The notes under the pieces: model-generated
Database searches by the model: none
The model's input: the letters and a program-made list of their open reading frames with translations, nothing else
What the model was told of the DNA's origin: nothing
Source: Dehalococcoidia bacterium
GTDB taxonomy: Bacteria; Chloroflexota; Dehalococcoidia; Bin125
Assembly: GCA_965200625.1 (NCBI GenBank)
Contig: OZ241375.1
Span: forward strand, 1,896,087 to 1,960,086
DNA: 64,000 nt
Reading direction: 5' to 3'
Part shown: positions 1 to 64,000 of the stretch, piece after piece
How positions within the stretch are numbered: position 1 is the stretch's first letter
Layout: each line of letters opens with the position of its first letter
Made by a program: the position numbers and the translations under genes

Positions 1-539
<539 letters not shown>

Positions 540-566
540 CTAGCTGGCGGGCGATACCCTACCCGC

Positions 567-1118
567 ATGAGCGACTCCGCCGACGCTTCCGCGCTGCCGC
601 CCGCGCCGACGGCGCAGCTGATCGAGCGCAAAGTCAGGCTGGACGGGCGGGTGCTGGAGTTTCCGCTCGAGCGCTGGCTCTGCACGCCGGAGCTGGTCGT
701 CGGGCGCTGGGTCGCGGACCAGGATCCACGCGCGATCAGCCGCTATCCTAACGCCGCCGGCTTCACCAGCTGGGGCGTCTGGTGGCCGCAGCGCCCCTAC
801 AGCGCCTACCGCCTGCACAACCCCGACGGGGCGCTGCGCGGCTACCGCCTCGACACGGTGGACCGCGTCCTCTGCGACGGCCAGACCGTCGAGTTTCACG
901 ACCTGCTCCTCGACGCCCTGATCCGCCCCGACGGCTCGGTCAAGATCGAGGATGAGGGCGAGGTCGAGCGGGCGCTCGCCGAGAACCAGCTCAGCCTCGA
1001 TCAGCGCTGGCGCATCGACTGGACGCGCAGCCTCTACGCGGCTCGGGCGGAGCTGCTCATCCAGCGCATCGACGCCGCCGTCCAGCAGGCCGTCGAGGCC
1101 GTCCGCAGCGGCGCTTGA
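567..1118 (+). CDS. DUF402 (FomD/Ntdp-like nucleotide hydrolase family) protein
   Basis: 183 aa. C-terminal HDLLLDALIRPDGSVKIEDEGEVERALAENQLS matches the DUF402 DLxLDxxVxPDGxxxxxDEDEL..A signature. Its stop TGA (1116-1118) lies 1 nt before the Dam start, suggesting translational coupling. Confidence 0.55.
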   Translation: MSDSADASALPPAPTAQLIERKVRLDGRVLEFPLERWLCTPELVVGRWVADQDPRAISRYPNAAGFTSWGVWWPQRPYSAYRLHNPDGALRGYRLDTVDRVLCDGQTVEFHDLLLDALIRPDGSVKIEDEGEVERALAENQLSLDQRWRIDWTRSLYAARAELLIQRIDAAVQQAVEAVRSGA

Positions 1119-1119
1119 G

Positions 1120-1950
1120 ATGGCCCGCCCGTTCCTCAAGTGGGCCGGCGGCAAGACCGCGCTCCTGCCCCAACTGCTCGCCGCCGCGCCGGCGGAGATT
1201 GAGATGTACTACGAGCCGTTCCTCGGCGGCGGCGCGCTCTTCTTCGCGCTCCAGACCGAGAGCCGCTTCCAACGCGCCGTCCTCTCCGACAGTAACAAGG
1301 AGCTGATCAACGCCTACGAACAAGTCCGCGACAACGTTGATGGCTTGATTCGGGCGTTGTCCGTGCACCAGCGCAAGTATCTCGCCGCTCCTGACCGGGC
1401 TGAGTACTACTACACGATCCGCGCCAAGCGGCTGACCTGCAGTCTGGGCGGCGCGGCCAACCTGATCTTCCTCAACAAGACCTGCTACAACGGCCTCTAC
1501 CGAGTGAACAGCAAGGGTAAGTTCAACGTCCCGCATGGGCGCTACCAGAATCCGACGATCTGCGACGAAGCCAATCTACGCGCCGCGTCGCAGGCGCTCC
1601 AGGGCGTCGAGCTCAGGGTCGGGGATTTCGCCGCCGCCCCCAGCCGCGCCGGGCGGGGTGACTTTGTTTACTGCGATCCTCCTTACGCGCCGCTCAGCGA
1701 GACGGCCAACTTTACCAGCTATACAGCGGCGGGCTTTGGCTTGGAGGAGCAGCAGCGTCTGGCGCGGATGGCGTCGGAGTGGGCGTCGGGCGGAGCGGCG
1801 GTCGCGCTGTCCAACTCGGCTCATCCTGAGGTTGCAACGTTGTATTCGGAGACGGACTTTCGCCGCCTCGAAGTCCGCGCTCCGCGCGCGATCAACGCTA
1901 ACGCCGAGGGTCGCGGCCTCGTTCGAGAGTATCTGATCCGGTCAGCCTGA
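1120..1950 (+). CDS. Dam-like N6-adenine DNA methyltransferase (D12 class, alpha group)
   Basis: MARPFLKWAGGK (AdoMet-binding motif) at the N-terminus and DPPY catalytic motif (FVYCDPPYAP). Order of motifs is typical of Dam/DpnIIA/EcoRV-type alpha MTases. ORF-track entry 952..1950 has a spurious N-terminal extension in a frame overlapping the DUF402 gene. Confidence 0.85.
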   Translation: MARPFLKWAGGKTALLPQLLAAAPAEIEMYYEPFLGGGALFFALQTESRFQRAVLSDSNKELINAYEQVRDNVDGLIRALSVHQRKYLAAPDRAEYYYTIRAKRLTCSLGGAANLIFLNKTCYNGLYRVNSKGKFNVPHGRYQNPTICDEANLRAASQALQGVELRVGDFAAAPSRAGRGDFVYCDPPYAPLSETANFTSYTAAGFGLEEQQRLARMASEWASGGAAVALSNSAHPEVATLYSETDFRRLEVRAPRAINANAEGRGLVREYLIRSA

Positions 1951-2379
1951 AGCGTCGCCGTTGAGGATCATTTCGGCTTGCCGGGCGCGCTCTCGGGGGA
2001 GGCGGAAGTAGAAGCGGAGCCATTCGGCGAGGCGCTTGAACTCGACGATGCGGCCGCGTCCCTTGAGGAAGGGGATGAAGTCCCGAGAGAAGCCCTCGCC
2101 GTGCAGGACGACGATGCCGCGGATGGGCCAGTCCTCCATGTCTTCGACGGTGAGCGGGATTTTCTCCTCGACGGTGCCGCGGTTGCGCTGGTACTTGCAC
2201 TCGATCCCGAGCATCCGCTCGGAGCCGGGCTTGCTGACCACGACGTCCACGTGCCGTCTGGTGCCCCAGATGCGGTCGCCCATGACGACCTGGCGCTCGA
2301 CCTCCAGCCCAAGCGCCTCGCCGACCATGGCGACGGCGCGTTCCAGATCCGCGCCCGACCGAATGTCGATTGGCTCCAT
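1942..2379 (-). CDS. Small PD-(D/E)xK-fold nuclease (candidate restriction endonuclease or MTase-associated nuclease)
   Basis: 145 aa with HVDVVVSK...(13 aa)...LGIECKYQ, a D-x(n)-E-x-K nuclease core. 3' end overlaps the Dam 3' end by 9 bp (convergent); also lies 36 bp downstream of the MaoC gene on the same strand. Confidence 0.55.
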   Translation of the reverse strand: MEPIDIRSGADLERAVAMVGEALGLEVERQVVMGDRIWGTRRHVDVVVSKPGSERMLGIECKYQRNRGTVEEKIPLTVEDMEDWPIRGIVVLHGEGFSRDFIPFLKGRGRIVEFKRLAEWLRFYFRLPRERARQAEMILNGDASG

Positions 2380-2415
2380 GGCTTCAGCCTACACTTCAGA
2401 CCGGTTCCGACCCGC

Positions 2416-2886
2416 TCAGGCTGACTCGGGGCGTTTGGGGATCATGACGGCGCGGTGGAAGGAGAGGACCTGGACTCCGTCCTGGTTGGCGGCGGTGGTG
2501 TGGACGGTGACGATGCCGCGGTCGGGCTGGCTGCGGCTTTCCCGGACCTCCAGGACTTCGGTTTGCGCTTGCAATGTGTCGCCGTGGAAGACGGGGGCGG
2601 TGTGGCGGAGATCGGTGGTGGCCAGGTTGGCGATTGCTTTGCCGGACACGGTCGGCACCGTCATGCCGAAGACCAGGGAGTAGACGAACGGCCCGGAGAC
2701 GATGCGCTGGCCGAACTGCGTATCTTCCGCGTACTGCTTGTTGGTATGCAGCGGATGATGATTCATCGTCAACATGCAGAACAGCAGGTCGTCGGCTTCC
2801 GTGACCGTCCGCGTGGGCCAGTGTTCAATGATCTCGCCCACGGCGAACTCGTCCAGGTAGCGTCCGAACAGTTCTTTGGTTGGCAT
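2416..2886 (-). CDS. MaoC-like (R)-specific enoyl-CoA hydratase/dehydratase (single hot-dog fold)
   Basis: 156 aa; hot-dog dehydratase pattern (HHPLHTN...GQRIVSGPF...). Confidence 0.8.
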   Translation of the reverse strand: MPTKELFGRYLDEFAVGEIIEHWPTRTVTEADDLLFCMLTMNHHPLHTNKQYAEDTQFGQRIVSGPFVYSLVFGMTVPTVSGKAIANLATTDLRHTAPVFHGDTLQAQTEVLEVRESRSQPDRGIVTVHTTAANQDGVQVLSFHRAVMIPKRPESA

Positions 2887-2932
2887 GGGAGTCCTCCGCT
2901 TTCGGTTGCTCTGCTGGGCGCGGGAATCTGTA

Positions 2933-4120
2933 CTATTCGACCGCGTACAGTTCCAGCAGGCGCCGGGCGATGACGATGCGCTGGATTTCGTTTGTGCCCT
3001 CGGCCACCGCCATCAGCGGGGCGTCGCGGTAGAAGCGTTCGACGGGCAGCTCTTTCGTGTAGCCGACGCCGCCGTGCACGCGCATTGACTCGAGGCTGCA
3101 CTCCAACGCGACTTCAGTGGCGAAGAGCTTGGCCATGCCGACGTCCAGGTCGGAGCGCTGGCCGCTGTCCTTCTTGCGGGCGGCGTCGCGGGTGAGGAGG
3201 CGGGCGGCGCGGATTTTGGTGGCCATCTCGGCGAGCTTCAGCTGGATCGCCTGATGCTGGGCGATCGGCCGGCCCATCGTCTCGCGGCGCTGGGCGTAGA
3301 TGATCGCCTCGTCGAACGCGGCCTGGGCGACGCCCGTCGCGCGCGAGGCGACGTTGATTCGCCCGATCTCGAGGCCTGAGATCATCTGCTGAAAGCCGCG
3401 TCCCTCGCGTCCGCCGAGCAGGTTCTCGGCCGGCACCCGCGCGTCTTCGAGGAAGAGTTCGGCGGTCTCCGGGCCTTTGTAGCCGAGCTTGTCGATTGTC
3501 CGCGCGATCGAGAAGCCGGGGGTGTCCTTCTCGACGAGGAAGGCGGAGATGCCGCGGTGGCGGGGTTGGGCGGAGGGGTCCGTCTTGGTCATGGCGAGGT
3601 AGACGTCGCCGCGGTCGCCGTTGGTGACGAAGAGCTTGTTGCCGTTGAGGAGGTAGTCGTCGCCGTCGCGGGCGGCGGTGGTGCGGATGGCCTGGGCGTC
3701 GGAGCCGGCGTTGGGTTCGGTGATCGTGAAGCAGCCCTGTTTCTCCCCGCTGGCGAGGCCGGGCAGGAAGCGGTCTTTCTGGTCGGCGGTGCCGTGCTCG
3801 TCGATGATCCAGCCGTCGATCACGTTGGTGTTGATGATGCCCGCCAGCCCCATCCAGCCGCGCGAGATCTCCTCAATCACGGCGGAGTAGGTCTCGAAGG
3901 AGAGGCCCAGTCCGCCGTGCGACTCGGGGAAGGTGATGCCGAAGATGCCCATCTCGCACATGTCGGCGTGGATCTTCGCCGGGAACTGGCCGGCGTGCTC
4001 CAGCTCGACCGCGTTGGGGATGACCTGCTCATCGACCCAGCGCCGCACATTGCGGGTGATTTCGACCCCAGTCTCCCCATCGCCCGCAATGATCTCGCGC
4101 ACATCGCTCACGCTGGCCAT
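2933..4120 (-). CDS. Acyl-CoA dehydrogenase
   Basis: 395 aa; ACAD N-terminal, middle and C-terminal regions recognisable (GLAGIINTNVIDGW..., FATEVALECSLESMRVHGGVGY). Confidence 0.9.
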   Translation of the reverse strand: MASVSDVREIIAGDGETGVEITRNVRRWVDEQVIPNAVELEHAGQFPAKIHADMCEMGIFGITFPESHGGLGLSFETYSAVIEEISRGWMGLAGIINTNVIDGWIIDEHGTADQKDRFLPGLASGEKQGCFTITEPNAGSDAQAIRTTAARDGDDYLLNGNKLFVTNGDRGDVYLAMTKTDPSAQPRHRGISAFLVEKDTPGFSIARTIDKLGYKGPETAELFLEDARVPAENLLGGREGRGFQQMISGLEIGRINVASRATGVAQAAFDEAIIYAQRRETMGRPIAQHQAIQLKLAEMATKIRAARLLTRDAARKKDSGQRSDLDVGMAKLFATEVALECSLESMRVHGGVGYTKELPVERFYRDAPLMAVAEGTNEIQRIVIARRLLELYAVE

Positions 4121-4159
4121 GGCCGCCTCCTCGCTTGGCTCGTTGCCGGTCAGTCTACG

Positions 4160-4600
4160 GGCGGCTCTGGGGATCCGTCATTGCCGCGCTCCGCTGCGGC
4201 AATCTCGACGCTTGGTTGACCGCTTCCGGCTCCGCATGGGTTCCCGCTTTCGCGGGAACGACGGTGGGGGAGGGGCTGATGGGGTGCTCGCCTGCTTTGG
4301 GATGCCCCCCTCAGTCACTGCGTGACAGGTCTCCCAGAGGGGGATAGCGCTGAAGCCCTTTCCGTCGTTCCTGCGAAAGCAGGAACCCATACGGAAGAGC
4401 GCTTCCGCCCCGATCTCTCGGTCACGTCGTCAGGGCGGCGCTCTCGAGGCTTTGGGGATGGTTTCGGCCATTGTTTGGGTTCCCGCTTTCGCGGGAACGA
4501 CGGTGGGGGAGGGGCTGATGGGGTGCTCGTCTGCTTTGGGACGCCCCCCCTCAGTCGCTGCGCGACAGCTCCCCCCGTGGGGGGAGCTCTACCCTTTGGG
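4160..4600. repeat. Composite MITE-like palindromic repeat region: one full copy 4238-4388 bounded by inverted hairpin TIRs GTTCCCGCTTTCGCGGGAACGACGG / CCGTCGTTCCTGCGAAAGCAGGAAC, plus a truncated second copy 4478-4600
   Basis: Directly visible near-identical units; same motifs recur at 30.6, 37.6, 44.9, 46.0-46.5 and 48.0-48.2 kb. Confidence 0.8.
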
Positions 4601-4616
4601 GGAGGAGGCGGTACTG

Positions 4617-5792
4617 ATGACTGATACGTTGACGGGTCAGCGGGTGGTTTGGGGGGAGCGGGTGGAGTCGATTGGGGAGGCGTTGCGGGCGGCGTCGCCG
4701 CGGAATGAGGCGTTGCGGCAGCTGTCGGGAGAGACGGAGGCGGCGCTGCGCTCGATTGATGTGTTTGGGCTGTGCTCGCCGGCGGAGTTGGGCGGGGAGG
4801 ACGCGCATCCGATCGCGCAGACGCAGGCGATTGCGGCGATTACCGCGCACGACACGTCGGCGGGCTGGTGCGCGTTGATTGGGGCGCATGAATCGGCGTG
4901 GCTGGCGAGCCGGCTGCCGGACGAGGCGGTCGGGCGCGTGTTTGCGGACGCGGCGCAGCGCTGGCCGGTGACGGCCGGCTCGATTGCGCCGGAGGGCGAG
5001 GCGGAGGTGGTGGAGGGCGGCTTGCGCGTCAAGGGGCGTTGGGGCTGGGCGTCGGGGATTCACCACTCGGACTATGTGTTGGCGACCTGCCGCATTGTCG
5101 GCGTTGAGCGGGAGCCGGGGCAGCCGCCGCCGATGGCGACGGTGGCCGCGCCCAAGGCCGAGGTGGCGGTAGAAGACACGTGGCACACGCTGGGGATGCG
5201 GGGGACGGGGAGCACGCACTATCGGTTGGAGGATGTGTTCATTCCGGCGGAGATGCAGTTGGCCGGCTTCGAGCGGCCGCCGCTGCGCGGCGGGGCCTGG
5301 CTGCAGCGGCCGGTACCGACCTTCCTGACCGCGGCCGGCTACGGCTTCCCGCTGGGCGTGGCGCGGCGGGCGCTGGAGGAGATTGTTGGGCTGGCCGCGA
5401 ATCGGGTGCGCACGGGGCAGCGGGAGTCGGTGGCGATGCAGCAGCACGCGCAGTACGAGATCGGCGAGTGCGCGGCGCTGCTGGATGTGATGGAGGGCTA
5501 CGGCGAGCAGCTGTTCCGCGATCTGCTGGCGGCGCCGGTCACGTCGTTGGCGGACGCGGTGCGGATGGATGATCGGGCGCGGGCGGCGCTGCGCTGGGCG
5601 CATCGGACGGCGGAGCAGATCGTGCGCAGCGCGCACGCGCACGCGGGCGGCGCGGCGATCTACGACGACAATCCGCTGCCGCGTTTGCTGCGCGATATCC
5701 AGACGGCGAGTCAGCATGTGATCCAGGTCGAGTCCGCCTATATTCGGCGCGGGCAGCAGGCGCTCGGCCTTGAGGTGCGGCCCGGTCTCTAG
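4617..5792 (+). CDS. Acyl-CoA dehydrogenase-fold flavin-dependent monooxygenase/oxidoreductase (DszC/SfnB/HpaB-C2-like)
   Basis: ATG at 4617 preceded by GGAGGAGG RBS. The ORF-track start 4452 would read through the repeat element. ACAD-like C-terminal helical domain present. Confidence 0.7.
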   Translation: MTDTLTGQRVVWGERVESIGEALRAASPRNEALRQLSGETEAALRSIDVFGLCSPAELGGEDAHPIAQTQAIAAITAHDTSAGWCALIGAHESAWLASRLPDEAVGRVFADAAQRWPVTAGSIAPEGEAEVVEGGLRVKGRWGWASGIHHSDYVLATCRIVGVEREPGQPPPMATVAAPKAEVAVEDTWHTLGMRGTGSTHYRLEDVFIPAEMQLAGFERPPLRGGAWLQRPVPTFLTAAGYGFPLGVARRALEEIVGLAANRVRTGQRESVAMQQHAQYEIGECAALLDVMEGYGEQLFRDLLAAPVTSLADAVRMDDRARAALRWAHRTAEQIVRSAHAHAGGAAIYDDNPLPRLLRDIQTASQHVIQVESAYIRRGQQALGLEVRPGL

Positions 5793-5831
5793 CGGTCTCT
5801 AGCGCCCGCGCCGATGGGAGGGGAGTACGTC

Positions 5832-7025
5832 ATGAGCCGGACCAGCACTGCGCGGCAGCGCGAGCGCGCGGACTGGATTGGGCGCGCGGAGTCTGTGCGG
5901 GGCGTGCTCAGCGAGCACGCGGGCGCGTCGACGGAGGCGCGGACGCTCGCGCCCGCCTCGGTGGCGGCGCTTGAGGACGCGGGCTTCTTCCGCATGGCCT
6001 CGCCCCAAGAGGTCGGCGGGCACGACGTGCATCCCGCGACGCAGGTGGAGGCGTTTGAGCAGCTGGCCGTCGCTGATGTCTCCAGCGGCTGGGTGGCGAT
6101 GATCCAGGCGGAGACGCCGGGTCTGGCGGGCTCGCATCTGCGCGACGGCGCGGGGCTGGACGCGGTCTTTGGCGGCGGCTTTCCGCGCATTGCGGGGACG
6201 GCCAATCCGGAGGGTCGGGCGACGGCGCTGCACGACGGCCGCTTCCGCTTCGATGGGCGCTGGTCGTTTGCGAGCGGGATTCGGCATTGCGGTTGGGTGC
6301 TGGCGAATGCGGTGGTGGTCAAGGCGGACGGCTCGCGTCCGACGCGTGAGGACGGTCTGCCGCCGGTGATTGGCGCGGTGATTGCGCAGTCGCGGCTGGT
6401 CGTGGAGGACAGCTGGCAGGTGATGGGGCTGGAGGGCACGGGGAGCTGCCACTATCAGGCGCACGGTGTGGTTGTGGAGCCGGAGTTCACGACTCCGTTT
6501 GGCGGCGTCCATAGCGAGCGCGGCGGGCCCTGGTTTGAGCTGCCGACGATTACCTTTCTCAGCCCGGGCCATACGGGAATTGCGCTGGGCTCCGCGCGGC
6601 GGGCGCTCGATCTGCTTGGCGGCGAGCTGACCAGCCGCGTCCGTTTTGGCGCGAGCGGCGCGATTGCCGATCGCGGGGCGTTCCAGCGTGATTACGGGGA
6701 GATGTGCTGCCGCTATGAGGCAGCTCGCGCCTATGCGTTGAGCACGCTGGATGAGGCGATGGCGCTGCGCGAGTCGGGTGAGGCGATTACTCCGGCCCGC
6801 GACGCTCGGATCCGGGCGATGGTCACCTGGGTGACTGATGTGTGCGTCGAGGTCGTGCGCTTTGCCCATCACGTCGGCGGGGGCGCGGCGGCGTTTACAG
6901 ATAGTCCGTTGCAGCAGCTGTTGCGCGACATCCTGGTCGCCAGCCAGCACATCTATGTTGCCGATAGCGCTTACGAACGCAGCGGCGCGTTTCGGCTGGG
7001 GCGCGCCCCGTCCAGTGCGCTCTAG
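5832..7025 (+). CDS. Acyl-CoA dehydrogenase-fold flavin-dependent monooxygenase, tandem paralog
   Basis: Paralogous to 4617-5792 with shared blocks (VEDxWHxxGMRGTGS, AAIYxDNPLxRLLRDI). ATG at 5832 with GGGAGGGGAG RBS. Confidence 0.7.
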   Translation: MSRTSTARQRERADWIGRAESVRGVLSEHAGASTEARTLAPASVAALEDAGFFRMASPQEVGGHDVHPATQVEAFEQLAVADVSSGWVAMIQAETPGLAGSHLRDGAGLDAVFGGGFPRIAGTANPEGRATALHDGRFRFDGRWSFASGIRHCGWVLANAVVVKADGSRPTREDGLPPVIGAVIAQSRLVVEDSWQVMGLEGTGSCHYQAHGVVVEPEFTTPFGGVHSERGGPWFELPTITFLSPGHTGIALGSARRALDLLGGELTSRVRFGASGAIADRGAFQRDYGEMCCRYEAARAYALSTLDEAMALRESGEAITPARDARIRAMVTWVTDVCVEVVRFAHHVGGGAAAFTDSPLQQLLRDILVASQHIYVADSAYERSGAFRLGRAPSSAL

Positions 7026-7048
7026 GCGCGCTCGCGCGTCTTGAGCGG

Positions 7049-7939
7049 CTAACGCGCAGCTTCCATGGCGGCGATCTGCTCTGACCAGGCGAGGACGTTC
7101 TCGGCCTGTTCGAGGACGGGCTTGTCAATCATCTGGCCGTCCAGCGCGACTGCGCCCAGATTCTGTTCGACGCCGTCCTGATAGGCCTCGACGACGCGGC
7201 GGGCCCAGTTGACGTCGTCTGGCGGCGGGCTGAAGACGCGGTTGGCGGGGGCGAGTTGATCGGGGTGGATGCAGAACTTGCCCTGGAAGCCGATCTCTTT
7301 CATTCGCCGGAGCTCGTCCTCGTAGCCCTCGGGGTCGCGGATGTCCGTCCAAGGGGTGTCCAGCGGGGCGATGCCGGCGGCGTGGGCGGCGTTGACGGAG
7401 GCGCGGCGGGCCAGCTCCAACTCTGCGCCGCCCTTGGTGCGGCGGACGCCGATGCTGACGGCGTAATCCTCGCCGCCGACGCAGATGCCGACCAGCCGCG
7501 CCGAGGCGGCGCAGATCTCGTAGGCGTTTGCGACCGCGTGCGCGTTTTCGATCCAGGCGGCGATCTTCACCTGGCCGTCGGCGAGGCCGCGGGCGCGTTC
7601 GATCAGGGTGAGGTAGTCGTCAATGCGCTGGACGTCGCGGGCGGACTCGATCTTGGAGACGCTGACGCCGTCCAGCCAGGGCTGGACGATGGCGTGGAGT
7701 TCCTGCTCGATCAGGCCGGTGTCGTAGCCGTTGGTGCGGACGAAGAGCTGGCGGCCGCGCTTGGGGAAATCGGGGAGGACTCGGCAGAGCAGGTCGCGGG
7801 CGGTGGGCTTGTCGTCCCAGGCGACGGAGTCTTCGAGGTCGAAGCAGAGCACGTCGGCTTGAGCGTCGCGGGCTTTCTCGATGAAGCGTTCCCGAATGCC
7901 GGGCACGGACAACATTGATCGCATCACGGTGGCGGCCAC
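7049..7939 (-). CDS. HpcH/HpaI aldolase / citrate-lyase beta (CitE)-like acyl-CoA lyase
   Basis: 296 aa; CitE/malyl-CoA lyase family pattern (SMLSVPG..., LCFDLEDSV, KIESARDV). A start at MRSM (7924) is also possible. Confidence 0.75.
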   Translation of the reverse strand: MAATVMRSMLSVPGIRERFIEKARDAQADVLCFDLEDSVAWDDKPTARDLLCRVLPDFPKRGRQLFVRTNGYDTGLIEQELHAIVQPWLDGVSVSKIESARDVQRIDDYLTLIERARGLADGQVKIAAWIENAHAVANAYEICAASARLVGICVGGEDYAVSIGVRRTKGGAELELARRASVNAAHAAGIAPLDTPWTDIRDPEGYEDELRRMKEIGFQGKFCIHPDQLAPANRVFSPPPDDVNWARRVVEAYQDGVEQNLGAVALDGQMIDKPVLEQAENVLAWSEQIAAMEAAR

Positions 7940-8640
7940 TACGAATCCTCCTGCTCGTCATCGACTGCTGCTGCGGGTCTCGTGAAGATTGTTCGCAAGC
8001 GTTCCAGATCGTCCGGGTTGTCGGTGGCGCAGCCGCGGAAGCCGAGCGCGGCGGCGGACTCGGCGTCGTCCGGGGAGCCGGAGACGACCGGGAGGTCGAA
8101 GGCGGCGGCGGTGAGGATGACCTGGGCGCGGGCGGCGGTGACGGTGTCGCTCTCGGGCGGCACGCCCAGGGACTCGGCCAGGGCGGGCTGATCGAAGGCG
8201 ATCCAGGTCATGCGCTCGGCTGAATCGCGCATGGTCTGGAGCGCGGCGGACATGAGGTTGAGCGCACGCGGGTCGTGGAAGCCGACCGCCATCGCGGTCA
8301 GTCCGGGACGAATGTTGGCGCGCAGCTCCAACTCCTCCAGGACGCCTTCGAGGTAGCGCAGCTGATCGACGCTGGCGATGGTCTGGACGCCGACGCCGTA
8401 GACGCCGGGCTGGAGGGTGTGTTGGAGGTAGGGACGCGCCAGGCCGCTGTCGATGGGGGGGATGATCAGGTAGACCGGCGGTCCGAGTTGGAGGGCGGCG
8501 TCCGTGCGCTCGGCGGCGGCGGGGTATTGGCTTTGCTCAGGCGGGTGGACCAGGATCAGGGCGTCAGCGTGCTCGACGTCGGCGGCGGCGGGCAGCGGTG
8601 TATCGGGCAGCAGGACCAACAGGGCGCGGACATTATCCAT
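7939..8640 (-). CDS. Divergent CitE/HpcH-like paralog (possibly non-catalytic)
   Basis: 233 aa with weak similarity to the HpcH fold. Stop overlaps the start of the downstream lyase gene by 1 nt (TGATG). Confidence 0.4.
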   Translation of the reverse strand: MDNVRALLVLLPDTPLPAAADVEHADALILVHPPEQSQYPAAAERTDAALQLGPPVYLIIPPIDSGLARPYLQHTLQPGVYGVGVQTIASVDQLRYLEGVLEELELRANIRPGLTAMAVGFHDPRALNLMSAALQTMRDSAERMTWIAFDQPALAESLGVPPESDTVTAARAQVILTAAAFDLPVVSGSPDDAESAAALGFRGCATDNPDDLERLRTIFTRPAAAVDDEQEDS

Positions 8641-8682
8641 CGCGGCGCTTGCCTCCCGCTTGTCGCTTGTCAGTTTCGCTCG

Positions 8683-10005
8683 TCAGTTGGGGTGGAAATC
8701 CGCGACCCGCTCGCGCAGCGCGTCTTGCTGCGAGAACGGTCCGACGACGGCGGCGGCGAGGTTGTCCTCGCGCACGATCCGTTGGGCGACGCGCTGGATC
8801 TCGGCGGCGGTCACGGACTCGTAGCCCGCGATTGTTTCCTCGACCTGCTCGATCGTCCCGTTGGCGAGCAGCATCCCGCCGGCGCGGTGGCACCAGCTGG
8901 CGGCCGCGTCCAGACCCAGCCGGAAGGAGCCGATCGCGTGTTCCCGCACGCGCTCCAGTTCTTCCGCCGCGACCGGCTTCGCCGCCATCCGCTGCAACTC
9001 CTCGAGCGCGACGTCGACCGTTTCCAGGATGTGCTCGGCGGTGACGCCCGCCATGATGGTCAGATGCCCGGCGTCGGCGAATGCGGACGGATGCGAGCCG
9101 ACCGAGTAGGCGAGTCCGCGCTTCTCGCGGATCTCGGTGAAGAGGCGCGAGCTCATACCGCCGCCGAGCACCTCGTTCATCAGCGCCAGCGCGTAGCGAT
9201 CCGGGTCGAGGCGCGAGATCGCGCGGAGCGCCAGCGCCAGATTGCACTGTTCCAGATCGCGCGGTTCGACCTGCGTGAGTTCAGATGACATCGCGTCGGC
9301 GGCGCGCAGCCGCGCGGGGATGGAGGCGAGCGCCCCCGCCGGCCAGCCGTCGGCCCAGTGCCGCTCCGCCAGCTCCAATACCTGCTCGCGGCCGACGTTG
9401 CCGGCGACCGAGAGCACGATGTTGGCGGGGCGGTACCAGGTCTCGATGTGGGCGGCGAGGTGGTCGCGGGTGATCGCGTCGACCGAGTCGAGGTCGCCGG
9501 CGATCTCCCAGCCCAGCGGCTGCTCGCCGTAGGCGGCCTGGGTGAGCAGCTGGCCGACGCGCTGGCCGGGCTGATCGTGGGCGCGGCGGATTTCGGAGCA
9601 GATCACCGTGCGCTCGCGCTCGATCTCCGCCTCCGCCAAGAGCGAGTGGCGGACGGAGTCGGCGAGCACGTCCATCGCCAGCGGGAGCCGATCGAAGGGC
9701 ACCCGATTCCAGTAGCAGGTCAGCTCGCGCGAGGTGAAGGCGTTGAGCGAGCCGCCGGCGCCCTCAATCGCGGCCGAGATCGCGGTCGGCTCCGGGCGCG
9801 AGGCCGTGCCTTTGAAGAGCATGTGCTCGAGGTAGTGGGAGAGGCCCAGCGTCGCGCGCGCCTCATCGCGCGAGCCGACGCCGACGTAGGCCGCGAGGAC
9901 GGCCGCCTGCGAGTGGGGAATGGCGGTGACCACAACGCGCAGGCCGTTGGCCAGAACATCAATTGTCGGTTCGACGGAGGCGGCGGGGGTGGAGGCGTGA
10001 GGCAT
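8683..10005 (-). CDS. M16-family (pitrilysin/insulinase-like) zinc peptidase
   Basis: HYLEHMLFKGT (HxxEH zinc motif). ATG at 10005 chosen; the ORF-track start 10062 is a TTG that would run into the upstream tandem repeats. Confidence 0.8.
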   Translation of the reverse strand: MPHASTPAASVEPTIDVLANGLRVVVTAIPHSQAAVLAAYVGVGSRDEARATLGLSHYLEHMLFKGTASRPEPTAISAAIEGAGGSLNAFTSRELTCYWNRVPFDRLPLAMDVLADSVRHSLLAEAEIERERTVICSEIRRAHDQPGQRVGQLLTQAAYGEQPLGWEIAGDLDSVDAITRDHLAAHIETWYRPANIVLSVAGNVGREQVLELAERHWADGWPAGALASIPARLRAADAMSSELTQVEPRDLEQCNLALALRAISRLDPDRYALALMNEVLGGGMSSRLFTEIREKRGLAYSVGSHPSAFADAGHLTIMAGVTAEHILETVDVALEELQRMAAKPVAAEELERVREHAIGSFRLGLDAAASWCHRAGGMLLANGTIEQVEETIAGYESVTAAEIQRVAQRIVREDNLAAAVVGPFSQQDALRERVADFHPN

Positions 10006-10053
10006 AGCAGGTTCAGCATAGACCGCGCCTCGATATGCTCGCTTCAGTATCAG

Positions 10054-10118
10054 GTCAGCCAAACGGGTCAGCGGGACAAGTCAGCGGGACAAGTCAGCGG
10101 GACAAGGCCGCGGGACGG
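10054..10118. repeat. 13-bp tandem repeat (GTCAGCGGGACAA x3 perfect, plus 2 degenerate flanking copies) in a divergent promoter region
   Basis: Seen directly between the M16 peptidase gene (-) and the hypothetical gene (+). Confidence 0.85.
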
Positions 10119-10126
10119 GGCAGTCG

Positions 10127-10972
10127 ATGCAGGCCTTCGTCTCGGCGCGCTATCAGTATCACTGGGCTCCGCTGACCGGCTGCCTCACGGCGCAGTTGGC
10201 GCAGATCGAGGCGGAGTTCCCGAGCCACATCATTGGCGCGGTCACCGGGATCGCCTATCAGCCGCCGCAGGACGCGGAGCTGCCCGCTCCGCTGGCGGAC
10301 GGTCTGCGGGCGCTGGGCGTTGCGGCGAAGGTGAGCGTGGTGTCACTGCCCAACCGTTGGCAGCGGTTTCGTCAGCGCCGGCGCATCCGTCGGGAGCTGC
10401 TCGCCGACCGCGCCGTGACCGCTTACGGCGTCGGCGTCTCCGCGTTTGGTCCGGCCTGGGGGCTGATCGTCGGCTTCGACGACGAGCGCCGCGCCTGGCG
10501 CCGCGACGGGCCGATGACGGAGCAGGTGTCGCCCTGGTTGGCGGAGGTGGAGTTCGACGCGGCTGCAGTCCAGGCAGTCCAGATCGTGATCACGGCGCGG
10601 CGCGTCGGCGCGGCCGACGACGGGCAGGTCGAGCGCGTCGCGCAGGCGGCGTTTGCGGGAGCGCTTGCGCGGGCGCGGAGCGATCTGCGCGGACGGATTG
10701 AGCAATTGGAGAGCGCCGTCGAGCTCGAGCCGCAGCGCCATGCGCACGAGATGCAGACGCTCGCCGCCAACTGGGGCGAGGCAGCGGCCTTCTGGCGCGC
10801 GGTGCCGCATTTCGAGTACACGCCCGCTGCGCAGCAGATCGCGGTGACGCTCTCCCGCTGCGCCACGCTGTTTCCCTATCCGATGGGCGGGCAGCCCAAT
10901 CATCCCGGCGTCCGCACGACCGCTGTCCACATTCTCCAGCGGGCTGCCGACGCTCTGCCGCCTGCCCATTGA
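10127..10972 (+). CDS. Hypothetical protein (possible papain-like/BtrH-N-like fold, very tentative)
   Basis: 281 aa, no strong motif. N-terminal TGCLTAQLAQI and later GLIVGFDD resemble the Cys and xVVVGYDD blocks of C39/BtrH-like peptidases, but the expected His is not evident. Confidence 0.45.
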   Translation: MQAFVSARYQYHWAPLTGCLTAQLAQIEAEFPSHIIGAVTGIAYQPPQDAELPAPLADGLRALGVAAKVSVVSLPNRWQRFRQRRRIRRELLADRAVTAYGVGVSAFGPAWGLIVGFDDERRAWRRDGPMTEQVSPWLAEVEFDAAAVQAVQIVITARRVGAADDGQVERVAQAAFAGALARARSDLRGRIEQLESAVELEPQRHAHEMQTLAANWGEAAAFWRAVPHFEYTPAAQQIAVTLSRCATLFPYPMGGQPNHPGVRTTAVHILQRAADALPPAH

Positions 10973-11006
10973 TACACTCCCTACGAACCAAGCCCCGGAG
11001 ACCTGC

Positions 11007-11300
11007 ATGGCTATCAGCGTCAAACTGTTCATGACCCTTGTCCCGCTCTCGAAGTCGAAGCAGGGCACCCTTGCCGTCGACTGGTTCGACGGCATCACCG
11101 CTCAGCACATCCTGGAGGCGGAGGAATTTTCGCCCCAGGATCAGGAGGCGATCGCGGTGGTGATCAACTCCGTCCAGGCGCAGCCCGACGATCCGCTCAA
11201 GGATGGCGACCAGGTTGATCTGCTGGTCAACCTGCAGGGTGGACACGATGGCGAGGGCGGACAGGGGACAGCGGGGATGGATTGCGGGGCTCGTGAGTAG
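11007..11300 (+). CDS. ThiS/MoaD-like ubiquitin-fold sulfur-carrier-type protein with C-terminal extension past Gly-Gly
   Basis: ...AVVINSVQAQPDDPLKDGDQVDLLVNLQGG matches the MoaD/ThiS C-terminal signature, followed by 18 extra residues (HDGEGGQGTAGMDCGARE). 3' end overlaps the pyrG start. Confidence 0.6.
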   Translation: MAISVKLFMTLVPLSKSKQGTLAVDWFDGITAQHILEAEEFSPQDQEAIAVVINSVQAQPDDPLKDGDQVDLLVNLQGGHDGEGGQGTAGMDCGARE

Positions 11301-12975
11301 CGACGATTCGACTCCGAAGTACATCTTCATCACCGGCGGGGTGATCTCCTCCGTCGGCAAGGGCATCACCACCGCCGCGCTGGGCCGACTGCTCCAGTCG
11401 CGCGGCCTTTCCGTCACCGTCCAGAAGCTGGATCCTTATCTCAATGTCGATCCGGGCACGATGTCGCCCTACCAGCACGGCGAGGTCTACGTCACCGACG
11501 ACGGCGCGGAGACTGACCTTGACCTCGGGCATTATGAGCGCTTCCTCGATCAGAACCTGACCGCCGCCTCGTCCGTGACGATGGGGCAGATTTCGGCGGA
11601 GGTGATCGAGCGGGAGCGGCGCGGCGACTATCTCGGCGGCACGATCCAGACCGTTCCCCACGTCACCGATTTGATCAAGGAGCGCGTGCGCGGGCTGGCG
11701 CGGCGGGAAGGCGTGGACGTGCTGATTGTTGAGGTCGGCGGGACGGTGGGCGACATTGAGGGGCAGGCGTTTCTGGAGGCGATCCGCCAGATGCGCTACG
11801 AGGAGCCGCGCGACGGGACGCTGGCGATCCACGTCACGCCGCTCTTTCATCTCAAGGCGACCGACGAGTTGAAGACCAAGCCGACGCAGCACTCGGTGCG
11901 CACCCTGCGCAGCATGGGCATCCAGCCGGACATCATCATCTCGCGCACGGATATTCCCGCCGACTACTCGATCACCAAGAAGCTGGCGCTCTTCTGCGAC
12001 GTCCCGGCGGACGCAGTGATGACGCTGGAGACGGCGGCCTCGATCTACCACGTGCCGGCGATGCTGGAGCAGGCGGGGTTGACGGATCTGACCCTTGAGC
12101 GGCTCGGGCTGAGCCCCAAACCGTGCTCGCCGGAGCGCTCCTTTGATCACTGGCTCGACTGGACTGATCGTCTGGCCCGGACTGACCGCGTCTGCCGGGT
12201 GGCGATTGTGGGCAAGTATGTGGAGCTGCGCGATGCGTATCTGTCGGTCAAGGAGGCGCTGATCCACGCTGCGGCGCAGCGTGGGGCCAGCGTGGATCTC
12301 ACCTGGATTCAGTCGGATCAGCTTGATCAGGCGGATCAGCCGGAGATCGCCGCGGCGTTGGCCGACGTGGACGGGGTGATCGTGCCGGGCGGCTTTGGCG
12401 AGCGGGGGATTGAGGGTGAGGTCGGCGTCGCCTGCTTTGCGCTGGAGCAGGGCATTCCCTATCTCGGTCTCTGTCGGGGGATGCAGAACATGGTCATCGC
12501 CTTTGCACGCCAGCGGCTCGATCTGCCCCGCGCGAACACGACCGAGGCGGACGCGGAGACGGACGCTCCGGTGATCGCGCTGCTCGACGAGCAGCGCGAG
12601 CTGACCCAGCTGGGCGGGACCATGCGGTTGGGCAAGTACGCCTGCCAGCTGCGGCCCGAATCCCGCGCCCGGGCGCTCTATCAGGCGGACTCTACTTCCG
12701 AGCGGCACCGTCACCGCTGGGAGTTCAATCCCCGCTACCGCGACCGCTTCGAGCGCGCGGGTTTGCTCGCCAGCGGCGCCTCGCGCGATGGGGCGCTGGT
12801 GGAGATTGCGGAAGTCTGCGATCACCCCTTCATGCTTGGCTCCCAATTTCACCCCGAGCTCAAGTCCCGCCCGGAGCGTTCCCACCCGCTCTTCCTCGGC
12901 TTTATTGACGCTGCCCTGGCCGAGTCCGAGACGGCGCTGCGCCATCCCGTGGGCGCGACCGACCCAGCCAGCTGA
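11293..12975 (+). CDS. pyrG: CTP synthase
   Basis: TPKYIFITGGVISSVGKG and a glutamine amidotransferase domain (GLCRGMQ). GTG 11293 chosen as start; an ATG at about 11248 immediately after the ThiS-like GG codons is an alternative. Confidence 0.9.
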   Translation: MSSDDSTPKYIFITGGVISSVGKGITTAALGRLLQSRGLSVTVQKLDPYLNVDPGTMSPYQHGEVYVTDDGAETDLDLGHYERFLDQNLTAASSVTMGQISAEVIERERRGDYLGGTIQTVPHVTDLIKERVRGLARREGVDVLIVEVGGTVGDIEGQAFLEAIRQMRYEEPRDGTLAIHVTPLFHLKATDELKTKPTQHSVRTLRSMGIQPDIIISRTDIPADYSITKKLALFCDVPADAVMTLETAASIYHVPAMLEQAGLTDLTLERLGLSPKPCSPERSFDHWLDWTDRLARTDRVCRVAIVGKYVELRDAYLSVKEALIHAAAQRGASVDLTWIQSDQLDQADQPEIAAALADVDGVIVPGGFGERGIEGEVGVACFALEQGIPYLGLCRGMQNMVIAFARQRLDLPRANTTEADAETDAPVIALLDEQRELTQLGGTMRLGKYACQLRPESRARALYQADSTSERHRHRWEFNPRYRDRFERAGLLASGASRDGALVEIAEVCDHPFMLGSQFHPELKSRPERSHPLFLGFIDAALAESETALRHPVGATDPAS

Positions 12976-12996
12976 TCCGCCGCCGACGATGAGCGC

Positions 12997-13479
12997 ATGA
13001 CCATGAGCGAGACCGAACTGTTCCGCTTCCTGACGACGCTGGCGGCGCTGGTCTACGGCGGCGGGGTTGCTGCGCTGACCCTTGCGCTGACCCGCGCCTG
13101 GCAAACTGATGACGCGGTTGAGCGCGACGTGCTCTTCCGCTCCGCCGATCGGGCGCACACGCGCTTGCTGCTGCCCGGGATTATCGCCACCGGCGTGTTG
13201 GGCGCGCTCTGGGGGATTCGCGCGGAGGGAGTTGATCCGATCAACACGGGCTGGCTGCTGGCGGTTGAGGTTCTCTACCTGGTCTCGCTCTTTGTGCTCG
13301 TGCCGGGGATGTTTGCCGGCGTGCGGCGGGTGCGGCTGCTCTCGCTGCAGGCGCGGAAGACCGGGCAGCTCTCGGCGGAACTGACCGACGCGCTCAATGA
13401 CCGCGGCCCGCTCGTCTTTGCGATCTTTATGTCCGTGCTTCTGCCCGTCCAGGCGGCGCTCGTTACAGTGCAGCCGTAG
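12997..13479 (+). CDS. Small integral membrane protein (DUF2269-like)
   Basis: 160 aa with about four predicted TM helices; no catalytic motif. Confidence 0.5.
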   Translation: MTMSETELFRFLTTLAALVYGGGVAALTLALTRAWQTDDAVERDVLFRSADRAHTRLLLPGIIATGVLGALWGIRAEGVDPINTGWLLAVEVLYLVSLFVLVPGMFAGVRRVRLLSLQARKTGQLSAELTDALNDRGPLVFAIFMSVLLPVQAALVTVQP

Positions 13480-13505
13480 CCCTCTGCCGAAAGACCCGAC
13501 CACTC

Positions 13506-14195
13506 ATGAAGATCTTCCTCGACACCGCCCGCCTCGACGAAATCCAGCAGGCCGTTGACTGGGGCGTCTGCGACGGCGTCACCACGAATCCGTCCCTGCA
13601 CGCGCGCGCGGTCGCGCATGAGGGCGCGGACGCGATTTCCTACTACGAACGCATCCGCCGCATCGCCGCGATCGTAGACGGCCCGATCTCGGCGGAGTGC
13701 GTCTCGCGGACGACCGATGAGTTGATCGGGGAGGCGCGTGAGCTGGCCGGCTGGCATCCGCGCGTTGTCGTCAAGATTCCCATTGACGGGCCCGGCCTGG
13801 CCGCGATCAAGGCGCTCTCGCAGGAGGGAATCCAGATCAACACCACCCTGATCTTCTCGCTCAACCAGGCGCTGCTCGCGGCGCGGGCGGGAGCTGCCTA
13901 CGTGTCGCCGTTTGTGGGCCGCCTGGACGACATCGGCGAGGACGGCATCCAGCTGGTCGCCGACACTGTCGACCTGCTCGACCGCTACATTCTTCCCGCG
14001 CAGGTGATTGCGGCCTCGCTGCGCCACACCGATCACACCGCCGCCGCGGCCCGTGTCGGGGCGCACATCGCCACGATCCCCTTCCCCGTGCTCGAACAGA
14101 TGCAGCGCCATCCGCTCACCGACAAGGGCATCCAGGCCTTCCTCGATGACTGGCATCAGGCGGAAACGCAGCTGCGGGCGCAGCCGGTGAGCTAG
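13506..14195 (+). CDS. tal: Transaldolase (short Fsa/TalC type)
   Basis: MKIFLDTARLDEIQQAVDWGVCDGVTTNPSL is the canonical N-terminus of short transaldolases / fructose-6-phosphate aldolase. Confidence 0.85.
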   Translation: MKIFLDTARLDEIQQAVDWGVCDGVTTNPSLHARAVAHEGADAISYYERIRRIAAIVDGPISAECVSRTTDELIGEARELAGWHPRVVVKIPIDGPGLAAIKALSQEGIQINTTLIFSLNQALLAARAGAAYVSPFVGRLDDIGEDGIQLVADTVDLLDRYILPAQVIAASLRHTDHTAAAARVGAHIATIPFPVLEQMQRHPLTDKGIQAFLDDWHQAETQLRAQPVS

Positions 14196-14484
14196 GCGAT
14201 TGAGGCAGTTGACCGATTACGGGTCTGGGCGCGGCGATGACGCCGAGCGTTAAATTGCTGACGATCGCGCTTGCCCATCCGCGAACCGCAGGGCTAGGAT
14301 TGGATCTGTCCGACTTGAGTTTGGCTGCCGCGCCCCGCGCCCGCGCAATTGACCGGCGCCGTCGAGCGCAGCAACCCTAACCCTGAGCGAGTACCCCGTT
14401 CCGCGCCGCGCACCCGGCGGCGCGTCCATGATGACTGCCGTCTCACCCCGCCCGATCCATGTGTATCCCTGACCGAGGTAGCCC
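14196..14484 (+). promoter_or_regulatory. Long 5' leader/promoter region of rho (probable autoregulatory leader)
   Basis: 289-bp non-coding, C-rich stretch immediately upstream of rho; rho genes typically carry long attenuating leaders. Confidence 0.3.
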
Positions 14485-15762
14485 ATGCCGAGCCTGAATA
14501 TCCCCGAACTGGAAACCTCCACCCGCGAGCAGCTGCTCGCCAAAGGCCGCGAAATGAATGTCAGCGGCCTCTCCGGACTGAAAAAGCAGGACATTGTCCT
14601 GCGCCTGTTGCAGGCGCAGTCCGAGGCCGAGGGGAACATCCTCTCGGGCGGCGTCCTCGAAGTCGTGGACGACTCCTACGGCTTCCTGCGCGGCGAGTCC
14701 CTGCTGCCCGCGCCGACCGATGTCTACGTCTCCCAGGGGCTCGTCCGCCGCTCCGGTCTGCGCACCGGCGACTACGTGATCGGCTCCGTCCGCCCGCCCA
14801 AGCAGGGCGAGAAGTATTACGGCCTCTCGCGCGTCGATCTCGTCAACGGCGTCAGCGCCGCCGAGGCCGCCGCCCGCCCCAACTTCGAGAACCTCACCGC
14901 CGTCTTCCCCCATCAACGCTTCGACCTCGAAACCGACGACCCCGCCGAACTCTCGGGCCGCGTGATCGACCTCGTCGCGCCGATGGGGCGCGGGCAGCGC
15001 GGGCTGATCGTCTCGCCGCCCAAAGCGGGCAAGACGATGCTGCTCCAGTCGCTCGCCAACGGCGTCACCTCCAACCATACCGAAGTCCACCTGATGGTCG
15101 TGCTGATCGGCGAGCGGCCTGAAGAGGTCACCGAGATGAAGCGCTCGGTGCGCGGCGAGGTGATCGCCTCCACCTTCGATGAGCCGGTTGAAGAGCACAC
15201 GCGCGTCGCCGAACTCGGCCTCGAACGCGCCAAGCGGCTGATGGAGATGGGCCGCGACGTGGTCATCCTGCTCGACTCGATCACGCGCCTGACGCGCGCC
15301 TACAACCTCGAGATGCCATCGACGGGGCGCACACTCTCCGGCGGCATCGACCCGGTCGCGCTCTACCCGCCCAAGCGCTTCTTCGGCTCCGCCCGCAAGG
15401 CGGAGGAGGGCGGCTCGCTGACGATCATCGCCACCTGCCTCGTCGATACCGGCTCGCGCCTGGACGATGTGGTCTTCGAGGAGTTCAAGGGCACGGGCAA
15501 CTGGGAGGTGCGGCTCGACCGCAAGCTGGCCGAGCGCCGCATCTACCCGGCGATCGACATCGCCGGCTCCTCGACGCGGCGCGAGGAGCTGCTGCTCTCG
15601 GGCGAGGAGCTGCAGCGCGTCTGGCTGCTGCGGCGGATGATGTCCGTGCTGGCGGGCTCCGGGGGCGGCGCGACCGAGCCGACGGAGCGGCTCCTGGACC
15701 GCCTCGCGCGGACGAAGTCGAACACGGAGTTCCTCGAGAATCTCACGGCGGCCGAGGCCTAG
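14485..15762 (+). CDS. rho: Transcription termination factor Rho
   Basis: N-terminal domain [17 protein letters not shown] and RecA-like core [20 protein letters not shown]. Confidence 0.95.
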
Positions 15763-15795
15763 ACTGCCTGGACGACGTGGGGAGCCTTGCGCGGC

Positions 15796-15848
15796 TCCCC
15801 CCCTTAGTCCCTTCGGGACAGCTGCCCTAAAGGGGGAGCTCTGGGATG
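15796..15848. repeat. Solo copy of palindromic repeat motif (CCCCCCTTAGTCCCTTCGGGACAGCTGCCCTAAAGGGGGAG)
   Basis: Variant of the CCCCTTCAGTCGCTCCGCGACAGCTTCCCCCC...GGGGGG hairpin motif found in the other repeat regions. Confidence 0.6.
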
Positions 15849-15880
15849 GCCGCGGCGAGAGTTTTTTGCGGAGTGCGATC

Positions 15881-16816
15881 ATGGCCTCAGTTGAAACTGT
15901 GCTTGGACCGATTGCGGCTGGCGATCTGGGTTTCACGCTGTCGCATGAGCATGTGGCGATTACGCCCAGCGTGATTACGCAGCACTATCCGTGGCTGATC
16001 GACAAGGATGCGGTTCTGGCGCGGGCGATTGAGGAGTTGACGGAGGCGAAGCAGGGGGGCGTTGACTCGTTGATTGAGCTTTCCACCCCGGATCTCAACC
16101 GCGACGTTGAGGCGATGCGCACCGCCTCCGAAGCGTCGGGCGTCAACATTGTCTGCGCGACGGGCATCTGGCGCGATCCTCCGCGTTGGCTGTGGGACAA
16201 GCATCCGGACGCGATCGCTGACATCTTTGTCCGCGAGATCGAGGTCGGGATTGCCGATACGGGGATCAAGGCCGGCGTGATCAAGGTCGCCAACGACGCG
16301 GAGGGCGTGACGCCGCAGGGCGAACTGATCCTCCGCGCCGCGGCGCGGACGTGCAAGCGCACCGGCACGCCGATCTCGACGCACCACTGGGCGCCGCTGG
16401 AGGTCGGCCGTCGGCAGGCCGAGATTTTCCAGGAGGAATCCGCGCCGATGGATCGCATCTGCATTGGGCACACCGCCGACACGGTCAACGCGGACTACAT
16501 CGAAGACCTGCTCAAGACTGGCGTCTACATCTCGATGGATCGCTATCCCGGGCCGGAGGACGGCGCGGAGCGCCCGAACTGGGTGGCGCGCAACGAGACG
16601 GTCAAGGAGCTGATCCGGCGCGGCTGGGCGGACAAGCTGATGCTCGGCCACGACTACGCGGCCTTCCCGGGGTCGCCGCGCGACTATCCCACGCGCTACC
16701 TCTTCCTGACGACGACCGCAATCCCGGCGCTGCTCGCCGACGGCGTGCCGCCGGAGACGATTGACCAGATGATGCGGGAGGTCCCGCGCGAGTTCCTCAG
16801 CGGCGAATCGAACTGA
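15881..16816 (+). CDS. Phosphotriesterase-family (PTE/PHP) metal-dependent hydrolase
   Basis: GFTLSHEHV N-terminal metal-binding motif and TIM-barrel amidohydrolase pattern. ATG at 15881; the ORF-track start 15866 is TTG. Confidence 0.8.
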   Translation: MASVETVLGPIAAGDLGFTLSHEHVAITPSVITQHYPWLIDKDAVLARAIEELTEAKQGGVDSLIELSTPDLNRDVEAMRTASEASGVNIVCATGIWRDPPRWLWDKHPDAIADIFVREIEVGIADTGIKAGVIKVANDAEGVTPQGELILRAAARTCKRTGTPISTHHWAPLEVGRRQAEIFQEESAPMDRICIGHTADTVNADYIEDLLKTGVYISMDRYPGPEDGAERPNWVARNETVKELIRRGWADKLMLGHDYAAFPGSPRDYPTRYLFLTTTAIPALLADGVPPETIDQMMREVPREFLSGESN

Positions 16817-16838
16817 GCAGATTGGGCAAGGCGATCCC

Positions 16839-17231
16839 ATGAACCGCGATGACGTCGCCGATCTCTGCGAGTCGCTGGCCGGAGCCTGGCCCGACTCGCC
16901 CTGGGGCGAGGACGATCTGGTCTACAAGCTGGGCAATCGCAACGCCGAGGGCAAGGGTGGGAAGATCTTCTGCTTCCTCGGCGGGGGCACGACCGAAGGC
17001 GCGCCGCAGGCGATCTCGCTCAAGGCCGACCCCGCGATCGTCCCCGCCCTGCACCAGCGCTACCAGGCGGTCTCGTCCCCGCGCTACCTGAACAAGTCGC
17101 ACTGGGTGATGATCACGCTCGAAGCCGACCTCCCCGACGACGAGCTCGAAGAACTGATCCTCGACTCCTACGACCGAATCCTGAGCGCATTCAGCAAGCG
17201 CCAACAACGCCTCATCCGCGGCGAGGCGTAG
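16839..17231 (+). CDS. MmcQ/YjbR-family putative DNA-binding protein
   Basis: 130 aa, small-protein pattern of the MmcQ/YjbR family. Confidence 0.55.
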   Translation: MNRDDVADLCESLAGAWPDSPWGEDDLVYKLGNRNAEGKGGKIFCFLGGGTTEGAPQAISLKADPAIVPALHQRYQAVSSPRYLNKSHWVMITLEADLPDDELEELILDSYDRILSAFSKRQQRLIRGEA

Positions 17232-17242
17232 GCGGAGCGGCG

Positions 17243-19144
17243 CTAGGCGGGGACGACTGAGAGTTCTACCCGGGAGGCTCGCTCGGTGTTGTGGTGGATG
17301 GTGTTGCGGGCGGCTTGGGTGTGGGTTTGTTGGCCGATTGGCTCGCCGGTGTTGGGGTTGATGTCGAAGCGGGGGTAGTTGGAAGAGGAGATTTCCAGGC
17401 CGATGCGGTGGCCCGCTTGGAAGGTGTTGGCGGTCGGGTACAGCTCAATCGAGACCTCCACCACCTCGCCTGGCGCGACCAGCTCCTCGCGGTCGAAGCC
17501 GTTGCGGAAGCGCAGGCGCTTGATGCTGTCGCTGATCCGCAGGCTGTAGCCCTCGGGATAGTCCGCGTTGGGCGGATAGCAATCGAGCAGCGTGGCCGTG
17601 AAATCGGTGTCCGGCGCGTCCGTCGAGACGTAGAGGCGCACCGTGAGCGGGCCGCTCACCACGACATCCGCCGCGAGCGGCGCGGTGCGGAAGGAGAGCA
17701 CGTCCGCGCGCGACGCCGTCGGCAGATAGGGCGGCTCCGCGCCCATCACGTCGGGGCGCGTGCGCTGATCAGCGCCGCCGGGCAGGATCAGCTCGCGCGA
17801 GCGCTGGGTCGGCGGCCAGATCTGCGCCTTGAGGGTGGGATCTTCAGGCGCGAACTCGCGCAGCGACGAGACGTTTGCGGAGATCGAGGGCACGGGATTG
17901 GCCGGATCGAACAGATAGCTCGACGCGCCGCCGTCCTCGCCCGCCGGCTCCGCCGCCAGTCCGCCGCCGGGCTGGAGGAACCAGTCGACGGTTTGCGCGG
18001 ACTCGGGCGGCCACTGCGCCTCCTCGCGCCACGCGCCGCCGTGATCCATGCGCCCGGACGGGATCCGCCGCCCGCTGCCGCCGCCCATCACGAACATCGT
18101 CACCGGCGGCATCTCCGCCCAGCCGCTGTCCATCCCCTTGAGCGTCTGGTCGAAGAAGCGCAGCTGCAGGTCGGGGACGCTCGCCGCCAGGTTGCCGGAG
18201 GTGGGCGCGGTTGGGCCGAAGTCCACATCGCCCGACCAGCTGCGGTCGAGCGTGACCTCGCCGTGCGTCCACGGGCCCATCAGCAGATACTGCGGCGCGG
18301 TCTTGGCGGCGCGGAACGCCTGGAACGACTCGGTGGTGGCGCGGGTGTAGCTGTCGTACCAGCCGCCCGAGTAGACGCTCGGCACATCCGCCGTCTGCTC
18401 GAGGAACTTCTCGAAGTTCATTGAGGGCAGCTGCCAGAGCCAGTCGTCCTCGCGCGCCTGGGTGAGCAGATCGATTGCCCAGCGCTCGTAATCCTGGGTC
18501 AGCGCGAGCGGCGTGTCACCGGGCTGCCAGGGCAGGCGGTTGAGGTAGCCGCGCAGATCGACCGCCGCCTGATCGAGCGCCGCGTAGAGCGCGGCGTCGC
18601 CGACCGCCTCGGGGCTGACCGGGGCGTTCCAGAAGGCCCACGCCAACCAGCGCAGCTCCAACGCTCCGCCTTGCCGCAGGGACGAGGTGAGTCCGTTGAA
18701 CGCGCCCTGATTGACCCACATCGCGGCCAGATGCGGGGGATTCTGGGTCGCCGCCGCCGACTGCACCCAGCCCATGTAGGAGGTGCCGACCGTGCCCACT
18801 TTGCCGGTTGACCAGGGATGCTCGGCCAGCCACTCGATCGTGTCGTAGCCGTCCTCCGCCTCGTTCTTGAGCAGGTAGAAGTCGCCTTCGGAGGCGAACC
18901 GGCCGCGCACGTCCTGGACGACACGGGCGTAGCCGCGCCGCGCCCACCACTCCGCGCCGGCGGCGAAGCCGAGTTTGTCGTAGGGCGTGCGCGTCAACAG
19001 CGTCGGCCAGGGACCGGGCAGGGCGACGCCGTCGCGGGCGGGCAGATAGACATCCGTCGCCAGCGATACGCCGTCCCGCATCGGCGTCCGCCGATTGCGC
19101 TGGATTACCACCTCATACGCAGGCTGCGAGTGCTCGTCGCTCAT
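17243..19144 (-). CDS. CocE/NonD-family (S15 X-Pro dipeptidyl-peptidase-like) alpha/beta hydrolase
   Basis: 633 aa with nucleophile elbow GTSYMGW and C-terminal beta-sandwich domain. Confidence 0.8.
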   Translation of the reverse strand: MSDEHSQPAYEVVIQRNRRTPMRDGVSLATDVYLPARDGVALPGPWPTLLTRTPYDKLGFAAGAEWWARRGYARVVQDVRGRFASEGDFYLLKNEAEDGYDTIEWLAEHPWSTGKVGTVGTSYMGWVQSAAATQNPPHLAAMWVNQGAFNGLTSSLRQGGALELRWLAWAFWNAPVSPEAVGDAALYAALDQAAVDLRGYLNRLPWQPGDTPLALTQDYERWAIDLLTQAREDDWLWQLPSMNFEKFLEQTADVPSVYSGGWYDSYTRATTESFQAFRAAKTAPQYLLMGPWTHGEVTLDRSWSGDVDFGPTAPTSGNLAASVPDLQLRFFDQTLKGMDSGWAEMPPVTMFVMGGGSGRRIPSGRMDHGGAWREEAQWPPESAQTVDWFLQPGGGLAAEPAGEDGGASSYLFDPANPVPSISANVSSLREFAPEDPTLKAQIWPPTQRSRELILPGGADQRTRPDVMGAEPPYLPTASRADVLSFRTAPLAADVVVSGPLTVRLYVSTDAPDTDFTATLLDCYPPNADYPEGYSLRISDSIKRLRFRNGFDREELVAPGEVVEVSIELYPTANTFQAGHRIGLEISSSNYPRFDINPNTGEPIGQQTHTQAARNTIHHNTERASRVELSVVPA

Positions 19145-19145
19145 C

Positions 19146-19796
19146 TCATGCTCCTCTGGCCAGCAGCGGCGCCACCGTGGGCGCGCTGGGGATCGATGAC
19201 CGGGTCACGTTCACATGGTTGTCCGAGGGCGGGGCGACGCTCACGCCCAGCTCGCGCAGTAATGCCGCGAGCGGTTCCAGGCCGGTTTCGACGCTGCCCG
19301 CCTCGGGCTGGTAGAGCATCGGAATCACGAGCGGCGCGGCGATTGCGCCTGCGATCCCGGCGGCGGCCTGGGGCGACAGATGCGCGCCGCCGCCGCAGGG
19401 CAGGAGCAGCACATCGGCCCGTTGCAGCTCTTCCAACGCGGCCCGCTCCGGCATTCCTTGCAGATCGCCCAGGTGGGCCACGATCACCTCATCGATCGTG
19501 ACCACGAAGGAGATGTTGCGCGCGCCGTTCGGTCCGGGCGTGCGGACGCCGGTGGCGAGCACCCGTTTGATCTCGTACTCGCCGGGCGCGTCCAGCCAGC
19601 GCTGCGGCCCGGCTGCGTCCAGCGTTACCCCGTCCAGCCAGCTGTGGGCCGCGTCCTGGCCGCGCGACACCGTGACGATGTCCGCCGTCGGCCGGTGCAT
19701 GCGGAAGCCCGTCTCTGGCGCGCACGGGTCCATCACCACCGCCGCCTCCCGGCCGCGCAAGCGGAACGCCGCATGTCCGTACCAGGCAATATCCAT
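19146..19796 (-). CDS. MBL-fold metal-dependent hydrolase (UPF0173-like)
   Basis: 216 aa; MDIAWYGHAAFRL...MDP pattern of short MBL-fold hydrolases. Stop 2 bp from the start of the CocE gene. Confidence 0.7.
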   Translation of the reverse strand: MDIAWYGHAAFRLRGREAAVVMDPCAPETGFRMHRPTADIVTVSRGQDAAHSWLDGVTLDAAGPQRWLDAPGEYEIKRVLATGVRTPGPNGARNISFVVTIDEVIVAHLGDLQGMPERAALEELQRADVLLLPCGGGAHLSPQAAAGIAGAIAAPLVIPMLYQPEAGSVETGLEPLAALLRELGVSVAPPSDNHVNVTRSSIPSAPTVAPLLARGA

Positions 19797-19849
19797 ACCG
19801 ACAGCCTACGCCCAGCAGCGCGAAGCGCCGCCAAACGCCTGCCAGCGGT

Positions 19850-21121
19850 TCAGCCGGCGAGGATGGGGAGCTCGTCGCCGGCCGCTGCCTGGTGGGGCAT
19901 CAGGACGAGCGCCGCGTTCTGGCCGTGCGCTCCGTAGGCGGCGGCCGCCGCGCCCACGATCCGATCCTCGCGCAGCCGCTCGCTGAAGCCCAGACCGCAG
20001 GCGATGTCCGGCTCGCGGAACGTGGCGTGCGGGGGAATCTGGCGCTGCTCGACGATCTTGGCCCCGGCCAGCGCCGACAACGCGCCCGCCGCGCCGACCG
20101 TGTAGCCCACGTTCGGCGAGACCGTGACCGCGTACATATCCAGCGTCCGCCGCCCGAAGGCGCGCTCGATGATGTCCGTCTCGCGCTCGTCGCCCTGCTT
20201 CGAGCCCAGCCCGGCGGTCACGACGACGTCAATGTCGGCGGGCGCGATCTCGCCGCCCAGCAGCGCCTCGCCCGTCGCCCGCCGCGCGACCTCGACATCG
20301 GTCGGCGCGTGGCCGTCGCCCATTGGTCCGGCGGTCAGCGCCTCGCCGCCGATCTCCGCGTAGATGTGCACGCCGCGCTGGACGGCCAGCTGGCGATCTT
20401 CCAGCATCAGCGCCGCCGCGCCCTCGCCCAGCACCATGCCCTGGCGCGTGGCGTCGAACGGCCGCTGGGCGCTCGGATCGGCGGAGCGATCGAGCAGCCC
20501 CGCTGATTCGTAGGCCTCCCAGATGTCCGGGCGCAGCGGCGCTTCCGCGCCGATCGCGAGCGCCGCCCGCATGGTTCCCGCGCGGATCAGCTGCGCCGCC
20601 AGCACGACCGCGGCAAGCCCCGACGCGCCGCCCATTGACACCGTGAAGACCGGCCCGGCGATGTTCAGCCCCAGCGACGCGCCCGACAAGCCCGAGCCCA
20701 GCCGCGCCCAACCGGCGTCCGCGTCCGTGTCTGCGCCCGCGCCGGCGCCAGGATGGGCGATGCCGCTGACCGCTCCGACCACGAACGCGTTCTGCTGGTT
20801 GAACTCGATTCGCGCATCGGTCTGCGCCTGAATGGCCGCGTCCAGGGCCAGCTGCGAGGCGCGATCCATCCGCGCCAGGAGCCAGTCTGGCGCGCCCGAC
20901 GGGCCGCGCCACGACTCGTCCACCTGGCCCGCCGCCGCCGCCCGCGGCGCGGTGAAGGCGCGCAGCGTGGATGCGCACACCCGCCCCTCGCAGAGCGCCG
21001 CCCAGAAATCCGCCGCCGTCTGCCCGGCCGCTGTGACCGCGCCGATCCCGGTGATCACCACCCGCCGGCGCTCCTCCGGGCTCGATTGGCCGACGCCTCG
21101 ATGCACGCCTCCGCTGACCAT
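19850..21121 (-). CDS. Beta-ketoacyl-ACP synthase (FabF-like) homolog lacking the Cys-His-His catalytic triad (pseudo-ketosynthase)
   Basis: VVITGIGAVTAAG N-terminus and thiolase fold. Active-site block reads GPVFTVSMGGASG (Cys to Gly), the NAHGTST block reads VTAGLGS (His to Ala), and the GHLLGAAG block reads GYTVGAAG (His to Tyr). Confidence 0.75.
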   Translation of the reverse strand: MVSGGVHRGVGQSSPEERRRVVITGIGAVTAAGQTAADFWAALCEGRVCASTLRAFTAPRAAAAGQVDESWRGPSGAPDWLLARMDRASQLALDAAIQAQTDARIEFNQQNAFVVGAVSGIAHPGAGAGADTDADAGWARLGSGLSGASLGLNIAGPVFTVSMGGASGLAAVVLAAQLIRAGTMRAALAIGAEAPLRPDIWEAYESAGLLDRSADPSAQRPFDATRQGMVLGEGAAALMLEDRQLAVQRGVHIYAEIGGEALTAGPMGDGHAPTDVEVARRATGEALLGGEIAPADIDVVVTAGLGSKQGDERETDIIERAFGRRTLDMYAVTVSPNVGYTVGAAGALSALAGAKIVEQRQIPPHATFREPDIACGLGFSERLREDRIVGAAAAAYGAHGQNAALVLMPHQAAAGDELPILAG

Positions 21122-21242
21122 CGCTCAACCCCAATCCTCATCGCGCGGACCGCTGCCAACTGCTGTTTGGCGTGTCCTGTGACACCCCGCGGGCGCGGAG
21201 ATTGCTTTGCCGATTCTCCCGAACGCTGCTACGATCACGGCG

Positions 21243-21269
21243 TTAGCACTCTCTGCGCGAGAGTGCCAA
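21243..21269 (+). promoter_or_regulatory. CIRCE operator (HrcA-binding inverted repeat) TTAGCACTC-N9-GAGTGCCAA
   Basis: Near-perfect match to consensus TTAGCACTC-N9-GAGTGCTAA, about 50 bp upstream of the hrcA start. Confidence 0.85.
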
Positions 21270-21317
21270 CTGCATCTTACGACAGCCTCAGCGCCAGAAA
21301 CCGACAGCGTCCGCACG

Positions 21318-22454
21318 ATGCCCTCTGACCGTTCCTCTGACCGCTCCAGCGATCGTCCGAGCGATCGCCTGAGCGATCGCCGCGCCGGCATCTTGCAGCT
21401 GGTCATCCAGGACTACATCGAAACCGCGACGCCGGTCGCCTCGCGCCATGTCGTGGAAAAATACGCCCTGCCCGCCTCGCCCGCCACGATCCGCCACGAA
21501 ATGCACGCGCTCGAGCAGGAGGGCTACCTGGCCCATCCGCACACCTCCGCGGGCCGCGTGCCCTCCAACCGCGGCTACCGCCACTTTGTCCAGTCGCTCA
21601 TGGGCCACGCCGAGCTTGGCCTGGCCGAGCAGGCCTCCGTGCGCCACCAGTTTTTTCAGGCCGCGCCTGCGGTTGATGAGTGGGTCGAGCTGGCCGCCAC
21701 CGTCCTGGCGCGCTCGCTCGGGTTGCTGGTGATCGTTGCGCCGCCCCATCCCGAGCGCCTGCGCGTGCGCCAACTGGAGCTGATCTCGCTCAACGAGCTG
21801 CTCGTCCTGATGATCGTCGTCGTCCAGGAAGCGCGGATGATTCGCCAGCTGATGCCGCTGCCTCAGCCGATCGAGGTGGACGAACTCGACGAGCTCGCCG
21901 CCAAGCTCTCCTGGATGCTGCGCGGCCGCTCCGCGCCGGACGTGCGCGAGGCGGCCCGCCTTGCCCTCGACGCGCCCGGTACCCACCCGGTCGAGCACTT
22001 TGTCCTCGATACGCTCGCCCAGGTGCTCGACCGTGACGCGCAGCGCGCCGGCGTGCCCGCCATCGCCGGCCTCGGCGGGATGATGGCGCAGCCTGAGTTC
22101 CAGCACGAGCCGCTGCGCTCGCTGGAACTGATTGAACTGGTTGACCAGCACGCCGCGGAAGACCTGATCCCCAGCGCCGTGATCGACGATCTCACCCAGC
22201 GCAGCGACATCCGCGGCGCCATGCACGTCCTGATCGGCGACGACCATCCGACGGAGCTGCTCCAGGAGTGCTCGCTCGTCCTTGCGCCCTACCGTTCGAC
22301 CGCCGCCGCCGACGCTGACGCGCCCGAGATTCCCGGTTACGTCGGGATTATCGGGCCGACACGGATGAACTACCCGCGCAGCATCGCCGCCGCGCGCTTC
22401 TACTCGCAACTGCTCCAGGAAATGATCGACGCCGTCTACGGAGCCAATCGATGA
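21318..22454 (+). CDS. hrcA: Heat-inducible transcription repressor HrcA
   Basis: ILQLVIQDYIETATPVASRHV N-terminal wHTH. Preceded by a CIRCE element and followed by grpE-dnaK. N-terminus carries an SDRSSDRSSDRPSDRLSDR tandem peptide repeat. Confidence 0.9.
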   Translation: MPSDRSSDRSSDRPSDRLSDRRAGILQLVIQDYIETATPVASRHVVEKYALPASPATIRHEMHALEQEGYLAHPHTSAGRVPSNRGYRHFVQSLMGHAELGLAEQASVRHQFFQAAPAVDEWVELAATVLARSLGLLVIVAPPHPERLRVRQLELISLNELLVLMIVVVQEARMIRQLMPLPQPIEVDELDELAAKLSWMLRGRSAPDVREAARLALDAPGTHPVEHFVLDTLAQVLDRDAQRAGVPAIAGLGGMMAQPEFQHEPLRSLELIELVDQHAAEDLIPSAVIDDLTQRSDIRGAMHVLIGDDHPTELLQECSLVLAPYRSTAAADADAPEIPGYVGIIGPTRMNYPRSIAAARFYSQLLQEMIDAVYGANR

Positions 22455-23044
22455 GCCCAGACCACCAGTCCGCCGATCAGCTTGATGAGGTTCTGCCCGC
22501 CGCCGAGGACTCGCCCGACGGATCGTTCGGCGACCTCGAAGCGCTGCGCGCGGAAGCGGCCCGCAACTATGCGGGCTGGCAGCGCGCGCAGGCTGACTAC
22601 GAGAACCTGAAGCGCCGCTCGGCGCAGGATGTCCGCGATCGGGTGCAGCAGTCGCAACGCGCGATCCTGCTCGACCTGCTCGATCTCGCCGACGACTTCG
22701 AGCGCGCCCACCGCGAAGCGCCGACCGACGAGTGGCAGGCCGACGATCCCTGGCGGCAGGGCGTTGAGCTGATCTCCCAGAAACTCCACGCGCTCCTGCT
22801 GCGCCAGCAGGTCCAGCCGATCGAGACCATCGAGCAGCCCTTCGATCCCGATTTCCACGAGGCCGTCGGCCAGCTGCCCGGCCAGCACAACGAGATTGTC
22901 GCCGTCCTGCGCACCGGCTACACGGTCGGGACGCGCGTCCTGCGCGCTACCCAGGTGATGGTCGGCGACGGCTCGCTCGGCTCCCCTGATTTCCCCGACT
23001 TCCCTGACCGCTCAGACGAAACACACCACGAACCCACCGAGTAG
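22451..23044 (+). CDS. grpE: Nucleotide exchange factor GrpE
   Basis: GrpE coiled-coil plus C-terminal beta domain; start overlaps hrcA stop (ATGA). Confidence 0.9.
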   Translation: MSPDHQSADQLDEVLPAAEDSPDGSFGDLEALRAEAARNYAGWQRAQADYENLKRRSAQDVRDRVQQSQRAILLDLLDLADDFERAHREAPTDEWQADDPWRQGVELISQKLHALLLRQQVQPIETIEQPFDPDFHEAVGQLPGQHNEIVAVLRTGYTVGTRVLRATQVMVGDGSLGSPDFPDFPDRSDETHHEPTE

Positions 23045-23056
23045 GAGATTCCCCCC

Positions 23057-24937
<1,881 letters not shown>

Positions 24938-24954
24938 TCAGCGCGCGCCCGCGC

Positions 24955-25647
24955 TCAATCCTCCAGCTCGGCCTCCGCCTCCGCCAACAGGAGGATCAGC
25001 CGCTGGGCCAGCGCAGGGACGTGCGCTTGGATGATCTCCCAGAGCTGCTCCGGCTCGATCTGGTAGTAGGCGTGGACAATCCGATGGCGCAGGCCGATCG
25101 TCTCGCGCCACGCAATCTCCGGATGCGCGTCCCGCACCCGGCGGGGGATCTTCCCCGCCTGCTCGCCGAGCTGCAGCAGGTGGAAACTCACCAGGTCGAA
25201 CCGATCCTCGTCGGCCAAGAATTCCTCGTAGTTGATCCCGGTCGTGCTGCCGATGACCCGCGCGCAGCGCTGCTGCATCTCCCGCACGTAGACGTCCCAG
25301 CGCTTGGGGCGTGATTCGTCGGGCATATGCGGCCTCGGATTCAGGGGATCGACTGCTTCGGCCTCGACCCAGGGCAGATACTCGCGGCGCATGTGCCGCT
25401 GCTCGACCAGATCAACCTTGCGCCCGAACAGCGCTTCGAGGTAAACCTCCGCCTCGGAGCGGCCCCAGGACCATTCGCAGTCGAGGGAGCCTACGAGGAT
25501 ATCGACGTCGCTCTCGGCGGTCGCCTCATCGCGCGCGGTGGAGCCGAACAAGCGCAGGTCGCGCACGCCAAAACGCTCGCGCAGCACCGGCAGATGCGCG
25601 CGCAGCAGCGCCAACGCCTCGTCCCTGCTGATCGCCTGATTGCTCAT
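24955..25647 (-). CDS. Fused minimal nucleotidyltransferase (MntA-like) - HEPN/HepT-like RNase domain protein, copy 1
   Basis: N-terminal LFGSTARDEATAESDVDILV (GSxxRGxxxxxSDxDxxV MNT motif); C-terminal GLRHRIVHAYYQ (HepT/DUF86 Rx4HxY). Convergent with dnaK (17 bp gap). Confidence 0.8.
   Translation of the reverse strand: MSNQAISRDEALALLRAHLPVLRERFGVRDLRLFGSTARDEATAESDVDILVGSLDCEWSWGRSEAEVYLEALFGRKVDLVEQRHMRREYLPWVEAEAVDPLNPRPHMPDESRPKRWDVYVREMQQRCARVIGSTTGINYEEFLADEDRFDLVSFHLLQLGEQAGKIPRRVRDAHPEIAWRETIGLRHRIVHAYYQIEPEQLWEIIQAHVPALAQRLILLLAEAEAELED
25288..25625. repeat. Direct repeat copy A (about 338 bp, roughly 97% identical to 26063-26400) covering the MNT-domain half of the fused gene
   Basis: Nucleotide alignment by eye of the 5' halves of the two paralogs. 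Confidence 0.8.
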
Positions 25648-25725
25648 CACCGCGCCTGCGCGTCCAGATTACCGCCCCGCGCTGCCTGCCTGTCCGGCGG
25701 CAACCGCGCCGCGCCCGCGCTGTCC

Positions 25726-26424
25726 TCAATCCTCCAGCTCGGCCTCCGCCTCCGCCTCCGCCAACAGCGGCTCCAGCTGTTCCGCCAACGCGGGGACGTG
25801 GTGCTGGATGATCTCCCAGAGCTTCGCCGGCTCGATCTGGTAGTAGGCGTGGGCGATCCGGTTGCGTAGGCCGATCGTCTCGCGCCACGCGATCTCAGGA
25901 TGCGCCTCGCGCACCGACGGCGGCGCCTTGCCTGCCAACTCGCCGATCTGGAGCAGATTGAAACTGACCGCCCGCAGCGTCCGCTCGTCGGCCAGATAGG
26001 CGTCGTAGTCCATCCCCGCCGTGAAGGCGGTGACCTCGCGGCAGTACTTGAGCATGTCGCGGATGTAGACGTCCCAGCGCTTGGGGCGTGATTCGTTGGG
26101 CATGTGGGGCCTCGGATTCAGGGGATCGACCGCCTCGGCCTCGACCCAGGGCAGATACTCGCGGCGCATGTGCCGCTGCTCGACCAGATCAACCTTGCGG
26201 CCGAACAGCGCTTCGAGGTAAACCTCCGCCTCGGAGCGGCCCCAGGACCATTCGCAGTCGAGGGAGCCGACGAGGATATCGACGTCGCTCTCGGCGGTCG
26301 CCTCATCGCGCGCCGTGGAGCCGAACAAGCGCAGGTCGCGCACGCCGAAGCGCTCGCGGAGCACCGGCAGATGCGCGCGCAGCAGCGCCAACGCCTCGTC
26401 CCGCCCCGTCACCGGCCTCGTCAT
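25726..26424 (-). CDS. Fused MNT - HEPN/HepT-like protein, copy 2 (tandem paralog)
   Basis: Same MNT motif; HEPN half diverged but carries the canonical GLRNRIAHAYYQ motif. Confidence 0.8.
   Translation of the reverse strand: MTRPVTGRDEALALLRAHLPVLRERFGVRDLRLFGSTARDEATAESDVDILVGSLDCEWSWGRSEAEVYLEALFGRKVDLVEQRHMRREYLPWVEAEAVDPLNPRPHMPNESRPKRWDVYIRDMLKYCREVTAFTAGMDYDAYLADERTLRAVSFNLLQIGELAGKAPPSVREAHPEIAWRETIGLRNRIAHAYYQIEPAKLWEIIQHHVPALAEQLEPLLAEAEAEAELED
26063..26400. repeat. Direct repeat copy B (MNT-domain half of paralog 2)
   Basis: See copy A. Confidence 0.8.
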
Positions 26425-26706
26425 GCCCGCTCACTCCCCGCTCAGATTAGCGATCCGTCCCCAATGGCTGCGGAGCCGTCCGCTCCCGCTCGGCGCGCAG
26501 AAACGCCAACGCCCCGCTCAGCCGAGCGGGGCGTTGGGCACATCGGCAGCAACGGCTCAGAGGGAAGATTCGTCAGACCTGAACTACCGGCCGAGCTTCT
26601 ACGGACGAATGCGCAGGAGCGGCGGGAAGTAGGCTGACTCGGCCCGGGCGAACTCGATCCGGGGGAGGGCCGCGCCGATTGCGGGGGGCGCGATATCCTG
26701 TCTGGT

Positions 26707-27834
26707 ATGGCTCAATCTGACGACTTCTACGACATCCTTGGCCTCGCCCGCGACGCCTCCTCCGACGACATCCGCCGCTCGTTCCGCAAGCTGGCGATGG
26801 AGCACCATCCTGATCGGGTCACCGACCCGGCCCAGAAAGAGGCTTCGGAGGCCAAGTTCAAACGCATTGCCGCCGCCTATGAGGTGCTCTCCGACCCGGA
26901 GAAGCGGGCCAAGTACGACCAGTTCGGCTCGAGCGGCGCGTTCGCCCAGGGCGCGGGCTTCGAGGGCTTTGACTTTGGCGGCTTCGGCGACATCTTCGAC
27001 GCCTTCTTTGGCGGTCGGCGGCAGGCCGGGCCGATCCGCGGGGGCGACCTGCGCATCCAGATCGAGCTGGACTTTGAGGACGCCGTCTTCGGCTGTGAGG
27101 AAGAGCTGCGCGCCTCGCGGCTTGAACACTGCACGGTCTGCGGCGGCTCCGGCGGCGAGCCGGGCACGCAGCGCGTGGCCTGCACGGTCTGCGGCGGCTC
27201 GGGCGAGATCCGTCGCACTCAGTCGAACGTCTTCGGCCGCTTCGTCAACGTCGCGCCCTGCGAGCCCTGCGAGGGCGAGGGCGCGGTGATCGAGCATCCC
27301 TGCAAGGCCTGCGGCGGCATCGGACGCGAGCAGCGCAATCGGCGGCTCAAGCTCAAGATTCCCGCCGGCGTGACCGACGGCGCGCAGATGCGGCTCTCGG
27401 GCGAGGGCGACGCCGGACTGCGCGGCGGTCCCGCCGGCAACCTCTATGTCGATGTCGCCATCCGCCCGCACGCACTCTTCCTGCGCGACGGCAACGACCT
27501 GATCCTGCCCCTGCGCCTCAACGTCGCCCAGGCGGCGCTCGGCGCGACCGTCCAGATTCCCGGCATCAACGGCCACGAACAGCCGCTCAACGTGCCCGCC
27601 GCCACCCAGCACGGCCACGAGTTCCGCCTGCACGGGGAAGGCGTGCCCCATCTGCGCGGACTCGGGCGCGGCGATCTGCGCGTCCAGGTCAACGTCGAGA
27701 TTCCGACCAAGCTGACCAGCGAGCAGCGCGCCGCCTTTGAGCAGCTCGCCGAGCTGCTGGACGAGCCCGCCAACCGCTCCGGCGGCAGCGACGACGGCGT
27801 CTTCTCCCGCATTCGCGGAGCGTTCTCCAATTAG
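26707..27834 (+). CDS. dnaJ: Molecular chaperone DnaJ
   Basis: J domain with HPD, G/F region and four CxxCxGxG zinc-finger repeats. Confidence 0.95.
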   Translation: MAQSDDFYDILGLARDASSDDIRRSFRKLAMEHHPDRVTDPAQKEASEAKFKRIAAAYEVLSDPEKRAKYDQFGSSGAFAQGAGFEGFDFGGFGDIFDAFFGGRRQAGPIRGGDLRIQIELDFEDAVFGCEEELRASRLEHCTVCGGSGGEPGTQRVACTVCGGSGEIRRTQSNVFGRFVNVAPCEPCEGEGAVIEHPCKACGGIGREQRNRRLKLKIPAGVTDGAQMRLSGEGDAGLRGGPAGNLYVDVAIRPHALFLRDGNDLILPLRLNVAQAALGATVQIPGINGHEQPLNVPAATQHGHEFRLHGEGVPHLRGLGRGDLRVQVNVEIPTKLTSEQRAAFEQLAELLDEPANRSGGSDDGVFSRIRGAFSN

Positions 27835-27847
27835 CCGCGCGCCCGCC

Positions 27848-28795
27848 CTGCTCCGCGTCGCGATCGCCGTTGAGGCCGCGCAGATCGAGCGCGCCGTCGC
27901 CGCCTGGTCGCTGGCGGGCGTGACGACCTCCAGCGTCGAGTATCAGTTCGACGCGCACGCCGAACCGGTCGAGGAACCCTGGCCCGGGCATGACAACCGC
28001 ACGGAGCGGGCGGAGGTGGCCGCCTATCTGTCGGCGGCGCAGTGGCGTGAGCTGGAGTCCGCCGCCCGCGCCGCCGCGGCGCGGCTGTTGGACGGAGCGC
28101 CGACGTTTCACGTGAAACAATTGCCCGACCGCGACTGGCGCACCGCCTGGCATGACCACTTCGACATCGTCCGCATCCCTGCGCCGCGCCCGATCATCAT
28201 CCGCCCGCCGCACCGCCCCGTGAGCGCCGCCGACCGCGAGCGCGGCGCGCTCGTCATCGACCTCGTACCGGGCCTCGCCTTCGGGACGGGCCAGCACCAG
28301 TCCACCCGCCTCTGCCTGCGCCTGCTCGCCGAGCACGTGCAGGGCGCCGAGCATGTGCAGGGCGGCGAGCGCGTGCTTGATGTCGGCACGGGCAGCGGCG
28401 TCCTCGCCGCCGCCGCGGCCCGGCTGGGCGCAGCGTCCGTCCTGGCGACGGACATCGACCCGCTCGCCGTCGACGCCGCCCGCCAGACGATCCGCCAGAA
28501 TCAGCTTGAGGATCGGGTCGAAGTGCGGGAAGGCTCCATCCCCGCCGGCGAGACGTTCGATCTCATCACCGCCAACCTGACCGCCGACATCATCCAGTAC
28601 CTCGCCAGAGACCTGGCGAACGCGCTCAAGCCCGGCGGTCGGCTGATTGCCAGCGGCTTCATCCACGCGCGCCGCGCCGAGATCGCCGCCGCCCTCGAAG
28701 CGGTCGGCTGCAGCCTCATCCAGTCCGCGAGCGAAGACCAGTGGGTCGCCCACTTCGCTCAGCGTGCCGACGCTGGCCCGCAGATGGATCCGTAA
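27848..28795 (+). CDS. prmA: Ribosomal protein L11 methyltransferase PrmA
   Basis: DVGTGSGVLAAAAARLGAASVLATDIDP SAM-binding motif; conserved dnaJ-prmA-rsmE order. Start unclear: no ATG/GTG/TTG near the dnaJ stop, so CTG 27848 is used tentatively. The ORF-track start 27737 overlaps dnaJ. Confidence 0.75.
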   Translation: MLRVAIAVEAAQIERAVAAWSLAGVTTSSVEYQFDAHAEPVEEPWPGHDNRTERAEVAAYLSAAQWRELESAARAAAARLLDGAPTFHVKQLPDRDWRTAWHDHFDIVRIPAPRPIIIRPPHRPVSAADRERGALVIDLVPGLAFGTGQHQSTRLCLRLLAEHVQGAEHVQGGERVLDVGTGSGVLAAAAARLGAASVLATDIDPLAVDAARQTIRQNQLEDRVEVREGSIPAGETFDLITANLTADIIQYLARDLANALKPGGRLIASGFIHARRAEIAAALEAVGCSLIQSASEDQWVAHFAQRADAGPQMDP

Positions 28796-28935
28796 GCACC
28801 TCAGCTCAGCTCAACCGCGACAGCTTCTCCACCAAACGCCGCGCATCGCCGAGCGCCAGTTCGCGGTCGGCCTGCTCGAGCAGTGTCCAGCCTGCCTGTT
28901 GGTAAGTCTGGGTAGTCATGTCTGAGAGCTTATGC

Positions 28936-29715
28936 TCACCACGCTGGCGATGCGCCGCCGTCGATGTTGATGGCGCAGCCGGAGATGAAGCTGGCCGCGT
29001 CGGAGGCGAGGAAGACGATCATGTTCGCCGCCTCCTCCGAGGTGCCGATCCGCTTCACCGGGATGCCCTGGCCGACGTTCTCGAGGAACTCCTCGTAGGT
29101 CGCGTCGGGCATCCGCGCCTGGTGGAAGCCGTGCCACTGGGCGGAGTCGACCGAGCCGATGCAGGCCGCGTTGACCAGAATCTGGTCGGCGGCGACCTCC
29201 TTGCTCAGCGCCTTGGTCATCGCCAGGCCGGCGGCGCGGGAGGCGGCGGTCGGCATCGAGCCCGCGCCCGGCGTCTTGGAGCCGATGTTGAGCAGATTGA
29301 CGATCCGCCCGCCGCCGCGTTCGCGCATCAAGGGGATGCAGAGCTTCGCCAGGCGCAGCGCGGCGTAGAGCTTTAGATCCATATCGACCGCCCAGGTCTC
29401 GATGGCATGGCTCTCGATCCGCCCGGACGACGACTGCCCCGCGTTGTTGATCAGGATGTCGATGCCGCCGAAGCGCTCGACCGCCGCTGTGACGAGGCGC
29501 TCGCAGTCGGCGTCGACGGTGACGTCCATCGAGAGCGCCAGACACTCGCCGCCGACCGCCTCGACCGCCGCCCGCGCCTCGTCCAGCGGCCCCTGGCGGC
29601 GCGCGCCGATCACGACCGCCGCGCCTTCCTGCGCGAGCAGGATCGCCGTCGCGCGGCCGATGCCCTCTGAACCGCCGGTCACAATCGCTACCTTGCCGCC
29701 GAGTCCGAGCTCCAT
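28936..29715 (-). CDS. SDR-family short-chain dehydrogenase/reductase
   Basis: GKVAIVTGGSEGIGRA Rossmann motif; ATG at 29715. Confidence 0.8.
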   Translation of the reverse strand: MELGLGGKVAIVTGGSEGIGRATAILLAQEGAAVVIGARRQGPLDEARAAVEAVGGECLALSMDVTVDADCERLVTAAVERFGGIDILINNAGQSSSGRIESHAIETWAVDMDLKLYAALRLAKLCIPLMRERGGGRIVNLLNIGSKTPGAGSMPTAASRAAGLAMTKALSKEVAADQILVNAACIGSVDSAQWHGFHQARMPDATYEEFLENVGQGIPVKRIGTSEEAANMIVFLASDAASFISGCAINIDGGASPAW

Positions 29716-29843
29716 GAGTGCCGCCGTCCGTTCCAGTAGAGTGTGTACCCAGCGGAGTCTACCGCCCACTCGCTGGAGGGCTCAGCCGGATGCCCCAACA
29801 GTGCGACGCTGAACTCGCGGCCGAGCAGAGCGCGTCCGGCCTC

Positions 29844-30599
29844 ATGCCCCGCTATCTCCTGGACGACGCGGCCCGCGTCGAGGGCGACGCCGTGATCATC
29901 ACGGGCGCTCAGGCGAGCCGGCTGCGGCGGGTGCTGCGCGTCCGCCGCGGCGATCCGCTCGCGCTGCTCCATCCCGCCGCCGACCAGTGCTACCAGGCCG
30001 TCGTCGAGCGGGTCGGGCGGGAGGCGGTTCGCTGCCGCATCATCGACCGTCGTCCGCGCCGTCCGCTGCCGCCGCCGCGGATCATCCTCGCGGCGGCGCT
30101 GCTCCGTCCGCAGCGCTACGACTTCCTGATCGAGAAGGCGACCGAGCTGGGCGCGGCGGCGATCCGCCCGGTCTGGTCGGAGCGGACGCGGAGCCGCGCC
30201 GCCGCCGGCGAGGCGCAATTGTCGCAGCCGTCGCGGCGGTCGCGCTGGCGCCGCCTGGCGCTCGAGGCCGCCGAGCAGTCGCGGCGCGAGTACCCGCCCG
30301 AGATTGATCCGCCGGTTGCGCTCAGCGACCTGCTGGCGGAGCCAATCCCGCCCCGCGCCCTGCGCCTGATCGCCTCGCCGGCTGAGCCTGAGCAGCGCAT
30401 AGCCGACGTCTTCCAGCAGCAGCCCGCTCCCGACGCAGTGCATCTGCTGATCGGTCCCGAAGGCGGCTTCACCGCAGCCGAGTCCAGCCAGGCGCACAGC
30501 AACGGTTGGCAACCAGTCTCATTAGGCAACCGCCCCCTCCGAGCCGAAACCGCCGCCCTGGTCGCCCTCACCCACACCCTCGAAGCCGCCCGCTCCTAG
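29844..30599 (+). CDS. rsmE: 16S rRNA (uracil1498-N3)-methyltransferase RsmE
   Basis: C-terminal LIGPEGGFTAAE and RPLRAETAAL motifs; MPRYLLDD start. Confidence 0.8.
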   Translation: MPRYLLDDAARVEGDAVIITGAQASRLRRVLRVRRGDPLALLHPAADQCYQAVVERVGREAVRCRIIDRRPRRPLPPPRIILAAALLRPQRYDFLIEKATELGAAAIRPVWSERTRSRAAAGEAQLSQPSRRSRWRRLALEAAEQSRREYPPEIDPPVALSDLLAEPIPPRALRLIASPAEPEQRIADVFQQQPAPDAVHLLIGPEGGFTAAESSQAHSNGWQPVSLGNRPLRAETAALVALTHTLEAARS

Positions 30600-30600
30600 C

Positions 30601-31030
30601 CAATCCGCCGTTCCCACCCCTCCCTCTTCCGTCATTCCTGCGCCTCCTTCCGTCATTCCTGCGAAAGCAGGAACCCATCCGCTACCGTTACTTCCGCTTC
30701 TCCACCCCCACTCTCTGTGCGTCGTTTCCGCGAAAGCGGGAACCTCGTCGCTGGGACGCGGCGGCGAGCATCGCTGGATTCCTGCTTTCGCAGGAATGAC
30801 GGAGGGGAGCGCAGAAACGGCGAAGGGGAGCGCAGAAACGACGGAGGGGAGCGCAGGAATGACGGAGGGGAGCGCAGGAACGACGGAGGTCAGCGCTCCC
30901 CCTTTGGGGGAGCTGTCGCGCAGCGACTGAGGGGGGCTTCTCCGAAGCAACGGGACAGCGCTGGGTGTAGTCACCCTAGGGGTTCCCGCTTGCGCGGGAA
31001 TGACGGAGAGGGGAGCGGGAACGATGGGTG
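30601..31030. repeat. Composite MITE-like repeat region with several hairpin modules (TCATTCCTGCGAAAGCAGGAAC, GAGCTGTCGCGCAGCGACTGAGGGGGG and others)
   Basis: Same motif family as 4160-4600. Confidence 0.8.
30793..30897. repeat. 21-bp tandem repeat x5 (GGAATGACGGAGGGGAGCGCA and variants)
   Basis: Five head-to-tail 21-bp units with no spacers; the unit is a half-site of the MITE terminal hairpin. Confidence 0.85.
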
Positions 31031-31041
31031 CGCGAACTGCG

Positions 31042-32211
31042 TCACGACCTTTGGGCGAGGTTGGTGCTGCTGAGCGCGTTGGCGGTGTTGAGCTCTTGGT
31101 GAGGGTCGGGGAATTCGAGGCGGCGCAGCCAGGGGAGAGGGTTGACGGTGACCCCGCGCACCACGATCTCCCAGTGCAGGTGGGGGCCGGTCGCCAGCCC
31201 GGTCGCGCCGATTCGCGCGATCAGATTGCCCTGCTCGACGACCGCGCCGGCGCGCTGCAGGACCTCTGAGAGGTGGTAGTAGCCGCTGAAGACGCCGGCT
31301 CCGTGATCGATGATCAGCCCGTTCCCCCGCCGCCGCGTGCGGCCGACCCAGCTGACGATCCCGCTGTTTGCCGCAGTCACGCCCGAGCCGGTCTGACCGC
31401 CGAAGTCGAGGCCGGTGTGGTACTCCGCGATCGGCCCGCCGTTGAAGGAGCGCTGCTCTCCGTAGAGCGCCGTGATTGTCCCCTGCGCCGGTGGATCGAA
31501 GACGCCCAGCCAGTGCAGCTGGGTCGTCAACTGGCTCTGGAACGGGAGCCGCAGCGCCTGATCCTCGGCGCGCACCGCCGGCGTGAGCAGCAGCTGGTTG
31601 GGCCCGTCGATGCGGATGTCGTCCACCGTCCACTCGACCGCCTCGATCTCGATCACCGTCTCCTGCCAGAGCAGCTGCTCGCCGTTCGGCGCCCAGACGG
31701 CGACGGCCAGCGACTGGGGCCCGACCGCCGCGTTGGCGTCGATGCCGAGGAAGCCGAGGAAGCGATCGCCGTTGCGCAGCAGCGAGAACGTCTGGCCCTG
31801 CCAGGCCATCGCCGCCGTGCCCGCGCCCGGCGCGTCGATCAGCAGCAGCACCGTCTGCCCCTGCCCGACCGGACTGGGGATGATGTAGACCAAGGGTTCC
31901 GTCAGCGGCCCGGCCGGACCAACCGTCCCCGCTGGCTCGGTCTCGACCTCCGCCTCCGCCGCTGCTTGGGCTTGGGACGGGGCGTCGGTCTGCGCCGCCG
32001 GCGCGTCATCATCACCCGCCGGGGAGGGCGTCGGCGGGGGCGCGGCGGCGAATGGATCGAGATCGTCGCCGCCGCAGGCCGTGAGCAGCACCCCCGCGCC
32101 CGCGCCGACCAGCGCGCGCAGCAGCGTCCGCCGACTCAGGCGCAGCGGTCCGCGGACGATCCGTTCGAGGCCAGGTGATTGGGGCAGCGATTGCGTCGGG
32201 GGCTCGATCAT
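31042..32211 (-). CDS. M23/LytM-family metallopeptidase, Tat/lipoprotein-type signal
   Basis: RRTLLRALVGAGAGVLLTAC signal; HTGLDF and GPHLHWE metal-binding motifs. Confidence 0.8.
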   Translation of the reverse strand: MIEPPTQSLPQSPGLERIVRGPLRLSRRTLLRALVGAGAGVLLTACGGDDLDPFAAAPPPTPSPAGDDDAPAAQTDAPSQAQAAAEAEVETEPAGTVGPAGPLTEPLVYIIPSPVGQGQTVLLLIDAPGAGTAAMAWQGQTFSLLRNGDRFLGFLGIDANAAVGPQSLAVAVWAPNGEQLLWQETVIEIEAVEWTVDDIRIDGPNQLLLTPAVRAEDQALRLPFQSQLTTQLHWLGVFDPPAQGTITALYGEQRSFNGGPIAEYHTGLDFGGQTGSGVTAANSGIVSWVGRTRRRGNGLIIDHGAGVFSGYYHLSEVLQRAGAVVEQGNLIARIGATGLATGPHLHWEIVVRGVTVNPLPWLRRLEFPDPHQELNTANALSSTNLAQRS

Positions 32212-32295
32212 GGCGACGAAACTACTTTACACATATCAGTTACGCTCTCAATACGTGCCCTTTCCAGCAGACGCCTGTAAGCGGAGAACTTCCCG

Positions 32296-33246
<951 letters not shown>

Positions 33247-33287
33247 GCGCGCGGCGCGTCGGCCCGTGCTGTGAAACGGGCTAGATC

Positions 33288-34718
33288 GTGCGCGGCCTCG
33301 GCAGAGTCCTGAGCAGCCCCTTCCGCCGCGCCTGGCGGGCGACCTTCGGCACGCGCCGCTCGCTCAGCATCGTCGTCACCCTGACGATCGTCGCCTTCGC
33401 CGTCGGCTTCGCCTCCAACTACTGGCTCCCCCAGCGGCTCGGCTACACGCTGCTCTTCGGCATCGCCCTGGCCGCGTTCTGGACCTGGTCCTCGGGCCAG
33501 GGCGTGCGCGTGCGGATGTCGCGCTCGCGCGACCGCGTCCAGGCGGGCGAGTCGATCATCGAGCGCTTTGAAGTGATCAACGACTCCGCCTTCCCCAAGC
33601 TCTGGCTGGAGGTCGAAGAGACCTCCGACCTGCCCGGCCACACCGCCCAGTTCGTCACCTCGCTGGGCCGCGCCAGCCACCGCAACTGGCGCGTCCAGAC
33701 CGCCTGCCAACGGCGCGGGCTGTACAACCTGGGCCCGATCACCGTGCGCAGCTCCGATCCGTTCGACATCTTCCACCGCGAAATGCGCTTCGGGCATCGG
33801 CGCGGCCTGGTTGTCTATCCGCGCGCGCTCGAGCTGCCGCGCTACTCCGCGCCGCCCGCCAACCTGCCAGGTGAAGGCCGCTTCCGCCGCCGCACCCATT
33901 ACGTCACGCCCAACGCCTCCGGCATCCGCGACTACGAGGCCGGCGACTCCGTCAACCGCATCCACTGGAAGAGCAGCCTGCGCACGGGCTCGCTCAAGGT
34001 CAAGACCTTCGAGCTTGACCCCGCCTCGCATCTCTGGGTGATCCTCGACCTCTCCAGTCAGGATCACATCGGCAGCGGCGACGACGCCTCGATCGAGACC
34101 GCCGTGACCGTCGCCGCCTCAGTCGTGCGGCTGTTCATCAATCAGAACCGCTCCGTCGGGCTGATGATGTTCGGCGAGCGGCTTGACGTGATCGAGCCCG
34201 ACCGCGGCTCCCAGCACTTCGGGCGGATGCTCGAAGCGCTGGCCGTCGCGCAGCCCGTCGGGACCGTGCCGGTCGCCTCGATCCTCTACCAGCAGTCGCG
34301 CCGCTGGGGTCGGCATACGACCGTGATCGTGATCACCGCCTCGACCGATCCGCGCTGGCAGGGCGCGATCCGCACGCTCACCCAACGCGGCGTCAAGGCG
34401 GCGGTGGCGATGCTTGACCTCGAATCGTGGGGCGGGCGCGGCGGGGCGGCGGCGACCGCCGTCGAGCTGCGCGCGCTGGGCGTACAGGTCAACCTGATCC
34501 GCAAGGGTGACCACATCCCCGCCGTGATGGTCGGCCAGATTCCCGGCGGCGGCCGCGCCGCCGGCGCGAGCGCCAACGGAGCCGGCGGCTCCGCGCCAGC
34601 CGCCCCGACTGGACCAGCCACCGCGCAAGCCAACCTGGAACTCGAAGATGCGCTCGCGGAAGCCGACTGGCGGGCGGCTGAGAGCAGCGGCGCGGCGGAA
34701 GAAACGAGCGTCCGATGA
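33288..34718 (+). CDS. DUF58 (vWA-like) protein, MoxR partner
   Basis: DSVNRIHWKSSLRTGSLKVKTFE DUF58 signature; N-terminal TM segments. Confidence 0.8.
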   Translation: MRGLGRVLSSPFRRAWRATFGTRRSLSIVVTLTIVAFAVGFASNYWLPQRLGYTLLFGIALAAFWTWSSGQGVRVRMSRSRDRVQAGESIIERFEVINDSAFPKLWLEVEETSDLPGHTAQFVTSLGRASHRNWRVQTACQRRGLYNLGPITVRSSDPFDIFHREMRFGHRRGLVVYPRALELPRYSAPPANLPGEGRFRRRTHYVTPNASGIRDYEAGDSVNRIHWKSSLRTGSLKVKTFELDPASHLWVILDLSSQDHIGSGDDASIETAVTVAASVVRLFINQNRSVGLMMFGERLDVIEPDRGSQHFGRMLEALAVAQPVGTVPVASILYQQSRRWGRHTTVIVITASTDPRWQGAIRTLTQRGVKAAVAMLDLESWGGRGGAAATAVELRALGVQVNLIRKGDHIPAVMVGQIPGGGRAAGASANGAGGSAPAAPTGPATAQANLELEDALAEADWRAAESSGAAEETSVR

Positions 34719-37576
34719 GCGCTCAACCGCCCGCCCACGACGGCGCTACCGAACCGACGACGCTCGCCGCCCAGGCCGAGCGCCGCTTCTTCGCCCGCCG
34801 CGCGAATGCGGAGACGCTCGTCGTCTCCGGACAGCAGGAGGCGCTCTCGCGCAGCCGCCGCGCGCTGGAGACGACGATCACCTTCGGCATCCTGCTGCTG
34901 GTCGCGCTCTCCGCGGCGAACAGCATCTACATCGCCGGCTGGGTCGAGCAGATGCCCGATCTGCGCATCACCGCCGCGGCCGCGGTGTTGCTCGCGCTCG
35001 GCCTGGGCCGCGTCGCCTGGCTGCGCTGGCCGCTGGCGATGCTGCTCGGGATCGTCGTCGGCGGGCTGATCATCATGGCGCAGGTCACCCAGCTCGAGAC
35101 GCTCGGCGGCCAGCCGCTCTTCTGGGATCGCTTCACCGACTTCGGCTTCCGCTTCCAGGACTGGTTCCGGCAAGCGTTCAGCGCCGGCCTGACGACCGAC
35201 AACCTGCCCTTCGTCTTCTTCACCGACGTGTTCGTCTTCATCGCCTCGTTCCTGGGCGCCTACGCGGTCGCCCGCTGGCGCAACGCCTGGGTGGCGATGA
35301 TCCTGCTCGGCGCGCTGCTGGCCGTCAACGTCTCCTACCTCTCCGACCGCCAGTGGAACCTCTCCTACGGTTTTTTCCTGACCGGCTCGATGCTGCTCCT
35401 GATGCGCGCCTCGCTGCTGCGCCGCATGGATCGCTGGCGCGTGCAGGGCTCCGCCTATCCCGACTGGATCTCGCTCTCCTTCCTCGGCGCGACGATGCTC
35501 GCCATCATCCTCCTGCTCAGCCTCTCCCGCGCACTCCCGCGCCCCGATGAGTCGCAGGAGCTGGAAGACGCCTGGGCCGCGATCGCCGAGCCGTTCGAGG
35601 GGCTCAACGACGACTTCCGCCGCCTGTTTAGCGGGATCGACTCGCGCCGCGGTGTGCCCGTCCACTCGTTCGACGACTTCCTCGTCCTGCAGGGCGACGT
35701 TGATCCGGGCGACGCGATCATCATGCGCGCCGCCGCGACCGAATCCGGCCTGCTGCGCGGCGCGGCCTACGACGAGTACACCGGCCGCGGCTGGCGGCAG
35801 TCGCCCTCCGTCGCGCGGCGGGTGGAGGAGCTGGAACCGATCAGCGGAACCGCCGCGACCGATGAGACCTCCGTCGGCAACGACGGCGGAATCCTGACCA
35901 GCGAGTACCTCGACCGCCGCCCCGTCGCCGCGCAGATCTCGGTCGAGAAGTCGCCCGCCGTGCTGTTCTCCTTCGGCGCGCCGCTGATCGCGAACAAGGA
36001 CACGCGCGTCGACACGCTCGCGTCGGTCGATTTCAGCGTCGACTTCGATGCGCCCGAGCGCTTCACCGGTACCGATCTGGAGCTCGCGCTCTCGGCGATC
36101 AGCGACCGCATCGCCGCCGGCCGCGCCGATCCGGAGGATGACGTCGAGCTGCCCTCGCCGGACGAGGTCGCCTCCTACGTGCCCGCGCAGTACACGCTGG
36201 TTGACGTCGAGATCGATTCCCGCAGCGGCGCGCCGGTCGGGCTGCAGCTGCGCTCGATCCCTGAGGAGACCGACGTGCTCTCGCTGCGTCCCGCGCAACG
36301 CCGCGTGCGGGCCGGCTACACCTACCAGATCACCGGCACCGTCTCTGGCGCCAACGAGGAGGCGCTGGCCGCCGCGGGTCACGACTATTCGCTCTGGGTC
36401 ACCGAGACCTTCCTCCAACTGCCCGATTACGACGATGAGCAGCGCGGCAACCTCGAGCGGATGGTGAGCACGATCGCGGGCAGCTTCGGGCTCGCGCCCG
36501 ACCCGGCGCGGGAGGACGGTGGCTACAACCCCTACGCCATCGCCTCGGCGGTGGAAATCTATCTGCGCTCCGCCCCCGCCGTGGACGAGAACGGGCGCAT
36601 CGTCCGCGACGACGACGGCGAGCCGATCCCGCTCTACCCGCTGACCACCGACATCGAGCTGCCGCCGGCCAAGGCGGACGCGGTCTACTGGTTCCTCTTC
36701 GAGAACCTTGAGGACGGCCGGCCGATCGGCGGCTACTACGACTACCACGCCTCCGCGATGGCGGTGCTGCTGCGCGTCGCAGGCGTGCCGGCGCGGATCG
36801 CGACCGGCTTCGTGCTCAGCGGCAACAACTTCGACGACCGCACCCAGAACTACATCGTGCGCGGTCACGACGCCTACGCCTGGGTCGAGGTCTATTTCCC
36901 CGACTACGGCTGGGTCGACTTCGACCCGACGCCCAGCTCCTCAGCGGACGAGGCGCTCGCCTCGATCGCCGGCGGCGGAGTCGGCGTCGGCCCGCGCATC
37001 GCCGCCCAACGCCTGGCCACGCCGCGCTTCGATCTGCGCCCCGGCCTCGGCGGTCAGAGCCTGGCCGATGTCGTGCTGGACGACATCCTCCAGTACCTGG
37101 CCGCCGGCACGCTGCCCGGCGACAACCTGGAGCTCCAGCGGGGACCGAGCCAGTGGCTCTGGCTGGGGCCGACGATCGCCGTGGCCGCCGTGGCCGGCGT
37201 GCTGCTGCTCTTCTGGCTGGTCTGGCGCTTCTCCCTGCGCGGCCTCGAGCCGACCGCGCGGCTTTGGGTCTCGACGACCCACCTCGCCCGCTGGACAGGG
37301 ATCGGAGCCGACGCTTCGACCACGCCGCAGGAACACGCGCGGCGGATCGACGAACGGCTCGGACTCGGCCAGCCGGCGCTCGACCTCGCCGATCACTACA
37401 CCGCCACCCGCTTCGGCCGCAAAACGCTCAGCGACGACGAGCGCGAGGCGGCGGCGCAGCTCTGGAAGCTGCTCAGGGTCCGCCTGCTCCGCCAGGCGCT
37501 CCGAATCCCCGCCAAACCCGAGCCTGCGGAAGAACCCGAGATCGAACCAACCGCCCCCGCCCCCGCGGGCGACTAG
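34715..37576 (+). CDS. Multi-pass membrane transglutaminase-like protein (catalytic Cys apparently replaced by Tyr)
   Basis: 953 aa. TGase-like core GGYYDYHASAMAVLLRVAGVPARIATGF...RGHDAYAWVEVYFPDYGWVDFDPT retains His and Asp, but Tyr sits at the expected Cys position. Start overlaps the DUF58 stop (ATGA). Confidence 0.7.
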   Translation: MSAQPPAHDGATEPTTLAAQAERRFFARRANAETLVVSGQQEALSRSRRALETTITFGILLLVALSAANSIYIAGWVEQMPDLRITAAAAVLLALGLGRVAWLRWPLAMLLGIVVGGLIIMAQVTQLETLGGQPLFWDRFTDFGFRFQDWFRQAFSAGLTTDNLPFVFFTDVFVFIASFLGAYAVARWRNAWVAMILLGALLAVNVSYLSDRQWNLSYGFFLTGSMLLLMRASLLRRMDRWRVQGSAYPDWISLSFLGATMLAIILLLSLSRALPRPDESQELEDAWAAIAEPFEGLNDDFRRLFSGIDSRRGVPVHSFDDFLVLQGDVDPGDAIIMRAAATESGLLRGAAYDEYTGRGWRQSPSVARRVEELEPISGTAATDETSVGNDGGILTSEYLDRRPVAAQISVEKSPAVLFSFGAPLIANKDTRVDTLASVDFSVDFDAPERFTGTDLELALSAISDRIAAGRADPEDDVELPSPDEVASYVPAQYTLVDVEIDSRSGAPVGLQLRSIPEETDVLSLRPAQRRVRAGYTYQITGTVSGANEEALAAAGHDYSLWVTETFLQLPDYDDEQRGNLERMVSTIAGSFGLAPDPAREDGGYNPYAIASAVEIYLRSAPAVDENGRIVRDDDGEPIPLYPLTTDIELPPAKADAVYWFLFENLEDGRPIGGYYDYHASAMAVLLRVAGVPARIATGFVLSGNNFDDRTQNYIVRGHDAYAWVEVYFPDYGWVDFDPTPSSSADEALASIAGGGVGVGPRIAAQRLATPRFDLRPGLGGQSLADVVLDDILQYLAAGTLPGDNLELQRGPSQWLWLGPTIAVAAVAGVLLLFWLVWRFSLRGLEPTARLWVSTTHLARWTGIGADASTTPQEHARRIDERLGLGQPALDLADHYTATRFGRKTLSDDEREAAAQLWKLLRVRLLRQALRIPAKPEPAEEPEIEPTAPAPAGD

Positions 37577-37595
37577 CCAGCCCCCTTGAGAGAGC

Positions 37596-37770
37596 ACTAC
37601 TCGCCGTCGTTCCTGCGAAAGCAGGAACCCACGCGGAGGTCGCGCTCGTCTCCCTGAGTTGAGCGATCACGGTTCAGACCAGGTGCGGGGACCGCGGCAT
37701 TTTTGGCACTTGGGCGACGGTTTCGGCCATGGTCTGGGTTCCTGCTTTCGCGGGAACGACGGAGCCTGTG
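37596..37770. repeat. MITE-like repeat elements (two opposed terminal-hairpin modules) between convergent operons
   Basis: CCGTCGTTCCTGCGAAAGCAGGAACCC at 37606-37632 and GGTTCCTGCTTTCGCGGGAACGACGG at 37738-37763. Confidence 0.75.
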
Positions 37771-37797
37771 TGCGGGGTGGTGCTCTGACCTTCGTTG

Positions 37798-39759
37798 TTA
37801 CCAGTCCAGGGCACGGCCTGCCAGGTCGAGGCGGCCGGCGGCGAGGCGCTCGCCGGGGACTGCCCGTAAGGCGTCGAGGACGGCTAGGGCCTGCTCGAGG
37901 CTGGCGTTCTCGAGCGGTAGATCGTCGAGCGCGGCTTGCAGTTCCTGCATTGCCGCCTGGCGGCGCTCGAGGAGTGACGCTTCCTCGGCGAAGGTCGGCG
38001 CGGTGGGGATGGCTCCCTGACCCGGCGTCTCTCCCTGAGCCTCGCCCAGTGGGGCCTGCGCGGCCTGTGCGTCTGCGCCGGGCGACTCCGCCTGGCCCGA
38101 TGCGGGACCGCCCGCATCGTCCAGATTGGCGTCGCCTGCACCGGCATTGTCCGCCTGGCCGGACTGCCCCGGCTGACCCGGCTGACCCGGTTGACCGGGT
38201 TGACCGGATTGCGCCGACTGGCCCGCCTGGGCGTCCGCCTGCGGCTCGGCGTCCTCGGCGAGCGCGTCCAGGAGTGCGTTAATGAGTTCCAGATTCTGTT
38301 TGGCGTCGCGCAGCGCCGGGGTTTCGCGCAGCGCCTCGATGTACGCCTGCCGCGCGCCGAGCAGGTCGCCGTTTGCCCAGCGGTGATTGCCCGTGTGGAA
38401 CCAGGCGCGGGCGCGGAGCGCGGCGTCGTCGGCGCGCAGCGCGGAGAGCGTCTCGGTCTCCGCGCGTTCATATTCGCCCAGCTGATGCAGCGCGCGGCCG
38501 GCGTTGAGCGCCAGGCGCGGATCGACGCCGCCGCCCGCGGCGGCGTCGATCCGCTGCGCCTCGCGCCAGGCGTCCAGCGCCTCGGTGTACGTGCCCGCTT
38601 CGTAGTGGGCGATGCCGTCGCGGTTGAGCTGGGCCGCGCTCGGGCCGCCGCAACCGTTGACGACCAGCAGCGAGGTCGCCAACGCGCCGACTGCGGTCGG
38701 ACCGAAGCGGCCGTCTCTCGACAGCCCGAAGACTCGCGCCGCCACTGATCCGAGGAGCAGGATCGCCGCCGCGCCGACGAACCACTGGAACTGCTCGGCC
38801 AGCGCCGTGTCCTCGACCACGACCGCGCGCACCTGATCGAGCGCCGCGAGGTCGGCGTTCAGGTCCGCCAACGCGCCGGGCTGGTCGAGCTCGAGGTAGC
38901 GGCCGCCGCCCGCAGCGGCGATTTGCTCCAGCTGCGCGGCGTCGAGGCTGGTGATGATCGGGCGGTTGGTGCGGACATCGAGCTTTGGCTCTCCGTCCCT
39001 GCCCTGCGGAATGGTCGCGCCGTCGGCGCTGCCGACGCCGATCGTGAACACCTGCACGCCCTGCGCGCGCGCCGCCGCGGCGGCGGCGGGGGCGTCGCCG
39101 CGATGCGCCTCGCCGTCGCTGACCACGGCGATGACGCCGTTGACCCGGCCGGCGCTGTCTCCCCCGCCATCCACGTTGTCATCCACCTCGGCAGCGCGGA
39201 CGATGGTGGCGGCGGCGAGATCGATGGCGTGGGCGAGGTTTGAGCCGGGTTCGACCAGCGCCTCGCCGGGCTGGAGCGCTTCCAGTACCTGCAAGGCGGC
39301 TTCGTGATCGCGGGTCAGGGGGAAGCGGAGGAAGGCGCTGCCGGCGAAGATGACCAGCCCCACGCGGTCGCCGCGCCGACCGTCGATCAGGCGGCGAAGC
39401 TCCGCCTGCGCCGCCGTGAAGCGGCTCACCGTCGCCTCGCCGCCGACGTCCACCGCCGCCATGCTCTGGGAGACGTCGAGGGCGATCACGAGGGAGAAAT
39501 CGGACAGGCCCAGCGTCTGCTCGCCCTCATGCCACTGGGGACGCGCGGCGGCGACGGCGAGCAGCGCCAGCGCCAGCAGCAGCAGGACGCGGGAGGCGGT
39601 TACGCCGCGTCGAACGCCGGCCACCGGCGCGCCGACGGCGGCGCGGTGCAGCCGCCGCGCCCGCCAGAGCCACCACCAACCGATCCCGGCGGCAGGCAGC
39701 AGCGCCAAGAGCGCTAACAGCGCGGGTTCACCCCAGGCCATCAGGGCGCCCGCCGCCAC
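37798..39759 (-). CDS. BatB-like vWA-domain + TPR membrane protein
   Basis: N-terminal TM, vWA MIDAS block SLVIALDVSQSM, C-terminal TPR repeats and a Q/P/G-rich linker. Confidence 0.75.
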   Translation of the reverse strand: MAAGALMAWGEPALLALLALLPAAGIGWWWLWRARRLHRAAVGAPVAGVRRGVTASRVLLLLALALLAVAAARPQWHEGEQTLGLSDFSLVIALDVSQSMAAVDVGGEATVSRFTAAQAELRRLIDGRRGDRVGLVIFAGSAFLRFPLTRDHEAALQVLEALQPGEALVEPGSNLAHAIDLAAATIVRAAEVDDNVDGGGDSAGRVNGVIAVVSDGEAHRGDAPAAAAAARAQGVQVFTIGVGSADGATIPQGRDGEPKLDVRTNRPIITSLDAAQLEQIAAAGGGRYLELDQPGALADLNADLAALDQVRAVVVEDTALAEQFQWFVGAAAILLLGSVAARVFGLSRDGRFGPTAVGALATSLLVVNGCGGPSAAQLNRDGIAHYEAGTYTEALDAWREAQRIDAAAGGGVDPRLALNAGRALHQLGEYERAETETLSALRADDAALRARAWFHTGNHRWANGDLLGARQAYIEALRETPALRDAKQNLELINALLDALAEDAEPQADAQAGQSAQSGQPGQPGQPGQPGQSGQADNAGAGDANLDDAGGPASGQAESPGADAQAAQAPLGEAQGETPGQGAIPTAPTFAEEASLLERRQAAMQELQAALDDLPLENASLEQALAVLDALRAVPGERLAAGRLDLAGRALDW

Positions 39760-40706
39760 CAGCTGGCGCGGAGCGCGAGCTCCAGCACGATTATGATCCC
39801 CGCGCTGAGCAGCAGCCAGGGCGCGAGCTCCTCTGTGGCGAGGAAGATCTCCTCACCGACGCGCTCGCGCTCCAGCGCCGAGATCGATTCGTAGGCCTCG
39901 GCCAACTCCCGCGCGTCGGCGGCGCGGAAGTAGACGCCGCCGGTTTCGTCGGCCATGTAGATCAGCGTGATCTCGTTGAAGCCCACGCCGACCTGGCGGA
40001 TCTGGGACGGCAGGCCGATCGTGTAGAGGCGCACGCCGGTCGCGCGGGCGACGGCGGCGGCCTGGTTGGGCGTGATGTCGGGCACGTTGTTCTCGCCGTC
40101 GGTCAGGACGACGACGATCCGCGAGGCGGCGTCGGAGCCGCGCAGCAGGTCGATCGCCTCCATCGTCGCCACGCCGAGCGCCGTGCCGTCCGGGAGCAGA
40201 CCGCTGCGCACGGAGACCTCCACCATCTCGTCGATCGCGTCGAGGTCGAGCGTGAGCGGGCTGAGCACCAACGCGCGGCGCTGGAACATGACCAGGCCGA
40301 TCCGGTCGCTGCCGCTGGCCTCGCGCTCGGCGACGAAGTCGCGGGCCACGCGCCGCGCCGCCTGCATCCGCGTTTCGTCGCCGCTCAGCCGCGCCGTCGC
40401 CATCGAGGAGGAGGCGTCGATCACGAGCACGATGTCGATGCCCTCGGCCGGCTGGACCGCCTCGACGGTCGTCGCCTGGGGCCGCGCGGCGGCGATGATG
40501 ATCAGGATCAGCGCGAGCGCGCGCAGGCCGCCGAGCAACGGCAGGACGCGCAGCCGGCGGCCCGGGCGGTCGCGCAGCGGCGGCGCGCCGTGCAGTTGGG
40601 GCAGCAGATAGCGCGGGCGCGTCAACCGCGCCTCGCGGCGCAGCAGCCAGAGATAGGGGAGCAGCAGCGCGAACAGCGCGAACAGGGCCGGATCGTCAAA
40701 TCTCAC
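39741..40706 (-). CDS. BatA-like vWA-domain membrane protein
   Basis: DIVLVIDASSSM MIDAS motif and two N-terminal TM helices. GTG start at 40706 forms a GTGA overlap with the upstream stop; the ORF-track start 41126 is an Arg-rich spurious extension. Confidence 0.75.
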   Translation of the reverse strand: MRFDDPALFALFALLLPYLWLLRREARLTRPRYLLPQLHGAPPLRDRPGRRLRVLPLLGGLRALALILIIIAAARPQATTVEAVQPAEGIDIVLVIDASSSMATARLSGDETRMQAARRVARDFVAEREASGSDRIGLVMFQRRALVLSPLTLDLDAIDEMVEVSVRSGLLPDGTALGVATMEAIDLLRGSDAASRIVVVLTDGENNVPDITPNQAAAVARATGVRLYTIGLPSQIRQVGVGFNEITLIYMADETGGVYFRAADARELAEAYESISALERERVGEEIFLATEELAPWLLLSAGIIIVLELALRASWWRRAP

Positions 40707-41605
40707 GACGCCTCTCCGTCCGCCCAGATCGCCTCCGCCAGCTGCAGGTAGCCGCGCAGCCGTTCGGGCGTCGGTTGCTCGCCGCCGTACTGGACGCGGT
40801 CGCAGGCTTCGAGCAGCCGCGTGGCGCGCAGCGCGATCACGCCCGGCGCGCCCGCGGCGGCCAGCGCCGGGCCGATCTCGGAGGCGGTCAGCGCGGCGGC
40901 GGGCAGCGTCCAGTCGGCGGCCAGCCGCGCGCGGACGGCGCTCGCCAGTTGACGGCACTGCTCCGCCGCGCCCAGCGTCGGATCCAGCTCGAACTGGACC
41001 GGAGCCGCCGCCTCTGCCTGAGTAGCGGCACGGGCGGGCGCGGCGCGTTGGCCGCGCCGCACGCGGCGGCGGACGACGCGGGCGAGCACGAAACCGAGAC
41101 CGATCCCGATGAACGCGACGATCCATGGCGCAAAGGTGCGGCGCTCGTCCTCAAGCGCGTCGGGGGCGGTGAGCGGCCGCGCCTCCGCGCTCTCGCCGAG
41201 CACGGAGAGGACGGCAATCGAGACGGACGGGAGCGTGAGCTCGCTCCCTGAGCCGTCGGCGCGCTGGACGGCAATGCTCGGCAGGGCGGCCGCGAAGACG
41301 CCTGTGGCGAAGGCGCGGGTCGGGAAGGTGATCAGCGTTTCCGTCTCGCTGACCGCCGTGATCACCGGCGCGGACGGTTCCAGCTCGCCCAGCTGGACGA
41401 CGACGCCGTCGAACTGGACTTGCTCGTCCGCAGCGTGCTGGATGCGGACGCGAATCTCGACGGGGTCGCCAATCGTCAGACCGCCGTCGGGGACGACCGT
41501 CACGGTGGCGGTCGGCGCTTGCGCCAGCGCCGCGCTGAGCAGGATGACCGCCGCAACGGCTGCGCAGCTGACGGTTCCGCAGATGACCGCCGCCGCGCGG
41601 ATCAC
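40703..41605 (-). CDS. Membrane protein of Bat-type operon (DUF4381-like), hypothetical
   Basis: N-terminal signal/TM plus a mid TM helix. GTG start at 41605 in a GTGA overlap with the DUF58 stop. Confidence 0.45.
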   Translation of the reverse strand: MIRAAAVICGTVSCAAVAAVILLSAALAQAPTATVTVVPDGGLTIGDPVEIRVRIQHAADEQVQFDGVVVQLGELEPSAPVITAVSETETLITFPTRAFATGVFAAALPSIAVQRADGSGSELTLPSVSIAVLSVLGESAEARPLTAPDALEDERRTFAPWIVAFIGIGLGFVLARVVRRRVRRGQRAAPARAATQAEAAAPVQFELDPTLGAAEQCRQLASAVRARLAADWTLPAAALTASEIGPALAAAGAPGVIALRATRLLEACDRVQYGGEQPTPERLRGYLQLAEAIWADGEAS

Positions 41606-42552
41606 GGACGACTCCGGCGTTGACGGAAGAGGCTGACGAGCGGCGGGACCCAGTCCTCGGTGCTGTCGAGGAGCATAGCGTCGCAGCCGCACTGGCGCAG
41701 GCGCGTCAGGATGCTGCTGCGCTCCGCTTCCAGCGCGCGCTGCTGGGTTTGGGCGCTGCGTTCGTCGGCGAGGAGCAGGTCTCCACGCTCCGCGCCGCCC
41801 CAGTGCACGAGCGTCCGCCGCGCCGGATCCGCCAGCGCCGTTTCCCGCGCGTCGCGGAGGCAGACGGCGACCACGTCGTGGCGGCGGCTGAGTTGCGCCA
41901 GCGCTGGTTCCCAGACGTGGTCGGGATGAGTGGCGACGAAGTCGGAGATCACGATCACGACGCCGCGCTTGCGCATCACGCGGCCGGCGTAGCGCAAGGC
42001 GCGGGCGAGCTCGGTCCGCCCGCCGGCTTTCAGGGTCAACAGATCGCGCAGGATGCGCAGGACGTGGCTCGCGCCCTTGGCCGGCGGCACGGCGAGCACG
42101 ACGTCGTCGGTGAACGCGGCCAGACCGACCAGATCGTTGGCCGCCGCCGCCGCCAGCCCCAGTCCGCCGGCGATCTCCACGGCGCGGTCGCGCACTGACG
42201 GCCCGGAGGCGGCAAAGCCCATCGAGGCGGAGACGTCGACCAGAATCAGGACGGTCTGCTCGCGCTCCTCAACGTAGCGGCGCACGACCGGGGCGCGACG
42301 GCGGGCGGTCGCCTTCCAGTCGATGCTGCGGACGTCGTCGCCGGCGTGGTAGGGCTGCAGCTCGGCGAATTCGAGTCCGCGCCCGCGGAAGGCGGTGCGG
42401 TACTCGCCGGCCAGCGCCTCGCGCAGGGCGCGACGCGCGCGCACCTCGATCTGCCGCACCTGGCGGCGCACGTCGTCGAGCGTCGGCGCGGTCGCGGCCG
42501 CCGCCGGGACGGGCGGCGCGATCCATTCACGAATCCGTTGCAGGCGGGGCAT
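41602..42552 (-). CDS. DUF58 (vWA-like) protein
   Basis: DDVRSIDWKATARRRAPVVRRYVEE DUF58 signature. Confidence 0.8.
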   Translation of the reverse strand: MPRLQRIREWIAPPVPAAAATAPTLDDVRRQVRQIEVRARRALREALAGEYRTAFRGRGLEFAELQPYHAGDDVRSIDWKATARRRAPVVRRYVEEREQTVLILVDVSASMGFAASGPSVRDRAVEIAGGLGLAAAAANDLVGLAAFTDDVVLAVPPAKGASHVLRILRDLLTLKAGGRTELARALRYAGRVMRKRGVVIVISDFVATHPDHVWEPALAQLSRRHDVVAVCLRDARETALADPARRTLVHWGGAERGDLLLADERSAQTQQRALEAERSSILTRLRQCGCDAMLLDSTEDWVPPLVSLFRQRRSRP

Positions 42553-42560
42553 GGCCAGAC

Positions 42561-43793
42561 CTAGGGCATCGGCAGCGTCGTCAGCAACCGCGCGATCAGG
42601 TCGTCGGCGCTGACCGCGTCGGCCTCCGCCTCATAGCTCAGGACGAGGCGGTGGCGGAGCGCGTCGAGTGCCATCGCCTTGACGTCGTCGGGCGTGGCGT
42701 AGTCGCGGCCTCCGAGCCAGGCGAGGGCGCGGGCGCTCATCGCCAGAGCGGTCGTCGCGCGGGGGGAGGCACCGAATTCGACGTACGCGGCCAGCTCCCG
42801 CACCGCGCGGCCCGGCGCGCGGGTCGCGCGGACGAGCTGCACGATGTAATCGCGCAGACGCGGCTCCATCCGCACCCCGCTCACCGCCCGGCGGGCGGCT
42901 AGCACCTCGCCCAGGCTGAGCACAGGGTCAACCGCGACCTGCTCGCCGGCGAGCGTGCGGTCGAGCACCTCGCGCTCATCCAACTCGCCCGGATAGTCGA
43001 CGCGCACGTTGAGCAGGAAGCGGTCAAGCTGCGCCTCGGGCAGGGGATAGGTGCCTTCCTGTTCGATCGGGTTCTGGGTCGCCAGGACGAGGAACGGCGC
43101 GGGCAGGGGAAAGGTCTCGCCGCCGATCGAGACCTGGCGCTCCTGCATCGCCTCGAGCAGCGCCGACTGGACTTTGGCCGGGGCGCGGTTGATCTCGTCG
43201 GCGAGCAGGACATTGGTGAAGATCGGCCCGCGGCGCACCTCGAAGCGCGATTCGACGGCGTTGTAGATCTCAGAGCCGGTCAGGTCGGCGGGCAGCAGGT
43301 CCGGAGTGAACTGGAGCCGCGCGTAGCCGGCGTCGAGGCAGCGGGCGAGCGTCGAAACGGTCAACGACTTGGCCAGGCCGGGCACGCCCTCGACCAAGCA
43401 GTGGCCGTCGCAGAGCAGCGCGACCAGCAGGCGCGTCACAAGCGCGTCCTGGCCGACGATCACGCGGCCAATTTCGCGGCGCAGCGCGGCAAACGGAGAA
43501 TCGTCCGGCAGCGCGGCCAGCGTCGGCGTCGGCAGCGTTGACAGGGGAGCGGGTTCGGCGGCGGACTCCGCAGCGGACGCGCGCGGCGGGGCGCTGGCAG
43601 CTGCGGTTGGCTGCGGTCGATCGCCTCTGGCCCACTCCGACACGTCGCGCCTGCCCTTCCTGCCCAGAGTTCTGCCCGCGGCCCGCCGCCCGGCAGCGCT
43701 GGAGCGGCCCGCCGCCCGGCAGCGCGGCGCTGCCCGCCGCCCGGCAGCGCTGGCGCTGCCTCGCCGTTCAGTGTATCCACGAACGCCTACCAT
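42561..43793 (-). CDS. MoxR-family AAA+ ATPase (N-terminus/start uncertain)
   Basis: GVPGLAKS Walker [10 protein letters not shown], MoxR C-terminal domain. The first roughly 100 codons are Ala/Arg-rich and overlie a tandem repeat, so the true start is probably further downstream. Confidence 0.8.
   Translation of the reverse strand: MVGVRGYTERRGSASAAGRRAAPRCRAAGRSSAAGRRAAGRTLGRKGRRDVSEWARGDRPQPTAAASAPPRASAAESAAEPAPLSTLPTPTLAALPDDSPFAALRREIGRVIVGQDALVTRLLVALLCDGHCLVEGVPGLAKSLTVSTLARCLDAGYARLQFTPDLLPADLTGSEIYNAVESRFEVRRGPIFTNVLLADEINRAPAKVQSALLEAMQERQVSIGGETFPLPAPFLVLATQNPIEQEGTYPLPEAQLDRFLLNVRVDYPGELDEREVLDRTLAGEQVAVDPVLSLGEVLAARRAVSGVRMEPRLRDYIVQLVRATRAPGRAVRELAAYVEFGASPRATTALAMSARALAWLGGRDYATPDDVKAMALDALRHRLVLSYEAEADAVSADDLIARLLTTLPMP
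43678..43760. repeat. About 26-bp tandem repeat x3 (CCCGCCGCCCGGCAGCGCTGG...)
   Basis: Seen directly in the 5' end / promoter region of the moxR ORF. Confidence 0.7.
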
Positions 43794-43857
43794 TCACGCA
43801 CGCCCCGTTGTCCCGGTCACGACAGGGGCAGGGGCGAGAAAGTGAACGGTGATCATC

Positions 43858-44832
43858 ATGCGCTTCGGGATCGGCGTGGGCAATATGAACGGGTTCAACG
43901 ACGAGTCGGGGCCCAACGCCTGCATCGACGTCGCCCAGGCGGCGGAGGATCTGGGCTTCGATTCCGTCTGGACCAACGATCACATCGTCGTCCCGACCCA
44001 GATCGAATCGCGCTATCCCTACAACGATCTGGGAGAGTTCCCCGCGCCCTCAACGATTCAGTGCTTCGATCCGCTGACCGTGATGTGCGCGTTGGCGGAG
44101 GCGACGCAGGCGGTTGAGATCGGCTGCTCGGTGCTGGTCATTCCCTATCGTCACCCGGCGGTGGTGGCGAAGATGCTCGCCGCCGCCGACCAGATTTCCG
44201 GCGGGCGGATCGTGCTCGGCGCGGGCGTCGGATGGATGCGCGAGGAGTTCGAGGCGCTCGGCCTGCCCGATCTGCACTACCGCCGGCGCGGCGCGGTGAC
44301 GAACGAGTATCTGCGCGCGATGCGGGAAATGTGGAACAATCCCGGCCCGTCGTCGTTCCACGGTCAGTTCGTCCAGTTCGAGAACGTCGGCGCGTATCCG
44401 AAGCCGGTGCGGAGCGAGGACGGCGGCGTGATTCCGATCATGATCGGCGGCAACGGGATCAACGCCTGGCGCCGCGCCTCGCGCTACGGCGACGGCTTCC
44501 ACGCGGCGTTCCAGACGGTCGAGAACCTGGCCGTCGAGGTGGAGGGCGTGCGCCGCGCCTGCGAGCGCGACCGCCGCGATCCGGACGAACTGGAAATCCA
44601 GATGCTCCAGGCGCTGCGCCCCGCAACGACGGCGCTGGACGAGGACGAACGCCCCCTGCTGCACGGCTCGCCCGACCAAATCGCCGCCGACCTGCTCGCC
44701 TTCGGCCGGGCCGGCCTGGAGCACCTGATCGCGACGCCGATGATGATCAACCCCGAAGGCGCGACCACCGTGGAGCGGGTGATCAACAGTATGCAGTTCA
44801 TCAGCGATGAAATCCTGCCAGCGTTCTCCTAG
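43858..44832 (+). CDS. LLM-class (luciferase-like) flavin/F420-dependent oxidoreductase
   Basis: MRFGIGVG...LGFDSVWTNDHI N-terminal TIM-barrel pattern of the LLM family. Confidence 0.8.
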   Translation: MRFGIGVGNMNGFNDESGPNACIDVAQAAEDLGFDSVWTNDHIVVPTQIESRYPYNDLGEFPAPSTIQCFDPLTVMCALAEATQAVEIGCSVLVIPYRHPAVVAKMLAAADQISGGRIVLGAGVGWMREEFEALGLPDLHYRRRGAVTNEYLRAMREMWNNPGPSSFHGQFVQFENVGAYPKPVRSEDGGVIPIMIGGNGINAWRRASRYGDGFHAAFQTVENLAVEVEGVRRACERDRRDPDELEIQMLQALRPATTALDEDERPLLHGSPDQIAADLLAFGRAGLEHLIATPMMINPEGATTVERVINSMQFISDEILPAFS

Positions 44833-44854
44833 CGCTGGGGAGATCGGCTCAATG

Positions 44855-44975
44855 CGCAACTCCCATTTCCTCTCTCCCCCCGCTTTGCGGGGGGAGATGC
44901 CGAAGGCAGAGGGGGGAGAGCGGGGAACCCCCCTTCAGTCGCTCCGCGACAGCTTCCCCCCAGAGGGGGGAAGCA
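44855..44975. repeat. MITE-like palindromic repeat copy (CCCCTTCAGTCGCTCCGCGACAGCTTCCCCCCAGAGGGGGGAAGC)
   Basis: Same motif family. Confidence 0.75.
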
Positions 44976-45027
44976 AGACTCACGCGAAGGTCTGCCGGCG
45001 GCGTAACGACGCACCAGGAGGAAGACA

Positions 45028-46005
45028 ATGAAATTCGGCATCCCGATTGGCAACTTTGGCACGGCGGGGAAGTACGGCGGCGTCAATGAGGTGATCGACA
45101 TCGCCGAGCGGGCGGAGCTGCTGGGCTTTGACTCGGTCTGGGTGCATGACCACATCTTCATGCCCGCCAGCATCAAGTCGCGCTATCCCTACAACGACTC
45201 CGGCGTGGCTGGCTTTGCCTACCACCAGGACATCATGGATCCGCTGGCCGTGATGTCGGCGGTGGCGGTGCGCACGTCCGAGATTCAGATCGGCACCTCG
45301 GTGCTGATCGTGCCCTACCGCGACCCGCTCTTCCAGGCGCAGAGCATTGCGACCATTGACCAGCTCTCGGAGGGCCGCGTGCTGCTCGGCATCGGCGTGG
45401 GCTGGATGGAAGAGGAGTTCGCCGCGCTGGGGCTGGAAGGCGAGCCGTTCACGCGGCGCGGCGCGCTGACGGATGAGTGGATGGCGATCGCGATCAGCGC
45501 CTGGACGCACGGCGTCAACCGCGAGCCGATCACGCATGAGGGGCACTTCCGCGAGTTCGAGAATCTGGGCGGGCTGTGCGGCTGCTACCAGCAACCGCAC
45601 GTGCCGATCTGGGTCGGCGGCAAGGGCCGCATCGCCGCCCGCCGCGTCGCCCGTTACGGCACGGGCTATCACACGATCACCTCGACGCCTGAGCAGATTC
45701 GGGCAGAGCTGGCGATCGTCGAGGAAGAGATGGACAACGCCGGGCGCGAGCTGGCGGAGCTGGAGATCTCCATGCTCGGGCCAATGGTGCTGCTCGACGG
45801 CGACCCGGACAGCGTGCGCGGTTTCCCGGCGGTGGTCGGCGGCTCGCGGGACGAGATCGTCGACACGCTCGGGCAGTACGAGGAGGCGGGTCTGGAGCAC
45901 GCCCTGACGATCCCCGCCTACCAAACACCCAACTGGGACGTCCCCCCCGACCAGCAAATGCAGGCCATGGCGGAGCTGGCGGAGATCGCAGAGGAACTGC
46001 GCTAG
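45028..46005 (+). CDS. LLM-class flavin/F420-dependent oxidoreductase (paralog)
   Basis: MKFGIPIGNFG...LGFDSVWVHDHI. Confidence 0.8.
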   Translation: MKFGIPIGNFGTAGKYGGVNEVIDIAERAELLGFDSVWVHDHIFMPASIKSRYPYNDSGVAGFAYHQDIMDPLAVMSAVAVRTSEIQIGTSVLIVPYRDPLFQAQSIATIDQLSEGRVLLGIGVGWMEEEFAALGLEGEPFTRRGALTDEWMAIAISAWTHGVNREPITHEGHFREFENLGGLCGCYQQPHVPIWVGGKGRIAARRVARYGTGYHTITSTPEQIRAELAIVEEEMDNAGRELAELEISMLGPMVLLDGDPDSVRGFPAVVGGSRDEIVDTLGQYEEAGLEHALTIPAYQTPNWDVPPDQQMQAMAELAEIAEELR

Positions 46006-46009
46006 TCCC

Positions 46010-46500
46010 GCACCGCTCTCCCGCCCCTCCCGCCGCGGCAATCTCGCCGCGCCCTGCAGAGCGGTTCGTGCTGGACGCGGCGAGATACCCGCGACGGAGT
46101 CGCGGGTATGACGGAGTGGTCGACGTCGCGGGTTATGACGGTGCGGGGGTGCGGGTATGACGGGGGTTGAGCGTCGCGCCCATGTTCCTGGGGCGGGCGC
46201 TCCCCTTCAGTCCTTCCGGGACAGCTTCCCCCCAGAGGGGGAGGCGAGCTCCTCCCGCCGTCATTGCCGCGCCCCGCCGCGGCAATCTCGCCGCGCCCTG
46301 CAGAGTGGTTCGTGCTGGACGCGGCGAGATACCCGCGACTCCGTCGCGGGTATGACGGAGTGGTCGACGTCGCGGGTATGACGGAGTAGAGGCGCGGGTA
46401 TGACGGGGGTTGCGCGTCGCGCCCATTTTCCTGGGGCGGACGCCCCCTCAGTCGCTCCGCGACAGCTCCCCCGGAGGGGGAGCGCTGAAAGCCTTGCCTT
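46010..46500. repeat. Composite repeat region containing a roughly 244-bp unit duplicated in tandem (about 46031-46274 and 46275-46490)
   Basis: Modules CGCCGCGGCAATCTCGCCGCGCCCTGCAGAG, GCGGCGAGATACCCGCGAC...GTCGCGGGTATGACGGAG and the CCCCTTCAGTC hairpin occur twice in the same order. Confidence 0.8.
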
Positions 46501-46548
46501 TGTTCCTGCGTGGACGCCTAGACTGCGCGCTGGGATGGAGGGTTTGTT

Positions 46549-47463
46549 ATGTCCAAGCCGGTCGTGATTGAGGCGGCGATTAATGGGGCGACGCCGCAGG
46601 CTCGGAATCCGCACTCGCCGCGGTCGGTGGCGGAGATTGCGGCCGATGCGGTGCGGGCGCTCGATGCGGGGGCGGCGATTGTGCACAACCACAACGATGA
46701 CGCGGTTGTCCACAGCCAGCCGCGGACGACGGCGGGTTGGCACGATCCGCAGCCCTACATCGACGCCTGGCGCGAGGTGCTGGCGCAGCGGTCGGACGCG
46801 ATTCTCTATCCGACGATGGGCTCGGGCGGGCGCGACTCCGAGATTGCGGTGCGCTACTCCCATCTGCCCGCCCTGAACGAGGCTGGCGTGCTGGGGCAGG
46901 GACTGATCGATCCGGGCTGCGTGGGCCTCGGTCCCGCCGACGAGCACGGCCTGCCGGCCCCGACCGACAACGTGTACATCAACACTTACCGCGACGCCCG
47001 CTACATGTTCGAGACCTGCCAGCGGATGGGTCGCGGCGCGTCGATCTCGATCTTCGAGCCGGGCTTCCTCCGCGTCGTGCTCGCCTATCACGCGCGGGGG
47101 CTGGTGCCGCAAGGATCGCTGGTCAAGCTCTACTTCGGGGGGATGGAACGCGGGCCGCTGGGCTTTGGCATGTTCCCCACGGAGCCGTGTCTGGACGCGT
47201 ATCTCTCGATGCTTGAGGGCACGGGGCTGGAGTGGTCGGTGGCGATCCTCGGCGGCGACTGCGTGGGCAGCGGCTTCGCGCGGCTGGCGCTGGAGCGGGG
47301 CGGACATCTCCGCGTCGGGCTGGAGGATTTCTACCAGGGCGCGCGGACGCCGACGAACACCGAGCTGCTCGAGGAGGCGGTCAGCCTCTGCGACGAGGTC
47401 GGGCGGCCGGTGGCGACGCCGTCGGAGGCGCGGGCGCTGCTGGGTCTGCCGGCGAGCCAGTAG
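46549..47463 (+). CDS. 3-keto-5-aminohexanoate cleavage enzyme family (BKACE/DUF849) protein
   Basis: VVIEAAINGA...AIVHNHNDD N-terminal TIM-barrel pattern of the BKACE family. Confidence 0.7.
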   Translation: MSKPVVIEAAINGATPQARNPHSPRSVAEIAADAVRALDAGAAIVHNHNDDAVVHSQPRTTAGWHDPQPYIDAWREVLAQRSDAILYPTMGSGGRDSEIAVRYSHLPALNEAGVLGQGLIDPGCVGLGPADEHGLPAPTDNVYINTYRDARYMFETCQRMGRGASISIFEPGFLRVVLAYHARGLVPQGSLVKLYFGGMERGPLGFGMFPTEPCLDAYLSMLEGTGLEWSVAILGGDCVGSGFARLALERGGHLRVGLEDFYQGARTPTNTELLEEAVSLCDEVGRPVATPSEARALLGLPASQ

Positions 47464-47487
47464 CCCCCATTTGCAAAGGAGCGAACG

Positions 47488-47991
47488 ATGTATGAGATGC
47501 AATCCGAGACCTTGCGCGACTTCCTCGAACGGCCGCTGCCCGCCATCCTGGCGACGCTGCGGCGGGACGGCAGCCCGTACACGATCCCGCTCTGGTACCT
47601 GTGGGAGGGCGACGTACCGGACGACGTGCATCCGCTCCACAATCCGCCGCGCGGCTGCGCCTGGTTCCTCGGCGGCGAGACGAGCACCTGGGTCCGCCAC
47701 CTCCAGCGCGACCCGCGTATGTCGCTCTGCATCGACGTGGAGGGCCCGCCGGCGATGCACGTCGGGATCGACGGCACGGCGGAGCTCCTGACTGCAGCAG
47801 AGACCGACCCCTGGCCGTTGATGCGCCAGCTGGTGGAGAAGTATGTGGGGCGCGGCGATCCGGCGAACGCCGAGGCGGTCGAGGGTTACTTGGAGTCAAC
47901 GCGTTCAATGTCACCGATCCTGTTCAAGGCGACGCCGACCAGGTGGCGGACGATTGATCTGTCCAGGTTCGAGCCGGGCCAGGACGCCTAG
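47488..47991 (+). CDS. PPOX-class (pyridoxamine 5'-phosphate oxidase-like) F420/FMN-binding split-barrel protein
   Basis: 167 aa; LATLRRDGSPYTIPLWY pattern. Confidence 0.7.
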   Translation: MYEMQSETLRDFLERPLPAILATLRRDGSPYTIPLWYLWEGDVPDDVHPLHNPPRGCAWFLGGETSTWVRHLQRDPRMSLCIDVEGPPAMHVGIDGTAELLTAAETDPWPLMRQLVEKYVGRGDPANAEAVEGYLESTRSMSPILFKATPTRWRTIDLSRFEPGQDA

Positions 47992-47994
47992 GGC

Positions 47995-48245
47995 GGCGGG
48001 CGGCCCCCCTTCAGTCGCTCCGCGACAGCTTCCCCCCGGAGGGGGGAAGCGAGTTCCTCCCGCCGTCATTGCCGCACAGAGCAGAGCGGTTCGTGCTGGG
48101 CGCGGCGAGATACCCGCAACGAAGTCGCGGGTATGACGGAGAGGGATGGCGCGGATCTGACGGTGTGGATGGCGTGGCCGGTGTGACGGAGGTTGAGGGG
48201 GGCGCCGTCGTCGGAGCGTTGGGGTTTGGGTGGGTAGAATGCGCT
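47995..48245. repeat. MITE-like repeat copy
   Basis: Same modules as the 46.0-46.5 kb region. Confidence 0.8.
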
Positions 48246-48268
48246 GATGTGAGAGGGAGGGCGGCGTT

Positions 48269-48793
48269 ATGGCTCGGATGCGTGCGGATGTTTTGCGGGA
48301 GTTTCTGGAGCAGCCCCATACGGGCGTGCTGGCGACGCTGCGGCAGGACGGGCGGCCGTACACGATCCCGCTCTGGTTCCTCTGGGACGGCGAGGTGGCG
48401 GACGACGCGCATCCCTCGCGCAACCCGCCGACCGGTCACCTCTGGCTGACCGGCACGCTGAGCCGCGTCTGGTGCCGACAGCTGATGCGCGATGGTCGGA
48501 TGTCGTTCTGCATCGAGGACTCCGGCCCGCCCTCGCGCCATGTGGAGGTGGACGGGACGGCGGAGGCGCTGACGCTGCCCGAGTTTGACATCTGGCCGAT
48601 CTCGCGCCTGCTGGCGGAGAAGTACGTCGGGCGCGGCGATCCGGCCAACGCGGCGGCAGTAGACGCCTTCTTCGCGAATATGCAGACGGAGCCGCGGATG
48701 CTGTTCCGGGTCACGCCGGAGGTGTGGCGGGCGATTGATCTGACGGTCTATCGGGGCAAGCGCGCGGATCGGGAGTTCCAGGCGGGGCAGTGA
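48269..48793 (+). CDS. PPOX-class F420/FMN-binding split-barrel protein (paralog)
   Basis: 174 aa; LATLRQDGRPYTIPLWF; paralog of 47488-47991. Confidence 0.7.
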   Translation: MARMRADVLREFLEQPHTGVLATLRQDGRPYTIPLWFLWDGEVADDAHPSRNPPTGHLWLTGTLSRVWCRQLMRDGRMSFCIEDSGPPSRHVEVDGTAEALTLPEFDIWPISRLLAEKYVGRGDPANAAAVDAFFANMQTEPRMLFRVTPEVWRAIDLTVYRGKRADREFQAGQ

Positions 48794-50109
48794 GCCTGCG
48801 CACCGGATCGGGCCGCCGGGCAGGGGGCGGGCTGCTCGCCAATCCCGGATTCCGCCGCGTCTGGGCGGCCGGCGCGGTCACGGGCATGGTGCGCTGGCTC
48901 GACATGCTGGTGCTCACGCTCTATGCCCGCGACCTCGCCGAGGCGGCCGGCTTCGTCGCGCTCGCGTTTCTCGTGCGGATGGCGCCGCGCCTGCTCTTCG
49001 GGATGTTCGTCGGCGCGCTCGCCGACCGCTTCAACCGCAAGAAGATCTGGATCGGCTCGCTGCTGATCCTCTCGGTCATGTACTTCGCCCTGACCGTCTT
49101 CGTGATGCTGGTCGGGATCGACTTCTGGCTGCTGCTCATCTTCGTGTTTGTCGCGGGAACGGTCTGGTCGGTGGAGTTTCCCACGCGGCGGGCGATGATC
49201 GCCGACGTGGTCGCGCCCCACCAGGTCGGCCGCGCGGTCGGGCTGGACTGGTCGACGGACTCGATTGTGCGGATTCCCGGCCCGCTGATCGGCGCGGGGC
49301 TGCTGCAGGAGCTGGGCGCGGAGTGGGCGTATCTGTTCACCGCCTGCGCGTTCATCATCTCCGCCGCGATCGCCTCGACGCTCGACTACCGCAAGCCGCT
49401 GCGGTCCGCCTCCGCCAGCGGCTTCGGCGCGGTCGCGCGCGAGACCTGGCGCGACATCCGCGAAGGGTTCAGCTTCATCCGCCGCAGCGAGCTGCTGGTC
49501 GGCACGCTGATGGTGACGCTCGCCTTTAACCTGCTTTTCCCCGCCTACAACGCGGCGCTGCCCGACATCGGGCAGGAGCTGCTGCAGGTCGACAAGCTGC
49601 GGATCGGCGTGCTCGAGGCGCTGGTTGGCGCAGGCTCGTTCGTCAGCGCGCTGGTGATCGCCGGCTGGAGCAGCTGGGGGCAGTCGGGCCGGATTTACTA
49701 CGCGGGGACGGCCTGGTTCATTCTCTGCGTGACGGGCATGGTGCTGTCGCCGTGGTACGAGCTCTCGATGATCGTGGCGTTCTGCATGGGCTTCGGCTTC
49801 TCCGCGTTCGCGATCATGCAGACGGCGCTGCTGGTCACGCGGACGCCGGCGGAGATGCGCGGGCGGGTGATGGGCGTGCTCTCGATGGTGATCGGGATGG
49901 GTCCGGTGACCGGCATGCAGGTCTTCTTCATGTTCGAGTGGTTCGGCATCCAGGGCGGCGTGATCTCCGTCGTGATCGAGGCGACCGGGCTGATGCTGTT
50001 GGCGATCCTGATCTGGCCGATCATCGTCCGCCGGCTGCCTGGCTCCGATCCGCGCGTCGCCGCTACCTTCGCGCCCCAGCGCTCCCAGCGCGCGCTGACC
50101 ACCCGTTAA
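48790..50109 (+). CDS. MFS transporter
   Basis: 439 aa with 12 predicted TM helices and the MFS loop motif region. Confidence 0.8.
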   Translation: MSLRTGSGRRAGGGLLANPGFRRVWAAGAVTGMVRWLDMLVLTLYARDLAEAAGFVALAFLVRMAPRLLFGMFVGALADRFNRKKIWIGSLLILSVMYFALTVFVMLVGIDFWLLLIFVFVAGTVWSVEFPTRRAMIADVVAPHQVGRAVGLDWSTDSIVRIPGPLIGAGLLQELGAEWAYLFTACAFIISAAIASTLDYRKPLRSASASGFGAVARETWRDIREGFSFIRRSELLVGTLMVTLAFNLLFPAYNAALPDIGQELLQVDKLRIGVLEALVGAGSFVSALVIAGWSSWGQSGRIYYAGTAWFILCVTGMVLSPWYELSMIVAFCMGFGFSAFAIMQTALLVTRTPAEMRGRVMGVLSMVIGMGPVTGMQVFFMFEWFGIQGGVISVVIEATGLMLLAILIWPIIVRRLPGSDPRVAATFAPQRSQRALTTR

Positions 50110-50137
50110 GTAGGCTGAGCGTGAGGGGAGCGCGGCC

Positions 50138-50473
50138 ATGACGACGATGCGCCGGCGACAGCAATTCAACGCCGAGCTGCTGACTGCGCGCGGCTCGCTG
50201 CTGACCGAGTGTTTTGCGATCATCGACGTCGAGACGACGCGCGTCGGCGGCGTCCGCGAACGCAGCTGGCGGGGCAAGCTCTCGTCGCTCTCCAATCCGG
50301 AGCACAGCCTGGGCGGGTCATACCGGTTGCGCCCGCGCGGGGAAGACAGCGCGGGTGCGCGGATCGAGATCATTGACGGCTTCGAGGAGCGTCTGGGCGT
50401 GACCTCCGATGAATACCGCTTTATCGGATCGGGCGAGCCGCCCAAAGCGCCGCCGCGGCGGCGACGGCGTTGA
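50138..50473 (+). CDS. Hypothetical protein with basic C-terminal tail
   Basis: 111 aa; no motif; ends KAPPRRRRR. Stop overlaps the next start (ATGA). Confidence 0.4.
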   Translation: MTTMRRRQQFNAELLTARGSLLTECFAIIDVETTRVGGVRERSWRGKLSSLSNPEHSLGGSYRLRPRGEDSAGARIEIIDGFEERLGVTSDEYRFIGSGEPPKAPPRRRRR

Positions 50474-50850
50474 AGGGACGTGAAGACATGGACGAAACGC
50501 AACCTGGTCCGGCTGCAGAGCCAACTACCGAAGCTCTGATTCACCACAGCGGCAGTGGTCAGGACGTATTCACACTGACGCTCGAGGAGGGCGTCTATTA
50601 CTGCCGCTTCACGATCAAGGGAAACTGCAACAACGACATTGAAGACGAGGTCTACGACAAGAGTCTGTTCAGTGTCCGGTTCGGAGATCGCGAGGGTGGT
50701 TCTCGACTCCTGGCGAGTGCTATCGCAAGCCAGTGGACAGGGCGTGCGAAGGTCGTGGTTGGTGGACGGCACGGTCTGAAGGGCGTGATCGACGTGGAGG
50801 TTGAGGCTGAGCAGACAGCGAAATGGGAACTCGCTTGCGAACGGCAATAG
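50470..50850 (+). CDS. Hypothetical protein with atypical (low GC3) codon usage
   Basis: 126 aa; many A/T-ending codons (gaa, caa, ggt, agt, att) in a genome where GC3 is otherwise around 90%. Confidence 0.45.
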   Translation: MKGREDMDETQPGPAAEPTTEALIHHSGSGQDVFTLTLEEGVYYCRFTIKGNCNNDIEDEVYDKSLFSVRFGDREGGSRLLASAIASQWTGRAKVVVGGRHGLKGVIDVEVEAEQTAKWELACERQ

Positions 50851-50897
50851 CGCTGTCCGCCGTAAGATGAGCGCAGTGGTCTAGCACACGGGAACGG

Positions 50898-52202
50898 ATG
50901 AGCACGATGGCGACAGCGCAGGCGGTGGACGCGTCGGCGGAGTTGAGAGCGCAGGTGGCGGCGGCCAAGGCGGCGTCCCCGGCGCTGGGCTGGGCGACGC
51001 GCGAGCGGAAGGACGCCGTGCTGCACACGGCTGCCGCGCTGCTGCGCGAGCGCTCGGCCGACGTCGTCGCGGCCAACGCGGAGGACGTGTCGGAGGCGAG
51101 CGGCCATCTGAGCGAGGCGATGATCGACCGGCTCCAGCTGACGCCGGAGCGCGTCTCGGCGCTGGCCGCGTCGCTGGAGGACCTGGCTCTGCTCGATGAT
51201 CCGGTCGGCGAGACGATTGACGCGACGACCACCGACTCGGGCCTGGAGATTGAGCGCGTGCGCGTGCCACTGGGCGTGATCGCCTCGATCTACGAGTCGC
51301 GGCCCAATGTGACGATTGACATCGGTGCGATCTGCCTGAAGTCGGGCAACGCGTCGGTGCTGCGCGGCGGCCGCGAGGCGCTGCGCTCCAACCGCCTCCT
51401 CGCCGAGGTCCTGCGCGACGCGCTGGCCGCCAACGAGCTGCCCGCCGACGCGGTGCAGCTGGTGCGCAGCACCGACCGCGCACTGGTCGGCGAGCTGCTG
51501 GCGATGAACGACCTGATCGACCTGATGGTCCCGCGCGGTGGGCAGGCGCTGATCAACCGCGTGCGGCGCGAGGCCTCAATGGCGGTCGTCGCCGGCGGCG
51601 TCGGCATCTGTCACACCTACATCGACGCCGCCGCCGACCTGGAGATGGCGCTTACGGTCGTCGACAACGCCAAGCGGCGGCGGGTGAGCATCTGCAACGC
51701 GCTCGACGTGATGCTGGTGCACGAAGCGGTCGCCGAGCCGTTCCTCGCCGCGCTGGGTCGGCGCTGGGCGGGCGCGGGCCCGACGCCGGTCGAGCTGCGC
51801 GCCGACGCTCGCGCCCAGGCGCTGTTGTCCGACACGGGCGCGAACGTGCAGGCGGCCGGCCCGGACGATTTCGATACCGAGTTTCTCTCGCTGACCGCCG
51901 CGGTCGGCGTGGTTGCCGATGCGGACGCGGCGCTGGCGCACATCGCCGCGCACGGCAGCGGGCACTCGGAGGCGGTGATTACCGCCGACGAGGCGCTGGG
52001 CCGCCGCTTCCTGCGCGAGGTTGACGCGGCGGCGGTCTACGTCAACGCCTCGACCCAGTTCACCGACGGCGGCCAGTTCGGATTGGGCGCAGAGGTCGGG
52101 ATTTCGACCGGCAAGCTGCACGCGCGCGGGCCGATGGGGCTGCGCGAGCTGACCTCGTACAAATGGGTGATCCGCGGCGACGGGCACATCCGCCCCGTCT
52201 GA
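50898..52202 (+). CDS. proA: Gamma-glutamyl phosphate reductase
   Basis: ICLKSGNASVLRGG and aldehyde-dehydrogenase-type catalytic region; 434 aa. Confidence 0.9.
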   Translation: MSTMATAQAVDASAELRAQVAAAKAASPALGWATRERKDAVLHTAAALLRERSADVVAANAEDVSEASGHLSEAMIDRLQLTPERVSALAASLEDLALLDDPVGETIDATTTDSGLEIERVRVPLGVIASIYESRPNVTIDIGAICLKSGNASVLRGGREALRSNRLLAEVLRDALAANELPADAVQLVRSTDRALVGELLAMNDLIDLMVPRGGQALINRVRREASMAVVAGGVGICHTYIDAAADLEMALTVVDNAKRRRVSICNALDVMLVHEAVAEPFLAALGRRWAGAGPTPVELRADARAQALLSDTGANVQAAGPDDFDTEFLSLTAAVGVVADADAALAHIAAHGSGHSEAVITADEALGRRFLREVDAAAVYVNASTQFTDGGQFGLGAEVGISTGKLHARGPMGLRELTSYKWVIRGDGHIRPV

Positions 52203-52227
52203 GCGGCGAGCGGAAAGCGACAGAATT

Positions 52228-53217
52228 ATGCCAGAGCGACCAAGCGCGACGCTCGCCGGCGGCGCGATGCGCGCGGCGGCGGTCGAGTTTGTCAACAGCC
52301 TCGACGCCGACCAGCGCGCGCGGACCGTCTATGAGTACATGGACGGCGAACGCATCTTCTGGTACTACCCGCCGACCAACCGTCACGGCTTGCCGCTGCG
52401 CGACATGACGGAGGCGCAGCGCTCCCTGGCGCTGGCCTTGATGGATGCCGGCCTGAGCGAGCGCGCCTACGCGCAGGCGCGGGGGATCATTGATCTGGAA
52501 GTGATCCTCGGGGAGCTCGAAGCCGAGGCCGGGCGGCGCGCGTTTCGGCGCGATCCGGAGCTGTACTACTGGACGATCTTCGGCGATCCGACAGACGACG
52601 CGTCGCCCTGGGGCTGGCGCGTGGAGGGGCACCACATCTCGCTCAACTTCTCGCTCTGGGGCGACGGCCTGCTCTCGCTGACGCCGTTTTTCTTCGGCAC
52701 GAACCCGGCCGAGGTGCGGCGCGGTCCGCAGGCCGGGCTGCGGATTCTCGATCAACGCGAAGACCTGGCCTTCGAGCTGATGGCCGCGCTCGACGCCGAG
52801 CAGGTGGAGCGGGCGGTGATCTATCCCGAAGCGCCGTGGGACATCCTGACCTTCAACGCCTCGCGCGCGATCATGCCCGCCTATGAGGGGCTGGCGGCGG
52901 CGGCGCTGGACGATGATCAGCGGGCGCTGCTGGAGCGGCTGGTCAGCGTCTACGTCGATCAGGCGCCGGCGGAGCTCGCGGCCGAGCGGCGGGCGCGGAT
53001 TGCGGCGGCGGATCGCGCGGGGATGCACTTCGCCTGGGCCGGGCCCGTGCAGAACGGCGCGCCGCATTACTATCGCATTCACGGCGGCAACTTCCTCGTC
53101 GAGTTCGACAACCGCCAGAACGGGGCCAACCACATCCATTCCGTGTGGCGCGACGTCGAGAACGACTTCGCCAACGACGTGCTGGGCGAGCATCTGATTC
53201 TCTATCACGTGCTCTGA
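52228..53217 (+). CDS. DUF3500-family protein
   Basis: EGHHISLNF and HYYRIHGGNFLVEFDNRQNGANHIHSVWRD blocks recalled as DUF3500 signatures. Confidence 0.6.
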   Translation: MPERPSATLAGGAMRAAAVEFVNSLDADQRARTVYEYMDGERIFWYYPPTNRHGLPLRDMTEAQRSLALALMDAGLSERAYAQARGIIDLEVILGELEAEAGRRAFRRDPELYYWTIFGDPTDDASPWGWRVEGHHISLNFSLWGDGLLSLTPFFFGTNPAEVRRGPQAGLRILDQREDLAFELMAALDAEQVERAVIYPEAPWDILTFNASRAIMPAYEGLAAAALDDDQRALLERLVSVYVDQAPAELAAERRARIAAADRAGMHFAWAGPVQNGAPHYYRIHGGNFLVEFDNRQNGANHIHSVWRDVENDFANDVLGEHLILYHVL

Positions 53218-53325
53218 GCCGTCCACACTGCCCCACTGCCCACACTGCGCGGTTGGCGCGCGGTGGGGCAGCCGGACGAATCACCTGGGCGAATCAGCTG
53301 CGCGGATCAGCTGGGGGGCGCGAGC

Positions 53326-53618
53326 CGATGTTTTATTACGAGCGGGAGAGTCGGACGGGGCACTCCGAGTGCTACGTCGTGGAGAATGAGGCGGGCTCGC
53401 GCGCCCGCGTCGATCTGCATTTCGCCGCGCCATTGGTCTACGCCACGCTCTGCGTGCCGGAGTCGTGGGCGGAGGAGGACATCCAGGACGTGATCGCCGA
53501 TCTCGATGATCGCTGGGCGCTGACCGCCGATCCGCTGCGCGACGATCTGATCGTGACCGTCTGGCGCGGTCAGGAGGTCGGCGTCTACTCACAGGAGGAC
53601 GGAGGCGGCGATGACTGA
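53326..53618 (+). CDS. Small acidic hypothetical protein
   Basis: 97 aa from ATG 53326; overlaps the next gene by ATGA. Confidence 0.4.
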
Positions 53619-54078
53619 CGGCGACGCGGCGCTGGACACCCAGAACGCGCAGGACGATCCGCAGGCGGAGGCGGAGGCGGCGGACGCGCTCCAGCAGCTG
53701 TTCGAGGGGCACGTCGATGTGATGCTGCCGCCCGAGGAGATCGAGGAGTTTCACGATTTCATCCGCGAAGAGGCGCTGATGCGCCGCCGCTTCGCGGTCT
53801 CGTTCCGGCTCGAGTGCCGCTGCCTCGCCTGGATCGGCTACTCGCTCGCCAACGTCGTCACGCACGAGGACGGCATCGAGTTCGCCGCCCGCCCCATGCA
53901 GACCTACGTGCCCGACCATGAACCGGACGTGGAGCATCCCGAAGGCGCGACGGAGGATCCGCCGGAGCAATTTCTCGACTGGCCGATCTGGCCGCTGGAA
54001 ATCTACCAGGACGAACTTGAAGAGGACGCTCTGTTCGCCGCCGACTCAGCTGACGATGCAGATGGGAATGCCGAGTGA
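53611..54078 (+). CDS. Acidic hypothetical protein
   Basis: 155 aa, Asp/Glu-rich; overlaps the HAD gene start (GTGA). Confidence 0.45.
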   Translation: MTDGDAALDTQNAQDDPQAEAEAADALQQLFEGHVDVMLPPEEIEEFHDFIREEALMRRRFAVSFRLECRCLAWIGYSLANVVTHEDGIEFAARPMQTYVPDHEPDVEHPEGATEDPPEQFLDWPIWPLEIYQDELEEDALFAADSADDADGNAE

Positions 54079-54803
54079 GCGGCGCGAACGGCCGGTTTGC
54101 GGCGGTCTTCTTTGATTTGGACGGGACGCTGGTCAGCGAGCGGACGGGCGTGCGCGAGGCGCGGACGGCGGTGGGGACGCGGCTGATCGAGCTGGGCGTC
54201 TGGCACAGGCCGGCGACCGCCTTTGCCGACACCATCGAGATGGTGATCGGCGGGATCATGGAGGACAACAACTGGCAGTGGCCGCTCTGGCTGCACGCCG
54301 AGGAGTGGCTGCGGCGCAGCCTGGCCGTCGCCGAGGTCGAGGTCAGCGCTGACGAGTTCCAGGAACTGGCCGGCGTCTACCGCGACGAACGCTCGGATCG
54401 GGCGACGGCGATCGCGGGCTGGCCGGAGGCGCTCGCCGCCGCCCGCGCGCACGGGCCGATCGGGCTGATCACCAACTTCAACGACGGCCCGATGCAGCGG
54501 GAGAAAATCCGCGGAGCCGGCCTCGAGGGACAGTTCGACGGCGTCTACATCTCGGGCGAGATCGGCGTCTGGAAGCCGGAGCCGGGCATCTTCGCGCACG
54601 CGGCGCAGGATCTGGGCGTGGACCCGGGCGCTTGCGTCCACATCGGCAACAACATCGAGTCCGACGTGATGGGCGCCCTGAGCGCCGGGCTGAGCGCCGT
54701 GCTGGTCGAGGAAGACGACCGCGAGCGTCCGCCGAGTCTCGATCCGCGGGTGGTCTGGTGCGAGAATCTCAACGCAGTGGCGGCTTGGCTCCGCGAGCGC
54801 TGA
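54075..54803 (+). CDS. HAD-superfamily hydrolase
   Basis: FFDLDGTLV motif I; GTG start. Confidence 0.8.
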   Translation: MSGANGRFAAVFFDLDGTLVSERTGVREARTAVGTRLIELGVWHRPATAFADTIEMVIGGIMEDNNWQWPLWLHAEEWLRRSLAVAEVEVSADEFQELAGVYRDERSDRATAIAGWPEALAAARAHGPIGLITNFNDGPMQREKIRGAGLEGQFDGVYISGEIGVWKPEPGIFAHAAQDLGVDPGACVHIGNNIESDVMGALSAGLSAVLVEEDDRERPPSLDPRVVWCENLNAVAAWLRER

Positions 54804-54804
54804 G

Positions 54805-54856
54805 CTACTTGCGGGCGATGGCCCGCTGAGCTACTTGCGGGCGATGGCCCGCTGAG
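54805..54856. repeat. 26-bp tandem duplication (CTACTTGCGGGCGATGGCCCGCTGAG x2) spanning the 3' end of the transketolase C-terminal gene
   Basis: Two identical adjacent copies; the second copy supplies the actual stop codon. Confidence 0.85.
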
Positions 54857-55784
54857 CGGCCGCAACTACTGACTCCGCGGTCAAGCCGTAGTGTTCCAGC
54901 AGCTGTGTCCAGGGGCCGGACTGGCCGAAGGTGTCGTTGATCCCGACCTCCTCCATTGGCGTGGGTTGGTGCAGGGCGAGGGTGCGGGCGACGGCGGAGC
55001 CGAGCCCGCCGATGACGTTGTGCTCCTCCGCGCAGACGATCGTGCCCGTCTCCGCCGCCGCGCGGATGATTGCCGCCTCGTCAAGCGGCTTCAGCGTGGC
55101 CAGATTCAGCACACGGGCGGAGACGCCCGCGGCAGCCAAAGCGTCGGCGGCGCGCAGCGTCGGTTCGAGCATCAGCCCGCAGGCGATCAGCGTGACGTCC
55201 GCGCCGTCGCGGAGCTGGTCGGCGCGGCCCAGCTGGAAGGCGGGGCCGTCGATGTAGACGATCGGCAGCTTGGGCCGGCCGAGGCGGATGTACCAAGGCT
55301 GGTCGTCCTCCGCCGCCTGGCGGATCGCGGCGTCGGCCTCAACCGCATCGCTGGGGACGACGACGTTCATACCCGGCAGGGCGGTCATCAGCGCCAGGTC
55401 TTCAATCGCCTGCGCGGACGCGCCGTCCTCGCCGACGGAGACGCCGCCGTGCGAGGCGATCAGTTTGACGTTCATCCGCTGCTGGGCGATGTGGACGCGG
55501 ATCTGGTCGAAGCAGTGGCCGGGCATGAAGACGGCGAAGGAGGCGGCGAAGACGGTCTTGCCGGTCGCGGCGAGGCCGGCGGCGATGCTGATCATGTTCG
55601 CCTCGGCCGCGCCGACGGTGAACCAGCGCTCGGGGAAGGCGGCGGCGAGCTTGTTGCCGCCGGTGGACGCGGCGAGATCCGCGTCGAGCGCGACGATGTC
55701 ATGGCCCGCCTCGGCCAGCTTGACCAAAGCGGGTCCGTAGGCCTCGCGGGTGGCGGCGGGCGGTGGGGCAGCGGTGGTGGTCAT
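54831..55784 (-). CDS. Transketolase, C-terminal (pyrimidine-binding) subunit
   Basis: 317 aa split-transketolase C-terminal section. Confidence 0.9.
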   Translation of the reverse strand: MTTTAAPPPAATREAYGPALVKLAEAGHDIVALDADLAASTGGNKLAAAFPERWFTVGAAEANMISIAAGLAATGKTVFAASFAVFMPGHCFDQIRVHIAQQRMNVKLIASHGGVSVGEDGASAQAIEDLALMTALPGMNVVVPSDAVEADAAIRQAAEDDQPWYIRLGRPKLPIVYIDGPAFQLGRADQLRDGADVTLIACGLMLEPTLRAADALAAAGVSARVLNLATLKPLDEAAIIRAAAETGTIVCAEEHNVIGGLGSAVARTLALHQPTPMEEVGINDTFGQSGPWTQLLEHYGLTAESVVAAAQRAIARK

Positions 55785-56641
55785 CAGAGTCCCGCCTCAA
55801 TTTCCTCCAGCGCCTGCGCGAGCTGCGCGTCGGACGGCCCCTTGCCGTGCCAGCCGGCGGGATTGTCCGCCATGAACGAGACCCCGCGCCCCTTGACCGT
55901 CTCACAGATCACGACCTGCGGCGCGTCGCGCCGGGCGCGGGCCGCCAGCAGCGCGTCGCGGACGGCGGCGACGTCGTGGCCGTCAACGTGCTGCACGCCC
56001 CAGCCGAAGGCGGCCCATTTGTCGCCGACTGGATCAATGCGCATGATCTCGTCGCCGGGGCCGTCATTCTGGAAGTGGTTGCGGTCGAGGATCGCGGTGA
56101 TGCGGTGCAAGCCGAAGTGGGCGGCGGACATGATCGCCTCCCAGTTCTGCCCCTCATTCAGCTCGCCGTCGCCGACGACGACGAAGATTTGCCCCTCGTC
56201 GTCGGGCAGGCCGTCAAGGTCGTGGCCCAGCGCGACGCCGACGGCGAAGGAGAGGCCCATACCGAGCGCCCCGCCGGACATCTCGACGCCGGGCGGTTTG
56301 TTGCGGATCACGTGCCCTTGCAGCTCGGTCCCGAAGGCGCGGAACGAGGGGATCTGCGCGGGATCGAAGTAGCCGGCCTCGGCCAGCGCGCCGTAGACGA
56401 CGGGGGTGGCGTGCCCCTTGCTCAGAATTATGCGGTCGCGGCGCGCCCACTGAGGGTCGGCCGGATTGTGCCGCGCGACGCCGCCGAAATAGAGCGCGGC
56501 AAAGATCTCGGTCGCCGAGAGCGAGCCGCCTGGATGGCCGGACTGCGCGGCGTGGGTCATGCCGACGATGTGGCGTCGAATCCGCTTGCAGACCTCGAGC
56601 AGAGCGTCGGTGTCGGCGGCGGGCGCGGTCGAAGTGGTCAT
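55784..56641 (-). CDS. Transketolase, N-terminal (thiamine diphosphate-binding) subunit
   Basis: SGHPGGSLS and GDGELNEG TPP motifs; stop overlaps the C-terminal subunit start. ATG at 56641; the GTG at 56677 is an alternative. Confidence 0.9.
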   Translation of the reverse strand: MTTSTAPAADTDALLEVCKRIRRHIVGMTHAAQSGHPGGSLSATEIFAALYFGGVARHNPADPQWARRDRIILSKGHATPVVYGALAEAGYFDPAQIPSFRAFGTELQGHVIRNKPPGVEMSGGALGMGLSFAVGVALGHDLDGLPDDEGQIFVVVGDGELNEGQNWEAIMSAAHFGLHRITAILDRNHFQNDGPGDEIMRIDPVGDKWAAFGWGVQHVDGHDVAAVRDALLAARARRDAPQVVICETVKGRGVSFMADNPAGWHGKGPSDAQLAQALEEIEAGL

Positions 56642-56781
56642 AGGGCTCTGGATTTCGCTGACAAAGAGGCGCGCCACAGGAGCAATTCCATGCTAGTAGC
56701 GCAGCGAGTTAGAGATAGCAAGGAAGCATAACCGCCGCACCCCGGAACTGCCGACCGCCGGCGGCGCTCTAGGCTGAGGCG

Positions 56782-57366
56782 GTGCGGTTGTTCATCGAGG
56801 CGGTCCCGGAACCCGCGGCGCGGGACGCAGTCTGGACGGCGGGCGAGCGTCTGCGCGCCGAGCCGTCAATGCCCGCCGAGGCGGTGCGCTGGGTCCAGCG
56901 GGACGCGATCCACCTGACGCTGCGCTTTCTGGGCGAGGTGGAAGCGTCGCGGCTGGACGCTGTGTCCGATGCGCTGGCCACGTTGGAGCAGAGCGGCGGA
57001 TTCGACTTGCAGATCAGTGAGTTGGGCGTGTTCGGCGGCCGCCGCCCGCGCGTTGTCTGGGCAGGTCTGGCGGAGGATGACGGGTTCGCGCGCCTGCAGC
57101 GGCTGCGCGGCCAGCTCGACGAGGCGCTGGCGGAGGCCGGTTTCGCCCGCGAGGCCGCGGCGTTCCGGCCGCATCTGACGCTGGGCCGCGTGCGGCGGCA
57201 GGCGTCGCGTCCGGGCGCCGCGGCGATTGGGGCGGCGATTCGGACGGCGGCAGCGGCGGCGCCGCGGCTGGCGATCGCGGCGACCGTGACGCAGGCGGCA
57301 TTGGTGGAGTCAACGCTGTTGCCGAGTGGGCCCCGCTATCGTCGGTTGGCGAGCGCAGCGTTGTAA
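56782..57366 (+). CDS. thpR: RNA 2',3'-cyclic phosphodiesterase (2H family, ThpR/LigT-like)
   Basis: Two H-x-T-x motifs (HLTLRFLG and HLTLGRV). Confidence 0.8.
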   Translation: MRLFIEAVPEPAARDAVWTAGERLRAEPSMPAEAVRWVQRDAIHLTLRFLGEVEASRLDAVSDALATLEQSGGFDLQISELGVFGGRRPRVVWAGLAEDDGFARLQRLRGQLDEALAEAGFAREAAAFRPHLTLGRVRRQASRPGAAAIGAAIRTAAAAAPRLAIAATVTQAALVESTLLPSGPRYRRLASAAL

Positions 57367-57424
57367 CATCGTTAACAGAAATGTGGTTACCCGCCCAGCG
57401 CGGCGGTACTGAGGGAGTGACTCG

Positions 57425-57682
57425 ATGCAGAGCAGCCTGATCTCGAAGATCGAGAAGGCGCGAATTTACGCAGAAGATCTGAGTCGGTTCGAATTTCGGT
57501 CGCTGCGCTGCGAGGTGCGCGGCGACTCGACGACGCACACGGCGGAGCTCGGCCCGGACGGCTGGAGCTGCGACTGCTTTTTCTTCCAGGACGCGAAGAC
57601 CTGCTCGCACACGATGGCGCTCGAGCGCGTGCTCGGCCAGATGCTGCCGGAGGCTTACCGCCCGGCTTGGTCCAGCGTCTAG
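57425..57682 (+). CDS. Small SWIM zinc-finger protein
   Basis: 85 aa; CDC-x9-CSH matches the SWIM CxC...CxH signature. Confidence 0.5.
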   Translation: MQSSLISKIEKARIYAEDLSRFEFRSLRCEVRGDSTTHTAELGPDGWSCDCFFFQDAKTCSHTMALERVLGQMLPEAYRPAWSSV

Positions 57683-57741
57683 CGCGAGCCCGCTGGTCAG
57701 CCGAGCGTCTCCGCCTGGTCAGCCGAGCGTCTCCGCCTGGT

Positions 57742-58992
57742 TCAGCGGGCGGCGTTCCAAAGTTGCGCTCGCTCGAGGAAGATGGTCGGCTGCGCGGACC
57801 ATTCCGGGTAGCCGATTGCGCCGTCGTCGGTGAGCCAGCCGATCAGCTCGTTCAGACAATCGCGCAGCGCGGTTTCCGCGCGGGGCAGGGCGAAGCCGCC
57901 GCGCTCCATCTGCGGATCGAGCGCGGTGACGACGAAGCGTCCGGCGCTGGCGCGGGCCGCGTCCGTGTTGCCGATCTCGCCCCGCGCGAAGCCGGAGATC
58001 TGCCCCGCCTCCAGCGCCTCGAGGTAGGCGGCATCATCGTCGCCGAGATGGACGACCACGGGCCGCTCACCGGGCGGCGTCAGACGGGTGCGTCCCTCAA
58101 GCTCCGGCGAGTGCGCCGCCGACGAAATCTGGAAGCGCGCCGTGCCGTCGGCGGTCACGGCGCCCAGCGGCGTCTCGATCACCGTGCCGGCCAGGAGGGT
58201 ACCGTCCGCGTCGGCGATGCCGCTGAGCTGGAGGAACCGCGCCTCGCCGGTCGTGGCCGCGACCGCGCCGACGACGTCCGCGGCGGTCAGGTCGGCGTGG
58301 CTGGCGATCCGGCCGGCGTCGGCGGCGCGGATCAGCAGCGACTGGCGAAAGTTGATGTGGCCGTCGGTGAAGGCGATCACTGCCTCGCCGCTGGCGTCGC
58401 GGGTGCGTGACTCCAGGATCGTGATCCCGCCGCCGACCAGGTCGAGGTAGGGGCCGGTCGGGGTCAGCCAGATGTCGGACCAGTCCGCGATGGGGATGCG
58501 CTGGAAGCGCAGGTTGGCGTCGTCCAGGGCGGCGATTGCGCTGAGCAGATCCGCCTCATAGCCGCGCTGGAGAGCGAAGCCGGGCGAGGCGGGATCGGGG
58601 TCGGCGCTGTAGCTGACGGGCGGGAACGAGGCGAAGAAGCCAACGTTGAGCAGGCGCGGCGCGGCCGGGCAGGAGGCGGCGCGCGCCACGGTCGGGCGAG
58701 GCAAGAGGCGGAAGAGAGAAGAATGACGCCAAACGCCGGCCGGCGCGTCGGCGGGCAGGAACCGAGCGTTGGGCAATGGGTGGAATTCCCAGCTGGCCAC
58801 ACTGTCAACCGGGCCAACCGGGCCAACTGGGCGCTGTTGTAGCGCGACCTCGACGCGGCCGTCGGCCAGCCGTCGGGCGCTGATCCGCAGCTCTTCGTCG
58901 GCGCGCTGGTCGTTGCCGCGGGTAATCATGAGCACGGCGGCGCTGAGCGTCAGGAGCCCGCCGAGCAGCATGCCGAGTCGGTACCTGCTCAT
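57742..58992 (-). CDS. Membrane-anchored extracellular solute-binding-like protein (hypothetical)
   Basis: N-terminal TM anchor; weak resemblance to periplasmic binding protein folds. Confidence 0.4.
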   Translation of the reverse strand: MSRYRLGMLLGGLLTLSAAVLMITRGNDQRADEELRISARRLADGRVEVALQQRPVGPVGPVDSVASWEFHPLPNARFLPADAPAGVWRHSSLFRLLPRPTVARAASCPAAPRLLNVGFFASFPPVSYSADPDPASPGFALQRGYEADLLSAIAALDDANLRFQRIPIADWSDIWLTPTGPYLDLVGGGITILESRTRDASGEAVIAFTDGHINFRQSLLIRAADAGRIASHADLTAADVVGAVAATTGEARFLQLSGIADADGTLLAGTVIETPLGAVTADGTARFQISSAAHSPELEGRTRLTPPGERPVVVHLGDDDAAYLEALEAGQISGFARGEIGNTDAARASAGRFVVTALDPQMERGGFALPRAETALRDCLNELIGWLTDDGAIGYPEWSAQPTIFLERAQLWNAAR

Positions 58993-59004
58993 GGCGTGCG
59001 TGTC

Positions 59005-60276
59005 CTAACCGATGCGGCGGAAGACGAGACAGGCATTCTGTCCGCCGAAGCCGAAGGAGTTCTTGAGCACGGCGTTGACCTCCACCGCGCGCGCCTGGTT
59101 GGGCACGTAGTCGAGGTCGCAGTCGGGATCGGGCGTGGTGTAGTTGATCGTCGGGTGGATGCGGCCGTCGGTGATGGACTTGATCGCGGCGATCGATTCC
59201 AGTCCGCCCGCGCCGCCGAAGAGGTGGCCGATCATCGATTTGGTGGAGGAGATCGGAATCGCGCGCGCCGCCTCGCCGAGCGCGACCTTGAGCGCGTTGG
59301 TCTCGGAGGCGTCGTTGAGCGGGGTCGAGGTACCGTGCGCGTTGACGTAGTCGAGCTCGTCCGGTGTGATTCCGGCGTCCGCCAGCGCCCAGTTGATCGC
59401 GCGGATCGGGCCCGCCCCGTCGGCGTCGGGCATGACCAGGTGGTGGGCGTCGGCGGAGGAGCCGAAGCCGGCCAGTTCGACCTGATAATCGACGCCCCGC
59501 CGGCGGGCGGATGCCTCCGATTCAAGCACGATGATGCCGGCGCCCTCGCCGGGCACGAAGCCGTCGCGCTCGGCGTCGAAGGGGCGCGAGGCGCCGGTCG
59601 GATCGTCGTTGCGCGAGCTGAGCGCGCGCATCACCGCGAAGCCGCCCAGTCCCAGCTGGCAGAAGCCGGCCTCGGTGCCGCCGGAGATGACGATGTCGGC
59701 GAGGCCGTTGCGGATCACGTTGGCGGCGTCGCCGAGCGCCTGGGTGCCGGCCGCGCAAGCGGTGACGACGGTCGTGTTGTAGCCCAGCAAGCCGAACTGC
59801 ATCGCAATGTTGGCGGCCGCCATGTTGGGCAGCACCTTGGGCAGGAAGAGCGGATCGAGCCGCATCCCGCCGCGCGCGAAGAGCGTGCTCGCCGTGGCCT
59901 GGATTTCGGGATAGCCGCCCGCGCCGTTGCCGAGCACGACGCCGATGCGGCTGCGATCGAGCGCGTCAAGGTCGAGCTGCGCGTCGGCGACCGCTTCGCG
60001 CGCGGCGGCGACGGCCAGCTGCGTGAAGCGGGCCATCCGCCGCGCTGACTTGCGCTCGATGAAGTCGCGCGCGTCGAAGCCGCGAATCTCGCCGCCGATC
60101 GTGCAGCTGAATCCGGAGACGTCGAAGTTCTCGATCGGTTTGATCGCGCTCTCGCCCTCCAGCAGCTGCGTCCACAGCGGATCGACGCCGGGGCCGTAGG
60201 GCGAGACCGCGCCCAGGCCGGTGACGACCACTCGGGTGCGTTCGGGTCGGTCGGGGGCGGTCTCGGATTCGGTCAT
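59005..60276 (-). CDS. fabF: 3-oxoacyl-ACP synthase II
   Basis: VVVTGLGAVSP and an intact catalytic triad (TACAAG, NAHGTST, GHLFGGAG). Confidence 0.9.
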   Translation of the reverse strand: MTESETAPDRPERTRVVVTGLGAVSPYGPGVDPLWTQLLEGESAIKPIENFDVSGFSCTIGGEIRGFDARDFIERKSARRMARFTQLAVAAAREAVADAQLDLDALDRSRIGVVLGNGAGGYPEIQATASTLFARGGMRLDPLFLPKVLPNMAAANIAMQFGLLGYNTTVVTACAAGTQALGDAANVIRNGLADIVISGGTEAGFCQLGLGGFAVMRALSSRNDDPTGASRPFDAERDGFVPGEGAGIIVLESEASARRRGVDYQVELAGFGSSADAHHLVMPDADGAGPIRAINWALADAGITPDELDYVNAHGTSTPLNDASETNALKVALGEAARAIPISSTKSMIGHLFGGAGGLESIAAIKSITDGRIHPTINYTTPDPDCDLDYVPNQARAVEVNAVLKNSFGFGGQNACLVFRRIG

Positions 60277-61709
60277 AGGGTCGGATCCTCAGCGCGGCGG
60301 GCGATGGTGGTTGGAGGTGGCGTTTGCAGCAGGCGGCGGGCGTCGGCGGCGAGCGAGAGCGAGCCGAGCACCAGAATCAGATCCCCACCGCGCGCCTCCT
60401 GAGCGGCGGCGGCGAGCGCGCTGCCCACGTCGGCGTGGACGGTGACCGCGCCCTGCCAGTCCGGATCAGCGAAGGCGTCCGCGACCGGCTGCGGCGGACG
60501 GGCGCGGGGATGATCGGAGGTGGTGGCGTAGACGCGCGCGGCGCGGGTCTGGATGATGCGGGCCATGTCCTGCAGCGCCTTGTCACCGAGCACGCCGAAG
60601 ATCACGTGCAGCTGCTCGTGCGGGAAGTAGTCGCGGCAGGCGTCGAGCGCGCGCTGCACCGACTCCGCGTTGTGCGCGCCGTCGATCACGACGGTCGGCG
60701 GGCCTTCCAGCTCACTGGCGGCGAACGCGCGGGGCAGCGGGAACGATTCGAGCCGCGCCGGCCAGCGCACGGTGGCGAGTCCGCGGTGCAGCGCCGCCGA
60801 CGGCACCGCGACCGCGCCGGCGGCGTTGAGCGCGTCGATGGCGGCGATCGCGGTGACCGCGTTGTCGATCTGGTGGCGGCCCAGCAGGGGCAGCAGATGC
60901 AGCGCGCGGGACGGCTCGCCGGGGCGCGGCTGGCGGCGCTCGACGCGGAACCACTGCCCCCACGGCTCGACGCCGGCCGGTTCGCTGCGGTAGTCCGCGC
61001 CGACGTCGACGAGCGGCGCGGGCACGTCGTCGGCGGCGTTGCGGACGACGTCGGCGGCCTCGGCAAAGCGCTGCGGCGCGAGCACCGCCGTGCGGCAGGC
61101 GGCGCTGATGATGCCCGCTTTCTCGGCGGCGATCTGGGTGATCTTGTCGCCCAGAATGTCGGTGTGTTCGTGCGAGAGCGAGGTGATCACGGCGGCGTCG
61201 GTGCGGTGGAAGACGTTGGTGCTGTCCAGCCGACCGCCGAGCCCGACCTCGACGATCTGCACGTCCACGTCCTGCGCGTGGAAGGCGTGAAAGCTGAGCG
61301 CGGTGAGGATTTCAAAGGTGCTGATGTGGCCCGGATCGGCGGCCAGCTCGGCCTCGATCACCTGGCGCAGCTGCTCGCAGAGGCGGGCGAACTCGGGCTC
61401 GGGCAGGGGCGCACCGTCGATCTGGATGCGCTCGGTGAACTCGTGCAGATGGGGGCTCGTGAAGAGGCCGGTGCGGAAGCTGGCGGCGCGGAGGATCGAT
61501 TCGAGGATCGCAGCGGTCGAGCCTTTGCCCTTGCTGCCCGCGATATGAATCGTGACGCGGCCGTGTTGCGGATCGCCGAGCCGGCGCAGCAGCGCGCGGA
61601 TGCGGTCCAGGGCGAAGTCCGGCTTCGCCCGCCGCGGCCCGGAGCCGCGCTCGAAGTCGGCGAACGACATCAGCCAATCGACTGCCTCCCGATAGCCGCT
61701 GATCGGCAT
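60273..61709 (-). CDS. folC: Bifunctional folylpolyglutamate synthase / dihydrofolate synthase
   Basis: HIAGSKGKGST P-loop and Mur-ligase middle/C-terminal domains. ATG at 61709; stop overlaps the fabF start. Confidence 0.85.
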   Translation of the reverse strand: MPISGYREAVDWLMSFADFERGSGPRRAKPDFALDRIRALLRRLGDPQHGRVTIHIAGSKGKGSTAAILESILRAASFRTGLFTSPHLHEFTERIQIDGAPLPEPEFARLCEQLRQVIEAELAADPGHISTFEILTALSFHAFHAQDVDVQIVEVGLGGRLDSTNVFHRTDAAVITSLSHEHTDILGDKITQIAAEKAGIISAACRTAVLAPQRFAEAADVVRNAADDVPAPLVDVGADYRSEPAGVEPWGQWFRVERRQPRPGEPSRALHLLPLLGRHQIDNAVTAIAAIDALNAAGAVAVPSAALHRGLATVRWPARLESFPLPRAFAASELEGPPTVVIDGAHNAESVQRALDACRDYFPHEQLHVIFGVLGDKALQDMARIIQTRAARVYATTSDHPRARPPQPVADAFADPDWQGAVTVHADVGSALAAAAQEARGGDLILVLGSLSLAADARRLLQTPPPTTIARRAEDPTL

Positions 61710-61877
61710 CCACCCGCTCCTTGCTGCGCTCGTTGCTGCGCTGTTCCGGCGGTTTTGACGGCTCGTTTCATCGTACGCCACTTGATCAGGCGGTTTCAGG
61801 CTGCGACGATCCGCACGATGGCACAATGTATGGCGGCGCAATTGCGGTGCAGCGCCGCAGCACGAGCGGAACTCTAG

Positions 61878-62855
61878 ATGGCAGACGCGGACAATTTACC
61901 CAAGACCCTGGCCGATGTGCTCGCCGAGACTGCGCCGGCCGAATTCGTCGCCGACGGCTTCCTGACCGTCGTGAGCGCAATCGCGGAGGGCGCGAAGCGG
62001 GTGGACGGCCTCACCCGCCGCGCGGCGCTCGCGGGCGTGCTGGGCGACACCGGCGAGCTCAACGTGCAGGGCGAGATTGTGCAGGTGCTTGACGCCGCCG
62101 GCACCGACGCCTTCGTCTCCGCGCTGCGCGATTGCGGCGCGGTCGCGGCGCTCGCCTGCGAGGAGCTGGAGGAGGCCGTCTTCGTCTCCGACGCGCCCGA
62201 CCATCCCTATCTGGTGATGTTTGACCCGGTCGACGGTTCCTCGAACATTGACGTCGCCGTCACGATCGGCTCGATCTTCGCGATCTACCGCCGCGCGGAC
62301 GCTGCGCCGGTGACCGACGCGACGCTGCTGCGGCCCGGCCGCGAGCAGTGCGGCGCGGTCTATGTGGTCTACGGCTCATCGACCGTGCTGGTCACCGCGA
62401 CGGAGGGCCGGGTGGACGGCTTCACGCTGGACCCAGCCTCGGGCGAGTTTCTGCACAGCCATGAGCGGATTCAGATTCCGGCGAAGTGCGCGGCCTACTC
62501 GGTCAACGAGGGCAATCAGGGCGCTTGGCATCCGCCGATGCAGGCGGCGGTCGCCGAGCTGCGCGCCGATTACGGTCTGCGCTACGTCGGCTCGCTGGTC
62601 GCGGACTTCCACCGTGACCTGCTCAAGGGCGGCATTTTTCTCTATCCCGGCGACGTGAAATCGCCGGCCGGTAAGCTGCGCCTGGGCTATGAGGCGAATC
62701 CGCTCTGTTATGTGGCGGAGCAGGCCGGCGGCGCGGGCAGCACGGGGACGGAGCGCATCCTCGATGTCCAGCCCGAGCTGCTCCACCAGCGCACGCCGCT
62801 GATCGTCGGCAATGCCGACGTAGTCGAGCGCGTGGTCGCCAGACTCGCTGAATAA
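61878..62855 (+). CDS. fbp: Fructose-1,6-bisphosphatase class I
   Basis: DPVDGSSNID metal-binding motif. Confidence 0.9.
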   Translation: MADADNLPKTLADVLAETAPAEFVADGFLTVVSAIAEGAKRVDGLTRRAALAGVLGDTGELNVQGEIVQVLDAAGTDAFVSALRDCGAVAALACEELEEAVFVSDAPDHPYLVMFDPVDGSSNIDVAVTIGSIFAIYRRADAAPVTDATLLRPGREQCGAVYVVYGSSTVLVTATEGRVDGFTLDPASGEFLHSHERIQIPAKCAAYSVNEGNQGAWHPPMQAAVAELRADYGLRYVGSLVADFHRDLLKGGIFLYPGDVKSPAGKLRLGYEANPLCYVAEQAGGAGSTGTERILDVQPELLHQRTPLIVGNADVVERVVARLAE

Positions 62856-62923
62856 TTTCCCCAACCGGCTAACCAGACGAACAGATCCACAGACGAGCCA
62901 CACGTCCCGAGAGGTGTAATCCA

Positions 62924-63934
62924 ATGACGAATGAACTCCACGAGACCGCGCGCGCGTTGGTCGCGCCTGGGCGCGGCATCCTCGCCGCCGACGAATCGAG
63001 CCCGACGATCAAGCGGCGCTTCGACACCATCGGCCTCGAATCGACCGAGACCAACCGCCGCGACTGGCGTCAGCTGCTGTTTACAGCGGAGGGCATCGGC
63101 GACTGGATTTCCGGCGTGATCCTGTTCGAGGAGACGCTGGCCCAGAACGCGTCGGACGGGCGCTCGCTGGTCGAGGTGCTGACCGCGAACGGCGTGATCC
63201 CCGGCGTCAAGGTGGACAAGGGCGCGAAGAATCTGGCCGGCTCCCCGGACGAGAAGGTGACCGAGGGGCTGGACGGGCTGCGCGAGCGGCTTGACGTCTA
63301 CCGCGAGCAGGGCGCGCGCTTCACCAAGTGGCGCGCGGTGATCGATATCGCTGAGGATCGCCCGACCGCCTACTGCCTCGACGTCAACGCGCACGCGCTG
63401 GGACGCTTCGCGGCGCTCTCGCAGGAGGCCGGGCTGGTGCCGATCGTCGAGCCGGAAGTGCTGATGGACGGCGCGCACGACATCGCCGCCTGCGCCGCCG
63501 CGACTGAAGCGGCGCTGCGCGCGACCTTCGCCGCGCTCGCGGTGCAGAACGTGGACCTCGCCAGCACGCTGCTCAAGCCGAACATGGTGCTCTCCGGCAA
63601 GAGCGCCGCCGAGCGCGCCCCGGCCGAGACGGTGGCAGCGGAGACGCTGCGCGTCTTCGCCAACGCCGTGCCCGCCTCGGTGCCCGGCTGCGTCTTCCTC
63701 TCCGGCGGCCAGTCGGACGAGGAGGCGACGGTCAACCTGAACGCGATCAACCAGGCCGCCGCGGGCTCTGCCGCCGCGCCGTGGGAGCTGAGCTTCTCCT
63801 ACGGCCGCGGCCTCCAGGCGACGCCGCTCTCGGTCTGGGGCGGCAAGCCGGAGAATGTCGGCGCGGCCCAGCAGGCCTTCCAGGATCGCGCGCGCATGAC
63901 CTCGGCAGCGCGGCGCGGCGAGTACGTCGGCTAG
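62924..63934 (+). CDS. fba: Fructose-bisphosphate aldolase class I
   Basis: ILAADESSPTIKRRF and the class I Schiff-base aldolase pattern. Confidence 0.9.
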   Translation: MTNELHETARALVAPGRGILAADESSPTIKRRFDTIGLESTETNRRDWRQLLFTAEGIGDWISGVILFEETLAQNASDGRSLVEVLTANGVIPGVKVDKGAKNLAGSPDEKVTEGLDGLRERLDVYREQGARFTKWRAVIDIAEDRPTAYCLDVNAHALGRFAALSQEAGLVPIVEPEVLMDGAHDIAACAAATEAALRATFAALAVQNVDLASTLLKPNMVLSGKSAAERAPAETVAAETLRVFANAVPASVPGCVFLSGGQSDEEATVNLNAINQAAAGSAAAPWELSFSYGRGLQATPLSVWGGKPENVGAAQQAFQDRARMTSAARRGEYVG

Positions 63935-63949
63935 ACGCCGGAACCGCCG

Positions 63950-64000
63950 GTGCCGCACCGCCTGCTGATCGCAACCGGGAATCCGGGCAAGCTGCGCGAG
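63950..64000 (+). CDS. rdgB: Non-canonical purine NTP pyrophosphatase RdgB/HAM1 (5' fragment, runs off window end)
   Basis: GTG start then HRLLIATGNPGKLRE, the RdgB N-terminal signature. Confidence 0.55.
   Translation, partial: MPHRLLIATGNPGKLRE

Follow-up and report, generated by a model that had tools for sequence, protein, structure and literature searches.

A candidate two-gene Type II restriction-modification module combining a Dam-family methyltransferase and a small PDDEXK_11 nuclease in Dehalococcoidia

Type II restriction-modification (R-M) systems of the DpnII/MboI type consist of separate, adjacent methyltransferase (M) and endonuclease (R) genes; the methylase is a Dam-like GATC enzyme, and the endonuclease cleaves GATC sites that are unmethylated. 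The R.DpnII and R.MboI endonucleases are about 280-290 aa long, and the DpnII system is equipped with a second, beta-class methylase, DpnA. In a Type II system the endonuclease family is expected to be linked to a methyltransferase, since the nuclease could not survive without this antidote. In E. coli, Dam is an orphan GATC methylase and MutH is a Dam-directed PD-(D/E)xK nickase. The smallest Type II restriction enzyme described, PvuII, measures 157 aa (PMC1874628).

The locus analysed here is part of a 64,000-nucleotide stretch of Dehalococcoidia DNA, referred to below as the window, and resembles each of these systems in some respects. As in the DpnII/MboI type, separate M and R genes are adjacent, the closest solved relative of the methyltransferase is M.DpnIIA with the GATC-reading residues kept, and a beta-class methylase (PF01555) partners the nuclease in some relatives of the present system. 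The nuclease is nevertheless about half the size of R.DpnII and R.MboI, without detectable family similarity to them and without any PADLOC restriction-enzyme match. Like PvuII, it is a minimal single-domain PD-(D/E)xK enzyme, and both are expected to act as homodimers on a short palindrome; the PDDEXK_11 nucleases are, however, shorter than PvuII. With E. coli Dam/MutH the locus shares a Dam-family methylase in which the recognition residues are identical, a PD-(D/E)xK nuclease predicted to be controlled by GATC methylation, and the vertical retention of the pair in a Dehalococcoidia clade. It differs from Dam/MutH in that the methylase scores below the enterobacterial Dam cut-off (176 vs 441 bits), the nuclease has no MutH-family match, and the two genes are physically joined in one cassette which recurs patchily over phyla.

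Gene layout and flanking operons

The features of the locus are as follows.

567-1118, plus strand: DUF402 ORF (183 aa; PF04167), flanking gene
1120-1950, plus strand: Dam-family D12 methyltransferase, M gene (276 aa; PF02086, TIGR00571)
1942-1950: 9-bp overlap of the 3' ends of the convergent M and R genes (direct sequence reading)
1942-2379, minus strand: PD-(D/E)xK nuclease, candidate R gene (145 aa; Pfam PDDEXK_11, PF20472)
2416-2886, minus strand: MaoC-like hydratase gene, flanking (PF01575, E 4e-23)
2933-4120, minus strand: ACAD gene, flanking, on the nuclease strand and upstream of it

All coordinates, the 1-nt gap, the 9-bp overlap and the motifs given in an earlier sequence-only reading of the window were recovered when re-read from the sequence, and its placement of the MaoC and ACAD genes upstream of the nuclease was confirmed, both genes lying on the nuclease strand. 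The DUF402 gene ends with a TGA at 1116-1118, one nucleotide before the methyltransferase ATG at 1120, and is itself preceded by a divergent purA (ATG at 389, minus strand). On the opposite side, 36 nt lie between the end of the MaoC gene and the start of the nuclease gene, both of which are read from the minus strand. Tight or overlapping convergent M and R ends are also observed in relatives, for example in loci L009, L015 and L085. A scan of positions 300-4400 for promoters and terminators found none, a result that carries no information in a Chloroflexota genome of 66-72% GC.

The MaoC-like gene is outside the R-M system and is probably the source of R-gene transcription in the Dehalococcoidia clade. 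MaoC/ACAD synteny is seen in Dehalococcoidia loci, and elsewhere scattered, distant MaoC or ACAD matches occur (L046, L055, L069). As had been proposed, the nuclease gene closes the ACAD-MaoC operon by position in this clade; outside it, the constant partner of the nuclease is the methyltransferase and neither MaoC nor ACAD.

The DUF402 protein matches PF04167 with 27 bits for a cut-off of 23.9, a weak score which is above threshold, and a precomputed PF04167 assignment is available for 60 homologues. Its gene had been put forward as a third, coupled component, and the spacing to the M gene (a single nucleotide in the window and 9-10 nt in several relatives) would be compatible with a three-component DUF402-methyltransferase-nuclease system, the DUF402 nucleotide hydrolase cooperating with the R-M pair. 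The comparison of loci argues against this arrangement. The DUF402 profile is present in only 14 of the 80 nuclease loci surveyed, all of them syntenic Dehalococcoidia belonging to one clade, and conservation of the three-gene arrangement in related genomes is confined to that clade. Two loci, L009 and L015, retain the methyltransferase, nuclease, MaoC and ACAD genes without DUF402; in the L015 genome, purA-DUF402 is found about 6 kb away from the pair, ahead of an ABC transporter. In L084, a different R-M gene, encoding an N6_N4 methylase-Mrr fusion, comes after purA-DUF402. Co-occurrence beyond one lineage and persistence with the pair upon rearrangement, both expected of a genuine three-gene system, were thus absent from the loci compared. 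Stand-alone DUF402 proteins that have been characterised act as nucleoside di/triphosphatases or are hydrolases of the FomD type (PMC11602121), activities which fit the pairing with purA. Because of the single-clade distribution, the association with purA on rearrangement and the other R-M gene next to it in L084, DUF402 is, judged from these neighbourhoods, a purA-linked bystander and not a system component, and the three-component reading is considered extremely improbable. Transcription reading through from the DUF402 gene probably serves the M gene.

The methyltransferase and the nuclease

The ORF at 1120-1950 starts with MARPFLKWAGGK. FLKWAGGK is located from residue 5 and DPPY at residue 186, which corresponds to the alpha-class motif order with the AdoMet-binding motif N-terminal. 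The match to MethyltransfD12 (PF02086) has an E value of 1e-57, and the Dam model TIGR00571 is matched with 268.6 bits, well over its cut-off of 114.85, whereas NF008152, the NCBIfam equivalog for enterobacterial Dam, gives 176.4 bits and lies under its cut-off of 441. Judged by these profile scores, the protein is a member of the Dam family and not an orthologue of E. coli Dam. The Dam-like D12 adenine methyltransferase announced by the sequence-only reading is therefore borne out by the PF02086 and TIGR00571 scores as well as by both motifs.

Among solved structures the protein is closest to M.DpnIIA (2dpm, E 2.9e-59), with E. coli Dam in second place (2g1p, 3e-38). The residues of EcoDam which contact GATC are K9, Y119, N120, L122, R124, P134 and Y138 (PMC4417163). 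Their counterparts in the present protein are K7, Y123, N124, L126, R128, P138 and Y142, so that 7/7 are kept. The GATC-reading residues are likewise kept among 71 nuclease-adjacent methyltransferases, with the exception of a Phe at the Y119 position (41 proteins) and an Asn at the Y138 position (2 proteins). GATC is the likely target of the methyltransferase, because all the GATC-reading residues of EcoDam are retained and M.DpnII is the closest solved relative.

The 145-aa nuclease contains the sequences HVDVVVSK and GIECKYQ and is a clear member of PDDEXK_11 (PF20472; E 3.9e-21, 75.7 bits, gathering threshold 23.7), a domain present in every nuclease homologue found; family members range in size from 126 to 146 aa. 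In the 80 loci examined, which are the best of the 284 genomes, D45, C61, K62, Q64 and E71 are invariant and E60 is found in 79, with an Asp in the remaining one. A confident predicted model displays the canonical PD-(D/E)xK fold, with D45/E60/K62 placed in beta2 and beta3, and the fold matches of this model are nucleases and Type II restriction enzymes. The window holds a single copy, and its catalytic centre is intact. Both the D...E-x-K nuclease core and the unusually small size noticed in the sequence-only reading are thereby upheld, the former by the PDDEXK_11 match and by the conservation of the catalytic residues across 80 loci.

Searches for a named relative of the nuclease were uniformly negative. 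No Pfam family besides PDDEXK_11 scores above threshold, so there is no DpnII-family similarity, and none to MutH/Sau3AI is detected in Pfam at E <= 0.1. The NCBIfam and PADLOC models, including those for restriction enzymes, give no match at E <= 0.1. Comparison with the PDB, by single sequence and by profile, returns only chance matches (KIN17 and SNAP25, for instance) at E > 0.1. A name look-up of the homologues and clusters gives one source name only, 'hypothetical protein', and no paper on PF20472/PDDEXK_11 turned up in a search of the literature. The nuclease is consequently described as a candidate restriction enzyme, a label based on its gene context and predicted fold.

Linkage of nuclease and methyltransferase across genomes

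Relatives of the nuclease are found in 284 of 185,579 species genomes, and the family comprises 528 cluster representatives among 1.84 billion. The linkage survey covered the best 80 loci among these 284 species genomes. A DNA methyltransferase gene adjoins the nuclease, or lies one gene off, in 78 of the 80 loci. The partner is Dam-like in 72 of them; in six others, a beta-class N6/N4 methylase (PF01555) unrelated to the Dam-like type occupies such a position, and the exchange of one class for the other is seen in Verrucomicrobiota. The two remaining loci, L054 and L060, carry an intact and apparently solitary nuclease, no methyltransferase being identified beside it in a Pfam check of the immediately upstream ORFs. 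In L087, the methyltransferase is intact beside the nuclease, though absent from the gene list. An accessory protein of 270-290 aa belongs to related loci. The gene order of the 72 Dam-like loci is variable (33 convergent, 30 in tandem with the nuclease first, 9 with the methyltransferase first), and most pairs overlap or lie within 60 nt of each other. The hosts belong to Chloroflexota, Hydrogenedentota, Verrucomicrobiota, Acidobacteriota, Cyanobacteria, Pseudomonadota, Chlorobiota and Nitrospirota. Plasmid and phage collections searched by tblastn and a scan of IMG/VR contained no relatives of the nuclease; mobility of the module is something we infer from its phyletic patchiness only.

At the level of gene context and conservation, near-constant linkage to a methyltransferase together with retained catalytic residues is the signature of a Type II R-M module. 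The reading is also favoured by the changing gene order, the switch between methyltransferase classes and the scattered presence across phyla, all of them typical features of R-M modules. The R-M-type pairing of methyltransferase and PD-(D/E)xK nuclease advanced in the sequence-only reading is supported accordingly in many phyla. The same survey bears on the possibility that an orphan Dam methylase is merely abutted by an unrelated small nuclease, either Hjc/YraN-like (of the Holliday-junction-resolvase kind) or terminal in the ACAD-MaoC operon. Co-occurrence already largely refutes this explanation, which must be considered highly improbable. A housekeeping protein of the Hjc/YraN type would be expected to match its family model and to occur independently of methyltransferase genes, which is not the behaviour of the nuclease. 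Such a bystander was rejected on the co-occurrence with methyltransferases, and the finding named beforehand as fatal to an R-M pair, an Hjc/YraN-like protein never accompanying the methyltransferase, was looked for and did not materialize.

A further alternative is a domesticated, Dam-guided housekeeping nuclease comparable to MutH, which would nick the unmethylated strand of hemimethylated GATC or rely on Dam methylation to mark a strand or self DNA in functions linked to repair or replication. In the Dehalococcoidia clade, the pair occupies one fixed chromosomal site throughout, despite a deep divergence in which nuclease identity falls to about 42% and that of DUF402 to about 56-61%. Comparison of these loci indicates that the pair is inherited vertically throughout the clade. 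Selfish R-M modules are not usually so stable, and a domesticated role would be compatible with this as well as with the location of both genes, which lie 3'-terminally in housekeeping operons and lack a dedicated regulator. In addition, GATC is not depleted in the window: it occurs about once per 100 bp with an observed/expected ratio of 0.97, and this lack of avoidance gives no independent sign of restriction pressure. Tandem paralogues which have lost the E-x-K residues, present as a second nuclease copy in L003, L005 and L006, would suit a nickase made of an active and an inactive subunit; the window itself, however, encodes one catalytically intact copy. The rarity of the family and its patchy distribution over at least eight phyla also weigh against a MutH-like function, as does the absence of Pfam similarity to MutH/Sau3AI. 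The shuffled gene order and the beta-class swap in Verrucomicrobiota fit mobile R-M modules and not a repair pathway. The MutH-like explanation is on balance judged improbable.

Two groups of same-locus nuclease identities were noted (80-88% and 54-62%). Fast evolution was considered as their origin and rejected, since clustering assigned them to distinct paralogue lineages.

Proposed module and implications

The favoured reading is that positions 1120-2379 of the window constitute a two-gene Type II R-M module, to which a probability of roughly three in four is given. Three findings agree with it: separate adjacent methyltransferase and endonuclease genes, an endonuclease family linked to a methyltransferase nearly wherever it was surveyed, and an intact catalytic centre in the endonuclease. 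The proposed mechanism can be briefly outlined as follows. The methyltransferase would, most probably, methylate the GATC adenine on both strands of the host chromosome. The PDDEXK_11 protein would be the cognate endonuclease, cutting unmethylated GATC in incoming DNA; we infer both its GATC target and its blockage by the m6A of the host. It would most likely work as a homodimer with a Mg2+-dependent D45/E60/K62 active site, and from its alpha-class-like topology a 5' overhang is predicted. In this Dehalococcoidia lineage there is little upstream space for either gene. A single nucleotide separates the M gene from DUF402, and 36 nt separate the R gene, the last in the convergent ACAD-MaoC operon, from MaoC. 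Read-through from the housekeeping operons is therefore the probable mode of expression of both genes, each being presumably co-transcribed with its upstream neighbours.

Seen in this way, the module is an ordinary defence system whose cutter is unusually tiny, and it calls for no new category. It is kept at one chromosomal site in an uncultured Dehalococcoidia clade, with its genes at the ends of housekeeping operons. There is a slim chance that the PDDEXK_11 protein of this lineage is instead a domesticated, Dam-directed MutH-like nickase or a self/non-self strand sensor, sometimes paired with a dead paralogue; if so, methyl-directed DNA processing would be carried out outside gamma-proteobacteria by a protein of less than 150 residues. 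Should the PDDEXK_11 proteins be confirmed as GATC-specific restriction enzymes, they would, with 126-146 aa, be shorter than PvuII (157 aa) and would offer a useful minimal model for the recognition of a 4-bp site by a stripped-down PD-(D/E)xK core. The R-M context found here is the functional information on PF20472, a family which such a confirmation would provide with a function.

Gene layout and the small nuclease

The coordinates proposed by the sequence-only reading for the DUF402, methylase and nuclease genes were all confirmed by reading the window sequence.

567-1118, plus strand: DUF402 ORF, TGA at 1116-1118; PF04167 match weak yet over threshold (27 bits vs cut-off 23.9, Pfam)
1120-1950, plus strand: methylase ORF; MethyltransfD12, E 1e-57 (Pfam)
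1942-2379, minus strand: nuclease ORF, ATG at 2379, stop at 1942-1944; PDDEXK_11 (PF20472), E 3.9e-21 (Pfam)
2416-2886, minus strand: MaoC, upstream of the nuclease
2933-4120, minus strand: ACAD (acyl-CoA dehydrogenase), upstream of the nuclease
purA: divergent, upstream of DUF402

The window sequence displays a gap of 1 nt between the DUF402 stop and the methylase ATG at 1120, and an overlap of 9 bp (1942-1950) between the 3' ends of methylase and nuclease. By family score the methylase is a member of the Dam family: it is placed in the Dam subfamily TIGR00571 with 268.6 bits (cut-off 114.85) and lies below the cut-off of the enterobacterial Dam equivalog (176 vs 441 bits; both NCBIfam).

The description of the 145-aa protein as a small PD-(D/E)xK nuclease is upheld by its PDDEXK_11 match, its invariant catalytic residues and a confident structural model. 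PF20472 was found in all 64 homologues, most of which measure 126-146 aa, and residues D45, E60, C61, K62, Q64, E71 and E72 are invariant in the homologue alignments. The AlphaFold2 model, for which an alignment of 43 sequences served as input (pLDDT 84, pTM 0.82), displays the alpha-beta-beta-beta-alpha-beta core of the PD-(D/E)xK superfamily with D45 on strand 2 and E60-x-K62 on strand 3; on the strength of this model, the fold class can be regarded as certain. Single-sequence and profile searches of the PDB returned no sequence match, so that the nuclease is without a close relative of solved structure, and NCBIfam and the restriction-enzyme models of PADLOC gave no match either. The protein is not a member of the characterised restriction-enzyme families and belongs only to PDDEXK_11, an uncharacterised Pfam family. 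Its 145 aa make it shorter than PvuII (157 aa), quoted as the smallest Type II enzyme (PMC1874628).

Association of the nuclease with a methyltransferase

One genome per species was scanned for 185,579 species, 284 of which encode a relative of the nuclease, and the best 80 of these 284 loci were fetched. D45 and K62 are kept in 80/80 loci; E60 is kept in 79 and replaced by Asp in one. A Dam-like methylase, detected by tblastn with the window proteins, adjoins the nuclease in 72 of the 80, the two genes being convergent (33 loci) or in tandem with the nuclease first (30) or the methylase first (9) and mostly separated by less than 60 nt or overlapping. Six of the other eight loci, all from Verrucomicrobiota, have a beta-class N6_N4 methylase (PF01555) adjoining the nuclease or one gene off. 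The proposed pairing is thus borne out: instead of a nuclease never co-occurring with the methylase, the opposite was found, a methyltransferase lying beside the nuclease or one gene away in 78 of the best 80 loci. The near-constant methylase neighbour, the shuffled gene order and the exchange of methylase class amount to a classical restriction-modification footprint. Methylase and nuclease are a solid candidate for an R-M system, albeit a somewhat unusual one.

In the last two of the 80 loci, L054 and L060, no methyltransferase was seen among the ORFs directly upstream of the nuclease (5977-6375 and about 6001-6360 within the respective locus). D, E and K are all intact in both, an MFS transporter and panB lie nearby, and the protecting methylase may be encoded elsewhere in the locus or genome. 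The hosts belong to at least eight phyla among the best 80 of 284 loci. The family is small (a profile search at E <= 1e-3 gave 528 out of 1.84 billion cluster representatives), and searches of plasmids, phages and IMG/VR contigs yielded no member.

A protein of 270-290 aa without Pfam match is encoded beside the pair in 7/80 loci of several phyla (L030:6387-7250, minus strand; also L021, L038, L043:5178-5984, L056, L070 and L077), one of which has a beta-class methylase. Identity to the L030 protein is 88-90% in L021 and L038 and 36-46% in L043, L056, L070 and L077. The gene, which the window lacks, is a facultative accessory of the nuclease's R-M family. In one Acidobacteria locus, a 146-aa DUF7226/AAA_assoc_C protein is encoded between methylase and nuclease (L068:5519-5959).

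The chromosomal site and its neighbours

The DUF402 gene had been put forward as a coupled third component, and this candidate is refuted. A profile built from DUF402 orthologues detects it in only 14/80 loci, all syntenic Dehalococcoidia. In two loci of the same clade (L009 and L015), the methylase-nuclease-MaoC-ACAD order is retained and the methylase is preceded by other genes. The L015 genome carries an intact purA-DUF402 pair about 6 kb away, followed by an ABC transporter, which places the breakpoint exactly between DUF402 and methylase. In a related genome (L084:5737-7362), the place behind purA-DUF402 is taken not by the Dam-nuclease pair but by a gene for a 541-aa protein in which an N6_N4 methylase is fused to Mrr_cat/NA-iREase1 domains, which suggests that defence genes have a small hotspot at this position. 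Being limited to one syntenic clade, separable from the methylase and followed by another gene in L084, DUF402 is to be grouped with purA. Those stand-alone DUF402 proteins that have been characterised act as nucleoside di/triphosphatases or FomD-type hydrolases (PMC11602121), an activity that suits a neighbour in purine metabolism. Given the tight spacing, which is 9-10 nt in L083, L085, L086 and L088, the methylase would most simply be transcribed by read-through from DUF402. The nuclease lies 36 nt behind MaoC in the window, and 3 nt behind or overlapping in L085 and L087. The suggestion that it is the last gene of an ACAD-MaoC operon holds for its position in this clade, but the methylase is the functional partner that is conserved with it.

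A dispersed REP-like element is present at 4196-4583, and also at 30650-31006 and 37604-37762. The first occurrence, intergenic between divergent acyl-CoA dehydrogenase genes, consists of two direct copies of about 150 nt (a 115-nt repeat adjoined by one of 39 nt), 84-85% identical. The hairpin-forming palindrome GGGTTCCCGCTTTCGCGGGAACGACGG goes with these copies, three times within 4238-4503; it has 8 window copies at <=3 mismatches vs 0 expected by chance.

Throughout the clade, the cassette has been passed on vertically at a single site, with nuclease identity down to about 42%. At this site (about 6001-6420 in the fetched loci), comparison of L013-L020 with L001-L012 shows separate nuclease lineages, 80-88% identical to that of the window in one group and 54-62% in the other, and the flanking methylase, MaoC and ACAD hardly differ in similarity between the two groups. 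Judged from these sequences, paralogues seem to have been replaced here instead of diverging in a clock-like manner, and clustering resolves the site's nucleases into several paralogue lineages. Four syntenic Dehalococcoidia genomes carry a second, tandem PDDEXK_11 paralogue, whose gene separates the first nuclease from the methylase.

Second PDDEXK_11 copies
L003:5905-6330, E-x-K lost
L005:1838-2248, E-x-K lost
L006:6420-6821, E-x-K lost
L011:6565-6996, E-x-K intact

The first three have lost both Glu and Lys (motifs V-C-R, A-C-M or S-C-M) and, by this sequence criterion, are catalytically dead; that of L011 groups with the nuclease present singly in L019 and L020. The tandem copies are possibly an active/inactive heterodimer, or duplicates in decay. 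A domesticated, MutH-like role of the nuclease would agree with one-site vertical inheritance, paralogue lineages and dead tandem copies; it is given a low probability. These features have no direct bearing on the window, where a single intact nuclease is present.

Likely target sequence and proposed mode of action

The closest solved relative of the methylase is M.DpnIIA (DpnM, 2dpm; E 2.9e-59), followed by E. coli Dam (3e-38). EcoDam recognises GATC through R124 (Gua of the fourth pair), Y119 (intercalation), N120, L122 and P134, together with K9 and Y138 (first pair) (PMC4417163). The window methylase keeps 7/7 of these residues (K7, Y123, N124, L126, R128, P138 and Y142). Among 71 nuclease-linked methylases the K, N, L, R and P positions are universal; the Y119 position holds Tyr (30) or Phe (41) and the Y138 position Tyr (69) or Asn (2). 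Since the recognition residues are conserved, GATC is the likely modification site and, by R-M logic, likely also the cleavage site. GATC sites are common in the window and show no avoidance (628 vs 646 expected, ratio 0.97), which fits a fully methylated host and tells nothing further. Several palindromes are strongly rarer than their Markov expectation over the whole 64 kb (CTAG 0.39, TTCGAA 0.11, TCGCGA 0.26, GGCGCC 0.27, GCATGC 0.31) and may reflect other R-M systems of the lineage.

The best Foldseek matches of the nuclease model, 1y88 and 1xmx, are of the alpha-type 'class I' topology, which has been tied to 5'-overhang cutters (PMC1874628) and gives a weak hint of cleavage resembling that of DpnII/MboI. 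In the proposed mechanism, the Dam-type methylase would modify the GATC sites of the host, and the 145-aa nuclease would cut unmethylated GATC of incoming DNA, presumably acting as a homodimer through D45/E60/K62 with Mg2+. As predicted from its genes, the pair would resemble a DpnII/MboI-type system in function.

Follow-up and report, generated by a model that had tools for sequence, protein, structure and literature searches.

The seven intergenic loci described here, on a Chloroflexota chromosome, are, with a probability that we put at roughly 0.78, clusters built as mosaics from small palindromic REP-type repeats that are non-autonomous. The window, i.e. the whole stretch of 64,000 nucleotides that was analysed, comes from a Chloroflexota bacterium with 70% G+C, and its loci carry four recurring hairpin modules, named A, B, C and D, at a frequency far above chance. 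A known class of repeats, the CGTC-tagged REPs resembling dRS3 and NIME, is hereby found in Chloroflexota, together with a co-occurring element, module B, which is widespread, undescribed and oddly symmetric. The original prediction of a modular, non-autonomous family of intergenic palindromes is borne out, and of the natures it had offered, MITE-like or REP-like, the second was the right one.

Repeat loci and their CGTC-tagged hairpins

All repeat loci lie inside the 9% of the window that is non-coding, the 91% that is coding being free of them, and they occupy 7 of the 15 gaps of at least 90 bp between genes. Module A (GTTCCYGC-TTKC-GCRGGAAY-GACGG) has 9 copies in the window with up to 3 mismatches allowed, for 0.00 expected, and the core of module B has 8 for 0.13 expected, while the 3' arm and tag of module C are repeated in the clusters at 46.0-46.5 and 48.1 kb; modules A, B and C are indeed where they had been placed, in numbers far above chance. 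Module D (CCGTC-ATTGCCGCG-N6-CGCGGCAAT-CTCG), with two full copies and one half copy in the window, is a fourth module that had not been separated before. At least eight loci, with partial modules elsewhere, had been announced: the repeats are real but their loci number seven, and no convincing partial copy was found elsewhere in the window, the extra matches at 35874 and 61749 being intragenic and at chance level. Sequence identity between copies is 84-96%. Inside the repeats, short-read contigs of the same organism break or switch partners, so that copies beyond the window are implied as well. The features are the following:

4175..4264, unstranded: D-A doublet, tags outward; D hairpin 4175-4207 (+), CCGTC-ATTGCCGCG-N6-TGCGGCAAT-CTCG; A hairpin 4237-4264 (-)
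4305..4350, plus strand: degenerate module B, core 4311-4330; repeat family D2
4362..4503, unstranded: A-A inverted doublet, tags outward, REPIN-like; CGTC-1 REPs 4362-4389 (+) and 4476-4503 (-)
4545..4591, plus strand: module B; tract CCCCCCC; hairpin S GTCGC-TGC-GCGAC; hairpin X GCTCCCCCC-GTG-GGGGGGAGC
15798..15848, plus strand: module B with degenerate second hairpin, 35 nt past the rho stop codon
30629..30802, unstranded: CGTC-1 REP cluster; head-plus-arm half unit 30629-30641; A 30650-30677 (+); A 30719-30746 (+, degenerate); A 30775-30802 (-)
30789..30896, plus strand: tandem array, 21 nt x 5.1, of half units (3' arm, GACGG tag and AGGGGAG); repeat family D6
30890..30936, minus strand: module B, lying past the M23 peptidase gene of this strand and in sense with it
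30979..31030, minus strand: CGTC-1 REP with loop GCAA, and one more half unit
37604..37762, unstranded: A-A inverted doublet with tags outward; the TGase and VWA genes converge on it
44868..44915, minus strand: B-type variant, reverse, CTCCCCCC-GCTTTGC-GGGGGGAG-A-TGCCGAAGGCA-GA-GGGGGG
44929..44975, plus strand: module B, TT subtype; tract CCCCCCTTC; hairpin X GCTTCCCCCC-AGA-GGGGGGAAGC
46006..46494, plus strand: two tandem units of ~244 bp, each D(+)-spacer-C(-)-(C half units)-B(+); C hairpins 46077-46114 and 46321-46358; full D 46258-46290, the first D being a 3' half only; B 46201-46245 and 46442-46485; repeat families D5 and D14
48005..48189, plus strand: mixed cluster between two PNPOx genes; B 48005-48050; D half unit 48063-48075; C hairpin 48102-48139; degenerate C half units 48148-48189

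The expected siting between convergent genes and within tandem paralog pairs holds for LLM/LLM and PNPOx/PNPOx, both recognised by Pfam, but the cluster 4121-4616 sits between divergent genes, so the repeats are not limited to convergent or same-strand junctions. The announced tandem duplication of about 244 bp at 46.0-46.5 kb is present, with copies 243-244 bp apart and 86-96% identical. This unit and the 21-26-nt arrays of "arm + tag" half units show local growth by tandem duplication after the repeats had arrived.

Modules A, C and D are, by their predicted hairpins, CGTC-tagged REPs, and A fits the published CGTC-1 family, the dRS3 type of Neisseria, exactly in head, stem length, loop length and tail. 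Published CGTC repeats bear an unpaired CGTC (or TGTC/CCTC) at one hairpin end and their families have a stem of 8-9 bp, a loop of 4-5 nt and a CCA tail, CGTC-1, of which dRS3 is a member, having an 8-bp stem with complementary A/T at positions 1 and 2, a 4-nt loop and an unpaired 3-nt tail, mostly CCA (PMC3733652). The 8-4-8 layout is found in 9/9 copies of module A in the window, with 7 or 8 of the 8 stem positions paired, as is the CGTC head (eight CCGTC, one GCGTC); eight copies have the loop GAAA and one has GCAA, and the tail is CCA in 7/9, the others being CCC and CTC. Stem position 2 is T:A, and position 1, mainly A:T in other genomes, is G:C in 5 window copies and A:T in 1, the remaining 3 having a mismatch there (A.C or G.T). 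The family recurs far outside the window, as had been foreseen. Indeed, the exact 25-mer of module A is found at at least 117 loci across many phyla (Chloroflexota, Alpha-, Beta- and Gammaproteobacteria, Gemmatimonadota, Nitrospirota, Thermodesulfobacteriota and Binatia), where the commonest forms have the stem ATTCCCGC, the loop GAAA and the tail CCA; this tail ends 224 of the 307 copies collected from 117 loci plus the window. When copies are chosen by their head, loop and tail anchors alone, at least 7 of the 8 stem positions pair in 45/48, with compensatory pairs at positions 2, 3 and 6. Modules C and D both carry the CGTC tag and a CTC tail, on a stem of 11 bp with a 3-nt loop in C and a stem of 9 bp with a 6-nt loop in D; they would work like CGTC REPs yet fall outside the four published families, since their stem, loop and tail values differ.

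Presence and absence in related genomes

Syntenic loci were compared in six related Chloroflexota genomes, and the presence/absence polymorphism that had been anticipated is seen, although with relatives only 75-87% identical it stands for gain or loss, and recombination or import with neighbouring DNA fits equally. The spacers of the relatives are free of repeats, measuring 15 bp at LLM/LLM, 30 bp at PNPOx/PNPOx in relative L131, 3-46 bp at TGase/VWA and 2 bp at rho/yjbR, and none of the four modules occurs along the 21 kb of L131 that are syntenic. Both tandem pairs, LLM/LLM and PNPOx/PNPOx, are likewise present in relatives, and their members share only 41% and 54% protein identity, respectively. 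The proposal that the repeats mediated the duplication of these paralogs finds no support: the repeats are much later than the duplications, because the relatives' pairs have spacers of just 15 and 30 bp and because the paralogs are 41% and 54% identical as against 84-96% for the repeats. The comparison shows the repeats as what would be recent, lineage-specific insertions, entered after the flanking genes and paralog pairs were placed.

Furthermore, the repeat clusters coincide with sites of gene gain and loss. The B copy at 15798..15848 is the left edge of a 1,075-bp insertion (15763-16838) between rho and yjbR that also contains a PTE-family gene, a 393-aa acyl-CoA dehydrogenase gene is missing precisely at the position of the 4.1-4.6 kb cluster, and the gene content of the LLM2/BKACE gap differs in each relative. 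Because of this coincidence, the clusters may constitute hot spots of recombination and indels. The same gene-content differences match another explanation, possible but unlikely in our estimate, according to which the hairpins are above all what a site-specific recombinase (IS110/Piv-type or phage-borne) targets and produces, as modelled for NIME/dRS3, with adjacent gene cassettes inserted or exchanged at the hairpins and the mosaic arrays left as a by-product; module A is in the family of dRS3, for which phage integration and a recombination hot-spot have been reported (PMC1797815; PMC3733652). However, recombinase or phage genes were found neither in the window, where a filamentous prophage and a Piv/IS110-type recombinase gene are both absent, nor beside the copies in the sampled loci. 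At four loci (37.6, 44.9, 48.0 and 30.6 kb), moreover, repeat DNA is the sole difference from the relatives and there is no cassette, and the association with indels may merely reflect joint accumulation in permissive intergenic sites.

Module B and the ends of genes

Module B is a double-hairpin element unrelated to the REPs with which it co-occurs. It ranges over metagenomes at 34-72% G+C and phage-like contigs, and has neither an Rfam entry nor a description in the literature searched. Rfam gave no match in the window at the gathering score and nothing relevant in 44800-48300 at E up to 10, and a scan of 16 B-carrying loci returned tRNAs only. The B-type variant at 44868..44915 and the module B at 44929..44975 form an inverted dimer.

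The orientation of module B bears on the reading, improbable in our view, that the hairpins are not mobile DNA but cis-regulatory or RNA elements selected by the host (terminators, mRNA 3'-end stabilisers or attenuators), which would have spread through selection at gene ends. All 8 B copies of the window, amounting to only about six independent ones, run in the direction of local transcription and three lie 15-35 nt past a stop codon; the stems are strongly kept through compensatory change, and in other bacteria REPs are reported to follow ORFs for the most part and to be, as is believed, transcribed (PMC3733652). Yet the metagenome set has no orientation bias of B, one cluster lies between divergent genes, Rfam matches none of the elements, and the matching junctions of the relatives do without repeats, their spacers being 2-30 bp. 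U-tracts and terminator-like sites are lacking as well, with no T-runs after B or the REPs and, in 43500-49000, 0 terminator-like sites where shuffles give 2.0. On these grounds the hairpins do not qualify as intrinsic terminators.

As REP-type repeats, the G+C-rich hairpins, where transcribed, and chiefly the sense B copies just past stop codons, may nonetheless act as mRNA-stabilising 3'-end barriers and not as canonical terminators, a role suggested by orientation. In E. coli, BIMEs and REPs are stabilisers of mRNA 3' ends and are likewise G+C-rich hairpins past stop codons, within or ending operons. As to the symmetry of module B, the pyrimidine tract at its 5' end is a mirror image of the second hairpin's 5' arm, which is the layout that an intramolecular triple helix would require, a triplex reading that is speculative. 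In its order of strands (pyrimidine tract, then stem-loop, pyrimidine arm and purine arm) module B agrees with the MALAT1-type triple helix, formed by a eukaryotic/viral-type ENE and an A-rich tract, and to our knowledge this ENE-type helix has no bacterial counterpart. Whereas ENEs are built from U.A-U triples, module B would require C+.G-C triples in runs, and these are disfavoured at neutral pH.

Doublets, mobilisation and known repeat families

Propagation appears to act on an inverted doublet whose tags point outward (A-A, D-A or D-C) and which could fold into one long hairpin in the manner of REPINs. Outside the window, pairs with tags outward number 69, against 8 with tags inward. In the window, 4362-4503 and 37604-37762 are homologous end to end, 4175-4264 and 46258-46358 also have the tags-outward layout, and a D-C doublet is found at a non-orthologous site in relative L252. 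Folding yields a single long hairpin for the A-A doublet 4362-4504 (-89.4 kcal/mol, z = -8.3), for the D-C doublet 46257-46361 (-67.8 kcal/mol, z = -6.4) and for 37610-37757 (z = -5.9), the latter within the A-A doublet 37604..37762 that a short outer inverted repeat encloses (GAGAGCACTAC / GTGGTGCTCTG); for 4175..4264 it yields two hairpins closed by CCGUC/GACGG pairing (z = -2.65).

The inverted A pair around 4238-4388 (4240-4264 and 4362-4386) does exist, but its description as a MITE with 25-bp TIRs finds no support, the termini being full REP hairpins with no target-site duplication seen. This tags-inward arrangement enclosing a B module occurs once in the window and is the junction of two doublets with a B module in between. 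That the elements are classical MITEs, i.e. IS deletion derivatives with 25-bp TIRs served by a DDE transposase whose gene lies in another part of the genome, is very improbable: they are non-coding, polymorphic in insertion, about 90-160 bp long between inverted A copies and set in a transposase-free window compatible with action in trans, but each "TIR" is a hairpin with the asymmetric CGTC head and CCA tail of the REP signature (PMC3733652), single copies, same-orientation and half-unit arrays are common where cut-and-paste of a TIR unit predicts none of these, no target-site duplication or flanking direct repeat is visible at 4175-4264, 4362-4503 or 37604-37762, the 4238-4388 arrangement is non-recurrent, no parent insertion sequence sharing the module A ends was seen, and about 0.9 Mb from other genomes has no transposase among the gene families recurring near copies.

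The REP-type doublets would rather be copied in trans, the enzyme being encoded at another site and recognising the hairpin in its folded single-stranded form together with the tag, with the candidates being a RAYT/IS200-like HUH tyrosine transposase or a site-specific recombinase targeting hairpins; the identity of the enzyme is the weakest step of this proposal. In keeping with the original prediction, Pfam detected no transposase among the ~58 genes of the window, and a RAYT/Y1 transposase is absent both there and among the families recurring near copies. The missing transposase agrees with the published lack of a dedicated one for CGTC REPs, for which no RAYT gene is known (PMC3733652).

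With the CGTC-1 repeats of Di Nocera, De Gregorio and Rocco (2013, PMC3733652), module A shares the CGTC head, 8-bp stem, 4-nt loop and CCA tail, the intergenic position, the inverted dimers and the absence of a neighbouring transposase, several REP types per genome being found in both cases. Its 117-locus consensus, CGTC-ATTCCCGC-GAAA-GCGGGAAT-CCA, is the dRS3-type sequence assigned to CGTC-1 (PMC3733652). In contrast, Chloroflexota was not in the five phyla then listed, stem position 1 is mostly G:C here and A:T as published, modules C and D depart in stem, loop and their CTC tail, tandem "arm + tag" half-unit arrays are prominent here, and clusters, rare as published except in Neisseria and Wolbachia, are frequent here (PMC3733652). 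Three or four of the seven window loci are clusters, at odds with that rarity.

REPINs, which PMC3733652, citing Bertels and Rainey (2011), presents as doublets of GTAG-tagged REPs moved by RAYTs, are in that account likewise inverted doublets folding into one long hairpin (as do three window doublets, z -5.9 to -8.3), present or absent between relatives and of several families per genome; the tag is CGTC here and GTAG there.

In the NIME arrays of Neisseria, dRS3 repeats alternate with RS elements (Parkhill 2000; Bentley 2007, PMC1797815), 20-bp ATTCCC-N8-GGGAAT units flanking RS elements of 50-150 bp, and such arrays are stated to be absent outside Neisseria (PMC1797815). The window copy 30775-30802 is ATTCCTGC-GAAA-GCAGGAAT, the other A copies starting with GTTCC or ending with GGAAC, and arrays with interleaved modules are found at 4.1-4.6, 30.6-31.0 and 46.0-46.5 kb. 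Both systems appear to have arrays of ATTCC-N8-GGAAT-type hairpins alternating with other repeat families of 20-150 bp, module B co-occurring with REPs as RS elements alternate with dRS3, and both vary between related genomes and adjoin variable gene content. The arrays described here differ in measuring at most 0.55 kb, in their Chloroflexota host of 70% G+C and in that the interleaved module B is a conserved cross-phylum element.

Repeat modules and their identity as CGTC-tagged REPs

The repeats of the window are a real REP-type family, for the most part already known, lying in an ordinary chromosomal housekeeping region. Its ~58 genes, delimited by frame-specific G+C and Pfam, occupy 91% of the window (G+C ~70%) and include purA, a Dam-type methyltransferase, three acyl-CoA dehydrogenases, CTP synthase, transaldolase, rho, hrcA-grpE-dnaK-dnaJ-prmA-rsmE, two MoxR/DUF58/VWA/transglutaminase clusters, two luciferase-like monooxygenases (LLM), one BKACE enzyme, two PNPOx-family proteins and one MFS transporter. 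Named nearest homologues are labelled Chloroflexi/Chloroflexota, Dehalococcoidia or Tepidiformaceae, and no tRNA or tmRNA gene was found in the window.

Between dnaK and dnaJ (24955-26424) lie two fused MNT-HepT genes (nucleotidyltransferase plus HepT-like RNase), tandem copies 81-88% identical and 777 bp apart; at this position L254 and L255, two relatives, show just ~80 bp of spacer, so the toxin-antitoxin-like pair is an insertion into the heat-shock operon that is specific to this lineage. The gene for the Dam-type N6-adenine methyltransferase (952-1950) and a PD-(D/E)XK nuclease gene on the minus strand (1942-2379) converge and overlap, so the two may form a restriction-modification pair; in the relative L253 the methyltransferase is present and no gene is called from there to the MaoC gene. 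Short tandem repeats unrelated to the REP modules occur at 54798-54857, 10054-10116, 43677-43766 and 57693-57746, among them a 26-nt x 2.3 perfect repeat where the HAD and transketolase genes converge and a 26-nt x 3.5 repeat within the 5' end of a minus-strand MoxR gene.

The recurrence of repeat modules at intergenic sites, as in the original prediction, is borne out by their counts. Module A, a hairpin with a CCGTC/GACGG tag, has 9 copies in the window at up to 3 mismatches (0.00 expected), and the core of module B, a separate double hairpin, has 8 (0.13 expected), while the 3' arm and tag of module C, another tagged hairpin, recur many times in the clusters at 46 and 48 kb. A fourth module, D (CCGTC-ATTGCCGCG-N6-CGCGGCAAT-CTCG), is separated here, with two full copies and one half copy. 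The tandem duplication at 46.0-46.5 kb is equally real, with a 244-bp unit and copies 86-96% identical. The proposed number of at least eight loci has to be lowered, all copies lying within seven gaps, that is, 7 of the 15 window gaps of at least 90 bp.

Repeat-bearing intergenic gaps and the structures within them (doublet, two tagged hairpins in inverted orientation; half-unit array, tandem "arm + tag" units with a period of 21-26 nt)
4121-4616: D-A doublet, tags outward (4175-4264); A-A doublet, tags outward (4362-4503)
15763-15865: repeat-bearing gap
30600-31041: half-unit array (30789-30896)
37577-37797: A-A doublet, tags outward (37604-37762)
44833-45027: repeat-bearing gap
46006-46548: D-C doublet, tags outward (46258-46358), and a truncated version (46020-46114); half-unit arrays (46099-46163, 46343-46406)
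47992-48268: truncated D-C doublet (48063-48139); half-unit array (48124-48189)

Short-read Logan contigs of the same organism (L001-L006, L125-L127) end inside B, D and C modules or switch within them to unrelated genes, for example a YbjQ_1 gene, a practical sign of assembly collapse and of further repeat copies elsewhere in the genome. Such clusters create spurious ORFs, break short-read assemblies and mark the points of variation in a housekeeping region that is syntenic elsewhere.

Read on the other strand, module A is CCGTC-(G/A)TTCCYGC-GAAA-GCRGGAAC-CCA: the CGTC head is unpaired, the stem is 8 bp long, the loop has 4 nt and the tail is CCA. This layout defines, in the literature, the CGTC-1 family of CGTC-tagged REPs, in which the dRS3 repeat of Neisseria (ATTCCC-N8-GGGAAT) has been placed (PMC3733652). 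A scan of one genome per species places its exact 25-mer at at least 117 loci; among the matches listed, ~40 are Dehalococcoidia/Chloroflexota MAGs and the others belong to Alpha-, Beta- and Gammaproteobacteria, Gemmatimonadaceae, Nitrospirae, Thermodesulfobacteriota, Binatia and a few others, with stem ATTCCCGC, loop GAAA and tail CCA predominating. When copies were picked by head, loop and tail only, leaving out those selected by the scan pattern, 45 of 48 paired at no fewer than 7 of the 8 stem positions, with compensatory pairs at positions 2 (T:A or C:G), 3 (T:A or C:G) and 6 (C:G, G:C or T:A), so the hairpin is under constraint. Module C (CCGTC-ATACCCGCGAC-N3-GTCGCGGGTAT-CTCGCCGC) has its head in common with D and A. 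The stem and loop sizes of C and D fall beyond the published CGTC ranges, and both have a CTC tail. The two modules behave as CGTC REPs, yet they do not belong to any of the four described families. Rfam gave no match in the window at gathering score and nothing relevant there at permissive E-values.

The commonest pairing at module A loci of other genomes, among the matches listed, is of two inverted REPs with tags outward, 14-52 bp apart (69 tags-outward pairs, 49 in the same orientation and only 8 tags-inward). The two A-A doublets of the window align over their whole length, and the relative L252 carries a D-C doublet too, at a different site. When the doublets are folded as single strands, the predicted structures are long hairpins or three-way junctions, closed where CCGUC pairs with GACGG (z scores from -5.9 to -8.3). 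The supposed 150-bp element with 25-bp terminal inverted repeats (4238-4388) is the place where two doublets adjoin, the tags turned inward and a B module separating them. This arrangement was found once, and no target-site duplications were seen; the description as REP-like is right, that as a MITE with terminal inverted repeats is not. The half-unit arrays recur in an unrelated Dehalococcoidia MAG (L104, OZ251457.1), in which C-type hairpins at 1170-1290 and 6830-6890 are flanked by "tag + arm" arrays, on both sides at the first site, where the tag forms part of the palindrome. These arrays are therefore a trait of the REP families and not a local accident.

Gain of the repeats and the search for a mobilising enzyme

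Protein look-ups led to the syntenic loci of six related assemblies (L128-L131, L252-L255), which are 75-87% identical at the nucleotide level, and comparison of the insertion sites reveals short repeat-free junctions, that is, clear empty sites.

Junctions in relatives and in the window
LLM1/LLM2: 15 bp in both lineages examined; 195 bp in the window, with an inverted B'/B dimer inside
PNPOx1/PNPOx2: 30 bp in L131; 277 bp in the window
TGase/VWA (convergent): 3, 9 or 46 bp in relatives; 221 bp in the window
rho stop/yjbR start: 2 nt in L253; 1,075 bp in the window (15763-16838), with a phosphotriesterase (PTE)-family gene and B at the left edge
Divergent acyl-CoA dehydrogenase spacer: 94-104 bp in relatives, then an extra 393-aa dehydrogenase gene, present in both (L253 7475-8912, L252 6292-7732); in the window (4121-4732) this gene is missing and a 496-bp repeat cluster stands in its place
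LLM2/BKACE: different small genes in each relative; a 543-bp repeat cluster in the window

The 21-kb syntenic stretch of L131 holds no A, B, C or D; related repeats do occur in the relatives, at other sites. Repeat copies are 84-96% identical to each other, whereas protein identity is 41% for the LLM pair and 54% for the PNPOx pair, so this lineage acquired the repeats well after the paralogs had arisen. The idea that the repeats had mediated the duplication of these paralogs is accordingly rejected, on paralog divergence and on synteny. The repeats coincide instead with sites of gene gain and loss, as do the NIME arrays of Neisseria, which had been described as confined to that genus (PMC1797815). 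The window thereby provides NIME-like mosaics at synteny breakpoints outside Neisseria and extends dRS3/NIME-type mosaics to Chloroflexota; it also offers clear empty-site evidence of recent CGTC REP gain in a phylum where these repeats were not previously catalogued.

As had been noted, the window lacks a transposase: no transposase, integrase or Y1/HUH protein is found among its ~58 genes. ORF clustering around the module A loci (at least 117) returned only large housekeeping families as recurring genes (SDR, ABC, LLM, histidine-kinase, MFS and similar, among the matches listed), and around those of B (at least 120) spurious repeat-spanning ORFs and housekeeping genes, with no transposase in either set. 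The literature likewise describes CGTC REPs as having no dedicated transposase (PMC3733652). We infer that they may be mobilised in trans by an HUH-type enzyme or a hairpin-targeting recombinase. With many CGTC REP copies gained since the split from relatives 75-87% identical, and with clear empty sites, this lineage is a good place to seek the mobiliser.

Module B, a widespread structured element

Module B is composed of a C-tract, TCA, hairpin S (GTCGC-TNC-GCGAC), an A and hairpin X (GCTCCCCC-loop-GGGGGAGC). Its 20-nt core occurs at at least 120 metagenome loci of 34% to 72% G+C, many from human-gut assemblies, and at 28 more loci in viral contigs, including prophage-like or GTA-like head-gene clusters. 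It is conserved across genomes of 34% to 74% G+C. Together with a partner family, B2 (CCCCCTCC-GGCCC-TYC-GGGCC-A-CCTCCCCC-AGA-GGGGGAGG), it forms inverted heterodimers joined by ATCT...AGAT, which occupy spacers between the terminase, portal and capsid genes of such clusters in IMG/VR contigs of 71-74% G+C (L257, L263, L265, L267, L275, L278, L281). Inverted B pairs 1.2-1.4 kb apart in IMG/VR contigs were considered as transposase flanks and discarded, portal, capsid and terminase genes lying between them instead. In human-gut contigs of ~58-62% G+C (L136, L138, L146, L163, L181 and others), B sits inside longer mosaics of other hairpin modules, which adjoin tRNA genes in L138. These gut mosaics include reverse-oriented B-like units with a different hairpin S (GTCAAAACC-TGAC-GGTTTTGCC), so B looks like one member of a larger superfamily.

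Hairpin X was left unconstrained by the search pattern. Among the matches listed, 98 of 117 unique copies nevertheless form a perfect stem of at least 6 bp there, compared with 3 of 117 shuffled ones, and the sole variable pair of hairpin S is always complementary (106 G..C, 11 C..G, no other); at least 12 different arm sequences are used in hairpin X. These stems and this complementarity indicate that B is structured. No match to B was found in Rfam, nor anything relevant in 16 loci carrying it, and a literature search for the exact B and B2 strings returned no relevant paper. All eight window copies are co-directional with local transcription and three lie 15-35 nt past a stop codon; among the metagenome matches listed, orientation relative to ORF ends is not significant (17/39 versus 12/34). 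Terminator and promoter scans found nothing, and B has no U-tracts.

Mirror symmetry of B and a putative triple helix

On the 5' side of TCAGTC lies a pyrimidine tract that mirrors the hairpin X 5' arm and is neither its complement nor a direct copy. Where either base is not C, tract and arm match at 20 of 60 positions (33%); permutations yield 3.9% (11% at most), and moving the register by one base leaves matches at 7/55 and 5/125. A non-C base within four positions of the stem base occurs in 19 sequence classes of B; the tract mirrors the arm exactly in 10 of these, copies it directly in 1 and does neither in the remaining 8, several of which miss by a single base. These counts are inflated by shared subfamily ancestry. 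Independent support comes from B2, which follows the same mirror rule (CCCCCTCC / CCTCCCCC / GGGGGAGG), and from a TCT/TCT/AGA variant of B (window 44868-44915; L252).

Hairpin X 5' arm and pyrimidine tract in examples of B
arm TCCCC, tract CCCCT
arm CTCCC, tract CCCTC
arm CCTCC, tract CCTCC
arm CCCTC, tract CTCCC
arm CTCCCC, tract CCCCTC

An intramolecular pyrimidine-motif triple helix calls for a pyrimidine tract that runs in parallel with the purine arm, T facing A and C facing G. On these sequence patterns, we consider it improbable, at roughly one chance in eight, that B and its partner families are undescribed cross-phylum elements which, as single-stranded RNA or DNA, would form such a helix intramolecularly. 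The 5' pyrimidine tract would then be the Hoogsteen strand, running in parallel with the 3' purine arm of hairpin X, and hairpin S the linker; the order that results, from Hoogsteen strand through linker hairpin and Watson-Crick pyrimidine strand to purine strand, is topologically right. Against a triple helix, runs of C+.G-C triples are unfavourable at neutral pH, some low-G+C classes have A instead of the expected T, and the classes lack phylogenetic independence.

B is in any case a widespread, unannotated element with a mirror-repeat signature, absent from Rfam and the searchable literature, and this signature is cheaply testable in vitro. If B does form a triple helix, it would represent a new kind of bacterial structural module, for 3' ends or for single-stranded DNA. 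MALAT1/ENE triple helices protect RNA 3' ends, and the strand order proposed for B is the same as theirs.

Follow-up and report, generated by a model that had tools for sequence, protein, structure and literature searches.

ThiS-family proteins are already known, as are precursors with tails past the Gly-Gly (GG): among sulfur carriers and ubiquitin-like proteins, tailed precursors are represented by QbsE/QbsD, CysO/Mec+ and eukaryotic ubiquitin, SUMO and Atg8. The CtaG class of papain-like ligases is characterised by two domains and the triad Cys11-His128-Asp144, and acts on carrier-protein thioesters (PMC12865890). No pairing of a ubiquitin-like protein with a triad-less family of the CtaG fold is described in a survey of prokaryotic ubiquitin-like proteins (PMC1779556), nor did we find one elsewhere in the literature searched. 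Here we describe a locus in which a small ThiS/MoaD-type protein, encoded with 18 residues beyond its GG, lies between pyrG (CTP synthase) and the gene for a 281-aa protein with a predicted CtaG/BtrH-like fold, and we consider where the tail comes from and whether the two proteins form a functional pair.

The locus lies in a 64-kb stretch of DNA with a G+C content of 69%, the whole of which is referred to below as the window; its features are collected in Table 1. The stop codon of the 281-aa gene is separated from the small ORF by a gap of 34 nt, and a search of positions 9800-13600 gave no terminator, no sigma-70 consensus promoter and no Rfam element. The 13-nt repeat upstream of the 281-aa gene is present in one copy more in the window and an ENA contig than in two Logan assemblies of the same organism, and is a strain-level copy-number polymorphism in a likely promoter region.

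Table 1. Features of the locus, in window coordinates
Feature	Position	Strand	Remarks
M16 metallopeptidase	8683..10005	-	HxxEH motif; Pfam Peptidase_M16 + M16_C; called 440 aa in independent assemblies
13-nt direct-repeat array GGGACAAGTCAGC	10065..10116	.	M16/281-aa intergenic region; read from sequence
281-aa protein	10127-10972	+	CtaG/BtrH-like two-domain fold (predicted), without Cys-His-Asp triad
Shine-Dalgarno GGAG	10997..11000	+	6 nt 5' of the small ORF's ATG
97-aa ORF	11007-11300	+	ThiS/MoaD-type protein; read from sequence
ThiS/MoaD/SAMP2-type beta-grasp core, residues 1-79	11007..11243	+	ends at invariant Gly-Gly
18-codon non-conserved tail HDGEGGQGTAGMDCGARE + TAG stop	11244..11300	+	pLDDT <50; length variable in relatives
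pyrG (CTP synthase)	11293..12975	+	NCBIfam PRK05380, 742 bits; conserved start GTG 11293

The small protein does belong to the ThiS/MoaD/SAMP-type beta-grasp proteins, as the earlier note on this DNA had read from its C-terminal signature, and its GG is invariant. It scores 24.1 bits with the Pfam model ThiS (PF02597), whose cut-off is 22.5, in an alignment that stops exactly at the GG; a profile of its family matches Pyrococcus SAMP2 (5lda_B, E = 1.4e-5) up to the terminal GG and PF1061 (E about 1e-5), again ending at GG. An AF2 model gives a beta-grasp, with pLDDT 70-84 in the core and below 50 in the tail. Gly78-Gly79 are encoded at 11238-11243, where the product reads ...LKDGDQVDLLVNLQGG (the C-terminal core residues being ...DLLVNLQGG). 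The GG is invariant in 48 homologues and also in lineages about 50% identical, the N-terminus MAI/VxVKLFMTL is kept in all homologues aligned, and the beta1-beta2 loop (TLVPLSKSK) is unusually conserved. At about 87% identity the core evolves as slowly as PyrG (the large, 281-aa protein stands at about 65%), as expected of a protein with constrained interaction surfaces. Fold, a profile score above the curated threshold and a GG at the position of the family C-terminus are thus all as in ThiS and MoaD, but in the window 18 codons follow the GG, which is therefore not the C-terminus of the encoded product. These 18 residues and their overlap with pyrG, also claimed in the earlier note, are present in the sequence, and since three independent assemblies (two Logan, one ENA) carry an identical 97-aa ORF the tail is not a sequencing error.

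The 281-aa protein has no Pfam, NCBIfam or PADLOC match, and a PDB profile search with its family found no relative. Matches to the IpaH NEL domain in that search (E about 0.2) were set aside as chance, being lost with a broader profile and contradicted by the fold search. An AF2 model built from a 47-sequence alignment (pLDDT 95.7), with which Foldseek agrees, predicts an N-terminal papain/C39-like domain (about residues 1-160) followed by a C-terminal helical bundle (about 165-276), that is, the two-domain fold of CtaG/BtrH-type transacylases (BtrH_N, PF14399); the BtrH_N model itself gives no match in the window's protein and matches only one of 38 family members (E = 0.022). A papain-like BtrH-N/C39 relationship, suspected earlier from faint sequence blocks, is therefore right as regards the fold, but the family is triad-less: neither a Cys nor a His is invariant among the 47 close and the 38 distant homologues compared. 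The family motifs are YxY[HN]WxPLxG[CSA]L, FGPxWGLIVGxDD and LSRxATLFPYPMGG. Position 19 is Cys, Ser or Ala, position 111, where the canonical His would lie on the strand FGPxWGLIVGxDD, is Trp, Phe or Tyr, and position 127 is Asp, Glu or Asn. The mapping of these positions to CtaG uses motifs and secondary structure rather than a superposition, and the absence of a conserved Cys or His in the alignments is independent of that mapping.

An exhaustive profile search recovered 103 more distant representatives, with the consensus NW[TS]S[LI]xGA..., PEFG[LI]IxGYDD and LSRxxTLFPYPxGG, Ala at position 19 and no His; a second profile-based protein search returned mostly the same clade again. Several distant members are parts of larger proteins: in five (P0197, P0210, P0217, P0225, P0244) the domain forms the C-terminal part of an ECF sigma factor (Sigma70_r2 + r4_2), in two (P0266 and P0267; L054 8001-9377) it follows a winged-helix domain, and in P0221 a GNAT domain lies C-terminal to it, while one fusion of the sigma/winged-helix type is found in an archaeal contig. 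Such fusions fit a binding or sensor role rather than that of a peptidase, and we found no description, in the literature searched, of a triad-less papain/CtaG-fold domain as a C-terminal extension of ECF sigma factors. The 281-aa protein thus belongs to an unannotated family without a Pfam model, having the CtaG/BtrH papain-like fold minus its catalytic triad, which occurs both stand-alone, next to a ThiS-like protein, in Dehalococcoidia of marine and sponge origin and as the C-terminal domain of regulators (ECF sigma, winged-helix).

Among GTDB species representatives, 46 genomes encode the 281-aa protein; each is a Dehalococcoidia MAG, and many come from sponges. Conservation of the gene pair upstream of pyrG in relatives, which the earlier note had named as a check, is complete in this set, the order 281-aa gene, small gene, pyrG being kept in 46/46. 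Together with the divergent M16 peptidase gene these form a vertically inherited, Dehalococcoidia-specific arrangement. The M16 gene shares the upstream intergenic region and is a neighbour in almost all related loci, including those without the small gene; we treat it as part of the context and not as an established component. The M16 peptidase was considered as a specific tail protease, which is unsupported, as its gene is an equally close neighbour in lineages that have no small gene.

In deeper lineages, where the small protein is about 50% and the large protein 29-35% identical, the two genes still stand in the same order and on the same strand, with a spacer of 20-80 nt that contains a Shine-Dalgarno site. 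Three loci (L062, L076 and L080) have the large gene directly adjoining pyrG with no small gene between, which implies at least one gain or loss of the small gene and a large protein that can do without it. These related Chloroflexota (L062 3549-4700, L076 4001-4973, L080 3001-4001) keep the order M16, large protein, pyrG, DUF2269, TAL, Rho. Within a deep clade (L077-L081) pyrG is separated from the small (or large) gene by a conserved sigma-70-like promoter (cgTTGACAc, 18 nt, TAnnnT) and, 3' of it, a conserved leader, AGAACAGACGGTCG, which might be a regulatory element. The promoter and leader mark the pyrG overlap as a derived feature of the window's clade, the 281-aa gene and the small gene being the ancestral two-gene unit. 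A functional link of the pair to pyrG is weakened by this separate promoter.

Past the GG no tail sequence is conserved among relatives, whereas the core is invariant through QGG. Among about 55 Dehalococcoidia lineages compared, tail length lies between 0 and 52 aa: it is 0, 2, 4, 8, 9, 13, 16, 18, 20 or 52 aa in the 46 species-level genomes, with pyrG the next gene in all, and 0, 1, 7, 9, 13 or 16 aa in deeper lineages, where the GG is retained as QGG, AGG or SGG. A direct stop at the GG occurs only in a minority. The DNA GGAGCGACATCGAGCCAGTGAGCAGC, on the other hand, is kept whether translated or untranslated, and GGAGCGACATCGAGCCA-GTG-AGCAGCGA is conserved both in tail-bearing genomes, where it is translated, and in L028 and L042, where a TGA after the GG leaves it untranslated. 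The stop of the small ORF in relatives is usually the TGA within GTGA (4-nt overlap) or the TAG within GTGAGTAG (8-nt overlap), so that the pyrG start supplies stop codons in both alternative frames; in the window the stop is a TAG of the latter kind, within the GTGAGTAG at 11293-11300. The first tail codon is mostly TCN (Ser), from which TGA is one substitution away, and long tails carry tandem duplications inside the spacer between the small gene and pyrG. The longest, of 52 aa (L041 10899-11294), has three copies of a 12-aa unit, AIGLxxDLxxGL, and the 20-aa tails of L036 and L044 (11195-11494) contain SPGG three times.

Judged by this DNA-level comparison, the tail is pyrG's leader and ribosome-binding region, translated as part of the small ORF: the lineage of the window has evidently lost its post-GG stop, and the ORF now crosses the former spacer and the pyrG ribosome-binding region to reach an embedded TAG. 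A precursor-like tail on a ubiquitin-like protein can thus arise for free, a single change between Ser and stop (TCA/TGA) being sufficient and the read-through being ended by stop codons embedded in the start of the next gene, and an extension past the GG is therefore not by itself evidence of a processing system. It had also been proposed that relatives stopping right after the GG would mark the extension here as an artefact; such relatives do exist, but the test was mis-specified, as the tail is evolutionarily labile.

The start of pyrG has to be placed with the same comparison in mind. A pyrG-frame ATG after the GG codons, to which the earlier note had drawn attention, does exist at 11248, and gene calls in public assemblies begin pyrG there (575 aa, with a 53-nt overlap with the small ORF). 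The conserved start is nevertheless the GTG at 11293, which overlaps the stop of the small ORF by 8 nt: the alignment of at least 46 loci begins at this codon, the codons that follow it, VSSD(E/D), are conserved, and the PRK05380 profile begins at K39 of the mechanical pyrG ORF. The ATG at 11248 is disfavoured as a start, lying as it does in a lineage-specific insertion.

No ThiF/MoeB or JAMM gene is present in the 64-kb window according to a six-frame motif scan and Pfam searches of about 45 genes, which extends to the whole window an earlier statement that none is adjacent. The JAMM/MPN motif HxH...S..D is missing from the six-frame translation and no window gene has a JAB Pfam match; nor was a gene for ThiF/MoeB, JAMM, rhodanese, MoaE, ThiG or TtuA found in the window or in the flanks of the relatives. 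An anti-phage ubiquitin-like system (Bil, Bub, CBASS type II) was rejected, since neither protein has a PADLOC match and the neighbours are housekeeping genes.

Elsewhere in the window, two tandem paralogues of 231 and 232 aa (24955-26424, minus strand), each a fusion of a nucleotidyltransferase (MNT-like) and a HepT-like RNase domain, that is, of toxin-antitoxin-type domains, sit between dnaK and dnaJ in an hrcA-grpE-dnaK-dnaJ cluster. Between the M16 gene and an HpcH/HpaI aldolase-like gene (7049-7939, minus strand) lies a gene for a 233-aa protein (7939-8640, minus strand) with no Pfam or PADLOC match, which overlaps the aldolase-like gene by one base in an arrangement kept in several relatives. 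The region 32296-44000 holds two separate MoxR AAA+/DUF58/VWA gene sets, resembling Bat clusters, one of which includes a 953-aa transglutaminase-like protein with DUF4129.

It is possible, though we think it rather doubtful, that the two genes upstream of pyrG are simply unrelated neighbours, the small protein being an ordinary sulfur carrier or SAMP-like modifier that is served by a distal ThiF/MoeB/UbaA-type E1 and by a JAMM or other peptidase, and owing its position to inherited synteny. The block M16, pyrG, DUF2269, TAL, Rho is syntenic across the clade, in all relatives, so that being adjacent says little by itself in favour of a functional link; the loci without the small gene keep the large gene next to pyrG. 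The closest solved relative by sequence, SAMP2, works with a distal E1 and JAMM peptidase, and processed precursors are classically marked by an invariant GG with a variable tail behind it, which argues for a peptidase somewhere and against a tail that is merely tolerated. Against this reading, the order, strand and 20-80 nt spacer of the pair are maintained down to about 30% identity of the large protein, and the deep-clade promoter separates the pair from pyrG as a two-gene unit of its own. The usual sulfur-acceptor partners (MoaE, ThiG, CysM, TtuA) are moreover not nearby, and within a limited search the small protein was found in no other genomic context.

A direct enzymatic relationship between the two proteins was suggested in the earlier note, in which the upstream protein could be the peptidase that processes the tail. 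As a cysteine peptidase of the usual kind this fails, as the family has no invariant Cys or His, Cys19 alternating with Ser and Ala and the His position being Trp, Phe or Tyr; the helix-1 N-terminal Cys and the His of C39 peptidases and papain-fold deubiquitinases are likewise not conserved in the family. We also think it unlikely that the 281-aa protein is a re-armed, non-canonical enzyme acting on the GG end of the small protein, whether by trimming the tail in the manner of a C39 double-glycine peptidase or deubiquitinase or by transferring the small protein in the manner of a CtaG-type transacylase, with Cys/Ser19 or other residues in place of the classical triad. The surroundings of the ancestral active site are the best-conserved part of the protein, which would suit such an enzyme, and Cys/Ser19 together with the motif R.AW.R[DE]GP[LM]T is enriched in lineages with the small gene, while distant relatives have Ala19 (among them L055, L054 and L062, which have no small gene). 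Every tail longer than 8 aa is accompanied by Cys19 in the large protein, and two loci with Ala19 (L004, L005) have no tail, a correlation that initially made Cys19 a candidate tail-trimming nucleophile. It is broken, however, by L079, in which an Ala19 large protein accompanies a small protein with a 7-aa tail, and by L080, which has Ser19 and lacks the small gene. Across this group (L077 having Cys19 and a 16-aa tail, L078 Ser19 and no tail, and L076 Ala19 and no small gene) residue 19 behaves as a small structural residue, and interchange of Cys, Ser and Ala is the pattern expected of such a residue when buried, not of a nucleophile. There is also no conserved His or other general base, and the distant relatives are sensor-like fusions to sigma factors. 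The alignments therefore do not support a canonical or Cys/Ser19-based peptidase role for the 281-aa protein.

That the tail is an artefact of an assembly indel, or reflects a programmed frameshift by which the small protein and PyrG are fused or kept apart, as the earlier note also allowed, can be dismissed with near certainty: the small ORF does overlap the pyrG frame, and automatic callers do place the pyrG start within the tail, but the three assemblies carry identical sequence, the extensions of most relatives differ in length and end in either non-pyrG frame or before pyrG, which rules out a fusion, and relatives share no slippery site and there is no Rfam element.

Of the explanations considered we favour a functional pair, in which the GG arm would sit in a relic papain cleft and chamber without undergoing classical catalysis and the tail would be neutral, being either tolerated or clipped elsewhere, and we would put its chances at about even. 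The 281-aa protein and the small protein would form a two-gene functional unit, the cleft and chamber of the former receiving the flexible GG-bearing C-terminal arm of the latter, much as CtaG receives the arm of its carrier protein or as HlyB holds its substrate uncut through a C39-like domain that has no Cys. The tail would be a selectively neutral, disordered appendage that the cell tolerates or an unlinked peptidase removes; it may have been favoured in that the overlap couples translation of pyrG to the small gene. Any chemical activation of the GG end, whether as thiocarboxylate or conjugate, would call for an E1 encoded elsewhere in the genome.

A more ambitious version of this pairing, which strikes us as improbable, would be an undescribed bacterial ubiquitin-like module in which a triad-less papain-derived protein recognises the GG arm and might act on it through a non-canonical site, with expression translationally tied to CTP synthase in one clade. 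Such action might consist in exposing the GG by removal of the tail, or in transfer of the small protein without a linked E1.

If the two proteins do interact, the pair would parallel, in bacteria, the eukaryotic pseudo-deubiquitinases that are paired with ubiquitin-like proteins, and would represent a new context for the ThiS family outside the thiamin, Moco and tRNA thiolation pathways.

Comparison with the known systems shows likeness and difference on both sides of the pair. The CtaG/BtrH/AsbE/CcbD papain-like carrier-protein-dependent ligases and AziU3/U2 (PDB 9qvj, 7yn1, 7wuw) rely on a triad that is not conserved in the 281-aa family, and their partner is a phosphopantetheinylated PCP or ACP, whereas here a beta-grasp protein is encoded beside the 281-aa protein and there is no biosynthetic gene cluster. 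Compared with the domains of C39 double-glycine peptidases and with HlyB's degenerate C39-like domain (PDB 6mpz, 5xe8, 3zua), the 281-aa protein is stand-alone and cytoplasmic, has an extra helical domain and lacks an ABC transporter; its presumed ligand carries the GG near the C-terminus rather than in a leader at the N-terminus.

The small protein shares with the ThiS/MoaD/SAMP family (PF02597; closest solved member by sequence Pyrococcus furiosus SAMP2, PDB 5lda_B, 1rws) a beta-grasp of about 80 aa, a profile match to the family C-terminus and a GG exactly at the position of the activated C-terminus, but differs in the 18 aa past the GG and in having no E1, JAMM or sulfur-acceptor gene nearby. 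With the QbsE/QbsD and CysO/Mec+ systems and the precursors of ubiquitin, SUMO and Atg8 it has in common a conserved GG followed by a short non-conserved extension. In those systems the linked peptidase, of JAMM or papain type, has intact catalytic residues, which the sole protease-shaped neighbour here lacks, and the tail in the present case is demonstrably the leader of the next gene in translated form, ranging from 0 to 52 aa among close relatives.

Follow-up and report, generated by a model that had tools for sequence, protein, structure and literature searches.

The window, by which we mean the whole 64-kb stretch of DNA that was analysed, contains a ketosynthase (KS)-like gene followed on the same strand by genes for an MBL-fold protein and a CocE/NonD hydrolase (Table 1). 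The open reading frames, their common direction and their tight spacing agree with the original prediction; 53 nt separate the KS-like gene from the MBL-like gene, and CocE/NonD starts 1 nt past the MBL-like stop codon. This gene order suggests that the KS-like and MBL-like genes form an operon with one transcript. The divergent orientation of hrcA, with its likely ATG at 21318, was also correctly described.

Table 1. Genes and regulatory elements of the locus and the second KS gene of the window.
Feature	Position	Strand	Basis
CocE/NonD serine hydrolase, intact triad	17243..19144	minus	TIGR00976, 369 bits (cut-off 66.3)
MBL-fold (Lactamase_B_3, TM0207-like) protein, degenerate metal site	19146..19796	minus	PF13483, 93.5 bits
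Triad-null FabF-fold protein (pseudo-ketosynthase)	19850..21121	minus	PF00109 + PF02801; residue losses; AlphaFold model; dN/dS
Probable hrcA promoter, TTGCCG-17-TACGAT	21207..21235	plus	Read from sequence
CIRCE operator, TTAGCACTC-N9-GAGTGCCAA	21243..21269	plus	Intergenic region common to KS-like gene and hrcA
hrcA, first gene of divergent hrcA-grpE-dnaK-(MNT/HepT x2)-dnaJ cluster	21318..22454	plus	PF01628 on 378-aa call
Genuine fabF (KASII), intact Cys/His/Lys/His/Phe	59005..60276	minus	TIGR03150, 548.8 bits (cut-off 493.75)

The KS-like reading frame encodes 423 aa when it is read from the ATG at 21121, while the database version starts from a GTG at 21061 and has 403 aa. The ATG appears to be favored as the start because close relatives share its N-terminal MVSGG...RG extension. 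The motifs that had been quoted for the protein (RRRVVITGIGAV, GPVFTVSMGGASG, VVTAGLGSKQGD and NVGYTVGAAG) are all present. The best-scoring family is TIGR03150 (FabF/KASII), albeit with 170.1 bits and hence below the cut-off, and FabF is also the best structural match. The protein shares with FabF/KASII the fold, the equivalents of Asp311 and Glu314 and the core motifs RPFD, GEGA and GQNA; FabF/KASII is the likely evolutionary source of the KS-like protein. A genuine fabF with an intact triad does occur elsewhere in the window, as had been claimed, and its product carries the motifs TACAAG, NAHGTST, STKSMIGH and FGFGGQN. A tblastn search of the window detected no further KS gene and nothing resembling AcpP.

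The CIRCE operator matches with one mismatch and is the only match in the window, versus none in 100 shuffles; its inverted-repeat core is conserved in 7/7 aligned intergenic regions. Directly upstream of it is the probable hrcA promoter, which points away from the KS-like gene. This assignment scores below the threshold of the consensus scanner; the reverse complement of the promoter is conserved in close relatives. No terminator-like sites were found in the scan of 17000-21400, and the promoter/terminator scan, Rfam and PADLOC gave nothing for the KS-like, MBL-like and CocE/NonD genes.

Residue losses and remodelling of the KS-like protein

The KS-like protein was compared with FabF in four independent alignments: a MAFFT alignment with the window's own FabF (32% identity), phmmer against FabF and act KS from the PDB, an L-INS-i alignment of 117 sequences including E. 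coli FabF (its sequence verified as identical to 6okg_A), and the AlphaFold model superimposed on FabF structures with Foldseek. All four agree that the catalytic residues, in FabF numbering, are replaced as Cys163 to Gly, His303 to Ala and His340 to Tyr. The proposed loss of the entire triad is thus confirmed, by structure superposition among other methods. We rejected the idea that the triad is shifted but present; no displaced Cys or His stands in for the lost residues. Beyond what had been reported, Lys335 is replaced by Ser, Phe400 by Ala, Asp265 by Gly and Glu349 by Ser.

The same losses occur throughout the family. Among 93 clusters the Cys is replaced by Gly in 77 and Ala in 16, His303 by Ala in 87, Lys335 by Ser or Thr and Phe400 by Ala, Ser or Thr; His340 is Tyr in 78 and is retained as His in only 9. 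Each of these five positions is intact (C/H/K/H/F) in 28/28 canonical KS sequences of the comparison set. The gating loops are affected as well. The GFGG loop reads GAHG in the KS-like protein and G(A/S/T)HG across the family, D265, H268 and T270 of loop 2 are replaced by Gly (Asp265 in 87/87), and the pantetheine-binding Thr305 has given way to hydrophobic residues.

In addition to the active site we analyzed the ACP-docking surface, using the FabF interface residues as defined in PMC7138838 (K65, R68, K69, R127, K128, R206 and residues 129-132). In the family K65 is replaced by Trp, R68 by Ala, Glu or Ser, R127 by Ala, K128 by Ala, Phe or Gln and R206 by Gly (83/87), and a deletion of segment 130-134 has removed the hydrophobic ACP patch. 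The only docking residue that is kept is an Arg equivalent to K69. Judged from these residues, the KS-like protein is predicted to be no longer able to acylate, decarboxylate or condense, and the canonical ACP-docking surface is evidently gone.

The thiolase (alpha-beta-alpha-beta-alpha) fold is retained, in line with the original prediction. The AlphaFold model has a pLDDT of 85.6 and a pTM of 0.88, and in Foldseek it superimposes on the FabF structures 1e5m, 4ls5 and 1kas with TM scores of 0.86-0.88 and an rmsd of 2.4 A. The replacements in the pocket are conserved and not random; Ile108 has become His in 86/87 members, Phe202 Tyr or Trp in 85/87 and Gly401 His in 61/87. A C-terminal GDE[LIV]P motif, which canonical KS proteins do not have, is located 2-4 residues from the end in 63-73 of the 87 members; this tail has a low pLDDT in the model. 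The segment equivalent to FabF 108-140, which in FabF lines the part of the tunnel at the dimer interface, is variable in length and sequence and partly deleted, and residues 126-141 are predicted to be disordered (pLDDT <50). By net charge and pI the family cannot be told apart from canonical KS proteins.

Family, selection and conserved gene order

The KS-like protein belongs to a family of 93 homologue clusters with 50-100% identity, in which length and family-specific motifs are conserved. The boundary of this family is sharp; the next matches fall to 34% identity and 169 bits. Among the matches the family is confined to MAGs of Chloroflexota/Dehalococcoidia; its hosts form one clade of Chloroflexota, probably of Dehalococcoidia. 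In a profile search of a representative library of 1.84 billion proteins the family is reduced to roughly a single 50% cluster (P0077); giant multi-KS polyketide synthases, which benefit from the summing of domain scores, take up the match list of this search. A scan of genome contigs with the family-alignment patterns GAEAPL and GEGAAxLxLE was of no use for taxonomy or co-occurrence because KS proteins in general share these patterns; of 80 loci, 79 encode ordinary FabF and only L004 belongs to the KS-like family. A literature search on the family found no publication.

The KS-like gene is under purifying selection. The informative close pairs gave dN/dS values of 0.15, 0.23 and 0.32; the estimate was restricted to these pairs, distant ones being saturated (pS about 0.5-0.6). 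Amino acid divergence of the protein tracks that of HrcA. These values, together with reading frames that are intact in all loci examined, indicate that the gene encodes a selected protein and is not a pseudogene. A gene in decay, or an error of assembly or sequencing, might also leave no catalytic residue; we rejected this explanation in view of the dN/dS values, the intact frame at every locus, the conserved length and motifs of the 93 clusters and an identical 403-aa protein on four contigs (the two shown come from separate sequencing runs), so that neither frameshift nor sequencing error accounts for the gene.

The MBL-like gene is located downstream of the KS-like gene on the same strand in 9 distinct loci; the gap is 25-110 nt in eight of them and 965 nt in L001. 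CocE/NonD is present in L001, L002 and L084 and absent from L003, L086, L087, L089, L090 and L093; in these six loci rho comes directly after the MBL-like gene. CocE/NonD was therefore rejected as a core partner. The trio for which a co-occurrence analysis had been suggested does not hold as a conserved unit: CocE/NonD is a subclade-specific insertion and the conserved unit is the pair of KS-like and MBL-like genes. This pair is not obligate, since in one nested lineage (L091/L092) the KS-like gene is lost and the MBL-like gene persists alone. The hrcA cluster is syntenic in all loci examined, and the whole region, with prmA-dnaJ-dnaK-grpE-hrcA on one side of the pair and rho-tal-pyrG on the other, is syntenic by descent; for this reason adjacency by itself is weak evidence for a functional link. 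In the outgroup Dehalococcoidia locus L094 the synteny of the region is not retained.

The two neighbours had both been regarded as hydrolases, and this view stands for one of them. The CocE/NonD triad is intact; in an alignment to CocE it comprises Ser (GTSYMG), Asp (GGWYDS) and His (GPWTHG), and the oxyanion Tyr (TPYDK) is also present. The MBL-like protein, in contrast, is degenerate. It matches the TM0207-type Lactamase_B_3 structure 1vjn with E = 1.8e-19 and 31% identity, and its model (pLDDT 85.8; TM 0.78/0.86 to 1vjn) has the MBL alpha-beta/beta-alpha fold. The HLGD motif is common to TM0207 and the MBL-like protein, but in each of the 120 closest homologues the residues at four canonical metal-ligand positions have changed. 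Where TM0207 has HQHFDH, the family has (R/N)x(D/A)xxH with only the last His kept; the protein of the window reads R-G-Q-D-A-A-H in place of HxHxDH. The C-terminal ligand His of TM0207 is replaced by Leu (PMHY to PMLY), again in 120/120 homologues. Because of these losses, canonical MBL hydrolase activity is unlikely for the MBL-like protein. The dN/dS of its gene is 0.10-0.38.

Possible functions and comparison with known non-catalytic ketosynthases

The reading that we prefer, which falls somewhat short of being probable, is that of a lineage-specific pseudo-ketosynthase that is kept by purifying selection and acts as a non-catalytic binding or scaffold protein. In such a FabF-derived protein, in which catalysis and ACP docking have been lost, the old active-site cavity would not have collapsed; it would have been remodelled in a conserved manner, with small residues at the positions of Cys, His303, Lys335 and Phe400 and new polar aromatic pocket residues (Ile108 to His, Phe202 to Tyr/Trp, His340 to Tyr, Gly401 to His). 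A conserved and probably flexible GDE[LI]P tail has been gained at the C-terminus. The remodelled pocket could hold a small ligand and/or the tail could dock a partner, and the protein would be made from the same transcript as the degenerate MBL-fold protein. Against this reading are the fact that the pair is not obligate, the weak value of adjacency in an inherited region, and the conserved polar pocket residues, which could equally mark a new catalytic site.

The last point leads to an alternative that we consider unlikely, namely that the thiolase fold has been re-tooled into a new enzyme. The new site would be built from His123, Tyr204, Tyr340 and His399 together with Asp311/Glu314, for a chemistry unrelated to Claisen condensation, and the substrate might be common to the downstream proteins. 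The polar pocket replacements are conserved and, by homology to FabF, would cluster around the old active site; the former nucleophile elbow has become Gly-Gly-Ala-Ser-Gly at a helix N-terminus, a plausible anion-binding site; and the subclade of the window has the triad-intact CocE/NonD immediately behind the MBL-like gene. However, no residue qualifies as a candidate for the nucleophile, hydrophobic side chains occupy the position of Thr305, and Gly is abundant in the gating loops. Furthermore, His399 is found in only 61/87 members, His takes the place of Tyr340 in 9, and the genomic context suggests no chemistry.

The roles of non-catalytic KS paralogues that are understood so far are all those of a partner to a neighbouring active KS, as for the chain length factors (CLFs) and amxFabFmut. 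It had been suggested that these homologues usually keep part of the triad. This generalization fails: amxFabFmut from anammox bacteria is fully triad-null, with Val/Thr in place of Cys and neither His retained, and for CLFs, among them ActB and Iga12, the absence of a typical Cys-His-His triad has been described (preprint 10.64898/2026.05.19.726425). Triad loss alone is consequently not unusual; what is unusual is that the protein is an orphan, that its ACP-docking surface is lost and that it is paired with another enzyme fold that has degenerated. If characterized, this orphan, selected FabF homologue would widen the repertoire of the thiolase superfamily beyond acyl-carrier chemistry. One close parallel is amxFabFmut (PDB 9s5h), which is likewise FabF-derived, stand-alone and correctly folded with all three triad residues replaced; chain 9s5h_C matches the KS-like protein over its full length with E = 2e-29. 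The two proteins differ in that amxFabFmut has Val/Thr and Asn/Glu/Cys where the KS-like protein has Gly/Ala/Tyr, and in that the latter has lost most ACP-docking residues and has no KS or ACP gene as a neighbour. The amxFabFmut gene is immediately upstream of active FabF2 in a lipid biosynthesis cluster that includes an ACP of its own, and the two products form a heterodimer (preprint 10.64898/2026.05.19.726425).

The CLFs of type II PKS systems (KS-beta; actinorhodin CLF 1tqy_B, Iga12 6kxd) are also non-condensing KS paralogues with a thiolase fold, and 1tqy_B matches the KS-like protein with E = 3.7e-24. In classical CLFs the Cys position is occupied by Gln; the KS-like protein has Gly or Ala there and shows no conservation of the tunnel-forming segment. 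PKS clusters encode CLFs together with KS-alpha and ACP, while the KS-like gene has no such cluster.

These parallels raise a further alternative, rather improbable to our mind, in which the dead KS heterodimerizes with an active KS encoded elsewhere, e.g. the FabF of the window, and alters the shape of that partner's substrate tunnel, following the example of type II PKS KS/CLF, Iga11/Iga12 or amxFabF2/amxFabFmut. The precedent of triad-null or triad-defective paralogues as obligate partners is in its favor, as are the retained FabF fold with its core strands and helices and the significant sequence matches to 9s5h_C, 1tqy_B and 6kxd. Known CLF-type genes, however, adjoin that of their KS partner. 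No second PF00109 gene occurs within +/-6-10 kb of the KS-like gene in nine loci, no active KS or ACP gene adjoins it at any locus examined, and besides the KS-like gene the window has just the genuine fabF, with no ACP gene detected. The variable, partly deleted and predicted disordered segment at FabF 108-140 is the opposite of a length-measuring element, and the gene has been lost in a nested lineage.

A broader proposal, which we regard as distinctly unlikely, is that the KS-fold and MBL-fold pseudoenzymes constitute a dedicated co-transcribed module with a new function in Chloroflexota lineages, including MAGs from sponge metagenomes. The module would either carry out new chemistry in the pocket or act as a non-catalytic complex that senses a ligand or is linked to chaperones, with a tie to the adjacent HrcA/CIRCE heat-shock locus.

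Less likely still is that the KS-like/MBL-like operon is an accessory of the stress regulon, co-regulated with hrcA-grpE-dnaK-dnaJ through the CIRCE region and acting in heat shock as a client, holdase or sensor. In 8 loci the pair diverges from hrcA, as does the lone MBL-like gene of L091/L092; the shared intergenic region retains the CIRCE core and shrinks to 107 bp in L003. But CIRCE lies just downstream of the -10 element of the hrcA promoter, i.e. in the standard position for repressing hrcA, and about 120 bp from the KS-like ATG. In L089 an insertion of three genes separates hrcA from the KS-like gene without disrupting the pair; the synteny of the wider region is a matter of descent. 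Overall, the gene order, family boundaries, selection, fold and residue losses are shown by the data; the operon, the binding of a ligand or partner and any link of the KS-like protein to the chaperone operon are inferred.

Automated annotation labels some proteins of the family as '3-oxoacyl-ACP synthase II'. Such labels would inflate the counts of fatty-acid and polyketide genes in Chloroflexota MAGs, those from sponge metagenomes included.

Catalytic and docking residues of the KS-like protein

The gene for the FabF-fold protein without a catalytic triad (KS-like) and the two that follow it, for an MBL-like and a CocE/NonD protein, are co-directional, tightly spaced and divergent from hrcA, as originally described; the gaps are 53 and 1 nt, and hrcA is followed by grpE-dnaK. 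The KS-like protein scores 170 bits on the fabF equivalog model TIGR03150, against a cut-off of 493.75. The earlier identification of an intact fabF elsewhere in the window was borne out by its score and motifs; it lies on the minus strand, which had gone unmentioned. An SBP_bac_3-like gene follows this fabF.

Features of the window and their positions
Feature	Position	Strand	Remarks
Phosphotriesterase-family and YjbR genes	15866-17231	+	between CocE/NonD and rho
CocE/NonD	17243-19144	-	633 aa; Peptidase_S15/PepX_C; TIGR00976 CocE_NonD, 369 bits
MBL-like	19146-19796	-	216 aa; Lactamase_B_3 (Pfam/NCBIfam)
KS-like	19850-21121	-	423 aa; ketoacyl-synt N and C domains (Pfam/NCBIfam)
Plausible hrcA promoter	21207-21235	+	TTGCCG-17-TACGAT
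CIRCE operator	21243-21269	+	TTAGCACTC-N9-GAGTGCCAA; 1 mismatch to consensus
Low-complexity repeat, HrcA N-terminus	21318-21383	+	MPSDRSSDRSSDRPSDRLSDRR
MNT-HepT fusion	24955-25650	-	tandem paralogue
MNT-HepT fusion	25726-26424	-	tandem paralogue
fabF region	57742-61841	-	outside any fab operon
Genuine fabF	59005-60276	-	TIGR03150, 548.8 bits; TACAAG, NAHGTST, STKSMIGH, FGFGGQN
Mur-ligase-family gene	60273-61841	-	overlaps fabF start by 4 nt

The KS-like residues were mapped onto the catalytic positions of E. coli FabF by four alignments: a pairwise one with the window's FabF (32% identity), phmmer with Synechocystis FabF and act KS-alpha, L-INS-i with 117 sequences including E. coli FabF (identical to PDB 6okg_A), and a structural one in which an AlphaFold model (pLDDT 85.6, pTM 0.88) was superposed on crystal structures of FabF with TM 0.86-0.88, rmsd 2.4 A and 24-26% identity. 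All four agree, so that the predicted Cys to Gly, His to Ala and His to Tyr replacements hold, also on the structural alignment. No displaced Cys or His stands in for the lost residues, which rules out that the catalytic residues are shifted yet present.

The losses exceed the triad. Mindrebo et al. (PMC7138838) defined which FabF elements contact ACP and which act as gates; most of these key positions are replaced in the family, and only structural ones are kept (Asp311, Glu314, the RMDR Arg, RPFD, GEGA, GQNA). Without the nucleophile, the oxyanion/decarboxylation histidines, Lys335 and the gate, KS chemistry is impossible for this protein, and its canonical ACP-docking surface is gone.

Residues at E. 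coli FabF positions
FabF position	Window KS-like	Family
Cys163	Gly	G 77 / A 16
His303	Ala	A 87 / S 2 / G 3
Lys335	Ser	S 42 / T 49
His340	Tyr	Y 78; H retained in 9
Phe400	Ala	A / S / T
K65		Trp
R68		Ala/Glu/Ser
R127		Ala
K128		Ala/Phe/Gln
130-134		deleted, including hydrophobic ACP patch and Phe133
R206		Gly, 83/87
Asp265, His268, Thr270		Gly at all three
Glu349		Ser
GFGG		G(A/S/T)HG

The family, 93 homologue clusters collected from 5.8 billion proteins, runs unbroken from 100% to ~50% identity (848 to 321 bits). The next hits, ordinary FabF and type II KS-alpha proteins, come only after an abrupt fall, at 34% identity and 169 bits. The catalytic set is absent in every member and intact in 28/28 canonical KS.

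The MBL-like partner and the gene neighbourhood

In nine distinct loci, namely the window (L084) and eight related contigs (L001, L002, L003, L086, L087, L089, L090, L093), a Lactamase_B_3 gene lies downstream of the KS-like gene in the same orientation. The gap is 25-110 nt in eight of them; in L001 two small ORFs of 96 and 138 aa without a Pfam match, unique to that locus, intervene (9386-10158). The MBL-like protein is nearest to TM0207 (1vjn; E = 1.8e-19, model TM 0.78/0.86), with which its family shares HLGD. However, HQHFDH of TM0207 is (R/N)x(D/A)xxH in the family, leaving a single His, and PMHY is PMLY, the C-terminal ligand His having become Leu. All 120 nearest homologues have other residues at four canonical metal-ligand positions; nonetheless, dN/dS in three close pairs is 0.10, 0.21 and 0.38. 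Judged from these substitutions the canonical binuclear metal site cannot form, while a mononuclear site may be left. Together with the dead KS-like protein, this makes the two genes a pair of degenerate enzyme folds, and this pair is the conserved unit.

The CocE/NonD protein keeps the Ser, Asp, His and oxyanion Tyr of cocaine esterase and is probably active. Of the two "hydrolase partners" in the original prediction, the degenerate MBL-like protein is thus unlikely to act as a canonical hydrolase of its fold. The proposed trio does not hold either: the CocE/NonD gene is limited to the window's subclade (the window, L001, L002), and in the six remaining loci rho directly follows the MBL-like gene. 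We therefore rejected CocE/NonD as a core partner; it is a later insertion. The pair is itself not obligate. In L091 (3802-5897) and L092 (390-2485), from a related lineage, hrcA, a 176-bp spacer, the MBL-like gene and rho occur without a KS-like gene. A neighbour-joining tree of Rho, rooted with the outgroup Dehalococcoidia locus L094, nests L091 within KS-bearing genomes (bootstrap 85% and 77%), which indicates secondary loss.

Other differences between loci were also seen. The phosphotriesterase-family and YjbR genes accompany CocE/NonD in the window's subclade, were seen on the contigs of the window itself (L084, L085) and are missing from the six loci. In L089 an insertion of three genes, one with a Fic domain and two ORFs without annotation, stands between hrcA and the still adjacent pair (3402-5885). 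In the window, two tandem fusions of a nucleotidyltransferase (MNT) with a HepT-like RNase, a toxin-antitoxin pair in one chain, are inserted between dnaK and dnaJ; they match the PADLOC candidate system PDC-S09; L001 has a single copy at the same position.

Proposed role and comparison with known systems

The family replacements are conserved, and polar newcomers occupy old pocket positions (I108 to His in 86/87, F202 to Tyr/Trp in 85/87, G401 to His in 61/87). The residues of the old cavity have given way to a conserved set of small and polar aromatic ones, neither random nor bulky. Furthermore, 63-73 of the 87 full-length members, and no canonical KS, have a C-terminal extension with GDE[LIV]P placed 2-4 residues before its end, a conserved acidic-hydrophobic tail. 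From the re-lined cavity and the tail we tentatively infer a non-catalytic binding or scaffold protein, co-expressed with the MBL-like protein; this is plausible, though short of an even chance.

The closest described case is amxFabFmut of anammox bacteria. This FabF paralogue lacks the entire triad and pairs with amxFabF2, encoded next to it, in a KS/CLF-like heterodimer (preprint 10.64898/2026.05.19.726425); its structure, PDB 9s5h, is matched by the KS-like sequence. A triad-null KS is therefore not unusual as such, contrary to what had been proposed. The wider group is that of the classical CLFs (1tqy_B, 6kxd). The likeness, a folded but dead KS paralogue, favours a CLF-like partner of a distant FabF. 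However, no second KS gene lies within +/-6-10 kb at any locus examined, tblastn of the window found no KS gene beyond these two and no AcpP-like gene, there is no cluster, and the segment equivalent to FabF 108-140, the would-be measuring tunnel, is variable, partly deleted and of low model confidence. Such a partnership is unlikely. Since the protein lacks every catalytic feature of FabF and, of the CLF type, both the adjacent partner in a cluster and the conserved tunnel segment, we class it as an orphan pseudo-ketosynthase belonging to neither. A re-tooled enzyme using the new His/Tyr residues would also account for the polar newcomers, and we consider it similarly improbable.

A heat-shock-linked accessory is less probable still. 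The CIRCE operator is the sole match in the window (0 in 100 shuffles), and its inverted-repeat core is conserved in 7/7 aligned intergenic regions. It directly follows the plausible hrcA promoter and precedes the start codon of hrcA (ATG, 21318) by ~50 nt, the usual arrangement for hrcA repression. The KS-like start is ~120 nt away on the opposite side, and a scan located no promoter for it. Co-regulation with hrcA is possible because the spacer in L003 is just 107 bp. Against this link, three genes split hrcA from KS-like in L089. Gene order throughout the region (rsmE-prmA-dnaJ-dnaK-grpE-hrcA / KS MBL / rho-tal-DUF2269-pyrG-thiS) is shared by the clade, so the adjacency to hrcA may just be inherited. 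The window's HrcA (378 aa) carries a repeat that its 339-341-aa relatives lack, and the L002 spacer (7531-8001) alone holds tandem ~37-nt GC-rich palindromic repeats with GGAATCGCCCCCCTATGCAGGGGGGCTGTCGCG-like units.

Selection and taxonomic range

The KS-like ORF is unbroken in every locus, and the identical protein occurs on four contigs, two of which came from separate sequencing runs. In three close pairs unsaturated at synonymous sites, dN/dS was 0.15, 0.23 and 0.32 for KS-like and 0.07, 0.18 and 0.11 for hrcA; over long range KS-like diverges at about the rate of HrcA. This is a selected family, and a pseudogene or artefact, which the original prediction had allowed for, can be dismissed as extremely improbable. 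The protein is very probably functional while KS-inactive. Thus the original observation was confirmed and extended, its interpretation in part only. The finding is real, conserved and somewhat unusual, though triad-null paralogues have precedent; a literature search found no description of this family.

The taxonomic range is narrow. Named members come from Chloroflexi/Chloroflexota MAGs, with one GTDB representative recovered (the MAG labelled IRC3_bin_11), and for the neighbouring Rho protein the named relatives carry the label Chloroflexota or Dehalococcoidia. Several of the MAGs are, judging by accession series, presumably from marine sponge metagenomes.
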